Assembly (NCBI GenBank): GCA_023485925.1
Contig: JAMDAJ010000059.1
Location: 1 to 46,394, forward strand
DNA: 46,394 nt
From: Patescibacteria group bacterium
GTDB lineage: Bacteria; Patescibacteriota; Doudnabacteria; UBA920; 2-01-FULL-50-11
Direction of reading: 5' to 3'
Both the position numbers and the translations under genes were made by a program. Numbering within the stretch: the stretch's first letter is position 1; each line of letters opens with the position of its first letter. Positions 1 to 46,394 of the stretch are shown piece after piece. A model generated the notes under the pieces. The model ran no database searches. It had not been told where the DNA came from and worked only from the letters and a program-made list of their open reading frames with translations.

Positions 1-696
1 TTCGTTCTCTGCCGTTCGAATGCTGCTCTCGAGTTAGTCTTTCCGTCCATTTGTCAGATTTGCGGCAAGCGAGGTTTGTCACTTTGCGATTTTTGCGCGT
101 CCGCCCTCCGCCTCAACCCCCTGCAAGCTTGCGCCTATTGCGAAAAGCCTGCCGCAAACGGCGTCACCCACCCCGCCTGCGCCCGGCGCCATGGCCTGGA
201 CGGCGCGCTGGCGGCCGGACTGTTCCCCCAAATCCAGGAACTTATCCATTATTATAAATACCTAAACGACACGGCGCTTTTCGTGCAAGGGGACGGGCAC
301 ATGGCAAAATTTTTGGACGGGTTTTCTTACCTTGAATACTTTTCCGCGTTTGAACTTGTGCCCGTCCCCTTGCACGAAAAGCGCCTGCGATTCCGGGGTT
401 TTAATCAAAGCGAACTTATAACGCAAACCCTCTCGGAGCTGTCCGGGATAAAACTGAACCGAACGATCCTCAAAAGGACAAAAAATACCGAAACCCAAAC
501 CCACTTCAATCGCGAAGCCCGCCAGCAAAATCTTCGAGAAGCTTTTCGAACGGCAGAGAACGAATACGTCAAAGGCAAGGACTTTCTGCTCATCGACGAT
601 GTCATCACCACCGGCGCCACGCTTTCGGAATGCGCCCGGACCCTAAAGCGCGCCGGCGCGGACCGCGTGTGGGGCCTGGTTTTGGCGCGGGGATGA
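1..696 (+). CDS. comF: ComF-family phosphoribosyltransferase-domain protein, 5' end outside window
   Basis: Frame 1 is open from base 1 (FVLCRSNAALELVFPSICQICGKRGLSLCDFC...), so the listed TTG start at 76 is internal. Paired CxxC motifs at the N-terminus and the PRTase motif LLIDDVITTGATL near the C-terminus. Confidence 0.85.
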   Translation, partial: FVLCRSNAALELVFPSICQICGKRGLSLCDFCASALRLNPLQACAYCEKPAANGVTHPACARRHGLDGALAAGLFPQIQELIHYYKYLNDTALFVQGDGHMAKFLDGFSYLEYFSAFELVPVPLHEKRLRFRGFNQSELITQTLSELSGIKLNRTILKRTKNTETQTHFNREARQQNLREAFRTAENEYVKGKDFLLIDDVITTGATLSECARTLKRAGADRVWGLVLARG

Positions 697-749
697 AATT
701 GAAAAAAAATGGGATTTAGGATAAAATTCGCTTAAGTTGCTCATTTGGT

Positions 750-843
750 GGAAGGGTGGCCGAGCGGCTTAAGGCAGCAGTTTGCTAAACTGCGGGGGGG
801 GTAATAGCCTCCCTCGCGGGTCCGAATCCCGCCCCTTCCGCCA
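750..843 (+). tRNA. tRNA-Ser (anticodon GCU), CCA encoded
   Basis: Acceptor GGAAGGG/CCCTTCC. Anticodon stem GCAGT/ACTGC with loop TTGCTAA. Long variable arm. T arm GCGGG-TCCGAAT-CCCGC. Discriminator G followed by CCA. Confidence 0.85.
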
Positions 844-916
844 AGTGCACACAGACTCAAACCGCTCCAAAATACGTAATTAATCTGAGATTTAATTACG
901 TTCTTATTTTCTTCAC

Positions 917-1459
917 ATGGCGGTCAAAATCACCTATTTCGTTCACGGCACGAGCATTGATAATGAAAACGGCAGTTCCTCCGGCTGGCAAGACTGCCCA
1001 CTTTCAAAGCTTGGCACAAAGCAGGCCAGAGATTTGAGAGAGCGGATCGACGGGAAAAAATTCGACGCCGTTTTTTGTTCCGACTTAAAACGCGCCAAAC
1101 AAACTGCCGCAATCGCTTTCGAAGGAGAAAAAATCATTCCCGAAAAAAGACTCCGCGAGTGCAATTACGGCGATTACAATGGCAGTCCAGAATCGCTGGT
1201 CGAACCGATGTGTAAAAAGCATGTTACGCAAATTTTTCCGGGCGGTGAAAGCTATGAGGACGTAAAATCCCGCCTGCAGGAATTTCTCATTGAACTCAAG
1301 CGGTCATACGATGAAAAACACGTCGCCATAGTCGCCCACAAGGCGCCGCAGCTGGCCTTAGACGTCTTGCTTAAAGGAAAAACCTGGGAACAGGCTTTTG
1401 CGGAAGACTGGCGCAAGACTAAGTCCTGGCAGCCGGGTTGGGAATATGAATTGAAGTAA
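917..1459 (+). CDS. histidine phosphatase (phosphoglycerate mutase-like) family protein
   Basis: N-terminal ITYFVHGTSIDNE (RHG-type motif variant), later VAIVAHKAP; length fits the family. Confidence 0.6.
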   Translation: MAVKITYFVHGTSIDNENGSSSGWQDCPLSKLGTKQARDLRERIDGKKFDAVFCSDLKRAKQTAAIAFEGEKIIPEKRLRECNYGDYNGSPESLVEPMCKKHVTQIFPGGESYEDVKSRLQEFLIELKRSYDEKHVAIVAHKAPQLALDVLLKGKTWEQAFAEDWRKTKSWQPGWEYELK

Positions 1460-1472
1460 AACCTTTGTCCGG

Positions 1473-1553
1473 TGTCATCCTGAACTTGGTTCAGGATCCA
1501 TCGAAAGTCGATTCTCTTCAAATAATGTGGATTCTGACCTGCGTCAGAATGAC
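1473..1553. repeat. GTCAT-hairpin doublet (two inverted hairpins, BIME/MITE-like)
   Basis: tgtcatcctgaac-ttgg-ttcaggatcc at 1473-1499 and ggattctgac-ctgc-gtcagaatgac at 1529-1553, in mutually inverted orientation. Same architecture and a similar spacer (cat(t)cga...ttcaaat) as 14135-14220. Confidence 0.75.
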
Positions 1554-1574
1554 TAAATCTTATAGACGGAATTT

Positions 1575-2333
1575 ATGCCCACCGACCTCAAACAACTCGT
1601 TATCGAAGAATTTTCCGGAGCAAACGCCCAAACGCTCTACCGGCAAAAAGCGCTGGAAGGGCTCTGGGACTCGGAAAAATTTTTTATCGGCAAATATTTC
1701 AAAACGCCGGGCAGGCTCTTGGATGTCGGCTGCGGAACCGGCCGAACGACCATTCGCCTTTCAAAAATGGGATTTGAGGTTATCGGGGTTGATCTGGTGC
1801 CGGCGATGATAACATCGGCCCAACAAATCGCAATCGAACAAAAACTAAATATCGATTACCGCATCGGCGATGCGACGAAGCTGGAATTTCCCGAAAATAC
1901 TTTTGATTACGCCCTGTTTTCTAATCAGGGCTGGACGCAAATCCCGGGACAAAAATCCCGGCGGCAGGCGGTTTCCGAGATTAAGCGCGTACTCAAACCC
2001 GGCGGCATTTTGATATTTACCGCGCATCCGCGGGTCTGGGCCCCCAAATTTTCCTTTTTTTGGCTGATGCAGGCACTGCGATTTTACCTCCTCAAACCCT
2101 TGGGCTTCAAAATCTATGAACAGGATTTTGGCGACCGGTTCTTTGACCGTGAGTCAACCGACCCTGGCCGGACTTATTCCACACGACAATACATCCATAT
2201 CCCTTCGGTTAAGGAAGTGAAAGCTGATTTGTCGGCAACCGGATGGAAACTGCTGGAGGCCAACGGTAAACTGCAAATCTCAAACTCGGACATCCGCGAC
2301 TACCCGCCAGTATTTTACGTTTGCCAAAAGTAG
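1575..2333 (+). CDS. class I SAM-dependent methyltransferase
   Basis: Motif [13 protein letters not shown], acidic GVDL, post-[11 protein letters not shown]. Confidence 0.8.
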
Positions 2334-2335
2334 AA

Positions 2336-2926
2336 ATGGTTGAATATAAAATCGTTTTTGGCGCTCTTGCGGTTATTACTGGGCTCATTGGTTATATCCC
2401 TTACTTTCTGGATATTTTTAAGGGCTCCACCAAACCTCATATCTTTTCGTGGCTTGTGTGGGCAATACTGGAAACAATCGGGTTTTTTGCTCAAGTAATA
2501 AAAGGCGCGGGACCCGGCTCCTGGATGACCGGAACTACCGCGATTCTGTGCCTGGGCGTATTCTTCAGCGCCTTAAGGCACGGCGAAAAAAACATCACCC
2601 GCATCGACTGGGTGTGCCTTGCGAGCGCGCTTTGTGGGATTGGGGCTTGGCAAATCACCAAAGACCCTTTCTGGGCGGTAATCATCGTGGTGATCACAGA
2701 CCTAGTCGGCTTTATTCCAACGTTTCGCAAAGCTTACAACAAACCCTTCGAGGAAACGCTGAAACTTTATTTACTAAGTGCTCTAAAGGCCTCGCTGGCC
2801 CTGTTCGCTCTCGATTCCGTAAACCCGACCACTGTTATGTACCTTGCCTCACTGGTTGCCTCAAACGCTTCGTTCAGCATCATGCTCGCGGTAAGACGCG
2901 CTTCCCTGAAAAAAATAACCGTCTGA
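2336..2926 (+). CDS. polytopic membrane protein, unknown function
   Basis: About 6 hydrophobic helices. ATG at 2336 preferred over TTG at 2321, which overlaps the upstream stop. Confidence 0.6.
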   Translation: MVEYKIVFGALAVITGLIGYIPYFLDIFKGSTKPHIFSWLVWAILETIGFFAQVIKGAGPGSWMTGTTAILCLGVFFSALRHGEKNITRIDWVCLASALCGIGAWQITKDPFWAVIIVVITDLVGFIPTFRKAYNKPFEETLKLYLLSALKASLALFALDSVNPTTVMYLASLVASNASFSIMLAVRRASLKKITV

Positions 2927-2927
2927 T

Positions 2928-3500
2928 ATGAACGACAAAGAAATCGAAATCCAAGTGCAGATCGAGAAAGCCGAACCGCTTTTGAATTTTTTGGAAAAGC
3001 ACGGCGATTTTAAATACGAATCGCGCCAGACTGATGAATACTTCACACCGTCTCACCGTGACTTTATTGCAATTAGACCGGTGAAAGAATGGCTTCGACT
3101 GCGCACCGAAGCGGGCAGGCACACCATCACTTACAAAAACTGGCATTACGGAAGCGGTGGCCGGAGTTATCACGCCGACGAATACGAAACCCAAGTTGCC
3201 GACCTCGCGAGCCTTAAAAAACTTTTCTTGGCACTAAACTTTAAACCCTTAACCGCGGTGGATAAAACCCGCCGCGTGTTCCAATATAAAGACTACGAGA
3301 TCGCTTTGGATAGCATCAAAAATCTGGGCGAATTCGTAGAGATAGAGTACAAGGGACGGGCTCGGAGCGAAGCGAAAGTAATCTATAACGAAATGGTCGA
3401 ATTCTTGCGGGGACTTAACTGCGGAAAAATCCGCCGCAACAACGGCGGCTATCCGTTTTTGCTGATGTTCCCCGAAGAAGCAAAATATGAAGAAATTTGA
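2928..3500 (+). CDS. CYTH-domain protein (class IV adenylyl cyclase / triphosphate tunnel metalloenzyme family)
   Basis: N-terminal EIEIQ (ExExK-type) motif, FVEIEYKG strand near the C-terminus, about 190 aa. Confidence 0.7.
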   Translation: MNDKEIEIQVQIEKAEPLLNFLEKHGDFKYESRQTDEYFTPSHRDFIAIRPVKEWLRLRTEAGRHTITYKNWHYGSGGRSYHADEYETQVADLASLKKLFLALNFKPLTAVDKTRRVFQYKDYEIALDSIKNLGEFVEIEYKGRARSEAKVIYNEMVEFLRGLNCGKIRRNNGGYPFLLMFPEEAKYEEI

Positions 3501-3502
3501 CT

Positions 3503-4033
3503 ATGGAAAAACTCATCCTTGTCGACCGCCGTGACCGGCAGATCGGCATTATGGAAAAACTGGAGGCGCATAAGCTCGGGCGGCTGCACCGCTGCTTTTC
3601 AATTTTCATCACAAACGGCAAAGGCCAAACCCTCCTGCAACGGCGGGCGCTAGATAAATACCACTCGGGGGGCTTATGGAGCAATAGCTGCTGCGGCCAC
3701 CAACGACCGGGCGAACACACGCTTAAGGCCGGCGAGCGCCGCCTGAAAGAAGAATTCGGCATCGACTGCCGTCTCAAAAAAATCCACACCTTCCTCTACC
3801 GAACCGAATTCAAAAACGGACTCATTGAATATGAATTCGACCATGTCCTCACCGGATATTTTGATGGCACGCCACCCCAGCCCGATCCGAAGGAAATACT
3901 TGAATGGAAATGGATATCACTTGCGAACCTGCAAACTGACATTTTTACCTCCCCCCAAGACTATACCTACTGGCTGAAGGCCTGTTTTGCCGACGTCGTT
4001 CCTTTGCTTAATAATCGACCTCCAAGGGCATAA
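3503..4033 (+). CDS. idi: isopentenyl-diphosphate delta-isomerase, type 1 (Nudix fold)
   Basis: LHRCFSIFITN, LLQRRALDKYHSGGLWSNSCCGHQRPGE, RRLKEEFGI, EYEFDHV. The TTG at 3497 is an alternative start overlapping the CYTH stop. Confidence 0.85.
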   Translation: MEKLILVDRRDRQIGIMEKLEAHKLGRLHRCFSIFITNGKGQTLLQRRALDKYHSGGLWSNSCCGHQRPGEHTLKAGERRLKEEFGIDCRLKKIHTFLYRTEFKNGLIEYEFDHVLTGYFDGTPPQPDPKEILEWKWISLANLQTDIFTSPQDYTYWLKACFADVVPLLNNRPPRA

Positions 4034-4123
4034 ACAGCTCTCCGCCTTTGCGGTCTGGTGTCTTTTATGGCATAATAAAAGAAACGTTAGGCCGTTTTTT
4101 TCGTCTTATTAAGCAGTCGCCGA

Positions 4124-4708
4124 ATGAAAATTCGCCCGGCTAAAAACCTCAAATCTAACGCTGGCCTCGATAATTACACCGATCAACTGGTGAGTTTGGC
4201 GTCTGCCGGCGACCAAAAGGCCTACGAATCGCTTTATCGGGAATTTTTTCCGAAAATCTCGCGTTTCGTAAATTACCGGGTTTCCCACAGAGAGACGGCG
4301 GAAGATTTGGTTGCCGAGATTTTTGTTAAGGCCTGGCAAAGTCTGCAGGGCAGCTCGGAAGTATCCTCTTTTCCGAAATGGATCTTTACCATCGCCCGCA
4401 ATCGCGTTATCGACCACTATCGCACCAAGCGACCGACCGCCGACCTGTTTGAGCTGGAAAACCTTCTGGAATACGAAGACAACATTGTTAACACTATCGA
4501 TTTAGATATAGCCTCGCGGCAGTTTCTGGAAATTTTGGACGAGCTGCCGTCCGATCAGCAGCAGGTTATCCGCCTCAAATTTTTGGAAGATCTGGCCAAC
4601 GAAGAGATCGCGGCCATCATTGATAAAACACCCGGCACTATCCGCGTTATCCAACATCGGGCCATCGGCGCGCTAAAAAAATTGCTTAAAACTCCGCCCA
4701 ATAACTGA
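4124..4708 (+). CDS. ECF-type sigma-70 family RNA polymerase sigma factor
   Basis: Region 2 (DLVAEIFVKAW, RNRVIDHYR) and region 4 HTH (NEEIAAIIDKTPGTIRVIQHRAIGALKKLL). Confidence 0.85.
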   Translation: MKIRPAKNLKSNAGLDNYTDQLVSLASAGDQKAYESLYREFFPKISRFVNYRVSHRETAEDLVAEIFVKAWQSLQGSSEVSSFPKWIFTIARNRVIDHYRTKRPTADLFELENLLEYEDNIVNTIDLDIASRQFLEILDELPSDQQQVIRLKFLEDLANEEIAAIIDKTPGTIRVIQHRAIGALKKLLKTPPNN

Positions 4709-4709
4709 A

Positions 4710-5705
4710 ATGAGTAAAAAACCGGAAGACATTTTGGATGAATATCTCGCCCTTCTCCACAAAGAAGGAAGTTTTTCTGCGATAAAAAATCAACTGCCCC
4801 AATCGCGCGCGCTGGCCGAGCAATTATCCGTCGCCGACCTGGCCTGGCATATTCCGACCAACAAACCGGTATTAGACCAAACCGCCGTATGGAACCGGGT
4901 CGCCCAGCAAATCAAAACGAATAGTCCCCAACCCCAGGCCGCACCTCTCGCTTCGCCCGCCTCCCGCCTGCTCTCCGGATTTTCCCTTCACATCCCCAAA
5001 ACGGCCTTTGCCGGCATCATGGCGGTGATGATGCTCTGGATGGTCAACAGCGCGGCGGTCGCCGCGAGCAACAGCCTGCCTGGCCAGACACTTTACCCCG
5101 TCAAGCGTACGGTGGAAAGGATCCAACTCACGCTGACTTTGGACGACGTAAAAAAAACCGAGATCCGCATCAAGCACGCTGAAACCCGGCTGAACGAAGC
5201 TAAAACTATCGTCGACACCAGCTCTTCCACGAACGAAAAAATCATCGAACAGGCCTTAAACGACCTGAAATCCGCCACGACCCAGGTTGCCGATGAATCC
5301 AGCGACAATACGGATTTGCTGCAAAAAGTGGTAGAGCTCACCGACAAGCAGGAAAACCTCCTCCCTGCCATCCAAGATAAAGTCACGGGCGATGCCAAAA
5401 AAATAGCGGACGAGGCCTTAAGCACCGCCAAAGAGACAAAGACTACGGCCGAAAAAAATCTGGAAGAATTGAAGAACCAGGATATCCAATCCGACGACAC
5501 GGCGACGACAACGCCGGATTCTTTGGAACACCCCTCAAGCACGCCGTCCCAGATCAAAGGGGGCGGCGAGGACGCGACGAGCACCGATGATACTATTTGG
5601 AAACTCGGGTCGCCTTCCGAAACCAGTACCGGAATAGAAATTCCGCCAACGGAGCAATTAGATAACGAAGAAACGACAACCCCACAAATCCTGGAATTGA
5701 AGTAA
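4710..5705 (+). CDS. putative anti-sigma factor-like membrane protein
   Basis: Starts 1 nt after the sigma gene stop. Single TM helix (FAGIMAVMMLWMVNSAAVA), extracytoplasmic coiled-coil, acidic Thr/Ser-rich tail. Confidence 0.5.
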   Translation: MSKKPEDILDEYLALLHKEGSFSAIKNQLPQSRALAEQLSVADLAWHIPTNKPVLDQTAVWNRVAQQIKTNSPQPQAAPLASPASRLLSGFSLHIPKTAFAGIMAVMMLWMVNSAAVAASNSLPGQTLYPVKRTVERIQLTLTLDDVKKTEIRIKHAETRLNEAKTIVDTSSSTNEKIIEQALNDLKSATTQVADESSDNTDLLQKVVELTDKQENLLPAIQDKVTGDAKKIADEALSTAKETKTTAEKNLEELKNQDIQSDDTATTTPDSLEHPSSTPSQIKGGGEDATSTDDTIWKLGSPSETSTGIEIPPTEQLDNEETTTPQILELK

Positions 5706-5736
5706 ATCTTCCATGGAATTTTTCAAATGACCTCCT

Positions 5737-5773
5737 CCCCCGACTTCCCTGCGGTCGTCGGGGGTTTCCTTTG
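5737..5773 (+). terminator. intrinsic terminator after the sigma/anti-sigma pair
   Basis: Stem cccccgac/gtcggggg followed by tttcctttg. Confidence 0.6.
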
Positions 5774-5795
5774 CTCCGCTAGACGCTCGCCTTCT

Positions 5796-5835
5796 GTCAT
5801 TCCTGCCTGCCGGCAGGCAGGCGAAGGCGGGAATC
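5796..5835 (+). repeat. GTCAT-hairpin repeat (single)
   Basis: gtcattcctgcctgccggcaggcaggcgaaggcgggaatc, with palindromic core. Confidence 0.6.
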
Positions 5836-6149
5836 TGAAATTGATAGCTTCAATAAAGTTCGAGCCAACCAGCCTGGGCTCGCGGAAACAGTCCTCCTCA
5901 CTCCGTGAGTCGGACCACTCCTCCCCGCTTCCGTTTTCCATTCGGAAAACGAAAGCGGGGTTTCCTGTAATGTAGTAAAAACCCGCCCTCGGCTTACAGG
6001 AACGCGGGGTTTTCCGGTAGAAGCACTTCGATTTTTGGCTCCGCTGTTTGCAAAATAAGACTGGATTATTTTGAAGACCAGACCTATCAGTGGTTAGGGC
6101 TTCAGGCATCCTAGCTAAAAACAAACAGCATCGAAGTCCCCTACCAGGT

Positions 6150-6178
6150 TTTCTATTGTGTCGATTTTCTGGTATAAT
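6150..6178 (+). promoter_or_regulatory. sigma-70-like promoter with extended -10, about 180 nt upstream of tRNA-Ser(UGA)
   Basis: tttcta/ttctat as -35, then TGgTATAAT at 6170-6178. Confidence 0.5.
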
Positions 6179-6355
6179 GCTGGGGTAAAATTGTAATAAA
6201 CATGCGGCGGGCTTTATCCCTATGGAGGTCCCCTGCAAAAAACCCCTTCTAAACTAGCGGGCCCGCATAGTGTAAGTTGGTTTTCAGCCAAAGGCTGATC
6301 CGCCTCTGGCGGAAGCGCACCGGTCTTGTCCGCCTTCATTTGTCCAATCCAGTGA

Positions 6356-6443
6356 GGAGGGGTGGCCGAGTGGTTTAAGGCGACGGTCTTGAAAACCGTT
6401 ATCCGTCTAAAGCGGATCGCGAGTTCGAATCTCGCCCCCTCCG
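6356..6443 (+). tRNA. tRNA-Ser (anticodon UGA), CCA not encoded
   Basis: Acceptor GGAGGGG/CCCCTCC. Anticodon arm ACGGT-CTTGAAA-ACCGT. Long variable arm. T arm GCGAG-TTCGAAT-CTCGC. Confidence 0.85.
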
Positions 6444-6487
6444 CACTGGATTGAATTGCGGCTGATCCGCCGAAGCTAATTTTTTTT

Positions 6488-6549
6488 GGAGGTGGAAAAA
6501 CCGGAACGGCTCAAAACCGTCGCGAGTTCAAATCTCGCCCCCACCGCCA
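6488..6549 (+). pseudogene. degenerate tRNA-like fragment: anticodon arm, T arm and CCA, but no D arm or variable arm
   Basis: ggaggtgg...acgg-ctcaaaa-ccgt, then gcgag-ttcaaat-ctcgc, then ccccaccg-cca. The T arm differs by 1 nt from tRNA-Ser(UGA) 45 nt upstream. The acceptor pairs at only 5 of 7 positions. Confidence 0.5.
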
Positions 6550-6588
6550 TCAAACTCTAAACACTTCGTTCAATTAAAACCAAAATCT

Positions 6589-7062
6589 ATGCCGCAAAAA
6601 CAAACAATCTCCTGGAAAGCGCCAGAATATACTTTTTTCCAAAAATCTTCTGCCTGGTACGTCGTTGTCGGAGTAATCGGCTTGGGCTGCCTGATATACG
6701 CCGTTTCCAACCAAGACTATGTCATGCTTATCACTTTAGGAGTGATGTTCGCAGTCGGCGCCTGGCTATCCTTCAAAAAACCGAAAACTATCACCATAAC
6801 CCTCAACCAGCGCGGGGTCTCCATTTCCGGTGTTCTGTTCCCCTTTGAGACGGTTTTAAAAAAATTCTGGATCCACTATCATCCTCCCCTGCAAAAGACC
6901 TTGAATTTTGAAACCACTAATTACCTCAACCGCGATATAACCCTAGAGCTGGAAGACCAGGACCCGCTTGAGATAAGGAGTTTCCTCTTGGAACATATGA
7001 ACGAGGACATAGACCGCGAGGAAACTTACTTTGATAGGCTTCTGCGCGCGCTAAAATTTTGA
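6589..7062 (+). CDS. small membrane protein, unknown function
   Basis: Two adjacent TM helices followed by a soluble domain. Confidence 0.6.
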   Translation: MPQKQTISWKAPEYTFFQKSSAWYVVVGVIGLGCLIYAVSNQDYVMLITLGVMFAVGAWLSFKKPKTITITLNQRGVSISGVLFPFETVLKKFWIHYHPPLQKTLNFETTNYLNRDITLELEDQDPLEIRSFLLEHMNEDIDREETYFDRLLRALKF

Positions 7063-7183
7063 GAATCCTCATTATCGACGATGGACAAAACGGAAAAACC
7101 TTAAATCATCTTTCGTTCGTCGATGCCATATTTCACTAATTACCACACATAAATAACCGTCTAACACCTTCCGATATTGTTCC

Positions 7184-7255
7184 CCTCTCGTCGTTCAATG
7201 GATAGGACGCAAGATTGCGGATCTTGCAATGTAGGTTCGATTCCTACCGAGAGGA
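7184..7255 (+). tRNA. tRNA-Arg (anticodon GCG) with C1-G72 first pair
   Basis: Acceptor CCTCTCG/CGAGAGG. D arm GTTC-AATGGATA-GGAC. Anticodon arm CAAGA-TTGCGGA-TCTTG. T arm GTAGG-TTCGATT-CCTAC. Total 72 nt. Confidence 0.7.
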
Positions 7256-7277
7256 GAAGAGTATCGGAAACGAGAAA

Positions 7278-9341
7278 ATGCGACTAACCGACTCAATTGA
7301 AACGCTCCCCGGGGTCGGGAAAGCTAATGCCAAGAAGCTTCACAAGCTTGGTATTTTTAATTTGAGCGATCTCGTCCGTCATTTCCCTTATCGCTACAAC
7401 GACCTTTCCGTCATCACCCCCATCGCCGAAACCTCCGTCGGTGGCGCCTATACGGTTCGCGCGAAGGTGAAATCGATAAAAAGTCGCCCCGGCTTCCGTT
7501 TTCGCCGAGGCCTTGCTAGAGCGCTCATCGAAGACGGCACGGGAGCACTGGCAGTGATCTGGTTCAACCAACCCTACCTAGCGAATACCCTAAAAGTCGG
7601 CGCCACCTACCTTTTCTCCGGCCAAATCTCCTTTTACCGCAGCCTGCAGATGCAAAATCCCGTCTGGGAGCTTGATAAACGCGTCACCGTGCACACCGGC
7701 CGCATCGTGCCCGTGTACCCTTTGACTTCAGGAATTTACCCCAAGTGGCTGCGGACGCTGTTGAAAACCGCACTCGATTCGCTCCCCAGATTCCCCGAAA
7801 CCTTGCCGAGCGGCATTCTAAAATCCCGCCGCCTGCTTTCCTACGATTCCGCCCTGCGCTCCATCCATTTCCCCAAATCACACAAAGAGCTGCAACTCGC
7901 CCGGAGGCGACTAAGTTTTGACGAACTTCTGCTCCACGAGCTGGCCGTGCTATCCCACCGCCTGCAGCTAAAAAAATTGCCGGCGCCGAAAATCCCTTTC
8001 GACCAGGATCTGATAAAACGGTTCGTCAGTACACTACCCTTCACGCTCACCAAATCGCAAAAACTCGCCGCCTGGCAAGTGCTGCAAGACCTTGAGTCCG
8101 GCCATCCGGCCAACCGACTGGTCGCGGGCGACGTGGGCAGCGGCAAAACCGTGGTCGCCGCCATTCCGACGCTGGAAATTCTGTCGCATGGATGGAACGT
8201 CGCTTTTATGGCGCCGACGGAAATTCTGGCCGAACAGCATTTCCGGACATTTTCCGCCTTGACTCTTTTTTCTAACCTCAAACTTGCGCTGCTGACCGCA
8301 AGCCAAGCCAAACTTCGGAAGAATAAAGCCGAGGAAAAGCTGACGAAAAAAACTCTGCTGGAAAAACTGGCCGCGACTACCGGCTGGGCGCTCTTCGGCA
8401 CTCACGCTTTGATCCAAAAAAACATCGATTTTAAAGATTTGGGTCTGGTGGTAGTCGATGAACAGCACCGTTTTGGCGTACAACAGCGAGCGGCGCTGCA
8501 AAACCGCACGCGCGAAGGAACCGTCCCGCATTTTTTGTCATTGACCGCAACGCCCATCCCCAGAACCCTCGCCCTCACGCTCTACGGCGACTTGGATGTT
8601 TCGGCGATACCGGAATTGCCTTTGGGCCGCAAACCCGTGACGACTCGCATCATCGAACCGGGAAACCGCAAGACCGTTTACGCCGAAATCGAAAAAGAAC
8701 TAGCATCCGGCCGGCAAGCGTTTTTTATCTGCCCGCTTATCGACCCCTCCGACAAGCTCGGCGCAAGATCCGCCACCGGACTGTACGAACTTCTTAAAAC
8801 CGTATTTAAATCCCGGCGGTTGGGGCTTTTACACGGCAAACTTTCCTCAAGCGAAAAAACTGCCGTTGTTTCGGCTTTTGGCGAAAAAAAGCTCGATATC
8901 CTAGTCTCCACCACGGTCGTCGAGGTCGGCGTGGATTTTCCCAACGCCACGGTCATGGCGATCGAGGGCGCGGAACGCTTTGGATTAGCCCAATTGCACC
9001 AGCTCCGCGGCCGGGTGGGCCGGTCCGATATGCAGTCTTATTGCTACCTTTTACCGCAAAATTTGGGCGCAAAAGCCAAGGAACGCCTGGAGGCGCTCTG
9101 TCAGCACCATAACGGCCTGGAACTTGCCGAAATCGATTTAAAACTGCGCGGCCCGGGCGAAACTTACGGCAATTTGCAGTCTGGCTATCCGCAATTCGAA
9201 CTGGCGAATATCTACGATCTGGAACTTTTGCAAGCCGCGCGCGAAGAGGCACAAGCGCTATTGGCTGACGATAAAAGCTTGCGCTCTCCCCTGTTTCAGG
9301 ATTTGATAGTACGATCCCGAAACAAAATCCATTTGGAATAG
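7278..9341 (+). CDS. recG: ATP-dependent DNA helicase RecG
   Basis: Walker A GDVGSGKT, DEQHRFGV, TATPIPRT, QLRGRVGR. ATG at 7278 is chosen because the track start at 7215 lies inside the tRNA-Arg. Confidence 0.9.
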   Translation: MRLTDSIETLPGVGKANAKKLHKLGIFNLSDLVRHFPYRYNDLSVITPIAETSVGGAYTVRAKVKSIKSRPGFRFRRGLARALIEDGTGALAVIWFNQPYLANTLKVGATYLFSGQISFYRSLQMQNPVWELDKRVTVHTGRIVPVYPLTSGIYPKWLRTLLKTALDSLPRFPETLPSGILKSRRLLSYDSALRSIHFPKSHKELQLARRRLSFDELLLHELAVLSHRLQLKKLPAPKIPFDQDLIKRFVSTLPFTLTKSQKLAAWQVLQDLESGHPANRLVAGDVGSGKTVVAAIPTLEILSHGWNVAFMAPTEILAEQHFRTFSALTLFSNLKLALLTASQAKLRKNKAEEKLTKKTLLEKLAATTGWALFGTHALIQKNIDFKDLGLVVVDEQHRFGVQQRAALQNRTREGTVPHFLSLTATPIPRTLALTLYGDLDVSAIPELPLGRKPVTTRIIEPGNRKTVYAEIEKELASGRQAFFICPLIDPSDKLGARSATGLYELLKTVFKSRRLGLLHGKLSSSEKTAVVSAFGEKKLDILVSTTVVEVGVDFPNATVMAIEGAERFGLAQLHQLRGRVGRSDMQSYCYLLPQNLGAKAKERLEALCQHHNGLELAEIDLKLRGPGETYGNLQSGYPQFELANIYDLELLQAAREEAQALLADDKSLRSPLFQDLIVRSRNKIHLE

Positions 9342-9388
9342 ATTTGGACAGAACCGCCTCTGCGTTTGGGCTAGCGGCTTCCCGTTTG

Positions 9389-9433
9389 ACTTAAAATGTC
9401 CGGCCGGACATTTTAAGTATATCTATTTTTTTT
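9389..9433 (+). terminator. recG terminator: perfect 15-bp palindrome followed by a T-run
   Basis: acttaaaatgtccgg/ccggacattttaagt at 9389-9418. T8 run at 9426-9433, slightly distant from the stem. Confidence 0.55.
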
Positions 9434-9508
9434 GACCGTCCCGAGCGTAAAAGACTTCCCAACACACTCAGGAATATGTGTGCCTCAATAGACTCGACGC
9501 GCCCCTCT

Positions 9509-9543
9509 GCTCCGGAGGCTTCGTTTTGCCTCCTCGCAATGAC
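9509..9543 (-). repeat. GTCAT-hairpin repeat (single)
   Basis: Minus strand reads gtcattgcgaggaggcaaaacgaagcctccggagc; stem ggaggc/gcctcc. Confidence 0.55.
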
Positions 9544-9571
9544 ACTTAGAGAAACTTATACACAAGCTCAA

Positions 9572-9600
9572 TTGACAAAAACATTTTACAGGATTAAAAT
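9572..9600 (+). promoter_or_regulatory. near-consensus sigma-70 promoter
   Basis: TTGACA, 17-nt spacer, TAAAAT. Confidence 0.65.
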
Positions 9601-9668
9601 TGCGACAAAATCAGCAGGGGGATTTTGTTCACAAGTCATCTGGGATTTCGGTATGAAAGGGATTAACA

Positions 9669-10028
9669 GTGCAATTCCATGTTCACGGAGAAATGACAGT
9701 AATCTTGCTCAATGGCCGCGAACTTGGGACAATAGAGTCCCGTGGCCAATTGAACCAGTGGCTCGAAAACCAGAAGTTCCAAGAGGGTGTGAGGACGACT
9801 ATTCCGACCTCGACCAATCTGGACGACCCCAAGGCCTCTCGGGAATCTTGGTTGGTCGGAACCGGCCAGTACAAGCAAACAAAAAACCGGATGGGGATCT
9901 ACTACCTCGACGATGCGCGAATTGTTCTGATTCCGGTTTCAACGGTCGCGACCTTCCAGACCAACTCTCAACGACGGGCCCAGGCCACCGTACCCACACT
10001 CCAGTCCGCTCTCGCCATTACGGCCTGA
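9669..10028 (+). CDS. orphan hypothetical protein (119 aa, GTG start)
   Basis: Preceded by the promoter at 9572 and by aaaggga 8-9 nt before the GTG. Followed by the terminator at 10067. Balanced soluble composition, unlike the overlapping 207-aa ORF. Confidence 0.5.
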   Translation: MQFHVHGEMTVILLNGRELGTIESRGQLNQWLENQKFQEGVRTTIPTSTNLDDPKASRESWLVGTGQYKQTKNRMGIYYLDDARIVLIPVSTVATFQTNSQRRAQATVPTLQSALAITA

Positions 10029-10066
10029 ACGGCCACTCGTGCCGCCGCGCGAACCACATTTCAAAA

Positions 10067-10097
10067 CAGCCGGACGCTATCGCCTGGCTCTTTTTTT
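10067..10097 (+). terminator. intrinsic terminator
   Basis: Stem agccgg.../...cctggct followed by a T7 run. Confidence 0.6.
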
Positions 10098-10263
10098 AAC
10101 ACCCCCTCCCGCTTAACCCTCCATTTTCCCCTCCCAGGCTTGGGGAGGGTGCCCGAAGGGCGGGAGAGGTCGAACCGCTAAATTCCCCTCACCCGTCCGC
10201 TGGCCACCTTCCCCCTCAATGGGGAAAGGAGTATAGAATGCTACGAGAGAGGAGGACAAAAAT

Positions 10264-11622
10264 CTAGCCGATCAACTTCAACGCCTCGGATAAATCGTGC
10301 GCTGGGAGCAGTTTAAGCTTGCTTGCGGCAGTGGCGCTTGCGGCCGGGATAATCATTTTTTTAAATCCTAGTTTAGCCGCTTCTGTGATCCGCCGCTCAA
10401 GGTTCCCTACCATCCGTAATTCCCCGGTCAATCCCACCTCGCCAACCGCGATCAAATCGGCCGGCACCACGAAATCTTTGAGCGAGGACAAAATCGCGAA
10501 CGCCACGGCCAGATCGCAGGCCGTCTCGTTTATTTTAAAACCGCCGGCCACGCTCACAAAAATATCCTGGTCATAAATCTTGGCCGAAAGCCGTTTCTGC
10601 AACACCGCCGAAAGCAGCAACAGCCGGTTCAGATCATAACCCGTGGCGGTCCTTTTGGGATAATTAAATTGGCTCTTACTCGTCAACGCCTGGATCTCGA
10701 GTAGCAACGGTCGCGAACCCTCCATAGTGCAGGTTACCACGGCACCGGGTTGGCGCATGACGCGTTCGGCCAAAAAGGCCCGGGAGGGATTTTCTACGGC
10801 CACCAGCCCCTGGTTTTTCATCTCAAATACCCCCACTTCGTCCGTCCGGCCGAAACGGTTTTTAACGCAGCGAAGCAACCGATAAGCTAAGAAGCGGTCG
10901 CCTTCGAGGTACAACACCACGTCCACCATATGTTCGAGCAACCGTGGCCCGGCCAGATTCCCCTCTTTGGTGACGTGCCCGATGATGAGCGTGGCGATGT
11001 CTCGCTCTTTGGCAAACTCCATCAAGCGCATGGTGGCGGCGGAAACCTGGGCCACCCCGCCGGCCACGCCCGAAGCCGATTCCGAAAACATCGTCTGGAT
11101 GGAATCGATGACCAAAAATTTCGGCTTTTCCGCCTCGGCCGTCGCAAGCACGGCATCAAGATTGTTTTCGGAAACAGCCAGCATGCCAGAAAAATCGGAA
11201 CTTAAACGCTCAGCCCGAAGTTTTAATTGCGGCAGCGACTCTTCGCCCGAAACATACAAAGTTTTTATCCCCCGGCCCGATAATCCTAAGGCCAGCTGCA
11301 AGGTGAGCGTGGATTTGCCGATGCCCGGGTCGCCGCCCAAAAGTACCAAAGACCCCGGTACGATACCGGACGAAGCCTGCCCGCCGAAAATCTGGTCAAG
11401 CTCCGAAATTCCCGTTTCGTAGCGTCGCCCCGTGGGTGATGCGACCGCTGCTAGCGTTTCGGCTTTTATGGCTGACGCCTTCGCCGGACCTCCCGGACCG
11501 AAGGTGAGCCCTGCCGCTTGCTGAATGAGCGTATTCCAGGCGCCGCAAGAAAGACACCGCCCGGCCCATTTCGGGAACTGCGCATCACATTGACTGCAAA
11601 CGAATATAGTTTGGGGCTTCAT
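10264..11622 (-). CDS. radA: DNA repair protein RadA (Sms)
   Basis: N-terminal C4 zinc finger (CSQCDAQ...CLSCGAW), Walker A GDPGIGKST, KNRFG motif, Lon-like C-terminal domain. Confidence 0.92.
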   Translation of the reverse strand: MKPQTIFVCSQCDAQFPKWAGRCLSCGAWNTLIQQAAGLTFGPGGPAKASAIKAETLAAVASPTGRRYETGISELDQIFGGQASSGIVPGSLVLLGGDPGIGKSTLTLQLALGLSGRGIKTLYVSGEESLPQLKLRAERLSSDFSGMLAVSENNLDAVLATAEAEKPKFLVIDSIQTMFSESASGVAGGVAQVSAATMRLMEFAKERDIATLIIGHVTKEGNLAGPRLLEHMVDVVLYLEGDRFLAYRLLRCVKNRFGRTDEVGVFEMKNQGLVAVENPSRAFLAERVMRQPGAVVTCTMEGSRPLLLEIQALTSKSQFNYPKRTATGYDLNRLLLLSAVLQKRLSAKIYDQDIFVSVAGGFKINETACDLAVAFAILSSLKDFVVPADLIAVGEVGLTGELRMVGNLERRITEAAKLGFKKMIIPAASATAASKLKLLPAHDLSEALKLIG

Positions 11623-11656
11623 ACCCGCAAATTAAAATGTAAATATCATGTGAAAA

Positions 11657-11709
11657 ATGACCCGTTCGATTCCGCCCAGGGTCATGGTGAGCGGGGTCGA
11701 ATCCATGAC
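11657..11709. repeat. nested GTCAT-type palindromes
   Basis: atgaccc...gggtcat at 11657-11685, overlapping gtcatgg...ccatgac at 11681-11709. Confidence 0.5.
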
Positions 11710-11720
11710 AATGCAAAATT

Positions 11721-11745
11721 AAAAATAGCCGTTTGCTTAGCAAAC
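11721..11745 (-). terminator. terminator closing the minus-strand operon that ends with the TolB-like gene
   Basis: On the minus strand, gtttgc-taa-gcaaac then ggctattttt. Nested inside a 10-bp inverted repeat, atgcaaaatt/aattttgcat (11711-11760). Confidence 0.55.
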
Positions 11746-11780
11746 TCTTAAATTTTGCATTTTGATTTTTGAATTTTAAA

Positions 11781-12878
11781 TTACTTGAGGTTCACCCGAT
11801 ACAAACTGTTGTCCTTGCCGTCGCGGAAAAAAAGCATCGAATTGCCGGAGTCAATTATTGGATCCCGGATATCGAAAGTCTTATCCTCGCCGCCGAGGTC
11901 AATTCTGGTCTTGGATTTGTCCGAAAGCCGGTAAAGGTACAAATCGTCTGCGGTGACCGAAGAAATCGTCGAATCATTGGCTGAAACCGACCGGGGCTTG
12001 CCGAAATAAAAGCCGTCGCTGGAATTTTCCCACACGACTTTGGAAAGCGCGGTGGGTAAATTAAGATTTTCGAAACTTTGATTTTCGAAATTGTAAAGCC
12101 AAAGTTCGGAAAGCTTCGTATCTGAACTGACGCGGGTGAAAAGCAGTTTGTTAGAGTCGGGAGAAAGCGCCACGTCCACATTCTGACCGCGATCCAGCAG
12201 CTCCGAGAGTTTCCCGCTATTCATATCCACCATTAAAATTTTATTGGTCCCGCCCTCCGACACGGCTTTTTTCAAAAGCGCGAATTTCCCATTGCCGGCA
12301 ACGCTGAGAGCATAAGCGCCGTCCAAATTGGCCACTGTTCGGTAATTTTCAGCTGTGACATTGCCAAGCTTAAGCTCCCAGTCGCCGTCGCCTCGCCGCC
12401 AAACGTAAAGGATCTGCTGACCATTGGGCATCCAGGCGACTTCCTGGATATTTGACGGCAGCGTCACGAAAGCCTGTTGAGCGGCGACGTACGACAAGTA
12501 ACTGCCAATGCCTTCTGGGGCCTTTGTCCAAACGATAAAATTATTGCCCACGCTTGGCCAGTAGACTTTCTGAATGGCCGGATTGGTGCCGGTCAAATTA
12601 AACTTCTGCTCACCGCCGCCTCCCAAGGCGTTCTGATAAAGCTGGCCGTCGCGGCCAAAATACCAAATGGAGGTTTGGTCTAAGGACAATACGGCGGAAA
12701 GCACCGGGGTTTGGGTTACTGAAAGCAACTTCGGCCCGCTTTCGCCGGCCAACCCTGTGTTTGCGGCATTCCCGCCCGGAGTGACGACAGTGTTGCTAGA
12801 ATCCAAAAAAAAGAAATAAACCACGACCCCGATAAGAATGGCGGCCAAAATGACTCCGAATAAAACATAGCGGCGCAT
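11781..12878 (-). CDS. membrane-anchored TolB-like beta-propeller (PD40-type repeats) protein
   Basis: N-terminal TM helix. Repeated LSPDSNKLLF / WMPNGQQILY / YFGRDGQLY type blades. Confidence 0.6.
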   Translation of the reverse strand: MRRYVLFGVILAAILIGVVVYFFFLDSSNTVVTPGGNAANTGLAGESGPKLLSVTQTPVLSAVLSLDQTSIWYFGRDGQLYQNALGGGGEQKFNLTGTNPAIQKVYWPSVGNNFIVWTKAPEGIGSYLSYVAAQQAFVTLPSNIQEVAWMPNGQQILYVWRRGDGDWELKLGNVTAENYRTVANLDGAYALSVAGNGKFALLKKAVSEGGTNKILMVDMNSGKLSELLDRGQNVDVALSPDSNKLLFTRVSSDTKLSELWLYNFENQSFENLNLPTALSKVVWENSSDGFYFGKPRSVSANDSTISSVTADDLYLYRLSDKSKTRIDLGGEDKTFDIRDPIIDSGNSMLFFRDGKDNSLYRVNLK

Positions 12879-12954
12879 GAGAGTTAGTTTAGATTTTTAA
12901 AAATATAAACTGATCCTTTATAATCCGCGCGATATTGCTTTTGTGATTCAATTC

Positions 12955-14088
12955 TCAAAAATTGACATGGATATTGCCGCCTGTGGCATTGGTCGGCATG
13001 CAAGCCGGAACGTATTCATCCAAGAAAGAGCGGACCGCGCCTGAAGTTTGCGCCGCCTGATAAAAAATCTGATAACAGGCGTCATGGCCGGGTAAAAGGT
13101 TAAAATCCACGCAAGTGCCGCTCTGAGACTTTTGCGGAGAATGGCAACTGGAAACGCTTGGTCCGCCGTTAACTTGGATGGAAGAAGAAATTTTTAGCGT
13201 ACACCCCGTGCTCCCGGCCAAACTGTTGAAGGTGTTTATAAAAGCCTGAATTTTAGGCGCTGCGCCTGGCGAAGCCAGACAAACGCCGTTATTGCTTGAG
13301 CAATCGTGTGTCGGCGTATAAGAAGTGATGTTCACACACGAGGAAAGTTCCTGACAACCCGCGGATTGCCCCGTCCCGAATGTTTGATTGCAATTCGTGC
13401 TCGAACCGCCGCTGGGACCCCCGGTGCCCCCCAAAGCGCCCAATTGTTTGCACAAGTCACCTAACCCCCCGATGTTAAAAGTTTTCGCCACCTTCACCGT
13501 CGCCTTGGTGACTATGCCGCCGGACTCGTTGCTGCATATTGCCAAAAAAGCGCCTAAAACAAAACCTATGATAACCAGAATGATCAAGATTCCAAGAATT
13601 ATCGCCGTAACAATCCAGCCCACCGGCGTGGCTTCCGTGGCCGCCGCCGCACCTGCCAAACCCTCTGCCGCCAACTTTCCGCCTTCTACAGCCGCGGCCT
13701 TTCCTAACTGTTTTCCTGCCAGTTTGGTAATTTTCTCCCCTGCTTTAAATGTTTTCCAAACTTTTCGAGCATTTTCCACGGTGCCTCCGCTAAGCTCGCC
13801 GGCACTCTTCAATTCATTGTAAGTCCTCCATATTTTTTGACCTCTCTGTGCACGGTCGTAGTAATCCATTCCTCTTCCAACCGCCCCCTTGTTTCCGCGC
13901 CCCCGAGCCGTCTCGACAGGGCCTTGAGTCACTCCAGCCGCCTCGTCAGGCAAATTATACATCCGCTCCAATTCATCTATTTCCGCCTGCCGATTTTGCT
14001 CCTGCTCCGCACGCCGCTGCCGCCGCAAAGCCGCCTCCTGACGCGCTTCCCTTTCGGCCTTTTCTTTTTCGTAACTTGAAACGGGCAT
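12955..14088 (-). CDS. single-pass membrane protein with charged coiled-coil N-domain and Cys-rich extracytoplasmic C-domain; possible LAS/M15-type zinc peptidase
   Basis: ATG at 14088 (MPVSSYEKEK) preferred over TTG at 14115. TM helix WIVTAIILGILIILVIIGFVLGAFLAI. At least 13 Cys in the C-domain. SCH...GTCVDF...GGNIHVNF resembles the SxHxxGxAxD...HxD pattern, with an insertion. Confidence 0.6.
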   Translation of the reverse strand: MPVSSYEKEKAEREARQEAALRRQRRAEQEQNRQAEIDELERMYNLPDEAAGVTQGPVETARGRGNKGAVGRGMDYYDRAQRGQKIWRTYNELKSAGELSGGTVENARKVWKTFKAGEKITKLAGKQLGKAAAVEGGKLAAEGLAGAAAATEATPVGWIVTAIILGILIILVIIGFVLGAFLAICSNESGGIVTKATVKVAKTFNIGGLGDLCKQLGALGGTGGPSGGSSTNCNQTFGTGQSAGCQELSSCVNITSYTPTHDCSSNNGVCLASPGAAPKIQAFINTFNSLAGSTGCTLKISSSIQVNGGPSVSSCHSPQKSQSGTCVDFNLLPGHDACYQIFYQAAQTSGAVRSFLDEYVPACMPTNATGGNIHVNF

Positions 14089-14134
14089 AACAAAAATGCA
14101 AAACGGGAATATCAAAAATCAAAATGACACCCAA

Positions 14135-14220
14135 TGTCATCCTGACGGAAGTCAGGATCTAGAACATTTGAATAGTAACGAGTAATATCGAATGGATCCT
14201 GAATCAAGTTCAGGATGACA
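14135..14220. repeat. GTCAT-hairpin doublet, second copy of the 1473-1553 element in opposite orientation
   Basis: tgtcatcctgac-ggaa-gtcaggatc at 14135-14159 and ggatcctgaa-tcaa-gttcaggatgaca at 14194-14220. The termini are 11-nt inverted repeats, tgtcatcctga/tcaggatgaca. Confidence 0.75.
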
Positions 14221-14249
14221 AATAAATTCGACATTAATCATCGTTTAGA

Positions 14250-14276
14250 ATAATTAGGTCAATTAGGATAATTAGG
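14250..14276. repeat. three tandem 9-mers overlapping the VirB4 stop codon
   Basis: Plus strand ataattagg tcaattagg ataattagg; minus strand CCTAATTAT CCTAATTGA CCTAATTAT. The stop TAA at 14272-14274 lies in the first minus-strand unit. Confidence 0.7.
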
Positions 14277-16353
14277 AATTCGTTCCCAGTTGCTTCTTCG
14301 CCTCCTGGATTTCCAGCAGCTGCCGCGGGTCAGTGGTGATTATCTGGTCTTCCATATACGAGGCCACCACATGAACGGCCACGTGCTTAAGGCCGGCGAA
14401 AAACAACCCTTCGCCCTGCTGGGCTTCAAGCAGCAAATACCGCTCGCCTTCCGTCAGAAAAAAGACCTTGGATATAAGATCCATGGAAGCCGGAGATTGT
14501 TTAAGCAGAATCTGGATGGAAGAGTTGGTGACGATCGGCTCGCCGTAGGGGCTCTGCAAGAAATCGGTGACATCCTGGGTGATGGTAGTCACCCCCAAAT
14601 AATATTTTCGGGCGCGCTTGGCGATGGAAAACAGGAACCGTCCCGAATCCTCGTGCTGCATCATCCACCAGGCCTCGTCCACTACCAAAATGCGGCGCTT
14701 AAGCTCATTTCTGACCTCGTTCCAGATGTAATTTAAAATCGTGTGGATGGCGATGGGCCGCAGCGCATCTTCCAGATCGCGAACGGAAAACACCACCAGT
14801 TGGTTATTCATCTCAACGTTAGTGCGCTGATTGAACAAGCCGGCAAAAGTCCCGGCAGTGAATTTGGAAAGCCGGGCGGAAAGCGATTCCCCGCCCTCGA
14901 TGCCGCCCAAAATTTCCACCAAATCGTCCATTACCGGCGGCTCTTTGCCGGCAAAACCCAGCTCCGGCGTGATATCCTTTTTAGCGTAAGTCTCCCACAG
15001 CGCCCGGTCCATAATAGCTTCTTCGGTGGGATCGAGCTTGCCCAGCATGACGTTCATCAAACCCATAAGATTCACGATGGCGCTGCGCAAAATATCCTCG
15101 TCAGTCTCCCCTTCCACGACCCGAGGCAAATCGAAAGGGTTCACGCGGAACTCGGAATTGAGGCTAAGGTTCAAAAACGTCCCGCCGACGCTGTCACAGA
15201 GATGTTTGTATTCCAGCTCGGGGTCAATGACGATAACGGAAGTCCCAACCATCAGCGAACGCAAAATTTCCAATTTCACGGTGTAAGACTTGCCAGCCCC
15301 CGACTTGGCGAACACCACGGAATTGGCGTTCTCCATCTGGAACCGGTCAAAAAGTATCAAACTATTATTGTGCATATTGATTCCGTACAATATGCCGTCA
15401 TTGCTGGTGAGGTCGGAGGAAACGAACGGAAAAGTGGAAGATAACGGCTCGGTATTGAGATTGGCAGAAACCGCCAGCTCATCCTCGCCCAAAGGCAAAG
15501 TGGAATTAAAGCCCTGTTTGGACTGCAAAAACGCCTTCTTCACCACGATGAGTTTGGAAGAAAGCAATGTCTCCACGGCGGAAACGGACTTGTCCAGGGC
15601 GTCTTTGGATTTGGCGTACAGCGTAAAATACAGTGAGAATCGGAAATAGTGCTCAGTGCCTTGCATCAGACGGTCGCGCAGTTCTTCCACGTCACGGAAC
15701 GCGGTTTCCAGCATTGGGTCGCGCACGTTGCCTTTTTCCTGCTCCATGGTAATGGAGGATTGGATCTGTCCGACTTTCATCCGCAGCTTTTTGAGGATTT
15801 CGCCGGAATCCAGAGGGTAAATGAACATGGAAATATCCATCGGCAGATCCATATCGATTATGGGGGTCAGCCAGTTGGAAGAAAGGTAGCGTGGATAAGC
15901 GAGAACGAAAAGCGAACGGGCAAAAACCCCGGCGATCTCCAGCTCGTCGGGATTCACCTTCACCGCCGGCGGCGCGATAATGTCTTTAAGGGAAGTTAGG
16001 CCTTCGGCAAAACGCCTCTCCGCCTCCAATAATTCGTGCGCAACGCTCTTTGAGGGCTTGCCAACCAATGGAATTTTCCCTTCGTATCCAGAAAACAAAC
16101 GGCGCGGGGAAAAATTGGCAAAAGGTGAACTGTGCGAAATTTTAGGCGCGGAAGGTTTTGGCGGCGGCACCGGACGCGATTCTGGTTTTACGCTGCTCTC
16201 CGCCGCCGCGGGCGCCGGCGGCTCCTCGGACCGGGGAGGGGCCGGCGAAGCCGGAGAGACCGACTGGCCCATCGCCGGAACGTCCGCAAAAGGATCGTCG
16301 CTTCCTCCGGCAGGGGTATTGGAAAAAATTTTATCGACAGAAAATTTCGACAT
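14272..16353 (-). CDS. virB4: VirB4/TrbE/PrgJ-family type IV secretion ATPase
   Basis: Walker A FAKSGAGKSY and Walker B RILVVDEAWWMM. Upstream N-domain pattern (IAPPAVKVNPDELEIAGVFARSLFVLAYPRYL). Pro-rich disordered N-terminus. Confidence 0.85.
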   Translation of the reverse strand: MSKFSVDKIFSNTPAGGSDDPFADVPAMGQSVSPASPAPPRSEEPPAPAAAESSVKPESRPVPPPKPSAPKISHSSPFANFSPRRLFSGYEGKIPLVGKPSKSVAHELLEAERRFAEGLTSLKDIIAPPAVKVNPDELEIAGVFARSLFVLAYPRYLSSNWLTPIIDMDLPMDISMFIYPLDSGEILKKLRMKVGQIQSSITMEQEKGNVRDPMLETAFRDVEELRDRLMQGTEHYFRFSLYFTLYAKSKDALDKSVSAVETLLSSKLIVVKKAFLQSKQGFNSTLPLGEDELAVSANLNTEPLSSTFPFVSSDLTSNDGILYGINMHNNSLILFDRFQMENANSVVFAKSGAGKSYTVKLEILRSLMVGTSVIVIDPELEYKHLCDSVGGTFLNLSLNSEFRVNPFDLPRVVEGETDEDILRSAIVNLMGLMNVMLGKLDPTEEAIMDRALWETYAKKDITPELGFAGKEPPVMDDLVEILGGIEGGESLSARLSKFTAGTFAGLFNQRTNVEMNNQLVVFSVRDLEDALRPIAIHTILNYIWNEVRNELKRRILVVDEAWWMMQHEDSGRFLFSIAKRARKYYLGVTTITQDVTDFLQSPYGEPIVTNSSIQILLKQSPASMDLISKVFFLTEGERYLLLEAQQGEGLFFAGLKHVAVHVVASYMEDQIITTDPRQLLEIQEAKKQLGTNS

Positions 16354-16363
16354 GGTGTATGTG

Positions 16364-17041
16364 CTAGTTGTTTATCTGCAGATCTTCGACTTTCAAAATT
16401 TGAGTTTCCACATTGGACAAATTATAGGAGTGGAACAAAAGTTCAGTAAGCTCCTGGGAGTTAAGACGCATAATATGCAGACCCATTGAAGAAAGGCTGC
16501 TTTCGATATGCCCCACCCTTTCGTTAAGGACCCGCAACTCCTGCTGGAACTTTTCATGAGAGGAATAGATCTCTTTGCCGGGATTGAAGATGCTCGACAG
16601 TTTTTTTGCGAATCCCTGGGTGGAAACCAGACTTCCGGCGTAAGGCACGATAACGTAAAAGGTCTTACTCATGATATTGCCGAATTCCAACAGCTTCCCC
16701 ACGTACTCTATATACTCTTCCGTCTGAACGCGTAATAATTCGTTGGCCTGCTGCATTTCCTTCTCGCGGAGCTTACGCAAATAATTGCCGATATCCAACC
16801 GCCGGGAACGAACCAAGACCTGAATGGGAAAATCCAAAGCATTGAGGAAAGATTGATAACGGGCCAGGATGGCCTCCTGTTCTTCCGTCGACTTTAACAC
16901 GAAATTGGTGGAAGAAACCGCGACGACAGCGCGAAGTCCCCCGTCAGTGGTGACGATGGTATCGGCTTTTATTTCGGAGATCAATAAAAAACCTTGCGTG
17001 GTAGACGACGTTTTTTTTCCGCGTTGCATCTCAAAGGCCAT
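16364..17041 (-). CDS. 225-aa protein resembling a stand-alone VirB4/PrgJ N-terminal domain
   Basis: TTQGFLLISEIKADTIVTTDGGLRAVVAVSSTNFVLKSTEEQEAILARYQSFLNALDFPIQVLVRSRRLD follows the pattern I recall for N-termini of Gram-positive VirB4 homologues. No Walker motifs. Stop lies 10 nt before the virB4 start. Confidence 0.45.
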   Translation of the reverse strand: MAFEMQRGKKTSSTTQGFLLISEIKADTIVTTDGGLRAVVAVSSTNFVLKSTEEQEAILARYQSFLNALDFPIQVLVRSRRLDIGNYLRKLREKEMQQANELLRVQTEEYIEYVGKLLEFGNIMSKTFYVIVPYAGSLVSTQGFAKKLSSIFNPGKEIYSSHEKFQQELRVLNERVGHIESSLSSMGLHIMRLNSQELTELLFHSYNLSNVETQILKVEDLQINN

Positions 17042-17053
17042 AGCGATTTAAAT

Positions 17054-17081
17054 CCTAAATTCTAAACTCTAAATCCTAAAC
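17054..17081 (-). repeat. 28-nt heptamer-repeat element, copy F1
   Basis: Minus strand GTTTAGG ATTTAGA GTTTAGA ATTTAGG. Ends exactly 12 nt upstream of the ATG of 16364-17041. Identical to 17648-17675. Confidence 0.85.
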
Positions 17082-17143
17082 GAATCTCAAATTCGAAATC
17101 ATAAATCGTAAACGTTTGGAGGTTTGTTAATTTAGACAATTTT

Positions 17144-17168
17144 GAAATTTGTTTAGAATTTCTAATTT
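17144..17168 (+). repeat. inverted partner of the heptamer element, copy R1
   Basis: gaaatttgtttagaatttctaattt. Same as 18074-18105 minus one heptamer. Complementary to F1 over aaattctaaac. Confidence 0.75.
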
Positions 17169-17182
17169 ATGATTTCGAATTT

Positions 17183-17635
17183 TTATTTCAAATGCACATA
17201 CTTCTCCTTCAATAGCTGCTCTTCCTCTTTCGCGTCCTGGTCAAGAATGTAAGTCAACTTATGCAACCGGCTCAATTTTTCCTCCGGACTCAAGTCCGAC
17301 GCCGCGGCTGTCTTGGGAGGCTTTTCTTGCCGTTTTACCTGCGCCAGCCCTTTCTCGCCCTTGCGGAAAACAAAGGAATTGGGTTCAGCAAAAAAACTTA
17401 AGCCAGTGACTATCAGATCGCCGAAGCTCTTGCCGTTATAACTGCCAAAAGCCGCAAAAGCGAATACCCCGACCACCGGCAAGGCAAAAATAATGAACAG
17501 TAAAAAATTGCCCGCGAAGCGGAATACAACCAACACCACGACCCCGCCGGCCAGCAAGATAAAGAACTGCCTTAGGGTCAGCGGCCCGACGATCTTGTCT
17601 TCGACGTCAGTGAATTGGGGAACGGAAAACTGCAT
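17183..17635 (-). CDS. PrgI-family (VirB3-like) type IV secretion membrane protein
   Basis: N-terminal VPQFTDVEDKIVGPLTLRQFFILLAGG signature followed by two TM helices. Confidence 0.75.
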   Translation of the reverse strand: MQFSVPQFTDVEDKIVGPLTLRQFFILLAGGVVVLVVFRFAGNFLLFIIFALPVVGVFAFAAFGSYNGKSFGDLIVTGLSFFAEPNSFVFRKGEKGLAQVKRQEKPPKTAAASDLSPEEKLSRLHKLTYILDQDAKEEEQLLKEKYVHLK

Positions 17636-17647
17636 AATCGTTCAAAA

Positions 17648-17675
17648 CCTAAATTCTAAACTCTAAATCCTAAAC
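17648..17675 (-). repeat. 28-nt heptamer-repeat element, copy F2
   Basis: Identical 28-mer, again ending exactly 12 nt upstream of the ATG (of the PrgI-like gene). Confidence 0.85.
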
Positions 17676-17710
17676 AAATATCAAGGACTAAATCTTTAAA
17701 TCCAAACTAA

Positions 17711-18070
17711 TCATTTCGTCTTTCCCAGAATGGCACCGAAAATTTTCATTAATTCGTTAGTTTCTTGGACCAACGCGTCCCTTTCCGAGGATTCCGACCC
17801 TAGCGGTTCGGTGAGATATAGCCAATAGCGACTCTCCTTCGCTTCTTTCTTGGAAATTTTAACCCGGAGGATAAAGTCTTTTTTACTCAACGACTCATTG
17901 GCCTCGATATAATTGGCGCCAACCGAACTGCCCGAACGGACTAATTGCTTACCGTGCTCAATATTTGTAATGGTCTTGGGGAGCTTGAGAATGTAGCTGT
18001 TCAACCGCCTCGCGAACTTTAGGCAACGATCCTCCAAATCATAAGGTTTAGAATTTGGAGTTTGAACCAT
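17711..18070 (-). CDS. four-helix-bundle protein (23S rRNA intervening-sequence protein / Avd family)
   Basis: KFARRLNSYILKLPK, GKQLVRSGSSVGANYIEANESLSKKDF, KISKKEAKESRYWLYL. Length 119 aa. Confidence 0.8.
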   Translation of the reverse strand: MVQTPNSKPYDLEDRCLKFARRLNSYILKLPKTITNIEHGKQLVRSGSSVGANYIEANESLSKKDFILRVKISKKEAKESRYWLYLTEPLGSESSERDALVQETNELMKIFGAILGKTK

Positions 18071-18073
18071 TTG

Positions 18074-18105
18074 GAAATTTGTTTAGAGTTTAGAATTTCT
18101 GATTT
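18074..18105 (+). repeat. inverted partner of the heptamer element, copy R2
   Basis: gaaatttgtttagagtttagaatttctgattt. Its reverse complement matches F2 over 17 nt (aaattctaaactctaaa), plus 5 more nt across a 7-nt indel. Confidence 0.8.
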
Positions 18106-18187
18106 AGAATTTTTCGTCGAAAACCTATAATATTCGCATCTTTTGTACTATTTCTGTTTCAAGAATTTTCACAAAACTTGTACAAAA

Positions 18188-18216
18188 ATTATACCACACT
18201 TCCCTGCTATAAGCAA
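18188..18216 (-). promoter_or_regulatory. strong sigma-70 promoter for the 4HB-PrgI-VirB4 operon
   Basis: Minus strand TTGCTT, 17-nt spacer, TGgTATAAT (extended -10). Confidence 0.65.
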
Positions 18217-18239
18217 AAAAGGCCTTTACGACCTTTTTG
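18215..18239 (-). terminator. terminator of the upstream (VirB6-like) operon
   Basis: Minus strand aggtc-gtaaa-ggcct followed by tttttt. Abuts the -35 box of the next promoter. Confidence 0.5.
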
Positions 18240-18276
18240 GTTAGAAGACAAAGGTTCCCCTTGTCGGAGGTAAGTT

Positions 18277-19947
18277 TCAAATTTTGACTTCCAGTTCCGA
18301 AATTTCCTTTTTTAGACTAGAAAGCGCCAGAAATTGCTCGCGTGAAAGCACTTCTTTGTGCGCGGCCTTATAATTGCCCACCACCTTTTCAAAGGCGGCT
18401 TTCTGATCCGGAGACGTGTTATCGTTCATTACCGCCACGCCCATATTCATAAATAGTTGATAGAGCGGGCTGCGATAAAAATTTTCTGCCACCTTCGTCA
18501 CGGGCAGCTGATGCTCGTCGGAAAGATGCGAAATCCGCTGTTTGATCTGGGAAAGTTTCTCCGCGAAATAAACGCCGTCGGCGTCGGCAAGTCCGATCTT
18601 TTGCAACTGCTCCGGAGCGCTAATGGAAGCGATATCCAAAACTTGTCGACGGGAAAGATCGATAACGCCCGAGGGCATAACGGATTCGGGACGGATCTGC
18701 GACGGCACGGGCAGATTAGCCTGCAAAGGCGCGGAAGGCGCCCCTCTGGCCGAGAGGGTTGCCCTCTCGGAAACCGGCGGAGCTTGTTTTGGCGCAACGG
18801 ATTTCTCATTTGGTAGAGCCTGCGGAGTTTCGGTTCCGGTACGCATGTTGCCGGTCGTGGTCAAACCTTGGTCAGCGTTAGCTAACGCGTGCGACAGCGA
18901 CATATTGAAAAGTTTGGAGCCGGATACCAAGGTGGCCTTTTGCTCCTCCGGAGTGAGCAATGGTTGAGAGGACTGTCCTCTCCCCAAGAGGACTGTCCTC
19001 TCGGGCGCGGACGGAGCGATGGAGGCCGGCTGGCGTTTGGCCACTTCCGGCTTCAACAAATCCATCTTCGCCCGCGGCTCTGCGGCCGGACCTTGGGAAA
19101 TTATCCGCGGCATGGGCGGAACAGGACGTGCGCTCACGCGTTCCGACGTTATTCTAGGAAAAATCACTGGCCTTGCAGCCGGCAGCTCTGCTGCAACAAC
19201 AGATCTAACGCCGCCCAAGGGCTTATCCGGAACGATCGGACTCGCCGCCGACGTTTTTGGCGTAGGGTTTTTTGGAATTTGAACAGTCGTGGAAGGTGTG
19301 GCAGCGAGCTGATATGAAAACAGTCGGCTATAAATCGTAAGAAAATTCCGCAACTGGTCTTTCACGTCTTCCTGCAAACTTTTCGCCGTTGAATCGGTAT
19401 TGATAAATGTGACTACATCTACCAGTGAAGGTGCAAAACCCCCGGAAACTTTTGCGCCCGAGCGCTGCCGGTATCGGGCTAACCAATTGCCTAAAGTGTC
19501 GCCGAATCCAGTGTTCGCTGTACTCCGGGCAAGCATGCCGGCAAAATTCCGAGCCGTCTTTTGCGCCTCCTCTGGCGGCAAAATGCTCAAAAAACCGTCC
19601 AAACCGCCCCACACGTCGAATCCTTGCTGCAGAGCGAACATAAAATCGCGGTCAAGATATTTTTCCCGACCGGCGTTACCTAAACTGGAAAAGAAAACGG
19701 TTTTCAAACGGACCAGCCAAAAATAAGCGATGTCATAACTGGTTTTCTCAGCATCGCTTGCCGGCCGGGACTGGTCCAACAAATTCTGGAGACTCGCGAT
19801 GAACTTGCCGGCCGGTTCGTCGATACTTTCGATCAAATAATAAGCATATTCCTTTATCCGGTCGATATTTTCACCGCTATACAAAGCCGGCACGGTCAAA
19901 CCCGCGATGAAACTTTCGGCCTTTTTTACGTAATTAGAATACGACAT
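18277..19947 (-). CDS. hypothetical cytoplasmic protein with long Pro/Ala/Ser-rich central linker
   Basis: 556 aa, no TM helix. Helical N- and C-domains separated by about 200 aa of low complexity. Confidence 0.7.
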   Translation of the reverse strand: MSYSNYVKKAESFIAGLTVPALYSGENIDRIKEYAYYLIESIDEPAGKFIASLQNLLDQSRPASDAEKTSYDIAYFWLVRLKTVFFSSLGNAGREKYLDRDFMFALQQGFDVWGGLDGFLSILPPEEAQKTARNFAGMLARSTANTGFGDTLGNWLARYRQRSGAKVSGGFAPSLVDVVTFINTDSTAKSLQEDVKDQLRNFLTIYSRLFSYQLAATPSTTVQIPKNPTPKTSAASPIVPDKPLGGVRSVVAAELPAARPVIFPRITSERVSARPVPPMPRIISQGPAAEPRAKMDLLKPEVAKRQPASIAPSAPERTVLLGRGQSSQPLLTPEEQKATLVSGSKLFNMSLSHALANADQGLTTTGNMRTGTETPQALPNEKSVAPKQAPPVSERATLSARGAPSAPLQANLPVPSQIRPESVMPSGVIDLSRRQVLDIASISAPEQLQKIGLADADGVYFAEKLSQIKQRISHLSDEHQLPVTKVAENFYRSPLYQLFMNMGVAVMNDNTSPDQKAAFEKVVGNYKAAHKEVLSREQFLALSSLKKEISELEVKI

Positions 19948-19979
19948 AGAATAAACTCGAACTTTCCAGCAATCTCATT

Positions 19980-22900
19980 TTAAGGCGTATTAGTTTGATT
20001 GTAGATGGCGCGGGCCAACTCGTTGGTATTGAGTTTTCTCTCAATATCCGTTTCATTCTTTAACCCGCCGATCTTTGCATCCGTAACGGAACTTACTATC
20101 GCGGTCTTGATTTCAACCATCCGCCGACCGACGGAGGCCGCCGGATGGCGGGAGGAATTGATCAAGCCCTGCCGGGCGCCTTTGGCCACTGACTCGACCA
20201 GTTTGTTCAATTCCTGCGGCGGCAGCTTCCTTATAGCTCCCGGATCGGCAACCGAATTTAACTCCTTCCCAAAATCCACTTGCCCAGTTTTCCTTTCAGC
20301 CAATTTTTCAATGTTGCCGCGGGCGATGTTCTGCGCCGTGGTTGTGTTTTTGGCCAGATCCTCGATCGCACTAACCAAGTCGCTAAACTCGGGAATAGAA
20401 CCTGAAGCGCTCTTGCCTTCCAAACGCGTCTTAAGCTCATTTTGCGGCACACTTTCTTTAAGCAGCCCTTCTCTTACCGCATCCAATGCCGAAGCGCTGG
20501 CCGGCTCTGGATGCTCAGCCAGCCCTGACGCTAGCTTTGCGTTCAGCAAAGTCCGTTCCCGACCGGTGTCATCTTTTATCTTAATCCCCTCTCTTAAAGT
20601 CTTAGCTAGCCCGGCCTTGGTTGTATCCAAGCCCAGCATGCGGTTATACAATCCGGCCACGGCCTGAGAGCCCACCGGACTATGATCGAACATGGCTTGC
20701 ATGGCGTTGAAAGAAGCATGATTGATCTCCATTACCCCAGTTCTTATCAGATCTTTGCCGGGAGTGGACGCCATATAATCCTGATCCTCGGTCAGTAATT
20801 TGCCAGCCGTGCGCTGCTGGGCAAAGGTCGGGTTTTCCGCCAAAGCGTTGGAAGTGGCGTCCCACAGCTGGGAATTTATTTCCCCGTCGGTACCAATACC
20901 GCGGATAGCGTGCCAGGCAATAGCAGCCTGAATACGTGACGCGAGCTTGGCCCACTCTCTGGCGGCGAACGTCGCGCCGGTATTGTTATCCCAGACGGCT
21001 TTTCCGTCTTTCACTATGAACTTGCCGGTTTGGCCGTAAGTGCCGTCATCGCGTTTCTTGCTTAATGCCATATATTCGGCATGGTTCGTCTTCTTGCCCA
21101 TGGTCTCGCCTTGCTCAGCGATCATACGCCAGGAAACCTGGTCGTCGCCGAATAAGGCGCGGTAATAAGCCGTGGCCACGCCCATATTTGGGTCGTACTT
21201 GACATGCTTCCCATTTTTATCCGTATAGAACATAAAATCTTCCGCCTGCTGATCCGCTGCATCAGCCGATAACCCCGCCTGTACCATTTGTTTGGCAATT
21301 TCATTCTTCATTTTTTCCAAAAATGGAGTCATGGCTGTCACCACGCCGGCGACGTTTTCTGGAACGCGGCGGTCTAATGTGGAAGAATCGGTCACCTGGT
21401 CATCAAGAAAACCGCTACGCATCGGATTATAAATCGCGTCACCGCGAGCGACCGCCCGTTCTTCATCCGATTGGCCCAAATGCAACGCGCGCGCGCCTTC
21501 TTCCACCTGCTGGTCACGGTTATAATCGACCTTATCCTTCATGGCTTCTTTCACCTCGCGATCCTCGACATCATACATCCTATCCTTACTCACCCGACCA
21601 CGGGTAAAGAGCTGCTCAAGGGCTTGTTCAGCGCCCGCTGCCGCCTTGGCGCGGCGCTCCTCGGTCAAGCGCTCGCCGCGGCTTTTAAGCCCTCGGAAGA
21701 ACGACACTGGATTGGCCAAAGCAAACGCCGCCAGGCGGTCAGGCGTTATATCCCTCCCGTGCCCCAAGATCTTATTGGTTGTAAATTCGTTCCAAGCCCG
21801 GCCGGCCTTGCCTTTTGCCGCGCCCAAAGCATATCCTCCAACCACGCCGGCTCCCACCAGCGGCAGCATGGCGGCTTTTTGGCCCAAATTCGTTAAAGCG
21901 CCGGAGCCGAAAATCGAAAGCTTTTTAGCCACGAGCAGGCCCGCCAGCACGAACGCAATAACTTCCACCTGCTGCAAACCGTTAAGCACAAGCTGGGAGA
22001 ACAAGCCCATTGAGGCGGCGCAGCTGGCCGTGGCATCGGTGGCTTTGAGCGCATCGCACCCGTTGGTGATCTCCCCGAAAAACGGCTTGTTCATCAGTTC
22101 GATGGCGATGCGCAGGAAGAAAAAAAGAATGGGTAAGAACATTCCGTACTTAAGAAAATTCGTCCACCAAGCCCGAGCCAGCCCGGCCGTGGCCGGTATC
22201 ACAAGCAACGCCGGCCAAAACGGTGAAAGTATCAGCAAAATACGCAGGGCCACCGTGGCGATAAGCATATATACCGCCACCGCCGCCATGGCGCCGAATG
22301 CCAAAAACGACAAGCTCAAATTCATCAGCTCGGCGGCAACTACCGGGATCTGGCCGGGATTAGGCACCGCCGAATTCAACGCCAAACCGATAGCCTGCAC
22401 CGTGTCCACGCCGCCCACCGAAACCATATGATAAGCTATCAATTTGTATCCCAGCCAGCCCAGTTGCGAAACCGAAGTGGGGTCCAAGAAGGTAAAACGA
22501 ACAATGTCGAAAATTTTTAAAAACGCCTGAGCAATGACCAAGCTGAAATTTACGAGCAGCGCCATTATGATGAGCTTGCCTAAAAGGCGCTTGTAATTGT
22601 AGGACTGCAACCGCAAAATAGTGGCGACGCCGATGACGATCATTATCAGAATAAAAATCATGTTCACAAAATTGCGGACGATCTGCCAAGCCCCGCAAAT
22701 ATTGCTCAAAAAGCCCGTGCCGCCGGCGGTGCTGCAGGAGCCGACGCCGGTCTGGATTTTGCCGATGGCCACCATCAACGGGATGACCATGGTGAAATAC
22801 AGCAAGAACAGGAAAGTCTGAATGGCCATAAAAAGAGGCGAAAGGATGCTGGTCACGTAGGCTCGGAACGGGTCGTCAGTGCCGCCTCCGTCGGACCCGG

Positions 22901-23336
22901 ACGACGAACCGGTAATTTGCATTTTGCCGTCCACCATTCTGACGTTGATGTATCCGGAAGCGATAGTCGCGCCACTTGTGTCAAAGGCAAAAACCGTAAT
23001 CTTTGCGCCATCGCTGGCTTGCCCGCTGGTAAAAGTGCACGCCCCCGACAATTTCGCCGTGTCCAAAAATGTATTGTTTTGCGCGGTACCGCCACCGCAG
23101 TCAATTCCCATTGCCGGCGGGGTCTTGCTGCCGGTGAATTGGGCGTCAAAAGTCACGGTCTGATTCTGTCCAAATGTACCGGTCACTGTGTTGGTAATGG
23201 TCACGGTGTCGGCGGCCCGCGCGGTCTGCGGCGCGACAAAAAACGCGAACGCCAACGACAAGCCCAAACCGAAAGTCAGGGCAAAAATCGCCGACCGTTC
23301 ACGGGTTATCAATTTTGGATGTTTGAAAAGCATCAA
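19980..23336 (-). CDS. extended VirB6/TrbL-like polytopic membrane protein (1118 aa)
   Basis: Signal peptide, about 130-aa exported domain, about 350-aa multi-TM core, then about 600-aa hydrophilic C-terminal domain. Sits upstream of PrgI/VirB4 as PrgH does. Confidence 0.6.
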   Translation of the reverse strand: MMLFKHPKLITRERSAIFALTFGLGLSLAFAFFVAPQTARAADTVTITNTVTGTFGQNQTVTFDAQFTGSKTPPAMGIDCGGGTAQNNTFLDTAKLSGACTFTSGQASDGAKITVFAFDTSGATIASGYINVRMVDGKMQITGSSSGSDGGGTDDPFRAYVTSILSPLFMAIQTFLFLLYFTMVIPLMVAIGKIQTGVGSCSTAGGTGFLSNICGAWQIVRNFVNMIFILIMIVIGVATILRLQSYNYKRLLGKLIIMALLVNFSLVIAQAFLKIFDIVRFTFLDPTSVSQLGWLGYKLIAYHMVSVGGVDTVQAIGLALNSAVPNPGQIPVVAAELMNLSLSFLAFGAMAAVAVYMLIATVALRILLILSPFWPALLVIPATAGLARAWWTNFLKYGMFLPILFFFLRIAIELMNKPFFGEITNGCDALKATDATASCAASMGLFSQLVLNGLQQVEVIAFVLAGLLVAKKLSIFGSGALTNLGQKAAMLPLVGAGVVGGYALGAAKGKAGRAWNEFTTNKILGHGRDITPDRLAAFALANPVSFFRGLKSRGERLTEERRAKAAAGAEQALEQLFTRGRVSKDRMYDVEDREVKEAMKDKVDYNRDQQVEEGARALHLGQSDEERAVARGDAIYNPMRSGFLDDQVTDSSTLDRRVPENVAGVVTAMTPFLEKMKNEIAKQMVQAGLSADAADQQAEDFMFYTDKNGKHVKYDPNMGVATAYYRALFGDDQVSWRMIAEQGETMGKKTNHAEYMALSKKRDDGTYGQTGKFIVKDGKAVWDNNTGATFAAREWAKLASRIQAAIAWHAIRGIGTDGEINSQLWDATSNALAENPTFAQQRTAGKLLTEDQDYMASTPGKDLIRTGVMEINHASFNAMQAMFDHSPVGSQAVAGLYNRMLGLDTTKAGLAKTLREGIKIKDDTGRERTLLNAKLASGLAEHPEPASASALDAVREGLLKESVPQNELKTRLEGKSASGSIPEFSDLVSAIEDLAKNTTTAQNIARGNIEKLAERKTGQVDFGKELNSVADPGAIRKLPPQELNKLVESVAKGARQGLINSSRHPAASVGRRMVEIKTAIVSSVTDAKIGGLKNETDIERKLNTNELARAIYNQTNTP

Positions 23337-23363
23337 AAAAATGAATAAAGGCTGGCGTGGATT

Positions 23364-24947
23364 TTACTGATTTTGAACAGTAATCGTAACGCTGTCGGTG
23401 GCAGTCTGGCCACCCGAGCCGATGCAGGTAAGCGTGTAAGTATCGTTCCCGTAAACCTGGATAGTGGCATAACCGGACGTTTGATTGTAGCCGCCGGGTG
23501 TAACCGATGCCGATGTGGCGTTCTGACAAGACCAGCTTAAAATCACGCCGTCGCCGGAGTTTGTTACGGTCAGTGGAACAGCGTTAATATCGGCGCTTAA
23601 GCTTAGCGCGCCCGCTCCCCCGCCGCTTCCGGAAGATGAGGGCAAACATTGGCCGCAGGGTCCGGGATTGGGTCCGGAATAAGTTTGGTAGACGCCGCTG
23701 TTATCTTGGCCGGCGTTGCAAGCGGGCACCGCCGGACATTCCTCAACCGCCACGGTGTTCGGGTCGTCACATTGACAGACTTGGGTGGCATTGCCACTCT
23801 CCGCGTTCGTATCGGTCAAGGCGTTGGCGTTCTTATAAGTGGTCTCGCCTAAATTGCCGGAATTCGGCGTTTGACCCAAAGCCGCGGTGTTGCTTCCAAA
23901 AATCCCGCCGGAGAAAAGCCGGAAAAAGGCCCAGGCCGAACCTTCGGTAATAGCCGCATATAGAACGTTGTTGGTCAAATAATCCCGGTTAAGCAGTCTT
24001 TGTACGGACACCTGCACTACCTTGGCAACATAACCGCCGGGGCTTCTGATCTGGCCGGAAGTGTCGCCAAGCGTAAAATTTACGGTTGCGCCGCCTGAAC
24101 CAGGGTATGTCACCTTGCCGGTCTTGTAAAAATCCGACGTGCGCAAAGCGGGGTTGGTAGAAAGCTGCGCCAAGGCGGCGAGGTCGTCTTTGTTGCGGCT
24201 GCTTTTATATCCTTCCGAGTTCGCGATTTCAGAAGCCGCTGACGACTGCGCCTGATTTTTTGTCGCTATCGCGGCGCCCTGATATTTGAAATACAAAGTT
24301 TCCGGGGTCTCCTGGGCGCCCAACAAAGCCAATTGCGGATAAATACCGGGGTCCTGAAACGCGGCGCTGTTGGAACTCCCCAGAGGCGTGGCGTTGACCT
24401 TCGGCAAATTCTTTACGGCCGGCTGCTGGGTGGTGATGGTGGAAAGATCGACGTATACGCGGGAGTAATTCATGCCGCCGCGAAAAACCTCGTCATATCC
24501 CATATCCACGAGCTTGCGGTCGGTGGGATCAAGGTACTTATCAAAAAGAATGCGGTAACGGAACACCACGTCGGAAAGCGAACGGTTATAGCCGTAATAA
24601 TCGGTTATCTGCAATTTTTTGTTCAGTTGACTCCCTATCCACTTGCCCATGGCAATGCCGGCGCCGTAGAGCGTGGCTGTAAAAATATTCTTAAGGACGT
24701 TGCGGGTCCCCCGATTAGGGTCGGCCGCCACCTGGATTGGCACGCAGGAACCGAATAAGCCGGGCCCAATGCCGTTCACGCCGCAATCCAATTCCATTTT
24801 GTCGCCTTCGCCCGAGAAATCAAACGCCCGGGCGGTCGGCGTCGATAGAACAAAAGCGACATTACCCAAAGGCGTAAACGCAACCAGCGCCAATACGAAT
24901 ATAAGCAAAAATTTGTACGCGGTGAGGGTCCGTTTTTCGTAAGCCAT
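23364..24947 (-). CDS. secreted protein with Cys-rich linker and C-terminal Ig-like beta domain
   Basis: Signal peptide ending TARAF. C-terminus PLTVTNSGDGVILSWSCQNATSASVTPGG...YTLTCIGSGGQTATDSVTITV. Confidence 0.7.
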   Translation of the reverse strand: MAYEKRTLTAYKFLLIFVLALVAFTPLGNVAFVLSTPTARAFDFSGEGDKMELDCGVNGIGPGLFGSCVPIQVAADPNRGTRNVLKNIFTATLYGAGIAMGKWIGSQLNKKLQITDYYGYNRSLSDVVFRYRILFDKYLDPTDRKLVDMGYDEVFRGGMNYSRVYVDLSTITTQQPAVKNLPKVNATPLGSSNSAAFQDPGIYPQLALLGAQETPETLYFKYQGAAIATKNQAQSSAASEIANSEGYKSSRNKDDLAALAQLSTNPALRTSDFYKTGKVTYPGSGGATVNFTLGDTSGQIRSPGGYVAKVVQVSVQRLLNRDYLTNNVLYAAITEGSAWAFFRLFSGGIFGSNTAALGQTPNSGNLGETTYKNANALTDTNAESGNATQVCQCDDPNTVAVEECPAVPACNAGQDNSGVYQTYSGPNPGPCGQCLPSSSGSGGGAGALSLSADINAVPLTVTNSGDGVILSWSCQNATSASVTPGGYNQTSGYATIQVYGNDTYTLTCIGSGGQTATDSVTITVQNQ

Positions 24948-25000
24948 ATTCGCGAGGGAATTAAATGCCTTAAGAAACTGCCTGAGAAGTCGCTTTCTTA

Positions 25001-25107
25001 GCGAAATTCCAAATTTTCGAGCGAAAGCGTTGAAGAGGAACGAAGGCGTAATAGCAGCATTACGGCGAGTTCTGATGAAACGCTTGCAGCCGAAAATCTG
25101 GAATTGC
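25001..25107. repeat. long imperfect inverted repeat (about 107 nt hairpin) in an intergenic gap
   Basis: Arms gcgaaattccaaattttcgagcgaaagcgtt and aacgcttgcagccgaaaatctggaattgc pair in three 7-bp blocks. Inner hairpin cgtaat/attacg. Confidence 0.6.
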
Positions 25108-25136
25108 AGCAGAAATGGATCTTTTCAGACAGTTTC

Positions 25137-26078
25137 TTAGAGTCCGGAGCCGGAGAAATCCGCCTCAGTAAAATTCGCGTCCTCTCCGCCGACAATGGAA
25201 ATGATCTTGAGCTGGTGAATTATTTCGCTCCAACCGGAAAGGTCTTCGGAATTTTCCAGCATCGCCAGTTTTTCGTCGGCGATCTTTTTCAAAGCGCCAA
25301 AAAATATCAAAGTATTTTTCTGCGTCTCCACGCTTGATTTCGGCACGCGCAATTCGCGGAGCCGTGCCAAATAACTTGCAAACTTTTCGGAAAGCGCTTT
25401 CGCATCCGACAGAGAATCAGCGCTGAAAGCCTGACCGAACGCGCTATCAATGCCTCCGCTGGAGAATTCGTTGATGATCTTGGAAACAGCCAGCTGGTAT
25501 TCTTGCAAGCTCGCATCGGAATCGGGGACCAGCTTGATATCCGAGTCCGGGATGGTCGGCAGCACCGCCGCCTGGTCGAGTTTCAAAAAGTTGTTCATTT
25601 CCGCCTCGCTGTCCACGCCCTCTGCCGACAATTGATTCTTTACTTCCTCGACAAAATTATCCACCGGCGACGGTTTTGACTGGACGGCGCTTGTTACGGG
25701 ACTGGCGGAATCCGTCGGGTCGGTTCCGGCTGCAACTTCCGCACCGTCGCTTAAGCCGTCGCGGTCGGTATCGGACACCATGGGGTTGGTTCCGAAAAGA
25801 TACTCTTGTTTGTTGGTCAGGCCGTCCTTGTCCGGATCGGCCTCGGCCCCCGCAATGGAAACGCGAGTTATGGTCTCGTCACTGAAATACTGTTGATACC
25901 AGGATATCGGAATAACGGTTCGAGTCAACGCTTGTTTTTTGTCGCTTGCGGGCAGTAAAAAAAACGCCGCGACCAAAATCAAAAGCGCGGCGATGGCCGA
26001 ATAAAAAACGAGCTTCTTTCTGCGTTGCCAAAAATTTTCAGAACTGAAACGACGTTCCAGCACGTCTTGCTTGGACAT
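25137..26078 (-). CDS. membrane-anchored protein with thrombospondin type-3-like calcium-binding repeats
   Basis: N-terminal TM helix. DPDKDGLTNKQEYLFGTNP and DTDRDGLSDGAEVAAGTDP repeats. Confidence 0.7.
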   Translation of the reverse strand: MSKQDVLERRFSSENFWQRRKKLVFYSAIAALLILVAAFFLLPASDKKQALTRTVIPISWYQQYFSDETITRVSIAGAEADPDKDGLTNKQEYLFGTNPMVSDTDRDGLSDGAEVAAGTDPTDSASPVTSAVQSKPSPVDNFVEEVKNQLSAEGVDSEAEMNNFLKLDQAAVLPTIPDSDIKLVPDSDASLQEYQLAVSKIINEFSSGGIDSAFGQAFSADSLSDAKALSEKFASYLARLRELRVPKSSVETQKNTLIFFGALKKIADEKLAMLENSEDLSGWSEIIHQLKIISIVGGEDANFTEADFSGSGL

Positions 26079-26163
26079 TCGGGAGTTTTATTTATTTTTG
26101 GTTTCCCCGAACTGTAGATTATATGCTCAATATTCACGGGCTTTCCCCAACTTTTCTGATTTA

Positions 26164-26192
26164 ATTATAGCACAACCATATTCAAAAGTCAA
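26164..26192 (-). promoter_or_regulatory. sigma-70 promoter for the secreted-protein/VirB6-like operon
   Basis: Minus strand TTGACT, 17-nt spacer, TGcTATAAT. Confidence 0.65.
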
Positions 26193-26281
26193 TAAAAAAC
26201 CTCTGCGCTGGCTCCAGTTTTAAAAGGAATTAGCTTCTCTCTTTTTTTGAATCTCTTTTACCCTGACAAAAAGAACGAAGG

Positions 26282-26310
26282 ATGACAAAAATCCTAAAAA
26301 GTGATATAAT
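26282..26310 (+). promoter_or_regulatory. divergent sigma-70 promoter
   Basis: ATGACA, 17-nt spacer, TGaTATAAT. Confidence 0.55.
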
Positions 26311-26335
26311 TAAGTCAGTAAAAACATCTTGTTCT

Positions 26336-26896
26336 ATGAAACAAAATTTTTTTCTTAAATCCATAAGTTCTCTCCTTGTTCCGGCCGTATTGTTTTTAAC
26401 CGTACCGGCGATTTTCCTCCCGTCGCACGAAGCGAACGCATTTGTTTTTAGCTTACCTAAAGGACAATTCTCGCCTTTTGGCGGGAACATTGTCACCAAA
26501 GAACTGAATGTCTGCCTACGCAGCATTCCGTTCCCTCCCTATGTACTGACAATACCTTTTTACGTATTTTTAGTTTATCAACCCAGTCCAGCCGGATTAT
26601 ACTGGCTCTTTGGCATCTCACAGCTGTACGAAGAATATGAATTCGAGGAAACCGCGAACAGTCTCGGCAACTATCTCATCGGCGCGGACAAGGCGTGGCG
26701 GGCTTTCTGTGATATCAACGGCGCAACACTACCCACAACCGTGAGCGGCACTACCTGGACAGGCGTTTTTTTTGAAATGCCGATAACCGGCGTGGCTTGG
26801 AAAATGGGCACCAGTTGCCGCGTCCCTCCGCAATACGTCACGGACGAGTGCCATCAAAAAGTCGCAAAGCGAACCCTTAAACAAATCGCGCCGTGA
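26336..26896 (+). CDS. secreted hypothetical protein (4 Cys)
   Basis: ATG at 26336 gives signal peptide MKQNFFLKSISSLLVPAVLFLTVPAIFLPSHEANA. The track start at 26282 lies inside the promoter. Confidence 0.6.
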   Translation: MKQNFFLKSISSLLVPAVLFLTVPAIFLPSHEANAFVFSLPKGQFSPFGGNIVTKELNVCLRSIPFPPYVLTIPFYVFLVYQPSPAGLYWLFGISQLYEEYEFEETANSLGNYLIGADKAWRAFCDINGATLPTTVSGTTWTGVFFEMPITGVAWKMGTSCRVPPQYVTDECHQKVAKRTLKQIAP

Positions 26897-26978
26897 TAAG
26901 TTCCCCGACGTCAGTTCTCGCCCTTCGGCGCCAAACGGAATAATCGTTTAGACAAGCCGAGCAAAAAAATTTAACGAA

Positions 26979-27016
26979 CAAAAAAATCCCAAGCTGTCTG
27001 GCCTGGGATTTTAAAA
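26979..27016. terminator. bidirectional terminator
   Basis: A-run, stem aatccca/tgggatt, then T-run. Confidence 0.55.
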
Positions 27017-27044
27017 ATCGCAAAATTTATTGCCTCCCGGCCGA

Positions 27045-27068
27045 ATACCCCGATGCTTGCTTCGGGGA
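27045..27068. repeat. ATACCCCG-type hairpin repeat
   Basis: taccccga-tgcttgct-tcggggat. Confidence 0.5.
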
Positions 27069-27125
27069 TGAAGACCGAACAGGAGGCGGGCCGGCGGAGC
27101 CGACACTTGGGCAACAAAGCCCCCG

Positions 27126-27161
27126 GATACCCCGCGGCTTGCCGCGGGGAGGCTTTATTTT
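27126..27161. repeat. ATACCCCG-type hairpin repeat followed by a T-run
   Basis: gataccccgcggc-tt-gccgcgggg then aggctttattttt. Confidence 0.5.
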
Positions 27162-27956
27162 TCAATCAAAACTCTCCCCTTCAGGATACCCGGCGGTGCT
27201 GCCCGCCATCACCGCTTTCGGGGAATAACCGGCGGCCAAAAATCCCGACCAGGTCTTAAAGCCGAACTTAGCCCCTTCCGAAATAAGATAGATTGTGCCG
27301 TTATCATTGACCAGCGTACCGTCGCGGTATTGCATATCAGGAAGCTTGGGCAAGCTCTCGTCCAAAGTAGTGCTGGGAAAAACCGAATCGAACGTATAGC
27401 CATAAGAGGAAAAAACTTCGGCCGAAGGGAAAGGCTTGCGGCCTTGAGCGGTGATGAGATTTATGGTGCTGGAAACATCCACCAGCGAGCCGGCGGGATG
27501 GTTCACATAAATCAGATCGAGTCCGACGGCGGCGGCTTTGGGGTATGCGTTGAGGGCGGCGGCATAATAAAAACGGCCGTCCGCTTTCAGAAAAGCCATT
27601 TCGGTCAAACTCGGAATGGGGTGAACCCCGTCGTCGAACATCAAATACATCGTCCGACCGTCAGTAGTGTCCAAAACCAAAGTGTTAGGAGCGAACTTTA
27701 AATTCGGCCCCTGCGGCAAACCCATATCAGCTTCGCTAGCCGGCAGGACCATATCAAAAGTGTAGCCGTAAGAGGAAAAAACGTCTGTCGAAGGGAAGCC
27801 TAAGCGCTGCCCGTTTTGAATTAGGTAAACGGTCCCGTCCGCTGCCACCAGCTGGCCGGGTTTATGAGCGACTTGGGCTGCGCCGGCGAACGAAAAGGGC
27901 AGAACTAGCATCAGACCCACAAAACTTATTAGATTCAGGAGTTTTTTATTTCTCAT
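27162..27956 (-). CDS. secreted protein with internal repeats
   Basis: Signal peptide. The motif YLIxxGxxxxFPSxxVFSSYGYTFDxVxP occurs twice, plus a degenerate third copy. Confidence 0.7.
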   Translation of the reverse strand: MRNKKLLNLISFVGLMLVLPFSFAGAAQVAHKPGQLVAADGTVYLIQNGQRLGFPSTDVFSSYGYTFDMVLPASEADMGLPQGPNLKFAPNTLVLDTTDGRTMYLMFDDGVHPIPSLTEMAFLKADGRFYYAAALNAYPKAAAVGLDLIYVNHPAGSLVDVSSTINLITAQGRKPFPSAEVFSSYGYTFDSVFPSTTLDESLPKLPDMQYRDGTLVNDNGTIYLISEGAKFGFKTWSGFLAAGYSPKAVMAGSTAGYPEGESFD

Positions 27957-28009
27957 GATTTTGCCTTAATCGACATCTTCAGTATAAACGAGCGCCCCCG
28001 AAAAAGAAA

Positions 28010-28867
28010 TCATGCCGAGCGCCCCCTCTCCCAGACTCTTAGCAACCGCGCCCAATCCGCCAAAGAGAGCTCTTGCGGCCGAACGGTTGGCGATAGCCCC
28101 GCGGACTTCACCAGCGCGGCCGCGAGGGTTTTTGGCAGGTGCAACCCCGCGGCCAAATTATTTTCCAATGTTTTACGGCGGTGGGAAAAACCGACCTTCA
28201 CCAATCGGAAAAAAGATTTCTCGTCGGCCTCCACGACGAAATTTTGATACGGAACAAGTTTTAAAATTACGGAATCCACCTCCGGCGACGGGAAGAAACT
28301 TTCACGAGTGACCAAGGAAACCATCTCCGGCCGACTGTAGGCCTGCACGGCAACCGCAAGCACGCTCATCTCGCCGGGAGCGGCGCAGACCCGCTCCCCC
28401 ACTTCTTTCTGGACTAAAAGTACGATAAGTTCCGGTTTCTTTTTTAAGACCAGCAAATTTTCTAAAATCCTACCGGTGAGATAATATGGAATGTTTGCCA
28501 CAACCTTGAACGAAGTGAATAGCGGGTAATGGGTAGTGAGCAGGCTCGAAATGTCTAGCTTTAAAAAATCGCCATCGACGATTTCTACATTCTGGAATTT
28601 TTTCAGAACAAAACGCAGGGGCTTGATAAGCCGTCGGTCTTTTTCAATGGCGACCACTTGCCCGGAGCCTTTGCACAGGGCCTCGGTAAGCGTGCCAAAA
28701 CCCGCGCCGATCTCCACGACCAGATTAGAAGGCTCAAGCGCCGCCGCGGCCACAATTTTATCGAGCGCGACCCTATCGACCAAAAAATTCTGCCCGAGTT
28801 TATCTGCTGGACGAACGTGAAGACGGGAGAGCAAAGATTTGAGAGTGTTAAGCTCGGTTAAATCCAT
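28010..28867 (-). CDS. rsmA: 16S rRNA (adenine1518/1519-N6)-dimethyltransferase
   Basis: LGQNFLVD, VVEIGAGFGTLTEAL, NIPYY. Confidence 0.9.
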   Translation of the reverse strand: MDLTELNTLKSLLSRLHVRPADKLGQNFLVDRVALDKIVAAAALEPSNLVVEIGAGFGTLTEALCKGSGQVVAIEKDRRLIKPLRFVLKKFQNVEIVDGDFLKLDISSLLTTHYPLFTSFKVVANIPYYLTGRILENLLVLKKKPELIVLLVQKEVGERVCAAPGEMSVLAVAVQAYSRPEMVSLVTRESFFPSPEVDSVILKLVPYQNFVVEADEKSFFRLVKVGFSHRRKTLENNLAAGLHLPKTLAAALVKSAGLSPTVRPQELSLADWARLLRVWERGRSA

Positions 28868-28884
28868 GAAAGCAAAATTAGAAA

Positions 28885-29847
28885 TTATTCCCCACTTATT
28901 AATTTTTCCACTTTCACCTCGATAGTGCCGGTGCCGAGAGTCGCCAATTGCTTGAAGGCCGCGGCATCAAGATCCAAGATGCGACCGGGATGAACCGCCT
29001 GGTCCGGCCCCCGGTCGTTGACCCGGACAATGATGGACTTGCCGGTCGAAAGGGCGGTCACGCGAAGCCAGCTGCCCTTGGGAAAATATGGATGCGCCGC
29101 GCAAAGACAGCCCTTGTAAACATACCAGCTGGCCCGCCCGCTTTCTTGAGTTTCCACCTCAATCCTGCTCCCCCGCCTAACAATGCGCGAGGTTGGCTCC
29201 TTGGTCACGTTGGAAGCGAGAATCTTCCGACTGACCTCCTGACCGTTACGGTACCGCACGGAATACTTAACCCGCTTTTCACCCGTGCTACCATCCCGCA
29301 CCACCACCTCGCTGCCGTAAAGCGCTCCGGGGTCGTGCTCGTAGACCGTGGTAAAATCCACCGGCTCCGTTCGTTCTTCCTCCGCCACCGCCACTCGGAC
29401 GATTCTCACCCGCATGCCCTGATAGACCGTCGAGGACAGATCCGGCGTAACCTCATCTTTCGGGCCAAGCGTGATTTGGAACTTATTTAAAAACTCCTCA
29501 ACCGTTCCGGCGGTAGTGCTCGCAAAATTCCGCTGTCCCCCGTCATCAACACTGACCGTAACCGGCATCCGGTAATCTATCACCATGCCGGAAACGACCG
29601 GCGTTTCAGCCGGCAGCGAAAGTTCGGTTCCAGTAAGCGGAATAGCCTGCTCGGTCATAACACCGGAAACCGACGGGCTTTCCGTCAAAACTTGAAAAGC
29701 AAATCCCCGGCTTTGCAAAGTCACCACTTTCGCTACAAGAGTTTTGGCCGGCGAATGAAAGTTGAGATAAGAGCCCGCAGCCAAACCTAACAAGAGTATC
29801 GCAAGATACCTGATTTTCAATTTGAAAGATTGGGCATTATCTCTCAT
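28885..29847 (-). CDS. DUF348/G5-domain protein with RlpA-like double-psi beta-barrel (YabE/RpfB-like wall hydrolase architecture)
   Basis: N-terminal TM helix. G5-like segment (DGSTGEKRVKYSVRYRNGQEVSRKIL). C-terminal GRASWY...IVRVNDRGP...LDLDAAAFKQL. Confidence 0.7.
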   Translation of the reverse strand: MRDNAQSFKLKIRYLAILLLGLAAGSYLNFHSPAKTLVAKVVTLQSRGFAFQVLTESPSVSGVMTEQAIPLTGTELSLPAETPVVSGMVIDYRMPVTVSVDDGGQRNFASTTAGTVEEFLNKFQITLGPKDEVTPDLSSTVYQGMRVRIVRVAVAEEERTEPVDFTTVYEHDPGALYGSEVVVRDGSTGEKRVKYSVRYRNGQEVSRKILASNVTKEPTSRIVRRGSRIEVETQESGRASWYVYKGCLCAAHPYFPKGSWLRVTALSTGKSIIVRVNDRGPDQAVHPGRILDLDAAAFKQLATLGTGTIEVKVEKLISGE

Positions 29848-30027
29848 GAGTTACGGGGAAATTCTGGCGCATCTCTATATAACTAAAGTATACCAAATCA
29901 AACGTAAGTGTTATATATTTGTCTAATTTAAGCCAAAAAAATATGTTGTGGAAAAAATCATCCCCGGTTTTCCTCTAACTTAAGCGAAAAAATCATGATA
30001 TTGGCGCCTCACCCAACCCTGAGAACA

Positions 30028-30056
30028 TTGACCGCAAGGGCAATTTTTGGTAAACT
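30028..30056 (+). promoter_or_regulatory. sigma-70 promoter with extended -10, giving an approximately 195-nt leader
   Basis: TTGACC, 17-nt spacer, TGgTAAACT. Confidence 0.6.
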
Positions 30057-30256
30057 GCAAGATGTAAAATATTCATAAAGGATCCTTGAATTTAGGCTGA
30101 ATTATCTAAAAGATTTCGAGAGCCTATTTTTATTCTCAAAGGGCCTTTGACGAAACGCTCCCTCAAAAGAGGGGCCAGAGGGGTTAAACAAACGTCCGGT
30201 TGCCAAGCTAAGTTACCCAACCGACTTTGAATTCTCAACCGATCTCAATCAAAAAA

Positions 30257-31702
30257 ATGAAGCAGCGCGAGCCGAGCTACCGCCCGGAGCGTAAACATTC
30301 GACCGGTCGTTTGCCGGTCATAAACGCTTTTTCGCAGTCGGTTGAAATCGAACCCGCTCCCGATTCACTCTCGCTTTCCAAAAATGATTTCGCGACCGAA
30401 CGCGCTGAAATTGAAAAACATCGTCTCAAAAACCGCCACCACCAGCTCTCGCAGGCCGTCGAGTTACGGCACGCGATTGCGGAGCTGACTTTGATGGTGA
30501 TAGCAGCCATGGTTCGAGCTATTGACTGGCTTTTCTTCCAACATTCTTTTTCCAGAGTGAAAAAGAATGTTTTTAAATACGGTTTAGAGTTAAGCATCCT
30601 CATACTGGTCCTGGCTAGCGTCGCCGTCACTTTTAGCCCGAATCCAAAAAAAGTCCTCTCCGCCGAAAACCTCTTTTTGAACTATCTTGAAAATAATCCA
30701 GGACTTAACCAGGTCGCACAAGAGCTGGCCGGAACCGAAAGTATCAGCGTGATACCGGAAAGCGCGGCCCTTGTCCCCTCGGTCCAAGCCGCCACCCTGG
30801 ATCCGATGACGGCAATCGCCACTTCCCCCCTGGCGACAGTCACGGAAAGCGGAACACAAAATACGCCGGCGTTGATCATCTCCGAAGACAGCACGCTTAT
30901 CAAACCCAACTACGCCACCCGCGACGCCGGTCGTAATCGCGATATCCAACAGTACACCGTTCAAGGCGGCGACACGATCAGCCAAATCGCCGAAACTTTT
31001 GGAATTTCGGTGCAGACGGTAATGTATGAGAACAAGATATCCGATACCGACTATCTCAAACCCGGACAAGTCCTTAAAATTTTACCGACCACCGGCATCA
31101 GCCACAAAGTGGCATCCGGAGAAACTTTGGAATCCATCGCCAAAAAATACCAAGTTGATCTGGAAAGCATTCTGGAATTCAACCAGATCGAGGTGCCCGA
31201 CGATATTGAAGTCGGCGAAGAACTCATTATTCCCAATGGCAAAGCGCAGAGCACGCCCACCCGTCAGACGCAGATCGCTCAATACAACACCCGCAACGTT
31301 AAACAGGTGCAAGTGCCCGACGACTTTGCCGGCGGCTCCGAACTTATTTGGCCGATCGGGATCAGGAGCGTCACTCAATATTACTCCTCCCGACACAAGG
31401 CATTGGACATCTCCAATAGCCAACGGCCACAATTTTGGGCTTCCGCAGACGGCATTGTCGAACTCTCTGGCTGGGACGGCGCGTACGGCAACTCTGTCGT
31501 AATCAACCACGGCAACGGTCTAAAAACCCGCTACGCCCACGCTTCCGAGCTATACGTTACCGCCGGCGACCATGTTGTTGCGGGGCAAGTCATCGGCCGG
31601 GTGGGCAACACGGGCCGGGCTTACGGCGCCACAGGGAATCACCTGCACTTTGAGATCGTGGTTAATGGCACCAAGGTTAACCCCTTGACACATATGAAAT
31701 AA
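30257..31702 (+). CDS. LysM-domain M23 family metallopeptidase
   Basis: Two LysM repeats (YTVQGGDTISQIAETFGISV, HKVASGETLESIAKKYQVDL). M23 motifs HKALDI, NHGNGLKTRYAH, GNHLHFEI. ATG at 30257 preferred; TTG at 30227 possible. Confidence 0.85.
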   Translation: MKQREPSYRPERKHSTGRLPVINAFSQSVEIEPAPDSLSLSKNDFATERAEIEKHRLKNRHHQLSQAVELRHAIAELTLMVIAAMVRAIDWLFFQHSFSRVKKNVFKYGLELSILILVLASVAVTFSPNPKKVLSAENLFLNYLENNPGLNQVAQELAGTESISVIPESAALVPSVQAATLDPMTAIATSPLATVTESGTQNTPALIISEDSTLIKPNYATRDAGRNRDIQQYTVQGGDTISQIAETFGISVQTVMYENKISDTDYLKPGQVLKILPTTGISHKVASGETLESIAKKYQVDLESILEFNQIEVPDDIEVGEELIIPNGKAQSTPTRQTQIAQYNTRNVKQVQVPDDFAGGSELIWPIGIRSVTQYYSSRHKALDISNSQRPQFWASADGIVELSGWDGAYGNSVVINHGNGLKTRYAHASELYVTAGDHVVAGQVIGRVGNTGRAYGATGNHLHFEIVVNGTKVNPLTHMK

Positions 31703-31720
31703 ATTCAGATTTTTTTCTGA

Positions 31721-31751
31721 AAAAAAACCGGCATCCACAGCCGGATTTTTT
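31721..31751. terminator. bidirectional terminator between convergent genes
   Basis: A8 run, stem ccggc/gccgg, then T6 run. Confidence 0.65.
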
Positions 31752-31770
31752 AAACGGAAAATTTTAAGTT

Positions 31771-33483
31771 CTAAAAACTCAAGTACAAATCGCCGGGCGA
31801 AGTGCCACTGATGCTGTCTCCGGTAAACCCGTCGTTGCCAGTAGCCTGCAAGGTTTTAAGCATCAGCATACCGGAAATGCGATCGGCTTCCGATGGCGTA
31901 ACCTTGACCAAAAATTCAACCTGGGAGGCGCCGAACGCGGAAAGTCCGCCGACGTTCCAGCCGATCCGTCCGGAAGCCTGATTAAAATAAAAATTGGCGG
32001 AATCGCCCCAAGAATTTTCTACCACATCCACCTTCGGGATATTCACCACCGCTCCGAAACTCACATCATTGACCTCGTTAACCGTGCTCCCCACATTCAA
32101 TTTCACTCGGAAAACGGTGCTCTGACCTGTCACGGGGGGCAACGGACCGGAAACGTACTCGGAACTAGCGGATAATGTCAGTTTGCTTCTCACCTTGACA
32201 GTGATTTCGTCCCCGTCTACGGGTTCAGGCAACTCATTGGATGAAATCACGACCGTGGAATGGACTTTCGGATTTCTAACGCCTGACCCGGACAAATTCC
32301 GCTTTACAGAAAAATTCAAAGTCAAATTTCCAGCTGCCCCGGGCTGCAGCAGACGAAGACCTGTCACCCCGGCAGGGTTCCAAATGATGTCCTTGCCGAC
32401 CAGCGCGCCGCCGGAAGTGCTTAACGTGGAATAGTCCACCGAATTCTCGTCCAAATGCATCACGATCTTGACATTATTCATTCCCACATCGCCTGTGTTG
32501 CGGTAATTGATAGTATAGTGCAGAAAATCACCTTCATTCACGCTGTCATTGCCGGCAAGCTGTACTGAAACGGTCAAGGGTGAAGCAAGCACCTTGGTAG
32601 AGGCGAAGGTTCGGCTTTGCAGCACGAATACGCCGCTGGCATCCAGATAACCGACATCAGCCTGCAACGTTTTATCCTCGCCGGGCGAACCGGCAAGCGT
32701 CCCGGAAAGATCCAAAGCGGCTTGCGCGCCGATTTTCATGCTGCCCATCTCCCAGGTGGCGGAATCGGCGGAAGGCCGAGAGGCGGTAAGAAACTTAAAA
32801 CCATTAGGATAAGTCAGACGGATCTGCACCCGATCAAGATCGGTATCGGAAATGTTCTGGAAAGTGATGGCGTAATCTATCCGCTGCTGCATCACTACCT
32901 GCGCCGGAGCGTTGATGCGCAGGTTAAAGTCCGGGGCTTCCAGACTTAAGCTGATATCGGCCGATTGGGTGAAAGCGGCAGAACTGTCGGCTTGCTGAAA
33001 AAACATTTTCCCTCGGACCATTTGCACTTCCTGCGGACTGCCGTTAAATATCCCGACGATTTTGATGACCCCGGAATCATTAACTGCAACGTCGGCTAAA
33101 TTGAATTGCCGGCCCGAGCCATCGGCGCTTGCCGGCTCGCTGCTTAAGAAACGGAAGCTGTCAGGGTAAACGATTTCCACACTGGTGTTAGACAGCGCTT
33201 TGGAATCCCGATTTTCATATACCAAAGAGAGCTCCGAGGCGCTGCCGGAAGTGATAGTGCCGGAAGTAGAAAACCATAAGGCCACGTCAGGTTGTGGATT
33301 CGGGCGGCTGCGGAAAAACAGGGTCGAAGCCAAGACCGCCAACAACACAACGATGGCGACCACGATGATGACCAACCAGGACCGGGGAAAATTCAGGCGG
33401 TCCAGGAGGGTTTTGCGGCGCGGCTCTTCCTCAATGTTCTCTGGCGGAATGATAAAAGGATTGCTGTTTTGATTTTCTATCAT
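31771..33483 (-). CDS. membrane-anchored protein with tandem DUF11/CARDB-like beta-sandwich repeats
   Basis: N-terminal TM helix. Repeated units of the form xYxIxxxNxG...V. 570 aa. Confidence 0.6.
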   Translation of the reverse strand: MIENQNSNPFIIPPENIEEEPRRKTLLDRLNFPRSWLVIIVVAIVVLLAVLASTLFFRSRPNPQPDVALWFSTSGTITSGSASELSLVYENRDSKALSNTSVEIVYPDSFRFLSSEPASADGSGRQFNLADVAVNDSGVIKIVGIFNGSPQEVQMVRGKMFFQQADSSAAFTQSADISLSLEAPDFNLRINAPAQVVMQQRIDYAITFQNISDTDLDRVQIRLTYPNGFKFLTASRPSADSATWEMGSMKIGAQAALDLSGTLAGSPGEDKTLQADVGYLDASGVFVLQSRTFASTKVLASPLTVSVQLAGNDSVNEGDFLHYTINYRNTGDVGMNNVKIVMHLDENSVDYSTLSTSGGALVGKDIIWNPAGVTGLRLLQPGAAGNLTLNFSVKRNLSGSGVRNPKVHSTVVISSNELPEPVDGDEITVKVRSKLTLSASSEYVSGPLPPVTGQSTVFRVKLNVGSTVNEVNDVSFGAVVNIPKVDVVENSWGDSANFYFNQASGRIGWNVGGLSAFGASQVEFLVKVTPSEADRISGMLMLKTLQATGNDGFTGDSISGTSPGDLYLSF

Positions 33484-33544
33484 ATTTTTTGCGTATCGAT
33501 GTTAGTTTTTTTGAGGATGGATTTGAAAAAAATTCCTTACCTTA

Positions 33545-34297
33545 TCAAAATTTCACCTGTTCTGCCAAAAATTGGCGGGAATTGATCTTCCGCTCGATAA
33601 CACCGCTAAGCATCTCGGAAAGCATGCGTTCGATCTTAAGCTTGAGATCCAAAGGCACGGCGCTAACCTTGCGGACGGCGGACGCAGGATCGGCTTTAAG
33701 GAAATACTCCACCACTTCCCGTTCCACCCCGGCCGCCGCCGCGTCATACTGGCCGCAGTTGCCGCAGATCAAACCCAAAAAGGTATTACTCCAGCTCGCG
33801 CCGGCGCTGCTGAAAAGACTGCCTCCACAATATCGACAGGCCGCCTGCTGAAAACCGTAACCGAGAGCCGAGAGAAAACGCAGGCGAAAATCGTTCAAAA
33901 AATCGATCCCGACCGAGGATTCCTGTTCAAGTTGCTCCAAACTTTCCCGTAGTAGGATCGAAACTTTATGGTTGGGCTCGCCCTCCATCGTGGCATGCAT
34001 CACGATCTCAAAAAGATTGAACACCACCGCAAGATGCCTTAAATTCTGCAAGATCCTAGGGTAACTTCGGGTAATTCTAACCCCCACCACTACATAACGA
34101 CTCGCATTCGGAACCACTTCCAGCTGTAGCCACGTTACCGGCGCCAAAACCGGCTTAAGTTTACTTGACGATTTACGCGCCGAGCGTGCCATCGCCCGCA
34201 TCTTCCCCTCTTCGAATGACCACAACGTCAAAAATTCGTCTGCTTCCCGCACGGGGAAATGGCGCAACACCAGACCATTGATGATCTTATCGCTCAT
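33545..34297 (-). CDS. recO: DNA repair protein RecO
   Basis: OB-fold N-terminus and C4 zinc motif (CRYCGG...CGNCG). Confidence 0.8.
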   Translation of the reverse strand: MSDKIINGLVLRHFPVREADEFLTLWSFEEGKMRAMARSARKSSSKLKPVLAPVTWLQLEVVPNASRYVVVGVRITRSYPRILQNLRHLAVVFNLFEIVMHATMEGEPNHKVSILLRESLEQLEQESSVGIDFLNDFRLRFLSALGYGFQQAACRYCGGSLFSSAGASWSNTFLGLICGNCGQYDAAAAGVEREVVEYFLKADPASAVRKVSAVPLDLKLKIERMLSEMLSGVIERKINSRQFLAEQVKF

Positions 34298-37200
34298 GTG
34301 TTTATGTTCGGCGTTTTTTTCTCCAGGCGTTTTAGTCCCAACCAGACCGTGCCCGTTTCCCCCGCGTCAAAATTCGTCTGCCAATCCACGCTTTGGCGGG
34401 AACCAATGACCCGCTCGATACCGGTTTTTCCGATATCAAAATATTCAAAGGCGTCATAGACGGCCTGATTCGACGTTTCGTAATAGAGTTCCACCCGCTC
34501 GCCCACCGAAAGGCCCGAGAGTCTCCGTAATTCCTGCACTGCCCGTTCCAGATCGCGAGCCAGCCCCTTTGAAAGAAGTTCCGGAGTCAATTCAGCATCG
34601 ACATAGAGTACGTATTCGTCCGTGGACGATTCGAGTTTAGCGAAACGGGCGTCTTGCGGAGGGGTCGGAGCGATCGATAAATTGACAAAGTTCAGCTCCT
34701 CCGCCAATAGGTCAAGGTACGGCGTGAGTTCCGAGGATTTTTGCACAACGATAAGTTCGGACAGCGGCTGGCGCACTTTTAAACCGCGGGTTTTGCGGAA
34801 AGCCAGCACCGCCTCGGCGATCTTGCGCGCCTGTTCCATCATCGCAAGTTGGTCTCGATCCCCCTCGGTGAGTTCCTTCGACTGCGGCCACTCGTGCAAA
34901 TGCACCGAAACCGGAAAATCAGGATGATGGAGATTCAAATATATCGCTTCGGATAAAAACGGCATGAACGGCGCCAGTAACCGCACGATATAGATCAGGA
35001 GACGATAGAGGGTGGCAAAAAAGCGTCGTCCGTTCGGCCGCGCCGAGCGACGCAGATACCACGTAGATAGATCATCGATCAGCCGCTCCAAAGATCTAGC
35101 GGAACGGAACACATCGTAATGCTCCAAATTACTCGTCACCTCGTTAACGACCTGCTGCAGTCGGGCATTGATCCATTTATCCAAAACGCGTTCGGAATCC
35201 TTACTTTGCGCCGGAGAGATTCGCGGATCAAAGGTCCAGCCACGGGTATTGGCGTAAGTGATGAAATAGTTAGAAACGTTCCAAAGGATCATCTGTAAAC
35301 GCCGCTGCATTCGGGATAAATCGGCCTCCATAAATAATTTGGGACTCCCCGGCTGATTGACGGAATACATATACCAACGCACGATGTCGGCACCGTATTT
35401 TGAAAACAGGTCTTCGGGCACGACCACGTTGCCTTTGGATTTGCTCATTTTCTGTCCGCGGGCGTCCAAAATATGCCCAAGACAAATAACGTTCCTAAAC
35501 GGCGGCCGAGTTTCTCCCAAAGCCGTGGACACGGCTAGAAGCGTGTAAAACCAGCCGCGCGTCTGGTCAATGGCCTCGGAAATGTAGTCGGCCGGGAACT
35601 GCTTGGTGAAAATCTCCTGATTCTCGAACGGCCAGTGCCATTGCGCGTAAGGCATCGCGCCGGAATCGAACCACACGTCCAAAACTTCCGGCACGCGCGA
35701 CATTGCTTCGCCGCAATGCTCACATTTCAATTTTATCTCGTCCACATACGGCCGATGCAGGTCGAGCTTTTGGCTATCGAACTTTTGCCCTCCCTTTAAC
35801 GCTTTCTGCTCCAGTTCTTCCACTGAACCCACGCAAAGATATTCTTTGCAGCTTCCGCAGCGCCAAAACGGCAGCGGCGTGCCCCAGTAACGCTCGCGCG
35901 AGATGGCCCAGTCTTTTATCTCGGACAGCCAGCCGCCGAAACGACCGTGTTTGATGTACTCCGGCACCCAAATAATCTGCTCGTTGTTGGCAAGCAGCTC
36001 GTCTTTTAGGGCACTCACCCGAACGAACCAGGAATCGCGGGCGTAATACAGCAACGGCGTCCCACAGCGCCAACAGAACGGATAATCATGACGGTATGGC
36101 AGCTCGCGAAATATCGCCCGGTGTTTGTGCAAATGATGCAATAAGTGCTTTTCAGCCTCCGGTGTCTTCGCCTCGCGGCCGGAAAGCTCGCCGAGGCCGC
36201 TTACGAACCGGCCCGACTCGTCGACGGTATGAACCTTCGGCAAACCCAACCTAGTCCCTAAACGGTAGTCATCTTCCCCGTACATCACCGCGGTATGCAC
36301 GATGCCGGTGCCATCTTCCACGGTCACGAAATCCGCGGGATAAACCCGGAAGGCCTTTGGCGCGGCAAGCGGGGTAAAGGAAAACAGCGGCTCGTAATGC
36401 AGACCCACCAGATCGCGGCCGGAGACTTTCTCCAGCACCGTGAATGGCCCGGTGATAACCCGTTCTAAAAGCGCGCTGGCAAGAATATAATTGCAATCCT
36501 GGGCTTTGATGATGGAATAGCCGATGTCCTCTCCGACGGCTAAGGCAACATTGCCGGGCAGCGTCCAGGGCGTCGTGGTCCAGGACAGGAGATAGGTCGG
36601 CTGGTCCAATTTCACCACGACCTTGTGCCCCTTGCCGTCACGCGCTTCGATCTTGTCAGAGCGCAGCTTGAATTTGATATAAACGGAATTTTCCTCCACG
36701 CTCTTATAACCCTGCGCCACTTCGTGGGAAGATAGCGCGGTGCCGCAGCGCGGGCAATAAGGCAGAACCTTGTGGCCCTGATAGATTAACGACTGCTTGT
36801 TTTTTTGCCGGTCCCACAGGCGTTTCAAAATCGCCCACACGCTCTCAATATAATTCCGCTCGTAGGTGATATACGGCTGCTTCAGATCCAGCCAAAAACC
36901 CATCCGGTTGGTGAAATGCTCCCACTCATCCTTATATTTCCAAACCGACTCGCGGCAGAGGCGGTTGAATTTTTCGATACTCGCCCGAGAATCACCCGGC
37001 ACCAGATTTTCGATGTCGCGCTTCCCGGAGATCTTCAGGGTTTTCTCGACTTCGATCTCCACCGGCAGGCCTTGGGTGTCCCAACCGGCTTTTCTGCCCA
37101 CGAAACGCCCCCGCATGGTCTGGTAGCGCAGGATAACGTCTTTGAAAGCCCGCGCCTCCACGTGATGGAGACCGGGCCGGCCATTGGCCGTGGGCGGACC

Positions 37201-37338
37201 CTCAAAAAAGACGAAATGTTTTTTTCCTTTTGAATTTTCCAGCGACTTTTCGAAAATCTTCTCCGCCTGCCAAAACTTGAGGATATTTTCCTCCAGTTTT
37301 GGAAAGTTCGGCTGTGGTTCGAGGGATTTAAAAGGCAT
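34294..37338 (-). CDS. ileS: isoleucine--tRNA ligase
   Basis: PPTANGRPGLHHV (HIGH region), KMSKSKGN, WCISRQR-like WAISRERYWG. 1014 aa. Confidence 0.93.
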   Translation of the reverse strand: MPFKSLEPQPNFPKLEENILKFWQAEKIFEKSLENSKGKKHFVFFEGPPTANGRPGLHHVEARAFKDVILRYQTMRGRFVGRKAGWDTQGLPVEIEVEKTLKISGKRDIENLVPGDSRASIEKFNRLCRESVWKYKDEWEHFTNRMGFWLDLKQPYITYERNYIESVWAILKRLWDRQKNKQSLIYQGHKVLPYCPRCGTALSSHEVAQGYKSVEENSVYIKFKLRSDKIEARDGKGHKVVVKLDQPTYLLSWTTTPWTLPGNVALAVGEDIGYSIIKAQDCNYILASALLERVITGPFTVLEKVSGRDLVGLHYEPLFSFTPLAAPKAFRVYPADFVTVEDGTGIVHTAVMYGEDDYRLGTRLGLPKVHTVDESGRFVSGLGELSGREAKTPEAEKHLLHHLHKHRAIFRELPYRHDYPFCWRCGTPLLYYARDSWFVRVSALKDELLANNEQIIWVPEYIKHGRFGGWLSEIKDWAISRERYWGTPLPFWRCGSCKEYLCVGSVEELEQKALKGGQKFDSQKLDLHRPYVDEIKLKCEHCGEAMSRVPEVLDVWFDSGAMPYAQWHWPFENQEIFTKQFPADYISEAIDQTRGWFYTLLAVSTALGETRPPFRNVICLGHILDARGQKMSKSKGNVVVPEDLFSKYGADIVRWYMYSVNQPGSPKLFMEADLSRMQRRLQMILWNVSNYFITYANTRGWTFDPRISPAQSKDSERVLDKWINARLQQVVNEVTSNLEHYDVFRSARSLERLIDDLSTWYLRRSARPNGRRFFATLYRLLIYIVRLLAPFMPFLSEAIYLNLHHPDFPVSVHLHEWPQSKELTEGDRDQLAMMEQARKIAEAVLAFRKTRGLKVRQPLSELIVVQKSSELTPYLDLLAEELNFVNLSIAPTPPQDARFAKLESSTDEYVLYVDAELTPELLSKGLARDLERAVQELRRLSGLSVGERVELYYETSNQAVYDAFEYFDIGKTGIERVIGSRQSVDWQTNFDAGETGTVWLGLKRLEKKTPNINT

Positions 37339-37398
37339 AAGAAAAAATTATCTAACGGGATCCTACTAGTTTTAGTATATCAAAAAATTCCGCTTGGT

Positions 37399-38562
37399 TT
37401 AACTCTGCGTGTTTACCTGCCGGTACAATTCCATCGTCTCTTGCGCGCACTTTTCCCAAGAAAACTCCGACGCTCGCTTTCGCCCGCGGGCTTTTAGATC
37501 TTCCCGCAGTTTCAGATCCCGCAAAGTCTTATGGACGGCCCGGGCCAAACCGTCGATATCCAGTGGGTCCACTAAAATGGCCGCTCCGCCGGACACTTCC
37601 GCAAGCGCCGAGGTGTTTGAAGTGACCACGGGCACGCCGGCTGAAAACGCCTCCAATATCGGCAGGCCAAAACCCTCGTAAAGCGAAGGATAAACGAACG
37701 ATTCGGCCGTGGCGTAAAATTTCGGCACATCCTCGGCCGGCAAATACCCCGTAAAAACCACGCAGCTTTCCAAATGACGCGATTTCACTTCCTCGTAAAT
37801 TTCCTTGTACAGCCAGCCGGGCGAACCGGCCAAAACCAGTTGATATTGTTTGAGGAACTGGGGGTCCTGTTTTGAAAGCAGATACACCGCCTCCAACAGC
37901 CGGATAAGGTTCTTCCTCGGCTCTAAAGTTCCAACAAAAAGCAGAAAAGATTTTTTTATCCGGTACTTCTGTCGCAGATATTCGCGCGTCGCGTCCGGAT
38001 CCGTTTCCTGATTGAAGCGCTGATGATCAACCCCCTCATAAATCACCTGCACGCGCTCGTCCGGTATCTTGAAGAAATCCAGAACATCCTTCTTGGTTGA
38101 CTCCGAGACCGCGATAACCTTGCGCGCCCGGTTGAGACTTTTCGGCACGAGGTATTTGATGGAAAATCCCTGCCGGCTGGGAAAAATGCCTGGGTCGCGA
38201 TAGATGGCCAGATCGTGGATGGTCACCACGTACTTCCCCTTGTAACCTAAGGGCACCACATTTGCCGGCGAATGATAAATGTCGAGTTTTTCGGCGGTCA
38301 GATTTGACGCAGCCAGAATGTGGGAATAGAGATAGGGCAAATATTTTTTGTATTCGGAATAGGTGAAAAAACGGATGACGGTGTTTGGTTCCAAAAAATC
38401 CCGGTAAATATTCTTGGCACGGTGATCAAAGAACAGCATAAACTCGTCCGCGCGGTTCAGCCGCAAGAGCGCTTTCACCAGATGATAAGTATAGTGAGCA
38501 ATGCCGGCCTTTTCGCCGGCAGAGGGATTGAGAATAGTGCGACAATCGATTCCGATACGCAT
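37399..38562 (-). CDS. glycosyltransferase family 4 (GT-B fold)
   Basis: MRIGID start and EGFGLPILEA motif. Confidence 0.85.
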   Translation of the reverse strand: MRIGIDCRTILNPSAGEKAGIAHYTYHLVKALLRLNRADEFMLFFDHRAKNIYRDFLEPNTVIRFFTYSEYKKYLPYLYSHILAASNLTAEKLDIYHSPANVVPLGYKGKYVVTIHDLAIYRDPGIFPSRQGFSIKYLVPKSLNRARKVIAVSESTKKDVLDFFKIPDERVQVIYEGVDHQRFNQETDPDATREYLRQKYRIKKSFLLFVGTLEPRKNLIRLLEAVYLLSKQDPQFLKQYQLVLAGSPGWLYKEIYEEVKSRHLESCVVFTGYLPAEDVPKFYATAESFVYPSLYEGFGLPILEAFSAGVPVVTSNTSALAEVSGGAAILVDPLDIDGLARAVHKTLRDLKLREDLKARGRKRASEFSWEKCAQETMELYRQVNTQS

Positions 38563-38777
38563 AACTACTTCAGAAAAAGATCAAATGACTAAGAAATTCA
38601 TGACAAAATTTTGAGTCCGGCCCCGAAGTGAACTTTGGCTTGGAATTTTTGGCGTAGCCGGCCAAAGTTCTACTGCGGAGTCGATTCCGATACGCACAAC
38701 TTGATACGAATTAACAAGAAATCCTTCAACTTTCCGCCTTAGGCGGGTCGCCCGGGATGACCGCGGTTTCACCGCGG

Positions 38778-40490
38778 TCACATTTCTTCCGGCGCCGTGA
38801 TACCTAAAAGACCAAGGCCGTTTTTTAAAACCTGCGCCACACTTTGGGTCAAAGCGACCTTGTGAGGAGAGGCGGGATCCTTTGCGTCAACGATCTGGAC
38901 TTCACCGTAAAATTTGTTGAAAGCGGCCGCCAAATCCAATAAATACTTAGCGAGCAGATTGGGCGCGTATGCTTGCCCCGCTCTTTCCACGACTTCTGAA
39001 AAATGCAGCAACATCCTGGCCACTTCGACCCCTTCGGCCCGGGGAGAAATTTTCGCTTTGACCTTTGCCTGCGCGGCTTTTTTAACTACCGACCGAGCCC
39101 GCGCGTGCGTGTACTGCAGATACGGACCGGAATCGCCGGTAAAGGCCAGGGACTTATCGAAATCGAAAATAATATCGCGGCCGGTGTCTTGGCGGAGGAT
39201 GGAATATTTCAAAGCGCCAATGGCAACGACCTCGGCGATATTTTCTTTTTGCGCCTCCGTTAATCCTTCTTTGGTGATTTTTCCCAACACTTTCTGCTTG
39301 ATCTCGGCAAGCAGCGCCTCGGCGGTAATGACCTTGCCGGTGCGGGAGGACATTTTACCGGCGGGCAGCCGCAACATTCCGTGCGGCATATGCAAAGTTT
39401 TTTCGGAGATGTCGGGAAAAATCAGACTCATAACCTTAAGCAATACTTTAAAGTAATCTTTTATCTCGTTACCGGTGACGATGATTGACCGACTTAATTT
39501 CGGCTCGACCTCGAATTTTCTGCGATTTAAACCCAGCTCCTTTGCTTCGTAAGTCGGCAGGCCGTTGGAATTGATAAAAACGCGGGTATGCAAGCCATAT
39601 TTTTCGCCCCGGAAGATCACGGCACCCTGGCTCTTTTCAAAAATACCGTCCTGCAAATGCGCCTCGACAATATCCTTGCCCTCGACGCCTTCTTTGCTTT
39701 CAAAAAAATAGTGGTCGAATTTCGTGCCCAAACGCCGATACATCCGTTCGAACTCACGCAAAGACACCTTGCGACCAGCGTCGTAAACCTGGTTGAGCTT
39801 TTTATCATCGCGAGCGAAAAGATGCTGGTTCATCTCCGTAATGGCCTGCTTGACCTTCTCATCCTCCTTGGCCCGGCGGGCGCCGTGAGCGTAAGCTTTA
39901 CCAAGCTCAGCCGCCGTCAAAGTTTTGAGCTCCAAACTTAAATCCAGCATGCCCCAAACAGCGGTTGCCACATGAATGCCCACGTCCCCCTGCCAATTCG
40001 CTCGGACCACCTTTGCGCCGTTGGCTGCGATGATGCGAGCAACGGCCTCGCCGATGGCGTTGCTCATCAAATGCCCGACGTGGAACTCCTTAAAAGGATT
40101 GGGGTCGGTGTATTCCGCCATCACTTTTTGTCCATGGAGGACTTTCAAACTGCCATAATTGTCCCCCGCTTTCAGGATACGACCCAAATTGGCATTAAGT
40201 TCTTTTTCCGACAGGCGAAAGTTGATAAAACCGCCGGCGGGGAAAATTTCGGCAAACCGCCCGGACTTATCCAGTTTTTTTAGCTCCCCGGCCAACTCCG
40301 CAGCCACCTCGACAGGTTTCCTTTTCAAAATTTTGGCCAAAACCAAAGGCGCGCTCACCGCATAATCGCCAAAACGCGGGTCAGGCACCGTCACTGCGAC
40401 CGCAGCGTTAACAAGTGCAATTTTCAGGTTGGAAAAAGCCGCTTTTAAAAGCTGCTCCAAATAACTTTTTGGGTCAAAATAAGTCACCAT
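38778..40490 (-). CDS. argS: arginine--tRNA ligase
   Basis: HVGHLMSNAIG (HIGH) and GKMSSRTG (KMSKS variant). The stop TGA begins the hairpin tgaccgcgg-tgaaa-ccgcggtca. Confidence 0.92.
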   Translation of the reverse strand: MVTYFDPKSYLEQLLKAAFSNLKIALVNAAVAVTVPDPRFGDYAVSAPLVLAKILKRKPVEVAAELAGELKKLDKSGRFAEIFPAGGFINFRLSEKELNANLGRILKAGDNYGSLKVLHGQKVMAEYTDPNPFKEFHVGHLMSNAIGEAVARIIAANGAKVVRANWQGDVGIHVATAVWGMLDLSLELKTLTAAELGKAYAHGARRAKEDEKVKQAITEMNQHLFARDDKKLNQVYDAGRKVSLREFERMYRRLGTKFDHYFFESKEGVEGKDIVEAHLQDGIFEKSQGAVIFRGEKYGLHTRVFINSNGLPTYEAKELGLNRRKFEVEPKLSRSIIVTGNEIKDYFKVLLKVMSLIFPDISEKTLHMPHGMLRLPAGKMSSRTGKVITAEALLAEIKQKVLGKITKEGLTEAQKENIAEVVAIGALKYSILRQDTGRDIIFDFDKSLAFTGDSGPYLQYTHARARSVVKKAAQAKVKAKISPRAEGVEVARMLLHFSEVVERAGQAYAPNLLAKYLLDLAAAFNKFYGEVQIVDAKDPASPHKVALTQSVAQVLKNGLGLLGITAPEEM

Positions 40491-40566
40491 ATCTACCTAC
40501 TATTATAACACAAAAAAAGCCGACCGGCTGATAGCGGCAATCCCGGCCTTTTGGTACAATTACTCC

Positions 40567-41025
40567 ATGAAAATACTGGCAAAAAACCGACGCGCATTTT
40601 TCGACTATGAAATTGGCGAAAAACTCGAGGCCGGTTTGGTATTATCGGGGCAGGAAGTCAAAGCCGTAAAATCGGGACAAGTAAGCTTAGCCGGCAGCTA
40701 CGCCCGCGTGCATAATGGTGAAGCTGCGCTGGTCAACGCCACCATCAAACCGTACCAGTACGCGTCCAATCTTGGAAACTACGAACCGACGGGTTCCCGG
40801 CGGCTGCTTTTACATAAACACGAACTGCTAAAACTTTCCAGCCGGCTGAACGAAAAAGGCCTCACTTTAGTACCGCTGGAACTTTATACGAAAAAAGGGC
40901 TTATCAAAGTGAGTTTAGGCGTGGGCCGCTCCAAAAAGCGCGTCGACAAGCGCGAGACCATCAAACGCCGCGAACTGCAAAAACAAATCGAGCGCGCCAC
41001 GAAAAAAGTAGTTCAAAAATCCTGA
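40567..41025 (+). CDS. smpB: SsrA-binding protein SmpB
   Basis: KILAKNRRAFFDYEI, GQEVKAVK, RRLLLHKHEL. Confidence 0.92.
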   Translation: MKILAKNRRAFFDYEIGEKLEAGLVLSGQEVKAVKSGQVSLAGSYARVHNGEAALVNATIKPYQYASNLGNYEPTGSRRLLLHKHELLKLSSRLNEKGLTLVPLELYTKKGLIKVSLGVGRSKKRVDKRETIKRRELQKQIERATKKVVQKS

Positions 41026-41038
41026 TTCAAAAGAACAA

Positions 41039-41069
41039 CCGACCGTCCGGACTTCTGTCGGATTTTTTT
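41039..41069. terminator. bidirectional terminator after smpB
   Basis: Stem ccgac/gtcgg with internal gtccggac, then T7 on the plus strand. T-rich ttgttctttt on the minus strand. Confidence 0.6.
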
Positions 41070-41154
41070 CGGCTCACAAAAAAGTCACAATATTAAAATC
41101 ACTCCCGCCGCTGCCGAATAACATTGAACCGCCCGACCAATAATTATCGCCTCA

Positions 41155-41183
41155 ATTATACGACCGTATATTTTATATGTCTG
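41155..41183 (-). promoter_or_regulatory. promoter-operator module, copy B
   Basis: Minus strand cagaca, 17-nt spacer, TATAAT. Contains the palindrome TATACG-AC-CGTATA at 41157-41170. The 25 nt at 41157-41181 are identical to 41776-41800. Confidence 0.5.
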
Positions 41184-41194
41184 GGGCAAAACGA

Positions 41195-41755
41195 TCAAAT
41201 CTTGAAATGTTTCCGCAATATTTCCTCTCCTTCCAAAACCCTAGACTCAAAAATATACAACTGGCCGGGAGCAAGCTTGTAATGTTCGCGCAATACCTCT
41301 ATCGCTTCCCTGCATGGATAGGGATGGATGTAAACGCTTTTCTGAACGTTTGAAAATCCGAGCTCCACTAATTTGTTCCTGACTAAATCCCGGCGACTGT
41401 GAAGGCTCTCGGGAACGTCGAACATCACCAGCCGCCACAATCCGTCCCAGCGCGACGGTTTTGCTATCTTTAAATCGCCCATACGGTATTTTAGCACTTG
41501 CCCTCTTCCCTTTTCCGTAAGCACTAACCGCACGACGCTTTTTTGCCTTTCGATTCTTACCATTCCCCTGCGCTGCAAATCCAAAAATGCCCTTCGGGAT
41601 GTCTGGCGACGTTGGCCGACCGCCTTGTCAACCCAATCCAAAACCAATGCCATACCAGGAAAGACGATTACTGACCCCACAACGGCGGCTGCGGCAAGCG
41701 ACATCAAAACCGCTTTAGCCACCGATTGAGTTTTGATTTTTGCGTCTTTTTTCAT
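41195..41755 (-). CDS. PaaX-like putative transcriptional regulator with N-terminal TM helix
   Basis: wHTH-like segment (AFLDLQRRGMVRIE) and the Cas2-fold/PaaX-type motif WDGLWRLVMFDVPESLHSRRDLVRNKLVELGFSNVQKSVYIHP. Confidence 0.55.
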   Translation of the reverse strand: MKKDAKIKTQSVAKAVLMSLAAAAVVGSVIVFPGMALVLDWVDKAVGQRRQTSRRAFLDLQRRGMVRIERQKSVVRLVLTEKGRGQVLKYRMGDLKIAKPSRWDGLWRLVMFDVPESLHSRRDLVRNKLVELGFSNVQKSVYIHPYPCREAIEVLREHYKLAPGQLYIFESRVLEGEEILRKHFKI

Positions 41756-41773
41756 AAAATTATAGACATCTAC

Positions 41774-41802
41774 AGTATACGACCGTATATTTTATATGTC
41801 AA
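41774..41802 (-). promoter_or_regulatory. promoter-operator module, copy A (autoregulatory position)
   Basis: Minus strand TTGACA, 17-nt spacer, TATACT, located 19 nt before the ATG. The palindrome TATACG-AC-CGTATA (41776-41789) overlaps the -10 box and spacer. Confidence 0.65.
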
Positions 41803-41880
41803 AACAACTTGCCAGTCCGGTCATAAGCTGGCAGCCTCCGCAACTTTAACTCTATATGTTCGCTGTTTGCCAATGATACC

Positions 41881-41913
41881 AAAGAAACAAAAGACGCCGG
41901 GGGACTCGGCGTC
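41881..41913 (-). terminator. intrinsic terminator
   Basis: Stem gacgccg/cggcgtc, then ttttgtttcttt on the minus strand. Overlaps the stop codon of 41912-42298. Confidence 0.65.
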
Positions 41914-42298
41914 AATCTTTCAGATCGTCCTCAGTGATGTCGCGCTCCTCAAAGGCTTGGAAATACTTACAGTAGTTCTCTAGCCATGGATCATCGATGC
42001 TCCCATTGACATGTTGCAGGACCGGGAGGATGTTAAACCGCATCCAGGGAAGCGAAGGCTCGTGGTGAGGAGCCTGAAGCAGCAAGCGGATGTGGAAAAA
42101 AATATCGTACAACAGCCAGGGGCTAAAGTAAGACAGCCGAGGCCCGAGAAGCCCTGTGACCCACGTCACCACCTTCTGTTCGTTAAGCCCGCGACGGTTG
42201 CGGGTCTTGCGGTTTCCATGGCGGCTGTCGATGACAGCCAGCACGTCCAGAGCGAGCAGTAATCTGTCGCCCGTCATAAGGAGCATTTTTTTGTGCAT
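41912..42298 (-). CDS. hypothetical protein (128 aa)
   Basis: Own promoter, strong SD (aggagggg, 3 nt before the ATG), own terminator. I recognise no family. Confidence 0.65.
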   Translation of the reverse strand: MHKKMLLMTGDRLLLALDVLAVIDSRHGNRKTRNRRGLNEQKVVTWVTGLLGPRLSYFSPWLLYDIFFHIRLLLQAPHHEPSLPWMRFNILPVLQHVNGSIDDPWLENYCKYFQAFEERDITEDDLKD

Positions 42299-42324
42299 GG
42301 CCCCTCCTATAAATACGAAAATAC

Positions 42325-42353
42325 AGTTTAGTTGTTTTCAGACTTTAAGTCAA
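42325..42353 (-). promoter_or_regulatory. sigma-70 promoter
   Basis: Minus strand TTGACT, 17-nt spacer, TAAACT. Confidence 0.6.
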
Positions 42354-42356
42354 TAG

Positions 42357-42390
42357 AAAAAACCCCGACTCGTTGCAGCGCCGGGGTTTT
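42357..42390. terminator. bidirectional terminator after the ABC transporter
   Basis: aaaaaacccc...ggggtttt. Confidence 0.65.
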
Positions 42391-42406
42391 ATGCAAGCAA
42401 ACGATT

Positions 42407-43153
42407 TTAGATTTGTATCTTGGAGAAAAGATAACTTCCCGCGGCCAAAAATATTAAGGTCACGACGGCTAAAACCGAGGTGTCCAAACCCAAGCCGAAC
42501 ACGCCCTGATTCAAAAGCAGCTCCCGCAGGGCATCGATGCCGTACGAAAGCGGGTCGAACTTGGTGACCAAGGATAGCGCCGCGGGCAAACCGGACAGCG
42601 GAAACAGCGCGCCGGAAAGAAAAAACAGCGGCATGACCAAAAAATTCATGATCAACTGAAAACCCTGCATATCGGAAAGCACCGAAGCGATGGCTGTGCC
42701 CAAAGCCGTGAACAACACCGCGACCAAAAACATCACCAAAACCGCCGGCAGCATCAGGGCCCAATTATAAGGCCGAAAACCCGGAATTAAGGCCAGCAAA
42801 AACACCACCACGCCCTGCAAAGTGGCGATGGTGGCGCCGCCCAGAGTGCGGCCGATCATAATGTTAAAGCGGGATACCGGCGCCACCATGGTCTCTTTTA
42901 AAAAGCCAAACTGCCGGTCCCAGATAACCTGGACGCCGGAGAAAACGGCGGTAAAAATAATGCTCATGCCCACGATGCCCGGCGCCAAAAAGTTGATGTA
43001 ATTCCCCTCGCCGGCGCGCTGAAAAACCGAGCCCATGCCGTAACCTAAAGCGAGAAGAAACAATAATGGCTGCCCCAAACTCCCCACGATCCGCGATTTG
43101 GACCGCCAGTAACGCTTCAGTTCCCGCAGCCACATGATATATATAGTAGACAT
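42407..43153 (-). CDS. ABC-2 type transporter permease
   Basis: Six TM helices, 248 aa, directly downstream of the ATPase gene. Confidence 0.8.
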   Translation of the reverse strand: MSTIYIMWLRELKRYWRSKSRIVGSLGQPLLFLLALGYGMGSVFQRAGEGNYINFLAPGIVGMSIIFTAVFSGVQVIWDRQFGFLKETMVAPVSRFNIMIGRTLGGATIATLQGVVVFLLALIPGFRPYNWALMLPAVLVMFLVAVLFTALGTAIASVLSDMQGFQLIMNFLVMPLFFLSGALFPLSGLPAALSLVTKFDPLSYGIDALRELLLNQGVFGLGLDTSVLAVVTLIFLAAGSYLFSKIQI

Positions 43154-43159
43154 AAATTA

Positions 43160-43960
43160 TTATCTCCTCCCCCTCCAAACCTGATGCCGCATGCGCATCT
43201 GGTCAGCGGCGCCGGCTTCCTCGTCGCGGATGGTGCTGCCGGTGAGTTTTAAAAACGCCTCTTCCAAAGATGTGGTCTGTGTTTCACCGAGCAGCTCTTC
43301 AAGTTTGCCGATGGCAATTATCCGGCCGTGATCGATGATGGCGATACGCTGTGCGATTTTCGCCGCCTCCTCCATATAATGCGTGGTGAAAAAAACCGTG
43401 ACGCCCTCTTCTTTGTTGAGTTTCTGCAAATAAGTCCACATGCTATTTCTCGTCTGCGGGTCCAGGCCCAAGGTCGGCTCGTCCAAAAACATCACTTTGG
43501 GATGATGCAAAAGCCCGCGGGCAATCTCCAGGCGCCTTTTCATGCCGCCGGAAAACTGCTTGACCAGACTTTTGCGGCGGTCCCACAGCTCCACAAAGTT
43601 CATCAGTTCTTCGATGCGGCGCCTCCGCAATTTTTTTTCGACGCCGTAAAGTACGCCGTGAAATTCCATATTCTCCCAGGCGGTGAGCTCATCGTCTAAA
43701 CTTGGGTCCTGAAACACGATGCCGAAAGACCGCCGCACCAAGCCCGGCGAGTTAACGGGGTTATAGCCGTTCAGCCGGACGCTGCCCGAGGTGGACGCAA
43801 GCAGCGTGGTCAGCATCTTGATAGTGGTGGATTTGCCGGCGCCGTTGGGCCCCAAAAAAGCAAAAATCTCACCGGGCTTCACGGTGAAAGAAATGTTGTC
43901 GACGGCGGCAAAATCGCCGAACCGTTTAGTGAGCTCTAAGACTTCTATGATGTTATCCAT
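43160..43960 (-). CDS. ABC transporter ATP-binding protein
   Basis: Walker A GPNGAGKST, signature FSGGMKRR, Walker B MFLDEPT. Confidence 0.9.
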   Translation of the reverse strand: MDNIIEVLELTKRFGDFAAVDNISFTVKPGEIFAFLGPNGAGKSTTIKMLTTLLASTSGSVRLNGYNPVNSPGLVRRSFGIVFQDPSLDDELTAWENMEFHGVLYGVEKKLRRRRIEELMNFVELWDRRKSLVKQFSGGMKRRLEIARGLLHHPKVMFLDEPTLGLDPQTRNSMWTYLQKLNKEEGVTVFFTTHYMEEAAKIAQRIAIIDHGRIIAIGKLEELLGETQTTSLEEAFLKLTGSTIRDEEAGAADQMRMRHQVWRGRR

Positions 43961-44069
43961 GTATTAGGCATCATAACAAAACTACGTCCATACGGCTAGA
44001 TGCGGTGCAAAAAAGGCAACGAAGAAAAAACCACGTGATTTTAGTTCAGACCATCTAATATCCAATTTA

Positions 44070-44098
44070 TTGACAAATCTGCCAAAATTTTATAAACT
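44070..44098 (+). promoter_or_regulatory. sigma-70 promoter of ssrA
   Basis: TTGACA, 17-nt spacer, TAAACT. Ends 11 nt before the mature 5' end. Confidence 0.65.
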
Positions 44099-44109
44099 TA
44101 TCCCACTGT

Positions 44110-44485
44110 GGGGCTGTTAAGTTTCGACAGTCGCTCCTTAAAATCTGCTGCAAGCAAGCGCCGCCGCAAGCGTTAATTGCGGCATCGAACAAATGCTAAC
44201 TCATTTGTTTCAAAAGTGAAGGCGGCTTTCATGCCGGCCTTTGCTCCGGCCGTAGCTTAAATACGACTGGCGTCAAATCGCCCCACTCCGATAAGACGAG
44301 GCGACGTATCATCTTCGGACCGCGCTTTGGCTTTCCGTGAGTTGAAGTGGCGGAAGTTATCACGGATCGGACTTTCGGCATTTTGTCGGCTTTAAACTGA
44401 AGGTTCTAAACATTAAAACCGGCTAGGCTTGTAGACGCGGATTTTTTGGACCTCTGGACGCGGGTGCGATTCCCGCCAGCTCCAA
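44110..44485 (+). ncRNA. ssrA: tmRNA (SsrA)
   Basis: 5' GGGGCTG pairs with 3' CAGCTCC, including the G3-U pair. T arm GCGGG-TGCGATT-CCCGC and discriminator A. Tag reading frame 44195-44260 encodes ANSFVSKVKAAFMPAFAPAVA then a stop. Confidence 0.88.
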
Positions 44486-44494
44486 TTTGATATA

Positions 44495-44532
44495 ACTTAG
44501 CACAACTTACGCTAACTTAGCATAAGTTAGCT
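44495..44532 (+). repeat. AACTTAGC direct repeats ending in a perfect 9-bp hairpin
   Basis: aacttagc at 44495, aacttacgc at 44505, aacttagc at 44515. Hairpin gctaactta-gca-taagttagc at 44512-44532. Confidence 0.7.
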
Positions 44533-44543
44533 TCCTTTAGAGG

Positions 44544-44563
44544 CCGATTTATTCGGCTTTTTG
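44544..44563 (+). terminator. terminator after ssrA
   Basis: Stem gccga/tcggc followed by ttttt. Confidence 0.5.
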
Positions 44564-44636
44564 AGTACGGTTACAAATGGATTGCTAAGATTAACGATGA
44601 TTTGACAATCATAACTATCCGCGATAATATCGAGAT

Positions 44637-44873
44637 ATGAAAAAGAAAGTTGTAAAGAAACAAATAACTTTGGACACATTGGCAGGCATGGTTGCCGGTG
44701 GTTTTTCTGATATGGACAGACGGTTTGTAAAAATTGAGGAAAGGCTTTTAAGTGTTGAACAAGGACAGGAAGAAATCAAGCTAAAGCTGGACAATGTCGC
44801 TTACCGTTTTGAAGTGCAGGAATTACAGCGCAGAGTTGCATTGCTGGAAAGGAAAGCGGGCATTTCTCGGTAA
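44637..44873 (+). CDS. small coiled-coil hypothetical protein (78 aa)
   Basis: Lys-rich N-terminus and heptad-like C-terminal half. Confidence 0.5.
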   Translation: MKKKVVKKQITLDTLAGMVAGGFSDMDRRFVKIEERLLSVEQGQEEIKLKLDNVAYRFEVQELQRRVALLERKAGISR

Positions 44874-44932
44874 TTCGAAATGTCTTTTGTCGAAGGGGCT
44901 AATGGTAAGTTGAAAAGGGGTAATAGACAAAC

Positions 44933-46394
44933 GTGAGAGGGGAGGTAAAAAAATTATCGTTCAAGCAGTACATACCGTTTTTTTGTTTGACCGCAATAGG
45001 CGGTTTTTTGTTGCTTCCGCACCATACCCAAGCCGCCCTCACCCTTCCCGCCACCGCCTGCGACCAACAGCAGATCGACTTTCAGATCTATTACGTCAAC
45101 GGCCACCTGACCGACACCAGTCAGCGGGAGGACGGTACCCGGGCCTTTGACTACGGCGCCAGCGGCCAGCCGTTCGTTTCGGCAGATGCAAACGGCGTCG
45201 TCACCTTCAATTTTCACACTTTGTTCACTGCTCCCACCAGTACCACTAGCTATGTCAAGCTGATGGGCTTTTCCGCCGACTGCGCCCCCATCTACGGCCT
45301 GGGCCCGGCTTTCACTAATCCCGTTTCTCCCGGGGATCACGCGTTAATCTACGCCGATAACGGCCACACCGTCACGCTGGACGGCGCAACTCAAATTCAA
45401 TATCCCTCCGGCACCGCCCGCTACATCTGGATCGAAGCCTGGGACGGCGTCCCCGGCTCTTCCGCCGCTTCCTATTCCTATCTCGTGGACTTGCAGGATA
45501 TAAAGAATCCGGTGGATGATTCCACGCCGCCCGAGCCAAGCAGTAAGCGGCCGGTATTGATTGTGCCGGGCCTGGGTGGCACTGACTTGTATTACAACGA
45601 CCAGCTTTCCTGGCCGGATTTAGTGAGGATGTTTGAGTCAAACGATACTTTCCTTCTCAACGAATTATCATTAGATTCGGAGGGCCACAGCCAGGACGCG
45701 GTTAGTTTGGGGGATATAAATAGAAAGACGTCATTGTCTGTAGGTGGAATTACAATATTTGAGCAGAATATTTTTCAGGGCTTACTGGATACGTTAGAGG
45801 CCAACGGGTACGCCGCAGAAGAGACCTATTTCGTTTTCCCCTACGATTGGCGTCTAGACTTGGACAACAGCCTGGATTCATTAAACAACAAAATTGGGCA
45901 AATAAAAATTTTGACCGGTTTTGATTCCGTGGACGTTGTCGCGCACAGCATGGGCGGGCTGCTGGTCAAAGATTACCTCCAAACTTACGGCAAAGACAGC
46001 GTGAATAAGCTTATCTTTGTTGGCACTCCACACTTGGGTGCTCCGAAAGCCGGCAAAACGCTTTTGGAAGGCGATAATTTCGATATCCATATTCTCAACA
46101 ATGGCGTGATGAAGGATTTGGCAGAAAATTATCCAGCGGTCTATGAACTCTTGCCAACTCAGAAATATTTCGATCAGTTCACGGGCTACATCACAAAATA
46201 TGGATTTTTATCAACCCCGCCGCCTTTGGACTACGGCCAAACTAAGGAGTTTCTTTTGAATGAGAGAAATCTAAACTCAATTATGTATGCCAAAGCTGAA
46301 ACCCTGTTTTCTAAAAATCTTCAGGATATGGATTTTTCCGGTCTAGACGTATACAACATTGCTGGTTGCAAAACGTCCACGCAAAGCGCTTACC
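44933..46394 (+). CDS. secreted LCAT/PGAP1-like alpha/beta-hydrolase (lipase or phospholipase), 3' end outside window
   Basis: Absent from the ORF track because it has no in-window stop. Open from the GTG at 44933, just after the in-frame TAG at 44924. Signal peptide KKLSFKQYIPFFCLTAIGGFLLLPHHTQA. PVLIVPGLGGTDL, FPYDWR, and nucleophile elbow VVAHSMGG. Confidence 0.75.
   Translation, partial: MRGEVKKLSFKQYIPFFCLTAIGGFLLLPHHTQAALTLPATACDQQQIDFQIYYVNGHLTDTSQREDGTRAFDYGASGQPFVSADANGVVTFNFHTLFTAPTSTTSYVKLMGFSADCAPIYGLGPAFTNPVSPGDHALIYADNGHTVTLDGATQIQYPSGTARYIWIEAWDGVPGSSAASYSYLVDLQDIKNPVDDSTPPEPSSKRPVLIVPGLGGTDLYYNDQLSWPDLVRMFESNDTFLLNELSLDSEGHSQDAVSLGDINRKTSLSVGGITIFEQNIFQGLLDTLEANGYAAEETYFVFPYDWRLDLDNSLDSLNNKIGQIKILTGFDSVDVVAHSMGGLLVKDYLQTYGKDSVNKLIFVGTPHLGAPKAGKTLLEGDNFDIHILNNGVMKDLAENYPAVYELLPTQKYFDQFTGYITKYGFLSTPPPLDYGQTKEFLLNERNLNSIMYAKAETLFSKNLQDMDFSGLDVYNIAGCKTSTQSAY

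Follow-up and report, generated by a model that had tools for sequence, protein, structure and literature searches.

What does a type IV secretion system (T4SS) do in an ultra-small bacterium when no genes for DNA transfer accompany it? This question is raised by a cluster of ten genes at positions 11781-26078 of a 46-kb contig from a member of the Patescibacteria (CPR); the window below means this whole stretch of 46,394 nucleotides. The locus is a genuine, chromosomal, VirB4-based T4SS gene cluster with no linked DNA-transfer genes on the contig. It is probably a vertically inherited T4SS of the Patescibacteria clade that serves contact-dependent transfer and not conjugation. The locus is a further example of a system described between 2023 and 2025, and this interpretation is not new; an earlier note on this DNA calls the composition and function of such loci poorly defined, which no longer holds (PMC10633639, PMC12102498, PMC12857230).

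Gene layout and transcription units

All ten open reading frames are intact and lie on the minus strand between radA (10264-11622) and rsmA (28010-28867). The earlier note had counted eleven co-directional genes between these flanks; direction and placement stand, but the number within 11781-26078 is ten. Two further genes, one on the minus strand (27162-27956) and one on the plus strand (26336-26896), separate the locus from rsmA, and RecG (7215-9341) and a ComF-like PRTase (1-693) are encoded on the same contig. The locus has the GC content of its flanks, with the exception of one cassette described below. No compositional island was seen and neither flanking att-like repeats nor a tRNA junction were found at the locus. 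A domain search of all ORFs of the 46-kb contig detected no relaxase, VirD4, TcpA or integrase, in agreement with the earlier description of a machine without DNA-processing genes amid housekeeping genes, although the absence of a coupling protein holds for this contig alone. A VirB2-type pilin was not found (PF18895 pilins are absent from the contig), nor was a VirB8/NTF2-like protein on the contig, and no substrate or effector gene was identified.

The proposed layout of two operons is matched by predicted promoters and terminator-like hairpins. Upstream of the first gene, within a 150-bp intergenic region, the promoter-like site P1 (TTGACT-17-TATAAT with the TG of an extended -10; 26164-26192, minus strand) agrees with the consensus at 11 of 12 positions and is a stronger motif than the second site, P2; a divergently oriented site resembling a promoter, which would serve the plus-strand gene, lies at 26282-26310. 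P2 (TTGCTT-17-TGgTATAAT; 18188-18216, minus strand) precedes the prgI-trsD-virB4 unit. It follows two terminator-like hairpins located 3' of the gene for a 556-aa protein, with a U-run after the second (18216-18265; -20.7 kcal/mol, z -2.57, 1 of 200 shuffles folding equally well), and both elements were found where the earlier note had placed them. This second promoter is conserved: TGnTATAAT occurs 44-54 nt upstream of prgI in four relatives, all without the insert described below, and in a fifth the equivalent of P2 lies upstream of the inserted cassette. A nested terminator-like hairpin (11705-11766; -17 kcal/mol, z -2.06) follows the last gene and ends the locus, before radA. Transcription would start at P1 (26192), with a second start before prgI at P2 (18216).

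One gene of the presumed second operon does not belong to the machine. The four-helix-bundle (4HB) gene (17711-18070, minus strand; 119 aa) matches TIGR02436/23S_rRNA_IVP (71.8 bits; cut-off 24) and is enclosed by a 39-nt A/T-rich inverted repeat (17644-18112, minus strand) in the 5' leader of prgI. It is missing from most relatives, its insertion slot varies, and for 15 of 21 copies of the 4HB gene the flanking inverted repeats outscore all shuffles. The gene is a sporadic cassette that resembles a 23S rRNA intervening sequence (IVS); it is not a T4SS component, nor a member of the operon by descent. A copy of the cassette arms without cargo folds into a single hairpin, about 130 nt long, between prgI and trsD (17040-17186, minus strand; -32 kcal/mol, z -4.28, 0 of 200 shuffles), its direct repeats D1 and D2 being 83% identical to the arms. 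In 35 of 55 relatives the spacer between these two genes measures at most 26 nt.

Translocon, motor and envelope proteins

The membrane translocon would consist of two proteins. The larger (19980-23336; 1118 aa) is an extended polytopic membrane protein: a signal peptide and an outside domain at the N-terminus are followed by some 6-8 TM helices (residues 160-520), and the C-terminal extension, about 600 aa long, is hydrophilic. Its designation as VirB6/TrbL-like holds through its orthologues, 6 of 27 of which match TrbL (best E 1.6e-7) with no other family recurring, and through its position, kept in 36 of 80 loci, but its own match to TrbL (E 1.5e-4, 22.1 bits) lies below the Pfam GA of 25.9. 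The smaller (17183-17635; 150 aa), in which residues 15-67 form a hydrophobic hairpin, is PrgI/VirB3-like as proposed (PF12666, 39.3 bits versus GA 27), and its gene lies immediately 5' of trsD-virB4 in 60 of 80 loci.

The motor is encoded by two genes. A 225-aa TrsD-like protein (16364-17041) is the equivalent of a split-off VirB4 N-terminal domain and forms a separate ORF directly 5' of virB4 in 66 of 80 loci; TrsD has been described for Patescibacteria (PMC12102498). The earlier VirB4-N-like label is backed by alignments to NF045975 (98-233), NF045971 (24-104) and the TrsD model NF041427 (E 6e-7), but all of them fall below the cut-offs. The 693-aa protein (14272-16353) is a VirB4 ATPase, as the earlier note had held: it exceeds the cut-off of the NCBIfam CD1110-family model (NF045971, 356.4 bits versus 325) and the GA of PF19044, PF12846 and PF03135. 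Walker A (AKSGAGKS, 349-356) and Walker B (ILVVDE, 555-560) are intact, and an N-terminal stretch of roughly 100 aa is rich in Pro and shows little conservation. The sole solved relative is the VirB4 of Thermoanaerobacter (PDB 4AG5, E 2.4e-47), and the search for solved relatives gave nothing FtsK- or HerA-like. The best plasmid relatives, at 36% identity, are CD1110-family VirB4 proteins of Firmicutes and Actinobacteria.

The protein that the earlier note described as a Cys-rich membrane protein (12955-14115; 386 aa) does carry 13 Cys and one TM helix, and we refine this description. Translation probably begins at the ATG at 14088. A charged cytoplasmic N-terminus and the TM helix are followed by an extracellular Cys-rich domain (residues ~235-386), which in an AF2 model (pLDDT 89.8) is predicted to adopt a Hedgehog/DD-peptidase (LAS zinc-peptidase-like) fold containing 12 of the Cys. 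All top Foldseek matches were Hedgehog N-domains (probability 1.0, TM 0.55-0.60), with MepA and VanX as weak matches after them, and a profile of positional orthologues aligned S.H..G.AVD with Shh-N (E 0.002), although none of the Pfam M15 models matched at threshold. The fold, the S-x-H-x(n)-G-x-x-x-D motif and the C-terminal His are common to this protein and the LAS/Hedgehog-DD-peptidases (Peptidase M15, VanX, MepA, Hedgehog N-domain), and H325, D337 and H383 are conserved among its orthologues. In contrast to the usual H-x-H motif, the subfamily has N-I-H, together with the 12-Cys domain; catalysis is uncertain because Asn replaces the first His. The subfamily is rare (28 clusters among 1.84 billion representatives). 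This assignment, an addition of the present analysis, makes the protein a likely peptidoglycan-remodelling subunit, analogous to VirB1/PrgK.

Three anchored surface proteins complete the envelope part. The first (25137-26078; 313 aa) is the TSP3-repeat membrane protein of the earlier note, with a bacterial, calcium-binding type of repeat (PF18884, 43.4 bits versus GA 25) and a TM helix at residues 21-47; orthologues occupy the same locus edge in four relatives. The second (23364-24947; 527 aa), a Cys-containing protein, has a signal anchor; the Ig-like call is weak (PKD/Ig match of the C-terminal domain, E 0.008, below GA). It is fast-evolving, with its N-terminal 200 aa aligning to positional orthologues in four relatives that have the motifs A.AF.G.GD and DPDLR in common with it. 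The third (11781-12878; 365 aa, with a TM helix) is a beta-propeller of PD40 type (27.7 bits versus GA 20.9), whose place after the peptidase gene is conserved in 17-19 loci; the propeller call was correct, but TolB orthology was rejected (20.7 bits versus a cut-off of 343). The TSP3 protein and the propeller are lineage-specific surface components. The remaining protein (18277-19947; 556 aa) is cytoplasmic, with no TM helix, and is linker-rich as described: its helical N- and C-terminal domains are connected by some 220 aa of disordered, Pro-rich sequence. It has only 4 homologues, with positional orthologues in five loci; profile searches found no family match, and its AF2 model (pLDDT 55) gave no significant fold match.

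Conservation and the likely role of the machine

A total of 588 relatives were confirmed, and conservation was counted over the 80 loci listed. Nearly all of these are Patescibacteria MAGs, with a few bearing other or unreliable organism labels, and the closest (66-74% identity) are mostly labelled Doudnabacteria. Between 60 and 66 of the 80 loci have the trio prgI-trsD-virB4 in collinear arrangement. Both Doudnabacteria-like and ABY1-like genomes preserve the gene order, the former group in full from the TSP3 protein to the propeller, and core proteins remain 40-74% identical across deep lineages. The arrangement is thus conserved across many Patescibacteria chromosomes, which disfavors an integrative conjugative element, and no relaxase, T4CP or att sites flank the block on the contig. 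The Patescibacteria VirB4 clade is monophyletic inside MPF-FATA, the monoderm conjugation class, and has few relaxases (PMC12102498). Moreover, for 99% of its VirB4 proteins the closest relative comes from the same class (PMC12102498), which fits vertical descent.

These observations, which establish what the parts are, how they are ordered and how they are conserved, agree with the chromosomal, non-conjugative machine of the earlier note, and relatives and T4SS biology suggest how it may assemble, what it may carry and in which direction. The clade probably derives from MPF-FATA conjugation machinery, with locus-linked DNA-processing genes lost or never had. The TrsD-like protein and the ATPase would dock as a motor on the translocon of VirB6-like protein and PrgI/VirB3, powering assembly and transport, while the Hedgehog/DD-peptidase-fold protein would locally open or bind the cell wall, as PrgK/VirB1 does. 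The three surface proteins would make up an outer part specific to the lineage, where the machine meets its host. The most likely role would be to transfer proteins or other macromolecules, in a contact-dependent manner, between the epibiont and its host bacterium.

Alternatively, VirB4 could power the extrusion of subunits of a pilus or adhesive fiber for host attachment, with no translocated cargo. The three anchored surface proteins would suit such a structure, an essential VirB2-like pilin array lies beside the T4SS in Saccharibacteria, and homologues of the Cys-rich peptidase domain elsewhere bear PF18895 T4SS-pilin N-termini. However, no pilin of this type occurs within 10 kb of virB4 in Doudnabacteria-like relatives, as on the contig itself, and the surface proteins show membrane anchors instead of pilin-like features. 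We regard this reading as unlikely.

It also seems quite unlikely that the machine works inward, like Helicobacter ComB or archaeal Ced, feeding host DNA to the adjacent ComF-like protein, RecG and RadA. In about 30 of 80 loci, from two classes, radA lies directly downstream and co-directional and recG is convergent; functional coordination has been suggested for the comF, recG and radA neighborhood in ABY1 (PMC12102498), yet a conserved neighborhood may reflect phylogenetic inertia, and between the locus and radA lies a terminator-like hairpin. The VirB4 match to CedB is weak (47.6 bits), far under the cut-off of 700, against 356 bits for the conjugative CD1110 family. Furthermore, competence of S. 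epibionticum needs type IV pili and ComEC; ComEC can be lost without killing the cell, but the T4SS is essential (PMC12857230).

Conjugation with a coupling protein and an unrecognized relaxase encoded elsewhere, moving chromosomal or plasmid DNA, is very improbable. The domain search covered 46 kb of the genome, and most Patescibacteria genomes do encode VirD4-like T4CP homologues, as a rule far away from virB4 (PMC12102498); however, relaxases were found in only 103 of 3,035 Patescibacteria genomes and the T4CP is not essential in S. epibionticum (PMC12102498), and both the same-class VirB4 relationships and the conserved chromosomal context speak against it. A decaying, non-functional remnant of an integrated conjugative element, to which the missing DNA-processing genes and the selfish-looking cassettes between locus genes might point, is scarcely credible given intact ORFs and ATPase motifs, the same order of conserved core proteins across deep lineages, flank-like GC content, no att repeats, integrase or tRNA junction, and an essential orthologous system in S. 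epibionticum.

Comparison with described systems

A close counterpart of the locus is the T4SS found essential in a Saccharibacterium (Wang et al. 2023, Cell; PMC10633639). The cluster SEML1_0004-0019 of Southlakia epibionticum ML1 is essential for epibiotic growth and has no recognizable relaxase or coupling protein (PMC10633639). It is chromosomal and collinear with the window locus, with the same one-strand order of extended VirB6 (~1,100 aa), large helical protein, PrgI, TrsD-like protein, VirB4 and Hedgehog/DD-peptidase-domain protein. SEML1_0013 matches the 1118-aa protein in architecture, SEML1_0011 is the positional counterpart of the 556-aa protein, and the essential SEML1_0007 has the fold and position of the 386-aa protein, although the peptidase protein measures 1,113 aa in S. 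epibionticum. On the one hand, S. epibionticum has a divergent array of six PF18895 pilins as well as NTF2-like (VirB8-like) and lysozyme/cysteine-protease proteins, all lacking from the window locus, and its locus adjoins dnaN and recF instead of radA and recG. On the other hand, the TSP3, 527-aa and PD40-propeller proteins are extras of the window.

The system was catalogued in about 2,400 Patescibacteria genomes by Quinonero-Coronel et al. 2025 (PMC12102498). The ABY1-type loci described there have TrsD, PrgI/VirB3 and VirB6 near virB4 and no relaxase, and they adjoin comF, recG, radA and ksgA, as in the window, whose closest relatives are however Doudnabacteria-like. The main text of that study makes no mention of the Hedgehog/DD-peptidase protein, the propeller, the TSP3 protein or the 4HB cassettes.

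Among conjugative elements, Trs of Staphylococcus pGO1 likewise has TrsD as a separate homologue of the VirB4 N-terminus, and Clostridioides CTn2 has a VirB4 of the CD1110 family, whose model the window protein passes; unlike the window locus, both carry a relaxase and T4CP. The MPF-FATA prototype, Prg/Pcf of Enterococcus pCF10, is plasmid-borne, with a one-polypeptide VirB4, relaxase PcfG, T4CP PcfC, VirB8-like PrgL and PrgD, and adhesin PrgB, whereas the window locus is chromosomal, with a split VirB4 and none of these partners. PrgK has LytM, muramidase and CHAP domains in place of the Hedgehog/DD-peptidase fold, but it too is membrane-anchored, with an intracellular N-terminus and its enzymatic domains outside (PMC12857230). 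As the earlier note had observed, the pCF10 order prgH(VirB6)-prgI(VirB3)-prgJ(VirB4)-prgK(wall hydrolase) is that of the window, where TrsD stands between PrgI and VirB4.

Gene content and conservation of the secretion locus

Ten credible minus-strand genes fill positions 11781-26078, one fewer than the eleven counted in the earlier note. They are bordered by radA (10264-11622) on one side and rsmA/ksgA (28010-28867) on the other, with a plus-strand gene (26336-26896) and a minus-strand gene (27162-27956) also lying between the locus and rsmA. The VirB4 ATPase scored 356.4 bits against NF045971 (CD1110 family; cut-off 325), exceeded the Pfam gathering scores of PF19044, PF12846, PF01935 and PF03135 in the profile search, and has intact Walker A and Walker B motifs. 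Among solved structures it has a single relative, the VirB4 of Thermoanaerobacter (PDB 4AG5, E 2.4e-47). Assignment to FtsK/HerA, an alternative raised in the earlier note, was rejected since the strong matches come from VirB4 models and the VirB4 structure alone, and neither an FtsK nor a HerA structure was among the matches. The PrgI/VirB3 protein matched PF12666 above the gathering score, and a TrsD-like 225-aa ORF matched the N-terminal positions of the VirB4 model as well as TrsD (E 6e-7, below the curated cut-off). The 1118-aa polytopic protein reached 22.1 bits against TrbL/VirB6, under the gathering score of 25.9. Its topology and position agree with VirB6, and TrbL was matched independently by 6 of 27 orthologues at the VirB6 position (best E 1.6e-7), with no other family recurring; the VirB6 profile matched no solved VirB6 among PDB sequences.

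Among the accessory genes, profile searches named a TIGR02436 four-helix-bundle (4HB) protein, a TSP3-repeat membrane protein and a PD40 propeller, and gave no family match for the 556-, 527- and 386-aa proteins. The propeller had been described as TolB-like; it matches the PD40 repeat alone (TIGR02800 20.7 bits versus a cut-off of 343), and no tol/pal genes were seen around it. Only four homologues were found for the 556-aa protein (minus strand, NCBI locus tag M1275_03415), whose AF2 model has a pLDDT of 55 and whose Foldseek matches were non-specific helical repeats with E >0.1.

A scan of species-representative genomes confirmed 588 relatives of the VirB4. The best 80 of these (loci L001-L080) are nearly all Patescibacteria MAGs at 52-74% identity, and the closest among them (66-74%) are labelled Doudnabacteria in most cases; the best plasmid VirB4 proteins share 36% identity with that of the window. 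Searches of the window proteins against the 80 loci with tblastn and phmmer found prgI-trsD-virB4 collinear in 60-66 loci, a VirB6-like gene upstream in 36, the propeller gene downstream in 17-19, and radA and recG downstream in about 30. Positional orthologues of the fast-evolving 313-, 527-, 556- and 386-aa proteins occur in the Doudnabacteria-like group. These orthologues, together with the collinearity, indicate that the ten-gene order minus the 4HB gene is a conserved chromosomal arrangement; the synteny check proposed in the earlier note thus returned a core order conserved in related genomes, with housekeeping flanks.

Two promoters were predicted. The stronger, TTGACT-17-TATAAT with a TG, precedes the first gene (26192-26164), and the TTGCTT-17-TGgTATAAT promoter noticed beforehand was read again at 18216-18188, preceded by two hairpins, the second followed by a U-run. 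The predicted terminator of the second operon likewise stood, as a nested hairpin after the last gene. Relatives with no insert before prgI carry TGnTATAAT 44-54 nt upstream of that gene, and this conservation lends comparative support to the predicted layout of two transcription units.

A Hedgehog/DD-peptidase-like protein after virB4

The 386-aa protein (gene 12955-14115) begins with a charged N-terminal stretch in the cytoplasm, crosses the membrane through one TM helix and ends in an outside domain of 150 aa. The AlphaFold model of this domain has a pLDDT of 89.8, and every significant Foldseek match was a Hedgehog N-terminal domain (probability 1.0, TM 0.55-0.60), with MepA and VanX trailing weakly. 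From this predicted structure and a profile-to-PDB match, the outside domain is assigned to the Hedgehog/DD-peptidase (LAS) fold. The gene that follows virB4 in each Doudnabacteria-like relative codes for a protein with this N-terminus and TM helix and a conserved pair of Cys, and the orthologue domain carries M15-like motifs (S.YR...S.H..G.A.D ... DEY ... H.H.E). A profile of the positional orthologues matched Sonic hedgehog (E 0.002) over the zinc-ligand motif, while the M15 matches of these orthologues in Pfam were all below threshold. H325 and D337 are invariant, E367 is invariant in the peptidase subfamily, H383 aligns, in most orthologues, with the second of the two His in the usual H-x-H, and H-x6-D was seen in two homologues. 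Catalysis is uncertain because the first His of H-x-H is replaced by Asn (N-I-H) in the subfamily of the 386-aa protein.

In S. epibionticum, SEML1_0007 lies directly after virB4, is essential, and is listed with the same fold in a structure-based table (Wang et al. 2023, PMC10633639). VirB1-type hydrolases of monoderms are membrane-anchored with their enzymatic domains outside (PMC12857230). On the strength of its fold, its position, its likeness to SEML1_0007 and its VirB1-type topology, we read the 386-aa protein as a putative wall-remodelling subunit. No SLT, CHAP or muramidase domain was found in it, so it would be an analogue of PrgK and not a homologue of PrgK or VirB1. Its database homologues have in common with it the outside domain alone, and several of them bear a PF18895 T4SS-pilin N-terminus instead. 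In the metagenomic homologues P0001, P0008, P0010, P0011 and P0013, recovered with 12958-13413, the domain is fused behind a PF18895-like domain. The Cys-rich domain is rare (28 clusters at 50% identity among 1.84 billion representatives). The 386-aa protein probably does not start at the annotated TTG (14115); the Met encoded at 14088 (MPVSSYEKE...), where its orthologues and one close homologue begin, would give it 377 aa.

Hairpin cassettes in the operon spacers

The 4HB gene (23S_rRNA_IVP / TIGR02436; 17711-18070, minus strand) lies within an IVS-like cassette (17644-18112) bounded by a 39-nt A/T-rich inverted repeat, whose arms (17644-17682 and 18074-18112) are composed of short tandem units. 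Minimum-energy and centroid RNA folds both pair the arms around the 4HB ORF, and the GC content of the cassette is 0.43 versus about 0.51 in its surroundings. A cargo-less copy occupies the prgI-trsD spacer (17040-17186), comprising 142 nt of two arms and a 17-nt loop at 83% identity. This spacer, which is at most 26 nt long in most relatives, folds into one hairpin some 130 nt long (z -4.3). On each side of prgI stands one copy of the 28-mer GTTTAGGATTTAGAGTTTAGAATTTAGG, which has no other exact copy on the contig.

A sensitive HMM detected 20 4HB genes across the 80 related loci, all within T4SS clusters, for example at L002:7758-8192 and L005:9528-9923; some loci hold up to three, such as L068 (3846-4241, 5033-5398 and 7336-7746) and L042 (3227-3586 and 4448-4831). 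The insertions may not have been independent of one another. Fourteen of the 20 are located within 3 kb upstream of virB4, in slots before prgI, between prgI and trsD, or between trsD and virB4, and three are just upstream of virB6. None of the 20 lies in the housekeeping flanks, though these constitute about half of the DNA. Every copy has its own A/T-rich flanking inverted repeat, of varying sequence and preserved symmetry, and the repeats outscore all shuffles in 15 of 21 copies. A T4SS subunit was rejected as an identity for the 4HB protein on account of its presence in a minority of loci, in varying slots and always with its own inverted repeats. Its earlier placement as a member of the second operon must likewise be revised to a sporadic insertion bracketed by its own repeats. 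No reverse transcriptase was found on the contig that would provide a DGR context for this Avd-like gene.

The 4HB (23S_rRNA_IVP) protein family was originally found in rRNA intervening sequences, and the cassette design recalls such a sequence, here placed in a predicted mRNA leader. The family also occurs in CPR rRNA insertions (PMC11270868). In relatives, the slot before prgI also holds other small ORFs, including a second, more distant 4HB type, several of them with short flanking repeats (L001:1-370; L008:8350-8680; L005:7977-8342; L053:4947-5321; and upstream of prgI in L009-L011); this slot resembles a hot spot for insertions. The spacer between virB4 and the peptidase-like gene (14089-14271) contains three tandem CCTAATT-type units and two small hairpins, one of them a 13-pair terminator-like stem (14146-14118), and may be another degenerate repeat element. 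The concentration of hairpin/4HB cassettes in T4SS operons may be the sole undescribed part of the locus.

Probable translocation, its alternatives and known systems

The window is an entire contig of 46,394 bp from a metagenome-assembled genome, and a domain scan of all its sizeable ORFs found no relaxase, VirD4/TcpA or integrase, extending to contig scale the earlier description of a T4SS-like locus devoid of a relaxase, coupling protein or integrase. We consider it probable, on balance, that the locus encodes a machine for exchange with a host cell that works by contact-dependent translocation and not by conjugation; its identity as a T4SS is held with much higher confidence than this whole statement.

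A doubtful reading is that the locus assembles a surface structure without cargo. Surface proteins are encoded in the locus, and no PF18895 pilin was matched by Pfam among the small contig ORFs scanned. An HMM built from the pilin-like N-termini of homologues of the 386-aa protein (precomputed PF18895 match in 5 of 15) found none in the window or in L001-L012. Profile searches of the locus proteins gave no sequence-family match for a VirB8-like (NTF2-fold) subunit. Just outside the locus, the product of the divergent gene 26336-26896 (promoter-like site at 26282-26310) is secreted, contains 5 Cys in about 186 aa and has no family match; L063 carries a homologue at the border of its T4SS locus. 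The gene sits where S. epibionticum has its pilin array, but its protein is not pilin-like. A 98-aa minus-strand ORF (26230-26526) that overlaps the plus-strand ORF 26282-26896 was discarded as spurious by composition. The neighbouring minus-strand gene 27162-27956 encodes a 264-aa secreted protein with no family match, an internal duplication and a recurring GYTFD motif; it contains a DNA repeat (27382-27431 / 27748-27797) and is followed by a strong terminator-like hairpin (27012-26983).

The flanks encode a ComF-like PRTase, RecG, RadA and RsmA, as well as an Rpf-like G5/DPBB protein, an M23/LysM peptidase, RecO, IleRS, ArgRS, SmpB, tmRNA and an ABC transporter. Import of DNA, linked in function to the adjoining recombination genes, is an unlikely explanation of the locus. 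A fuller version of it, likewise unlikely, joins an import device for host DNA or other macromolecules, coupled to the ComF-like, RecG and RadA genes that flank the locus in two Patescibacteria classes, to expression shaped by RNA-processed, IVS-like hairpin cassettes (with or without the 4HB gene) that would specifically colonise the prgI-trsD-virB4 spacers. If true, such a T4SS would be the equivalent, in bacteria, of archaeal Ced. The 920-bp recG-radA gap (9342-10263) matched nothing in Rfam, nor in tblastx against the fetched related loci. Within it, a 207-aa ORF (9476-10099) was rejected as spurious by composition, and a 119-aa GTG ORF (9669-10028) is the more plausible gene; a promoter-like TTGACA...GATTAAAAT lies near 9573 and a terminator-like hairpin near 10075-10100. 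Elsewhere on the contig, a 186-aa protein (41195-41755, minus strand) has a PaaX central / Cas2-like domain, but the contig showed neither a CRISPR array nor a further cas gene.

The GC content of the locus equals that of its flanks, the nearest tRNA (7184-7255) lies beyond recG with none abutting the block, and no convincing flanking direct (att-like) repeats were found, just short imperfect two-copy repeats within coding regions that were not collinear. Lacking an integrase, relaxase, T4CP, att repeat, tRNA junction or GC shift, and with conserved synteny, the block is on this contig not the ordinary ICE that the earlier note had weighed, with a relaxase, T4CP and attachment sites alongside. 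Conjugation through distant, unrecognised partners is very improbable in our view; homologues of the T4CP in Patescibacteria are mostly encoded far from virB4, relaxases are rare, and TrsD, PrgI/VirB3 and VirB6 are encoded close to virB4 (PMC12102498). That the locus is the remnant of a dead ICE is hardly credible, with synteny conserved and both VirB4 Walker motifs intact.

Patescibacteria, which live on other cells, account for a large fraction of the bacteria not yet in culture. Their T4SS is the first that was shown to be essential to its owner. The reading of the locus as a non-conjugative T4SS is correct but already in print, and the locus raises no new question. The T4SS cluster of S. 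epibionticum, which is Gram-positive-like in composition and has no relaxase or coupling protein, was found by Tn-seq to be essential for growth on the host, and protein export or another non-conjugative role was proposed for it (Wang et al. 2023, PMC10633639). VirB4 was detected in 2,417 of 3,035 Patescibacteria genomes, nearly all in one clade nested in MPF-FATA, and the PF18895 pilin array is not universal in this Patescibacteria clade; ABY1 loci adjoin comF, recG and radA, while ksgA is another common neighbour of virB4 (Quinonero-Coronel et al. 2025, PMC12102498). A 2025 review counts the Patescibacteria T4SS among established newcomers (PMC12857230). Judged from its sequence, the locus shows features of this clade: a separate TrsD-like protein and a PrgI/VirB3 protein beside virB4, and a conserved chromosomal context with no relaxase on the contig. 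Compared with the Saccharibacterial cluster, the window has no pilin array, NTF2-like protein or lysozyme protein and has surface proteins of its own, whereas the core of VirB6, PrgI, TrsD, VirB4 and the Hedgehog/DD-peptidase is common to both. The locus thus contributes a compact, pilin-less, Doudnabacteria-like version of the system that helps to define the minimal conserved machine.
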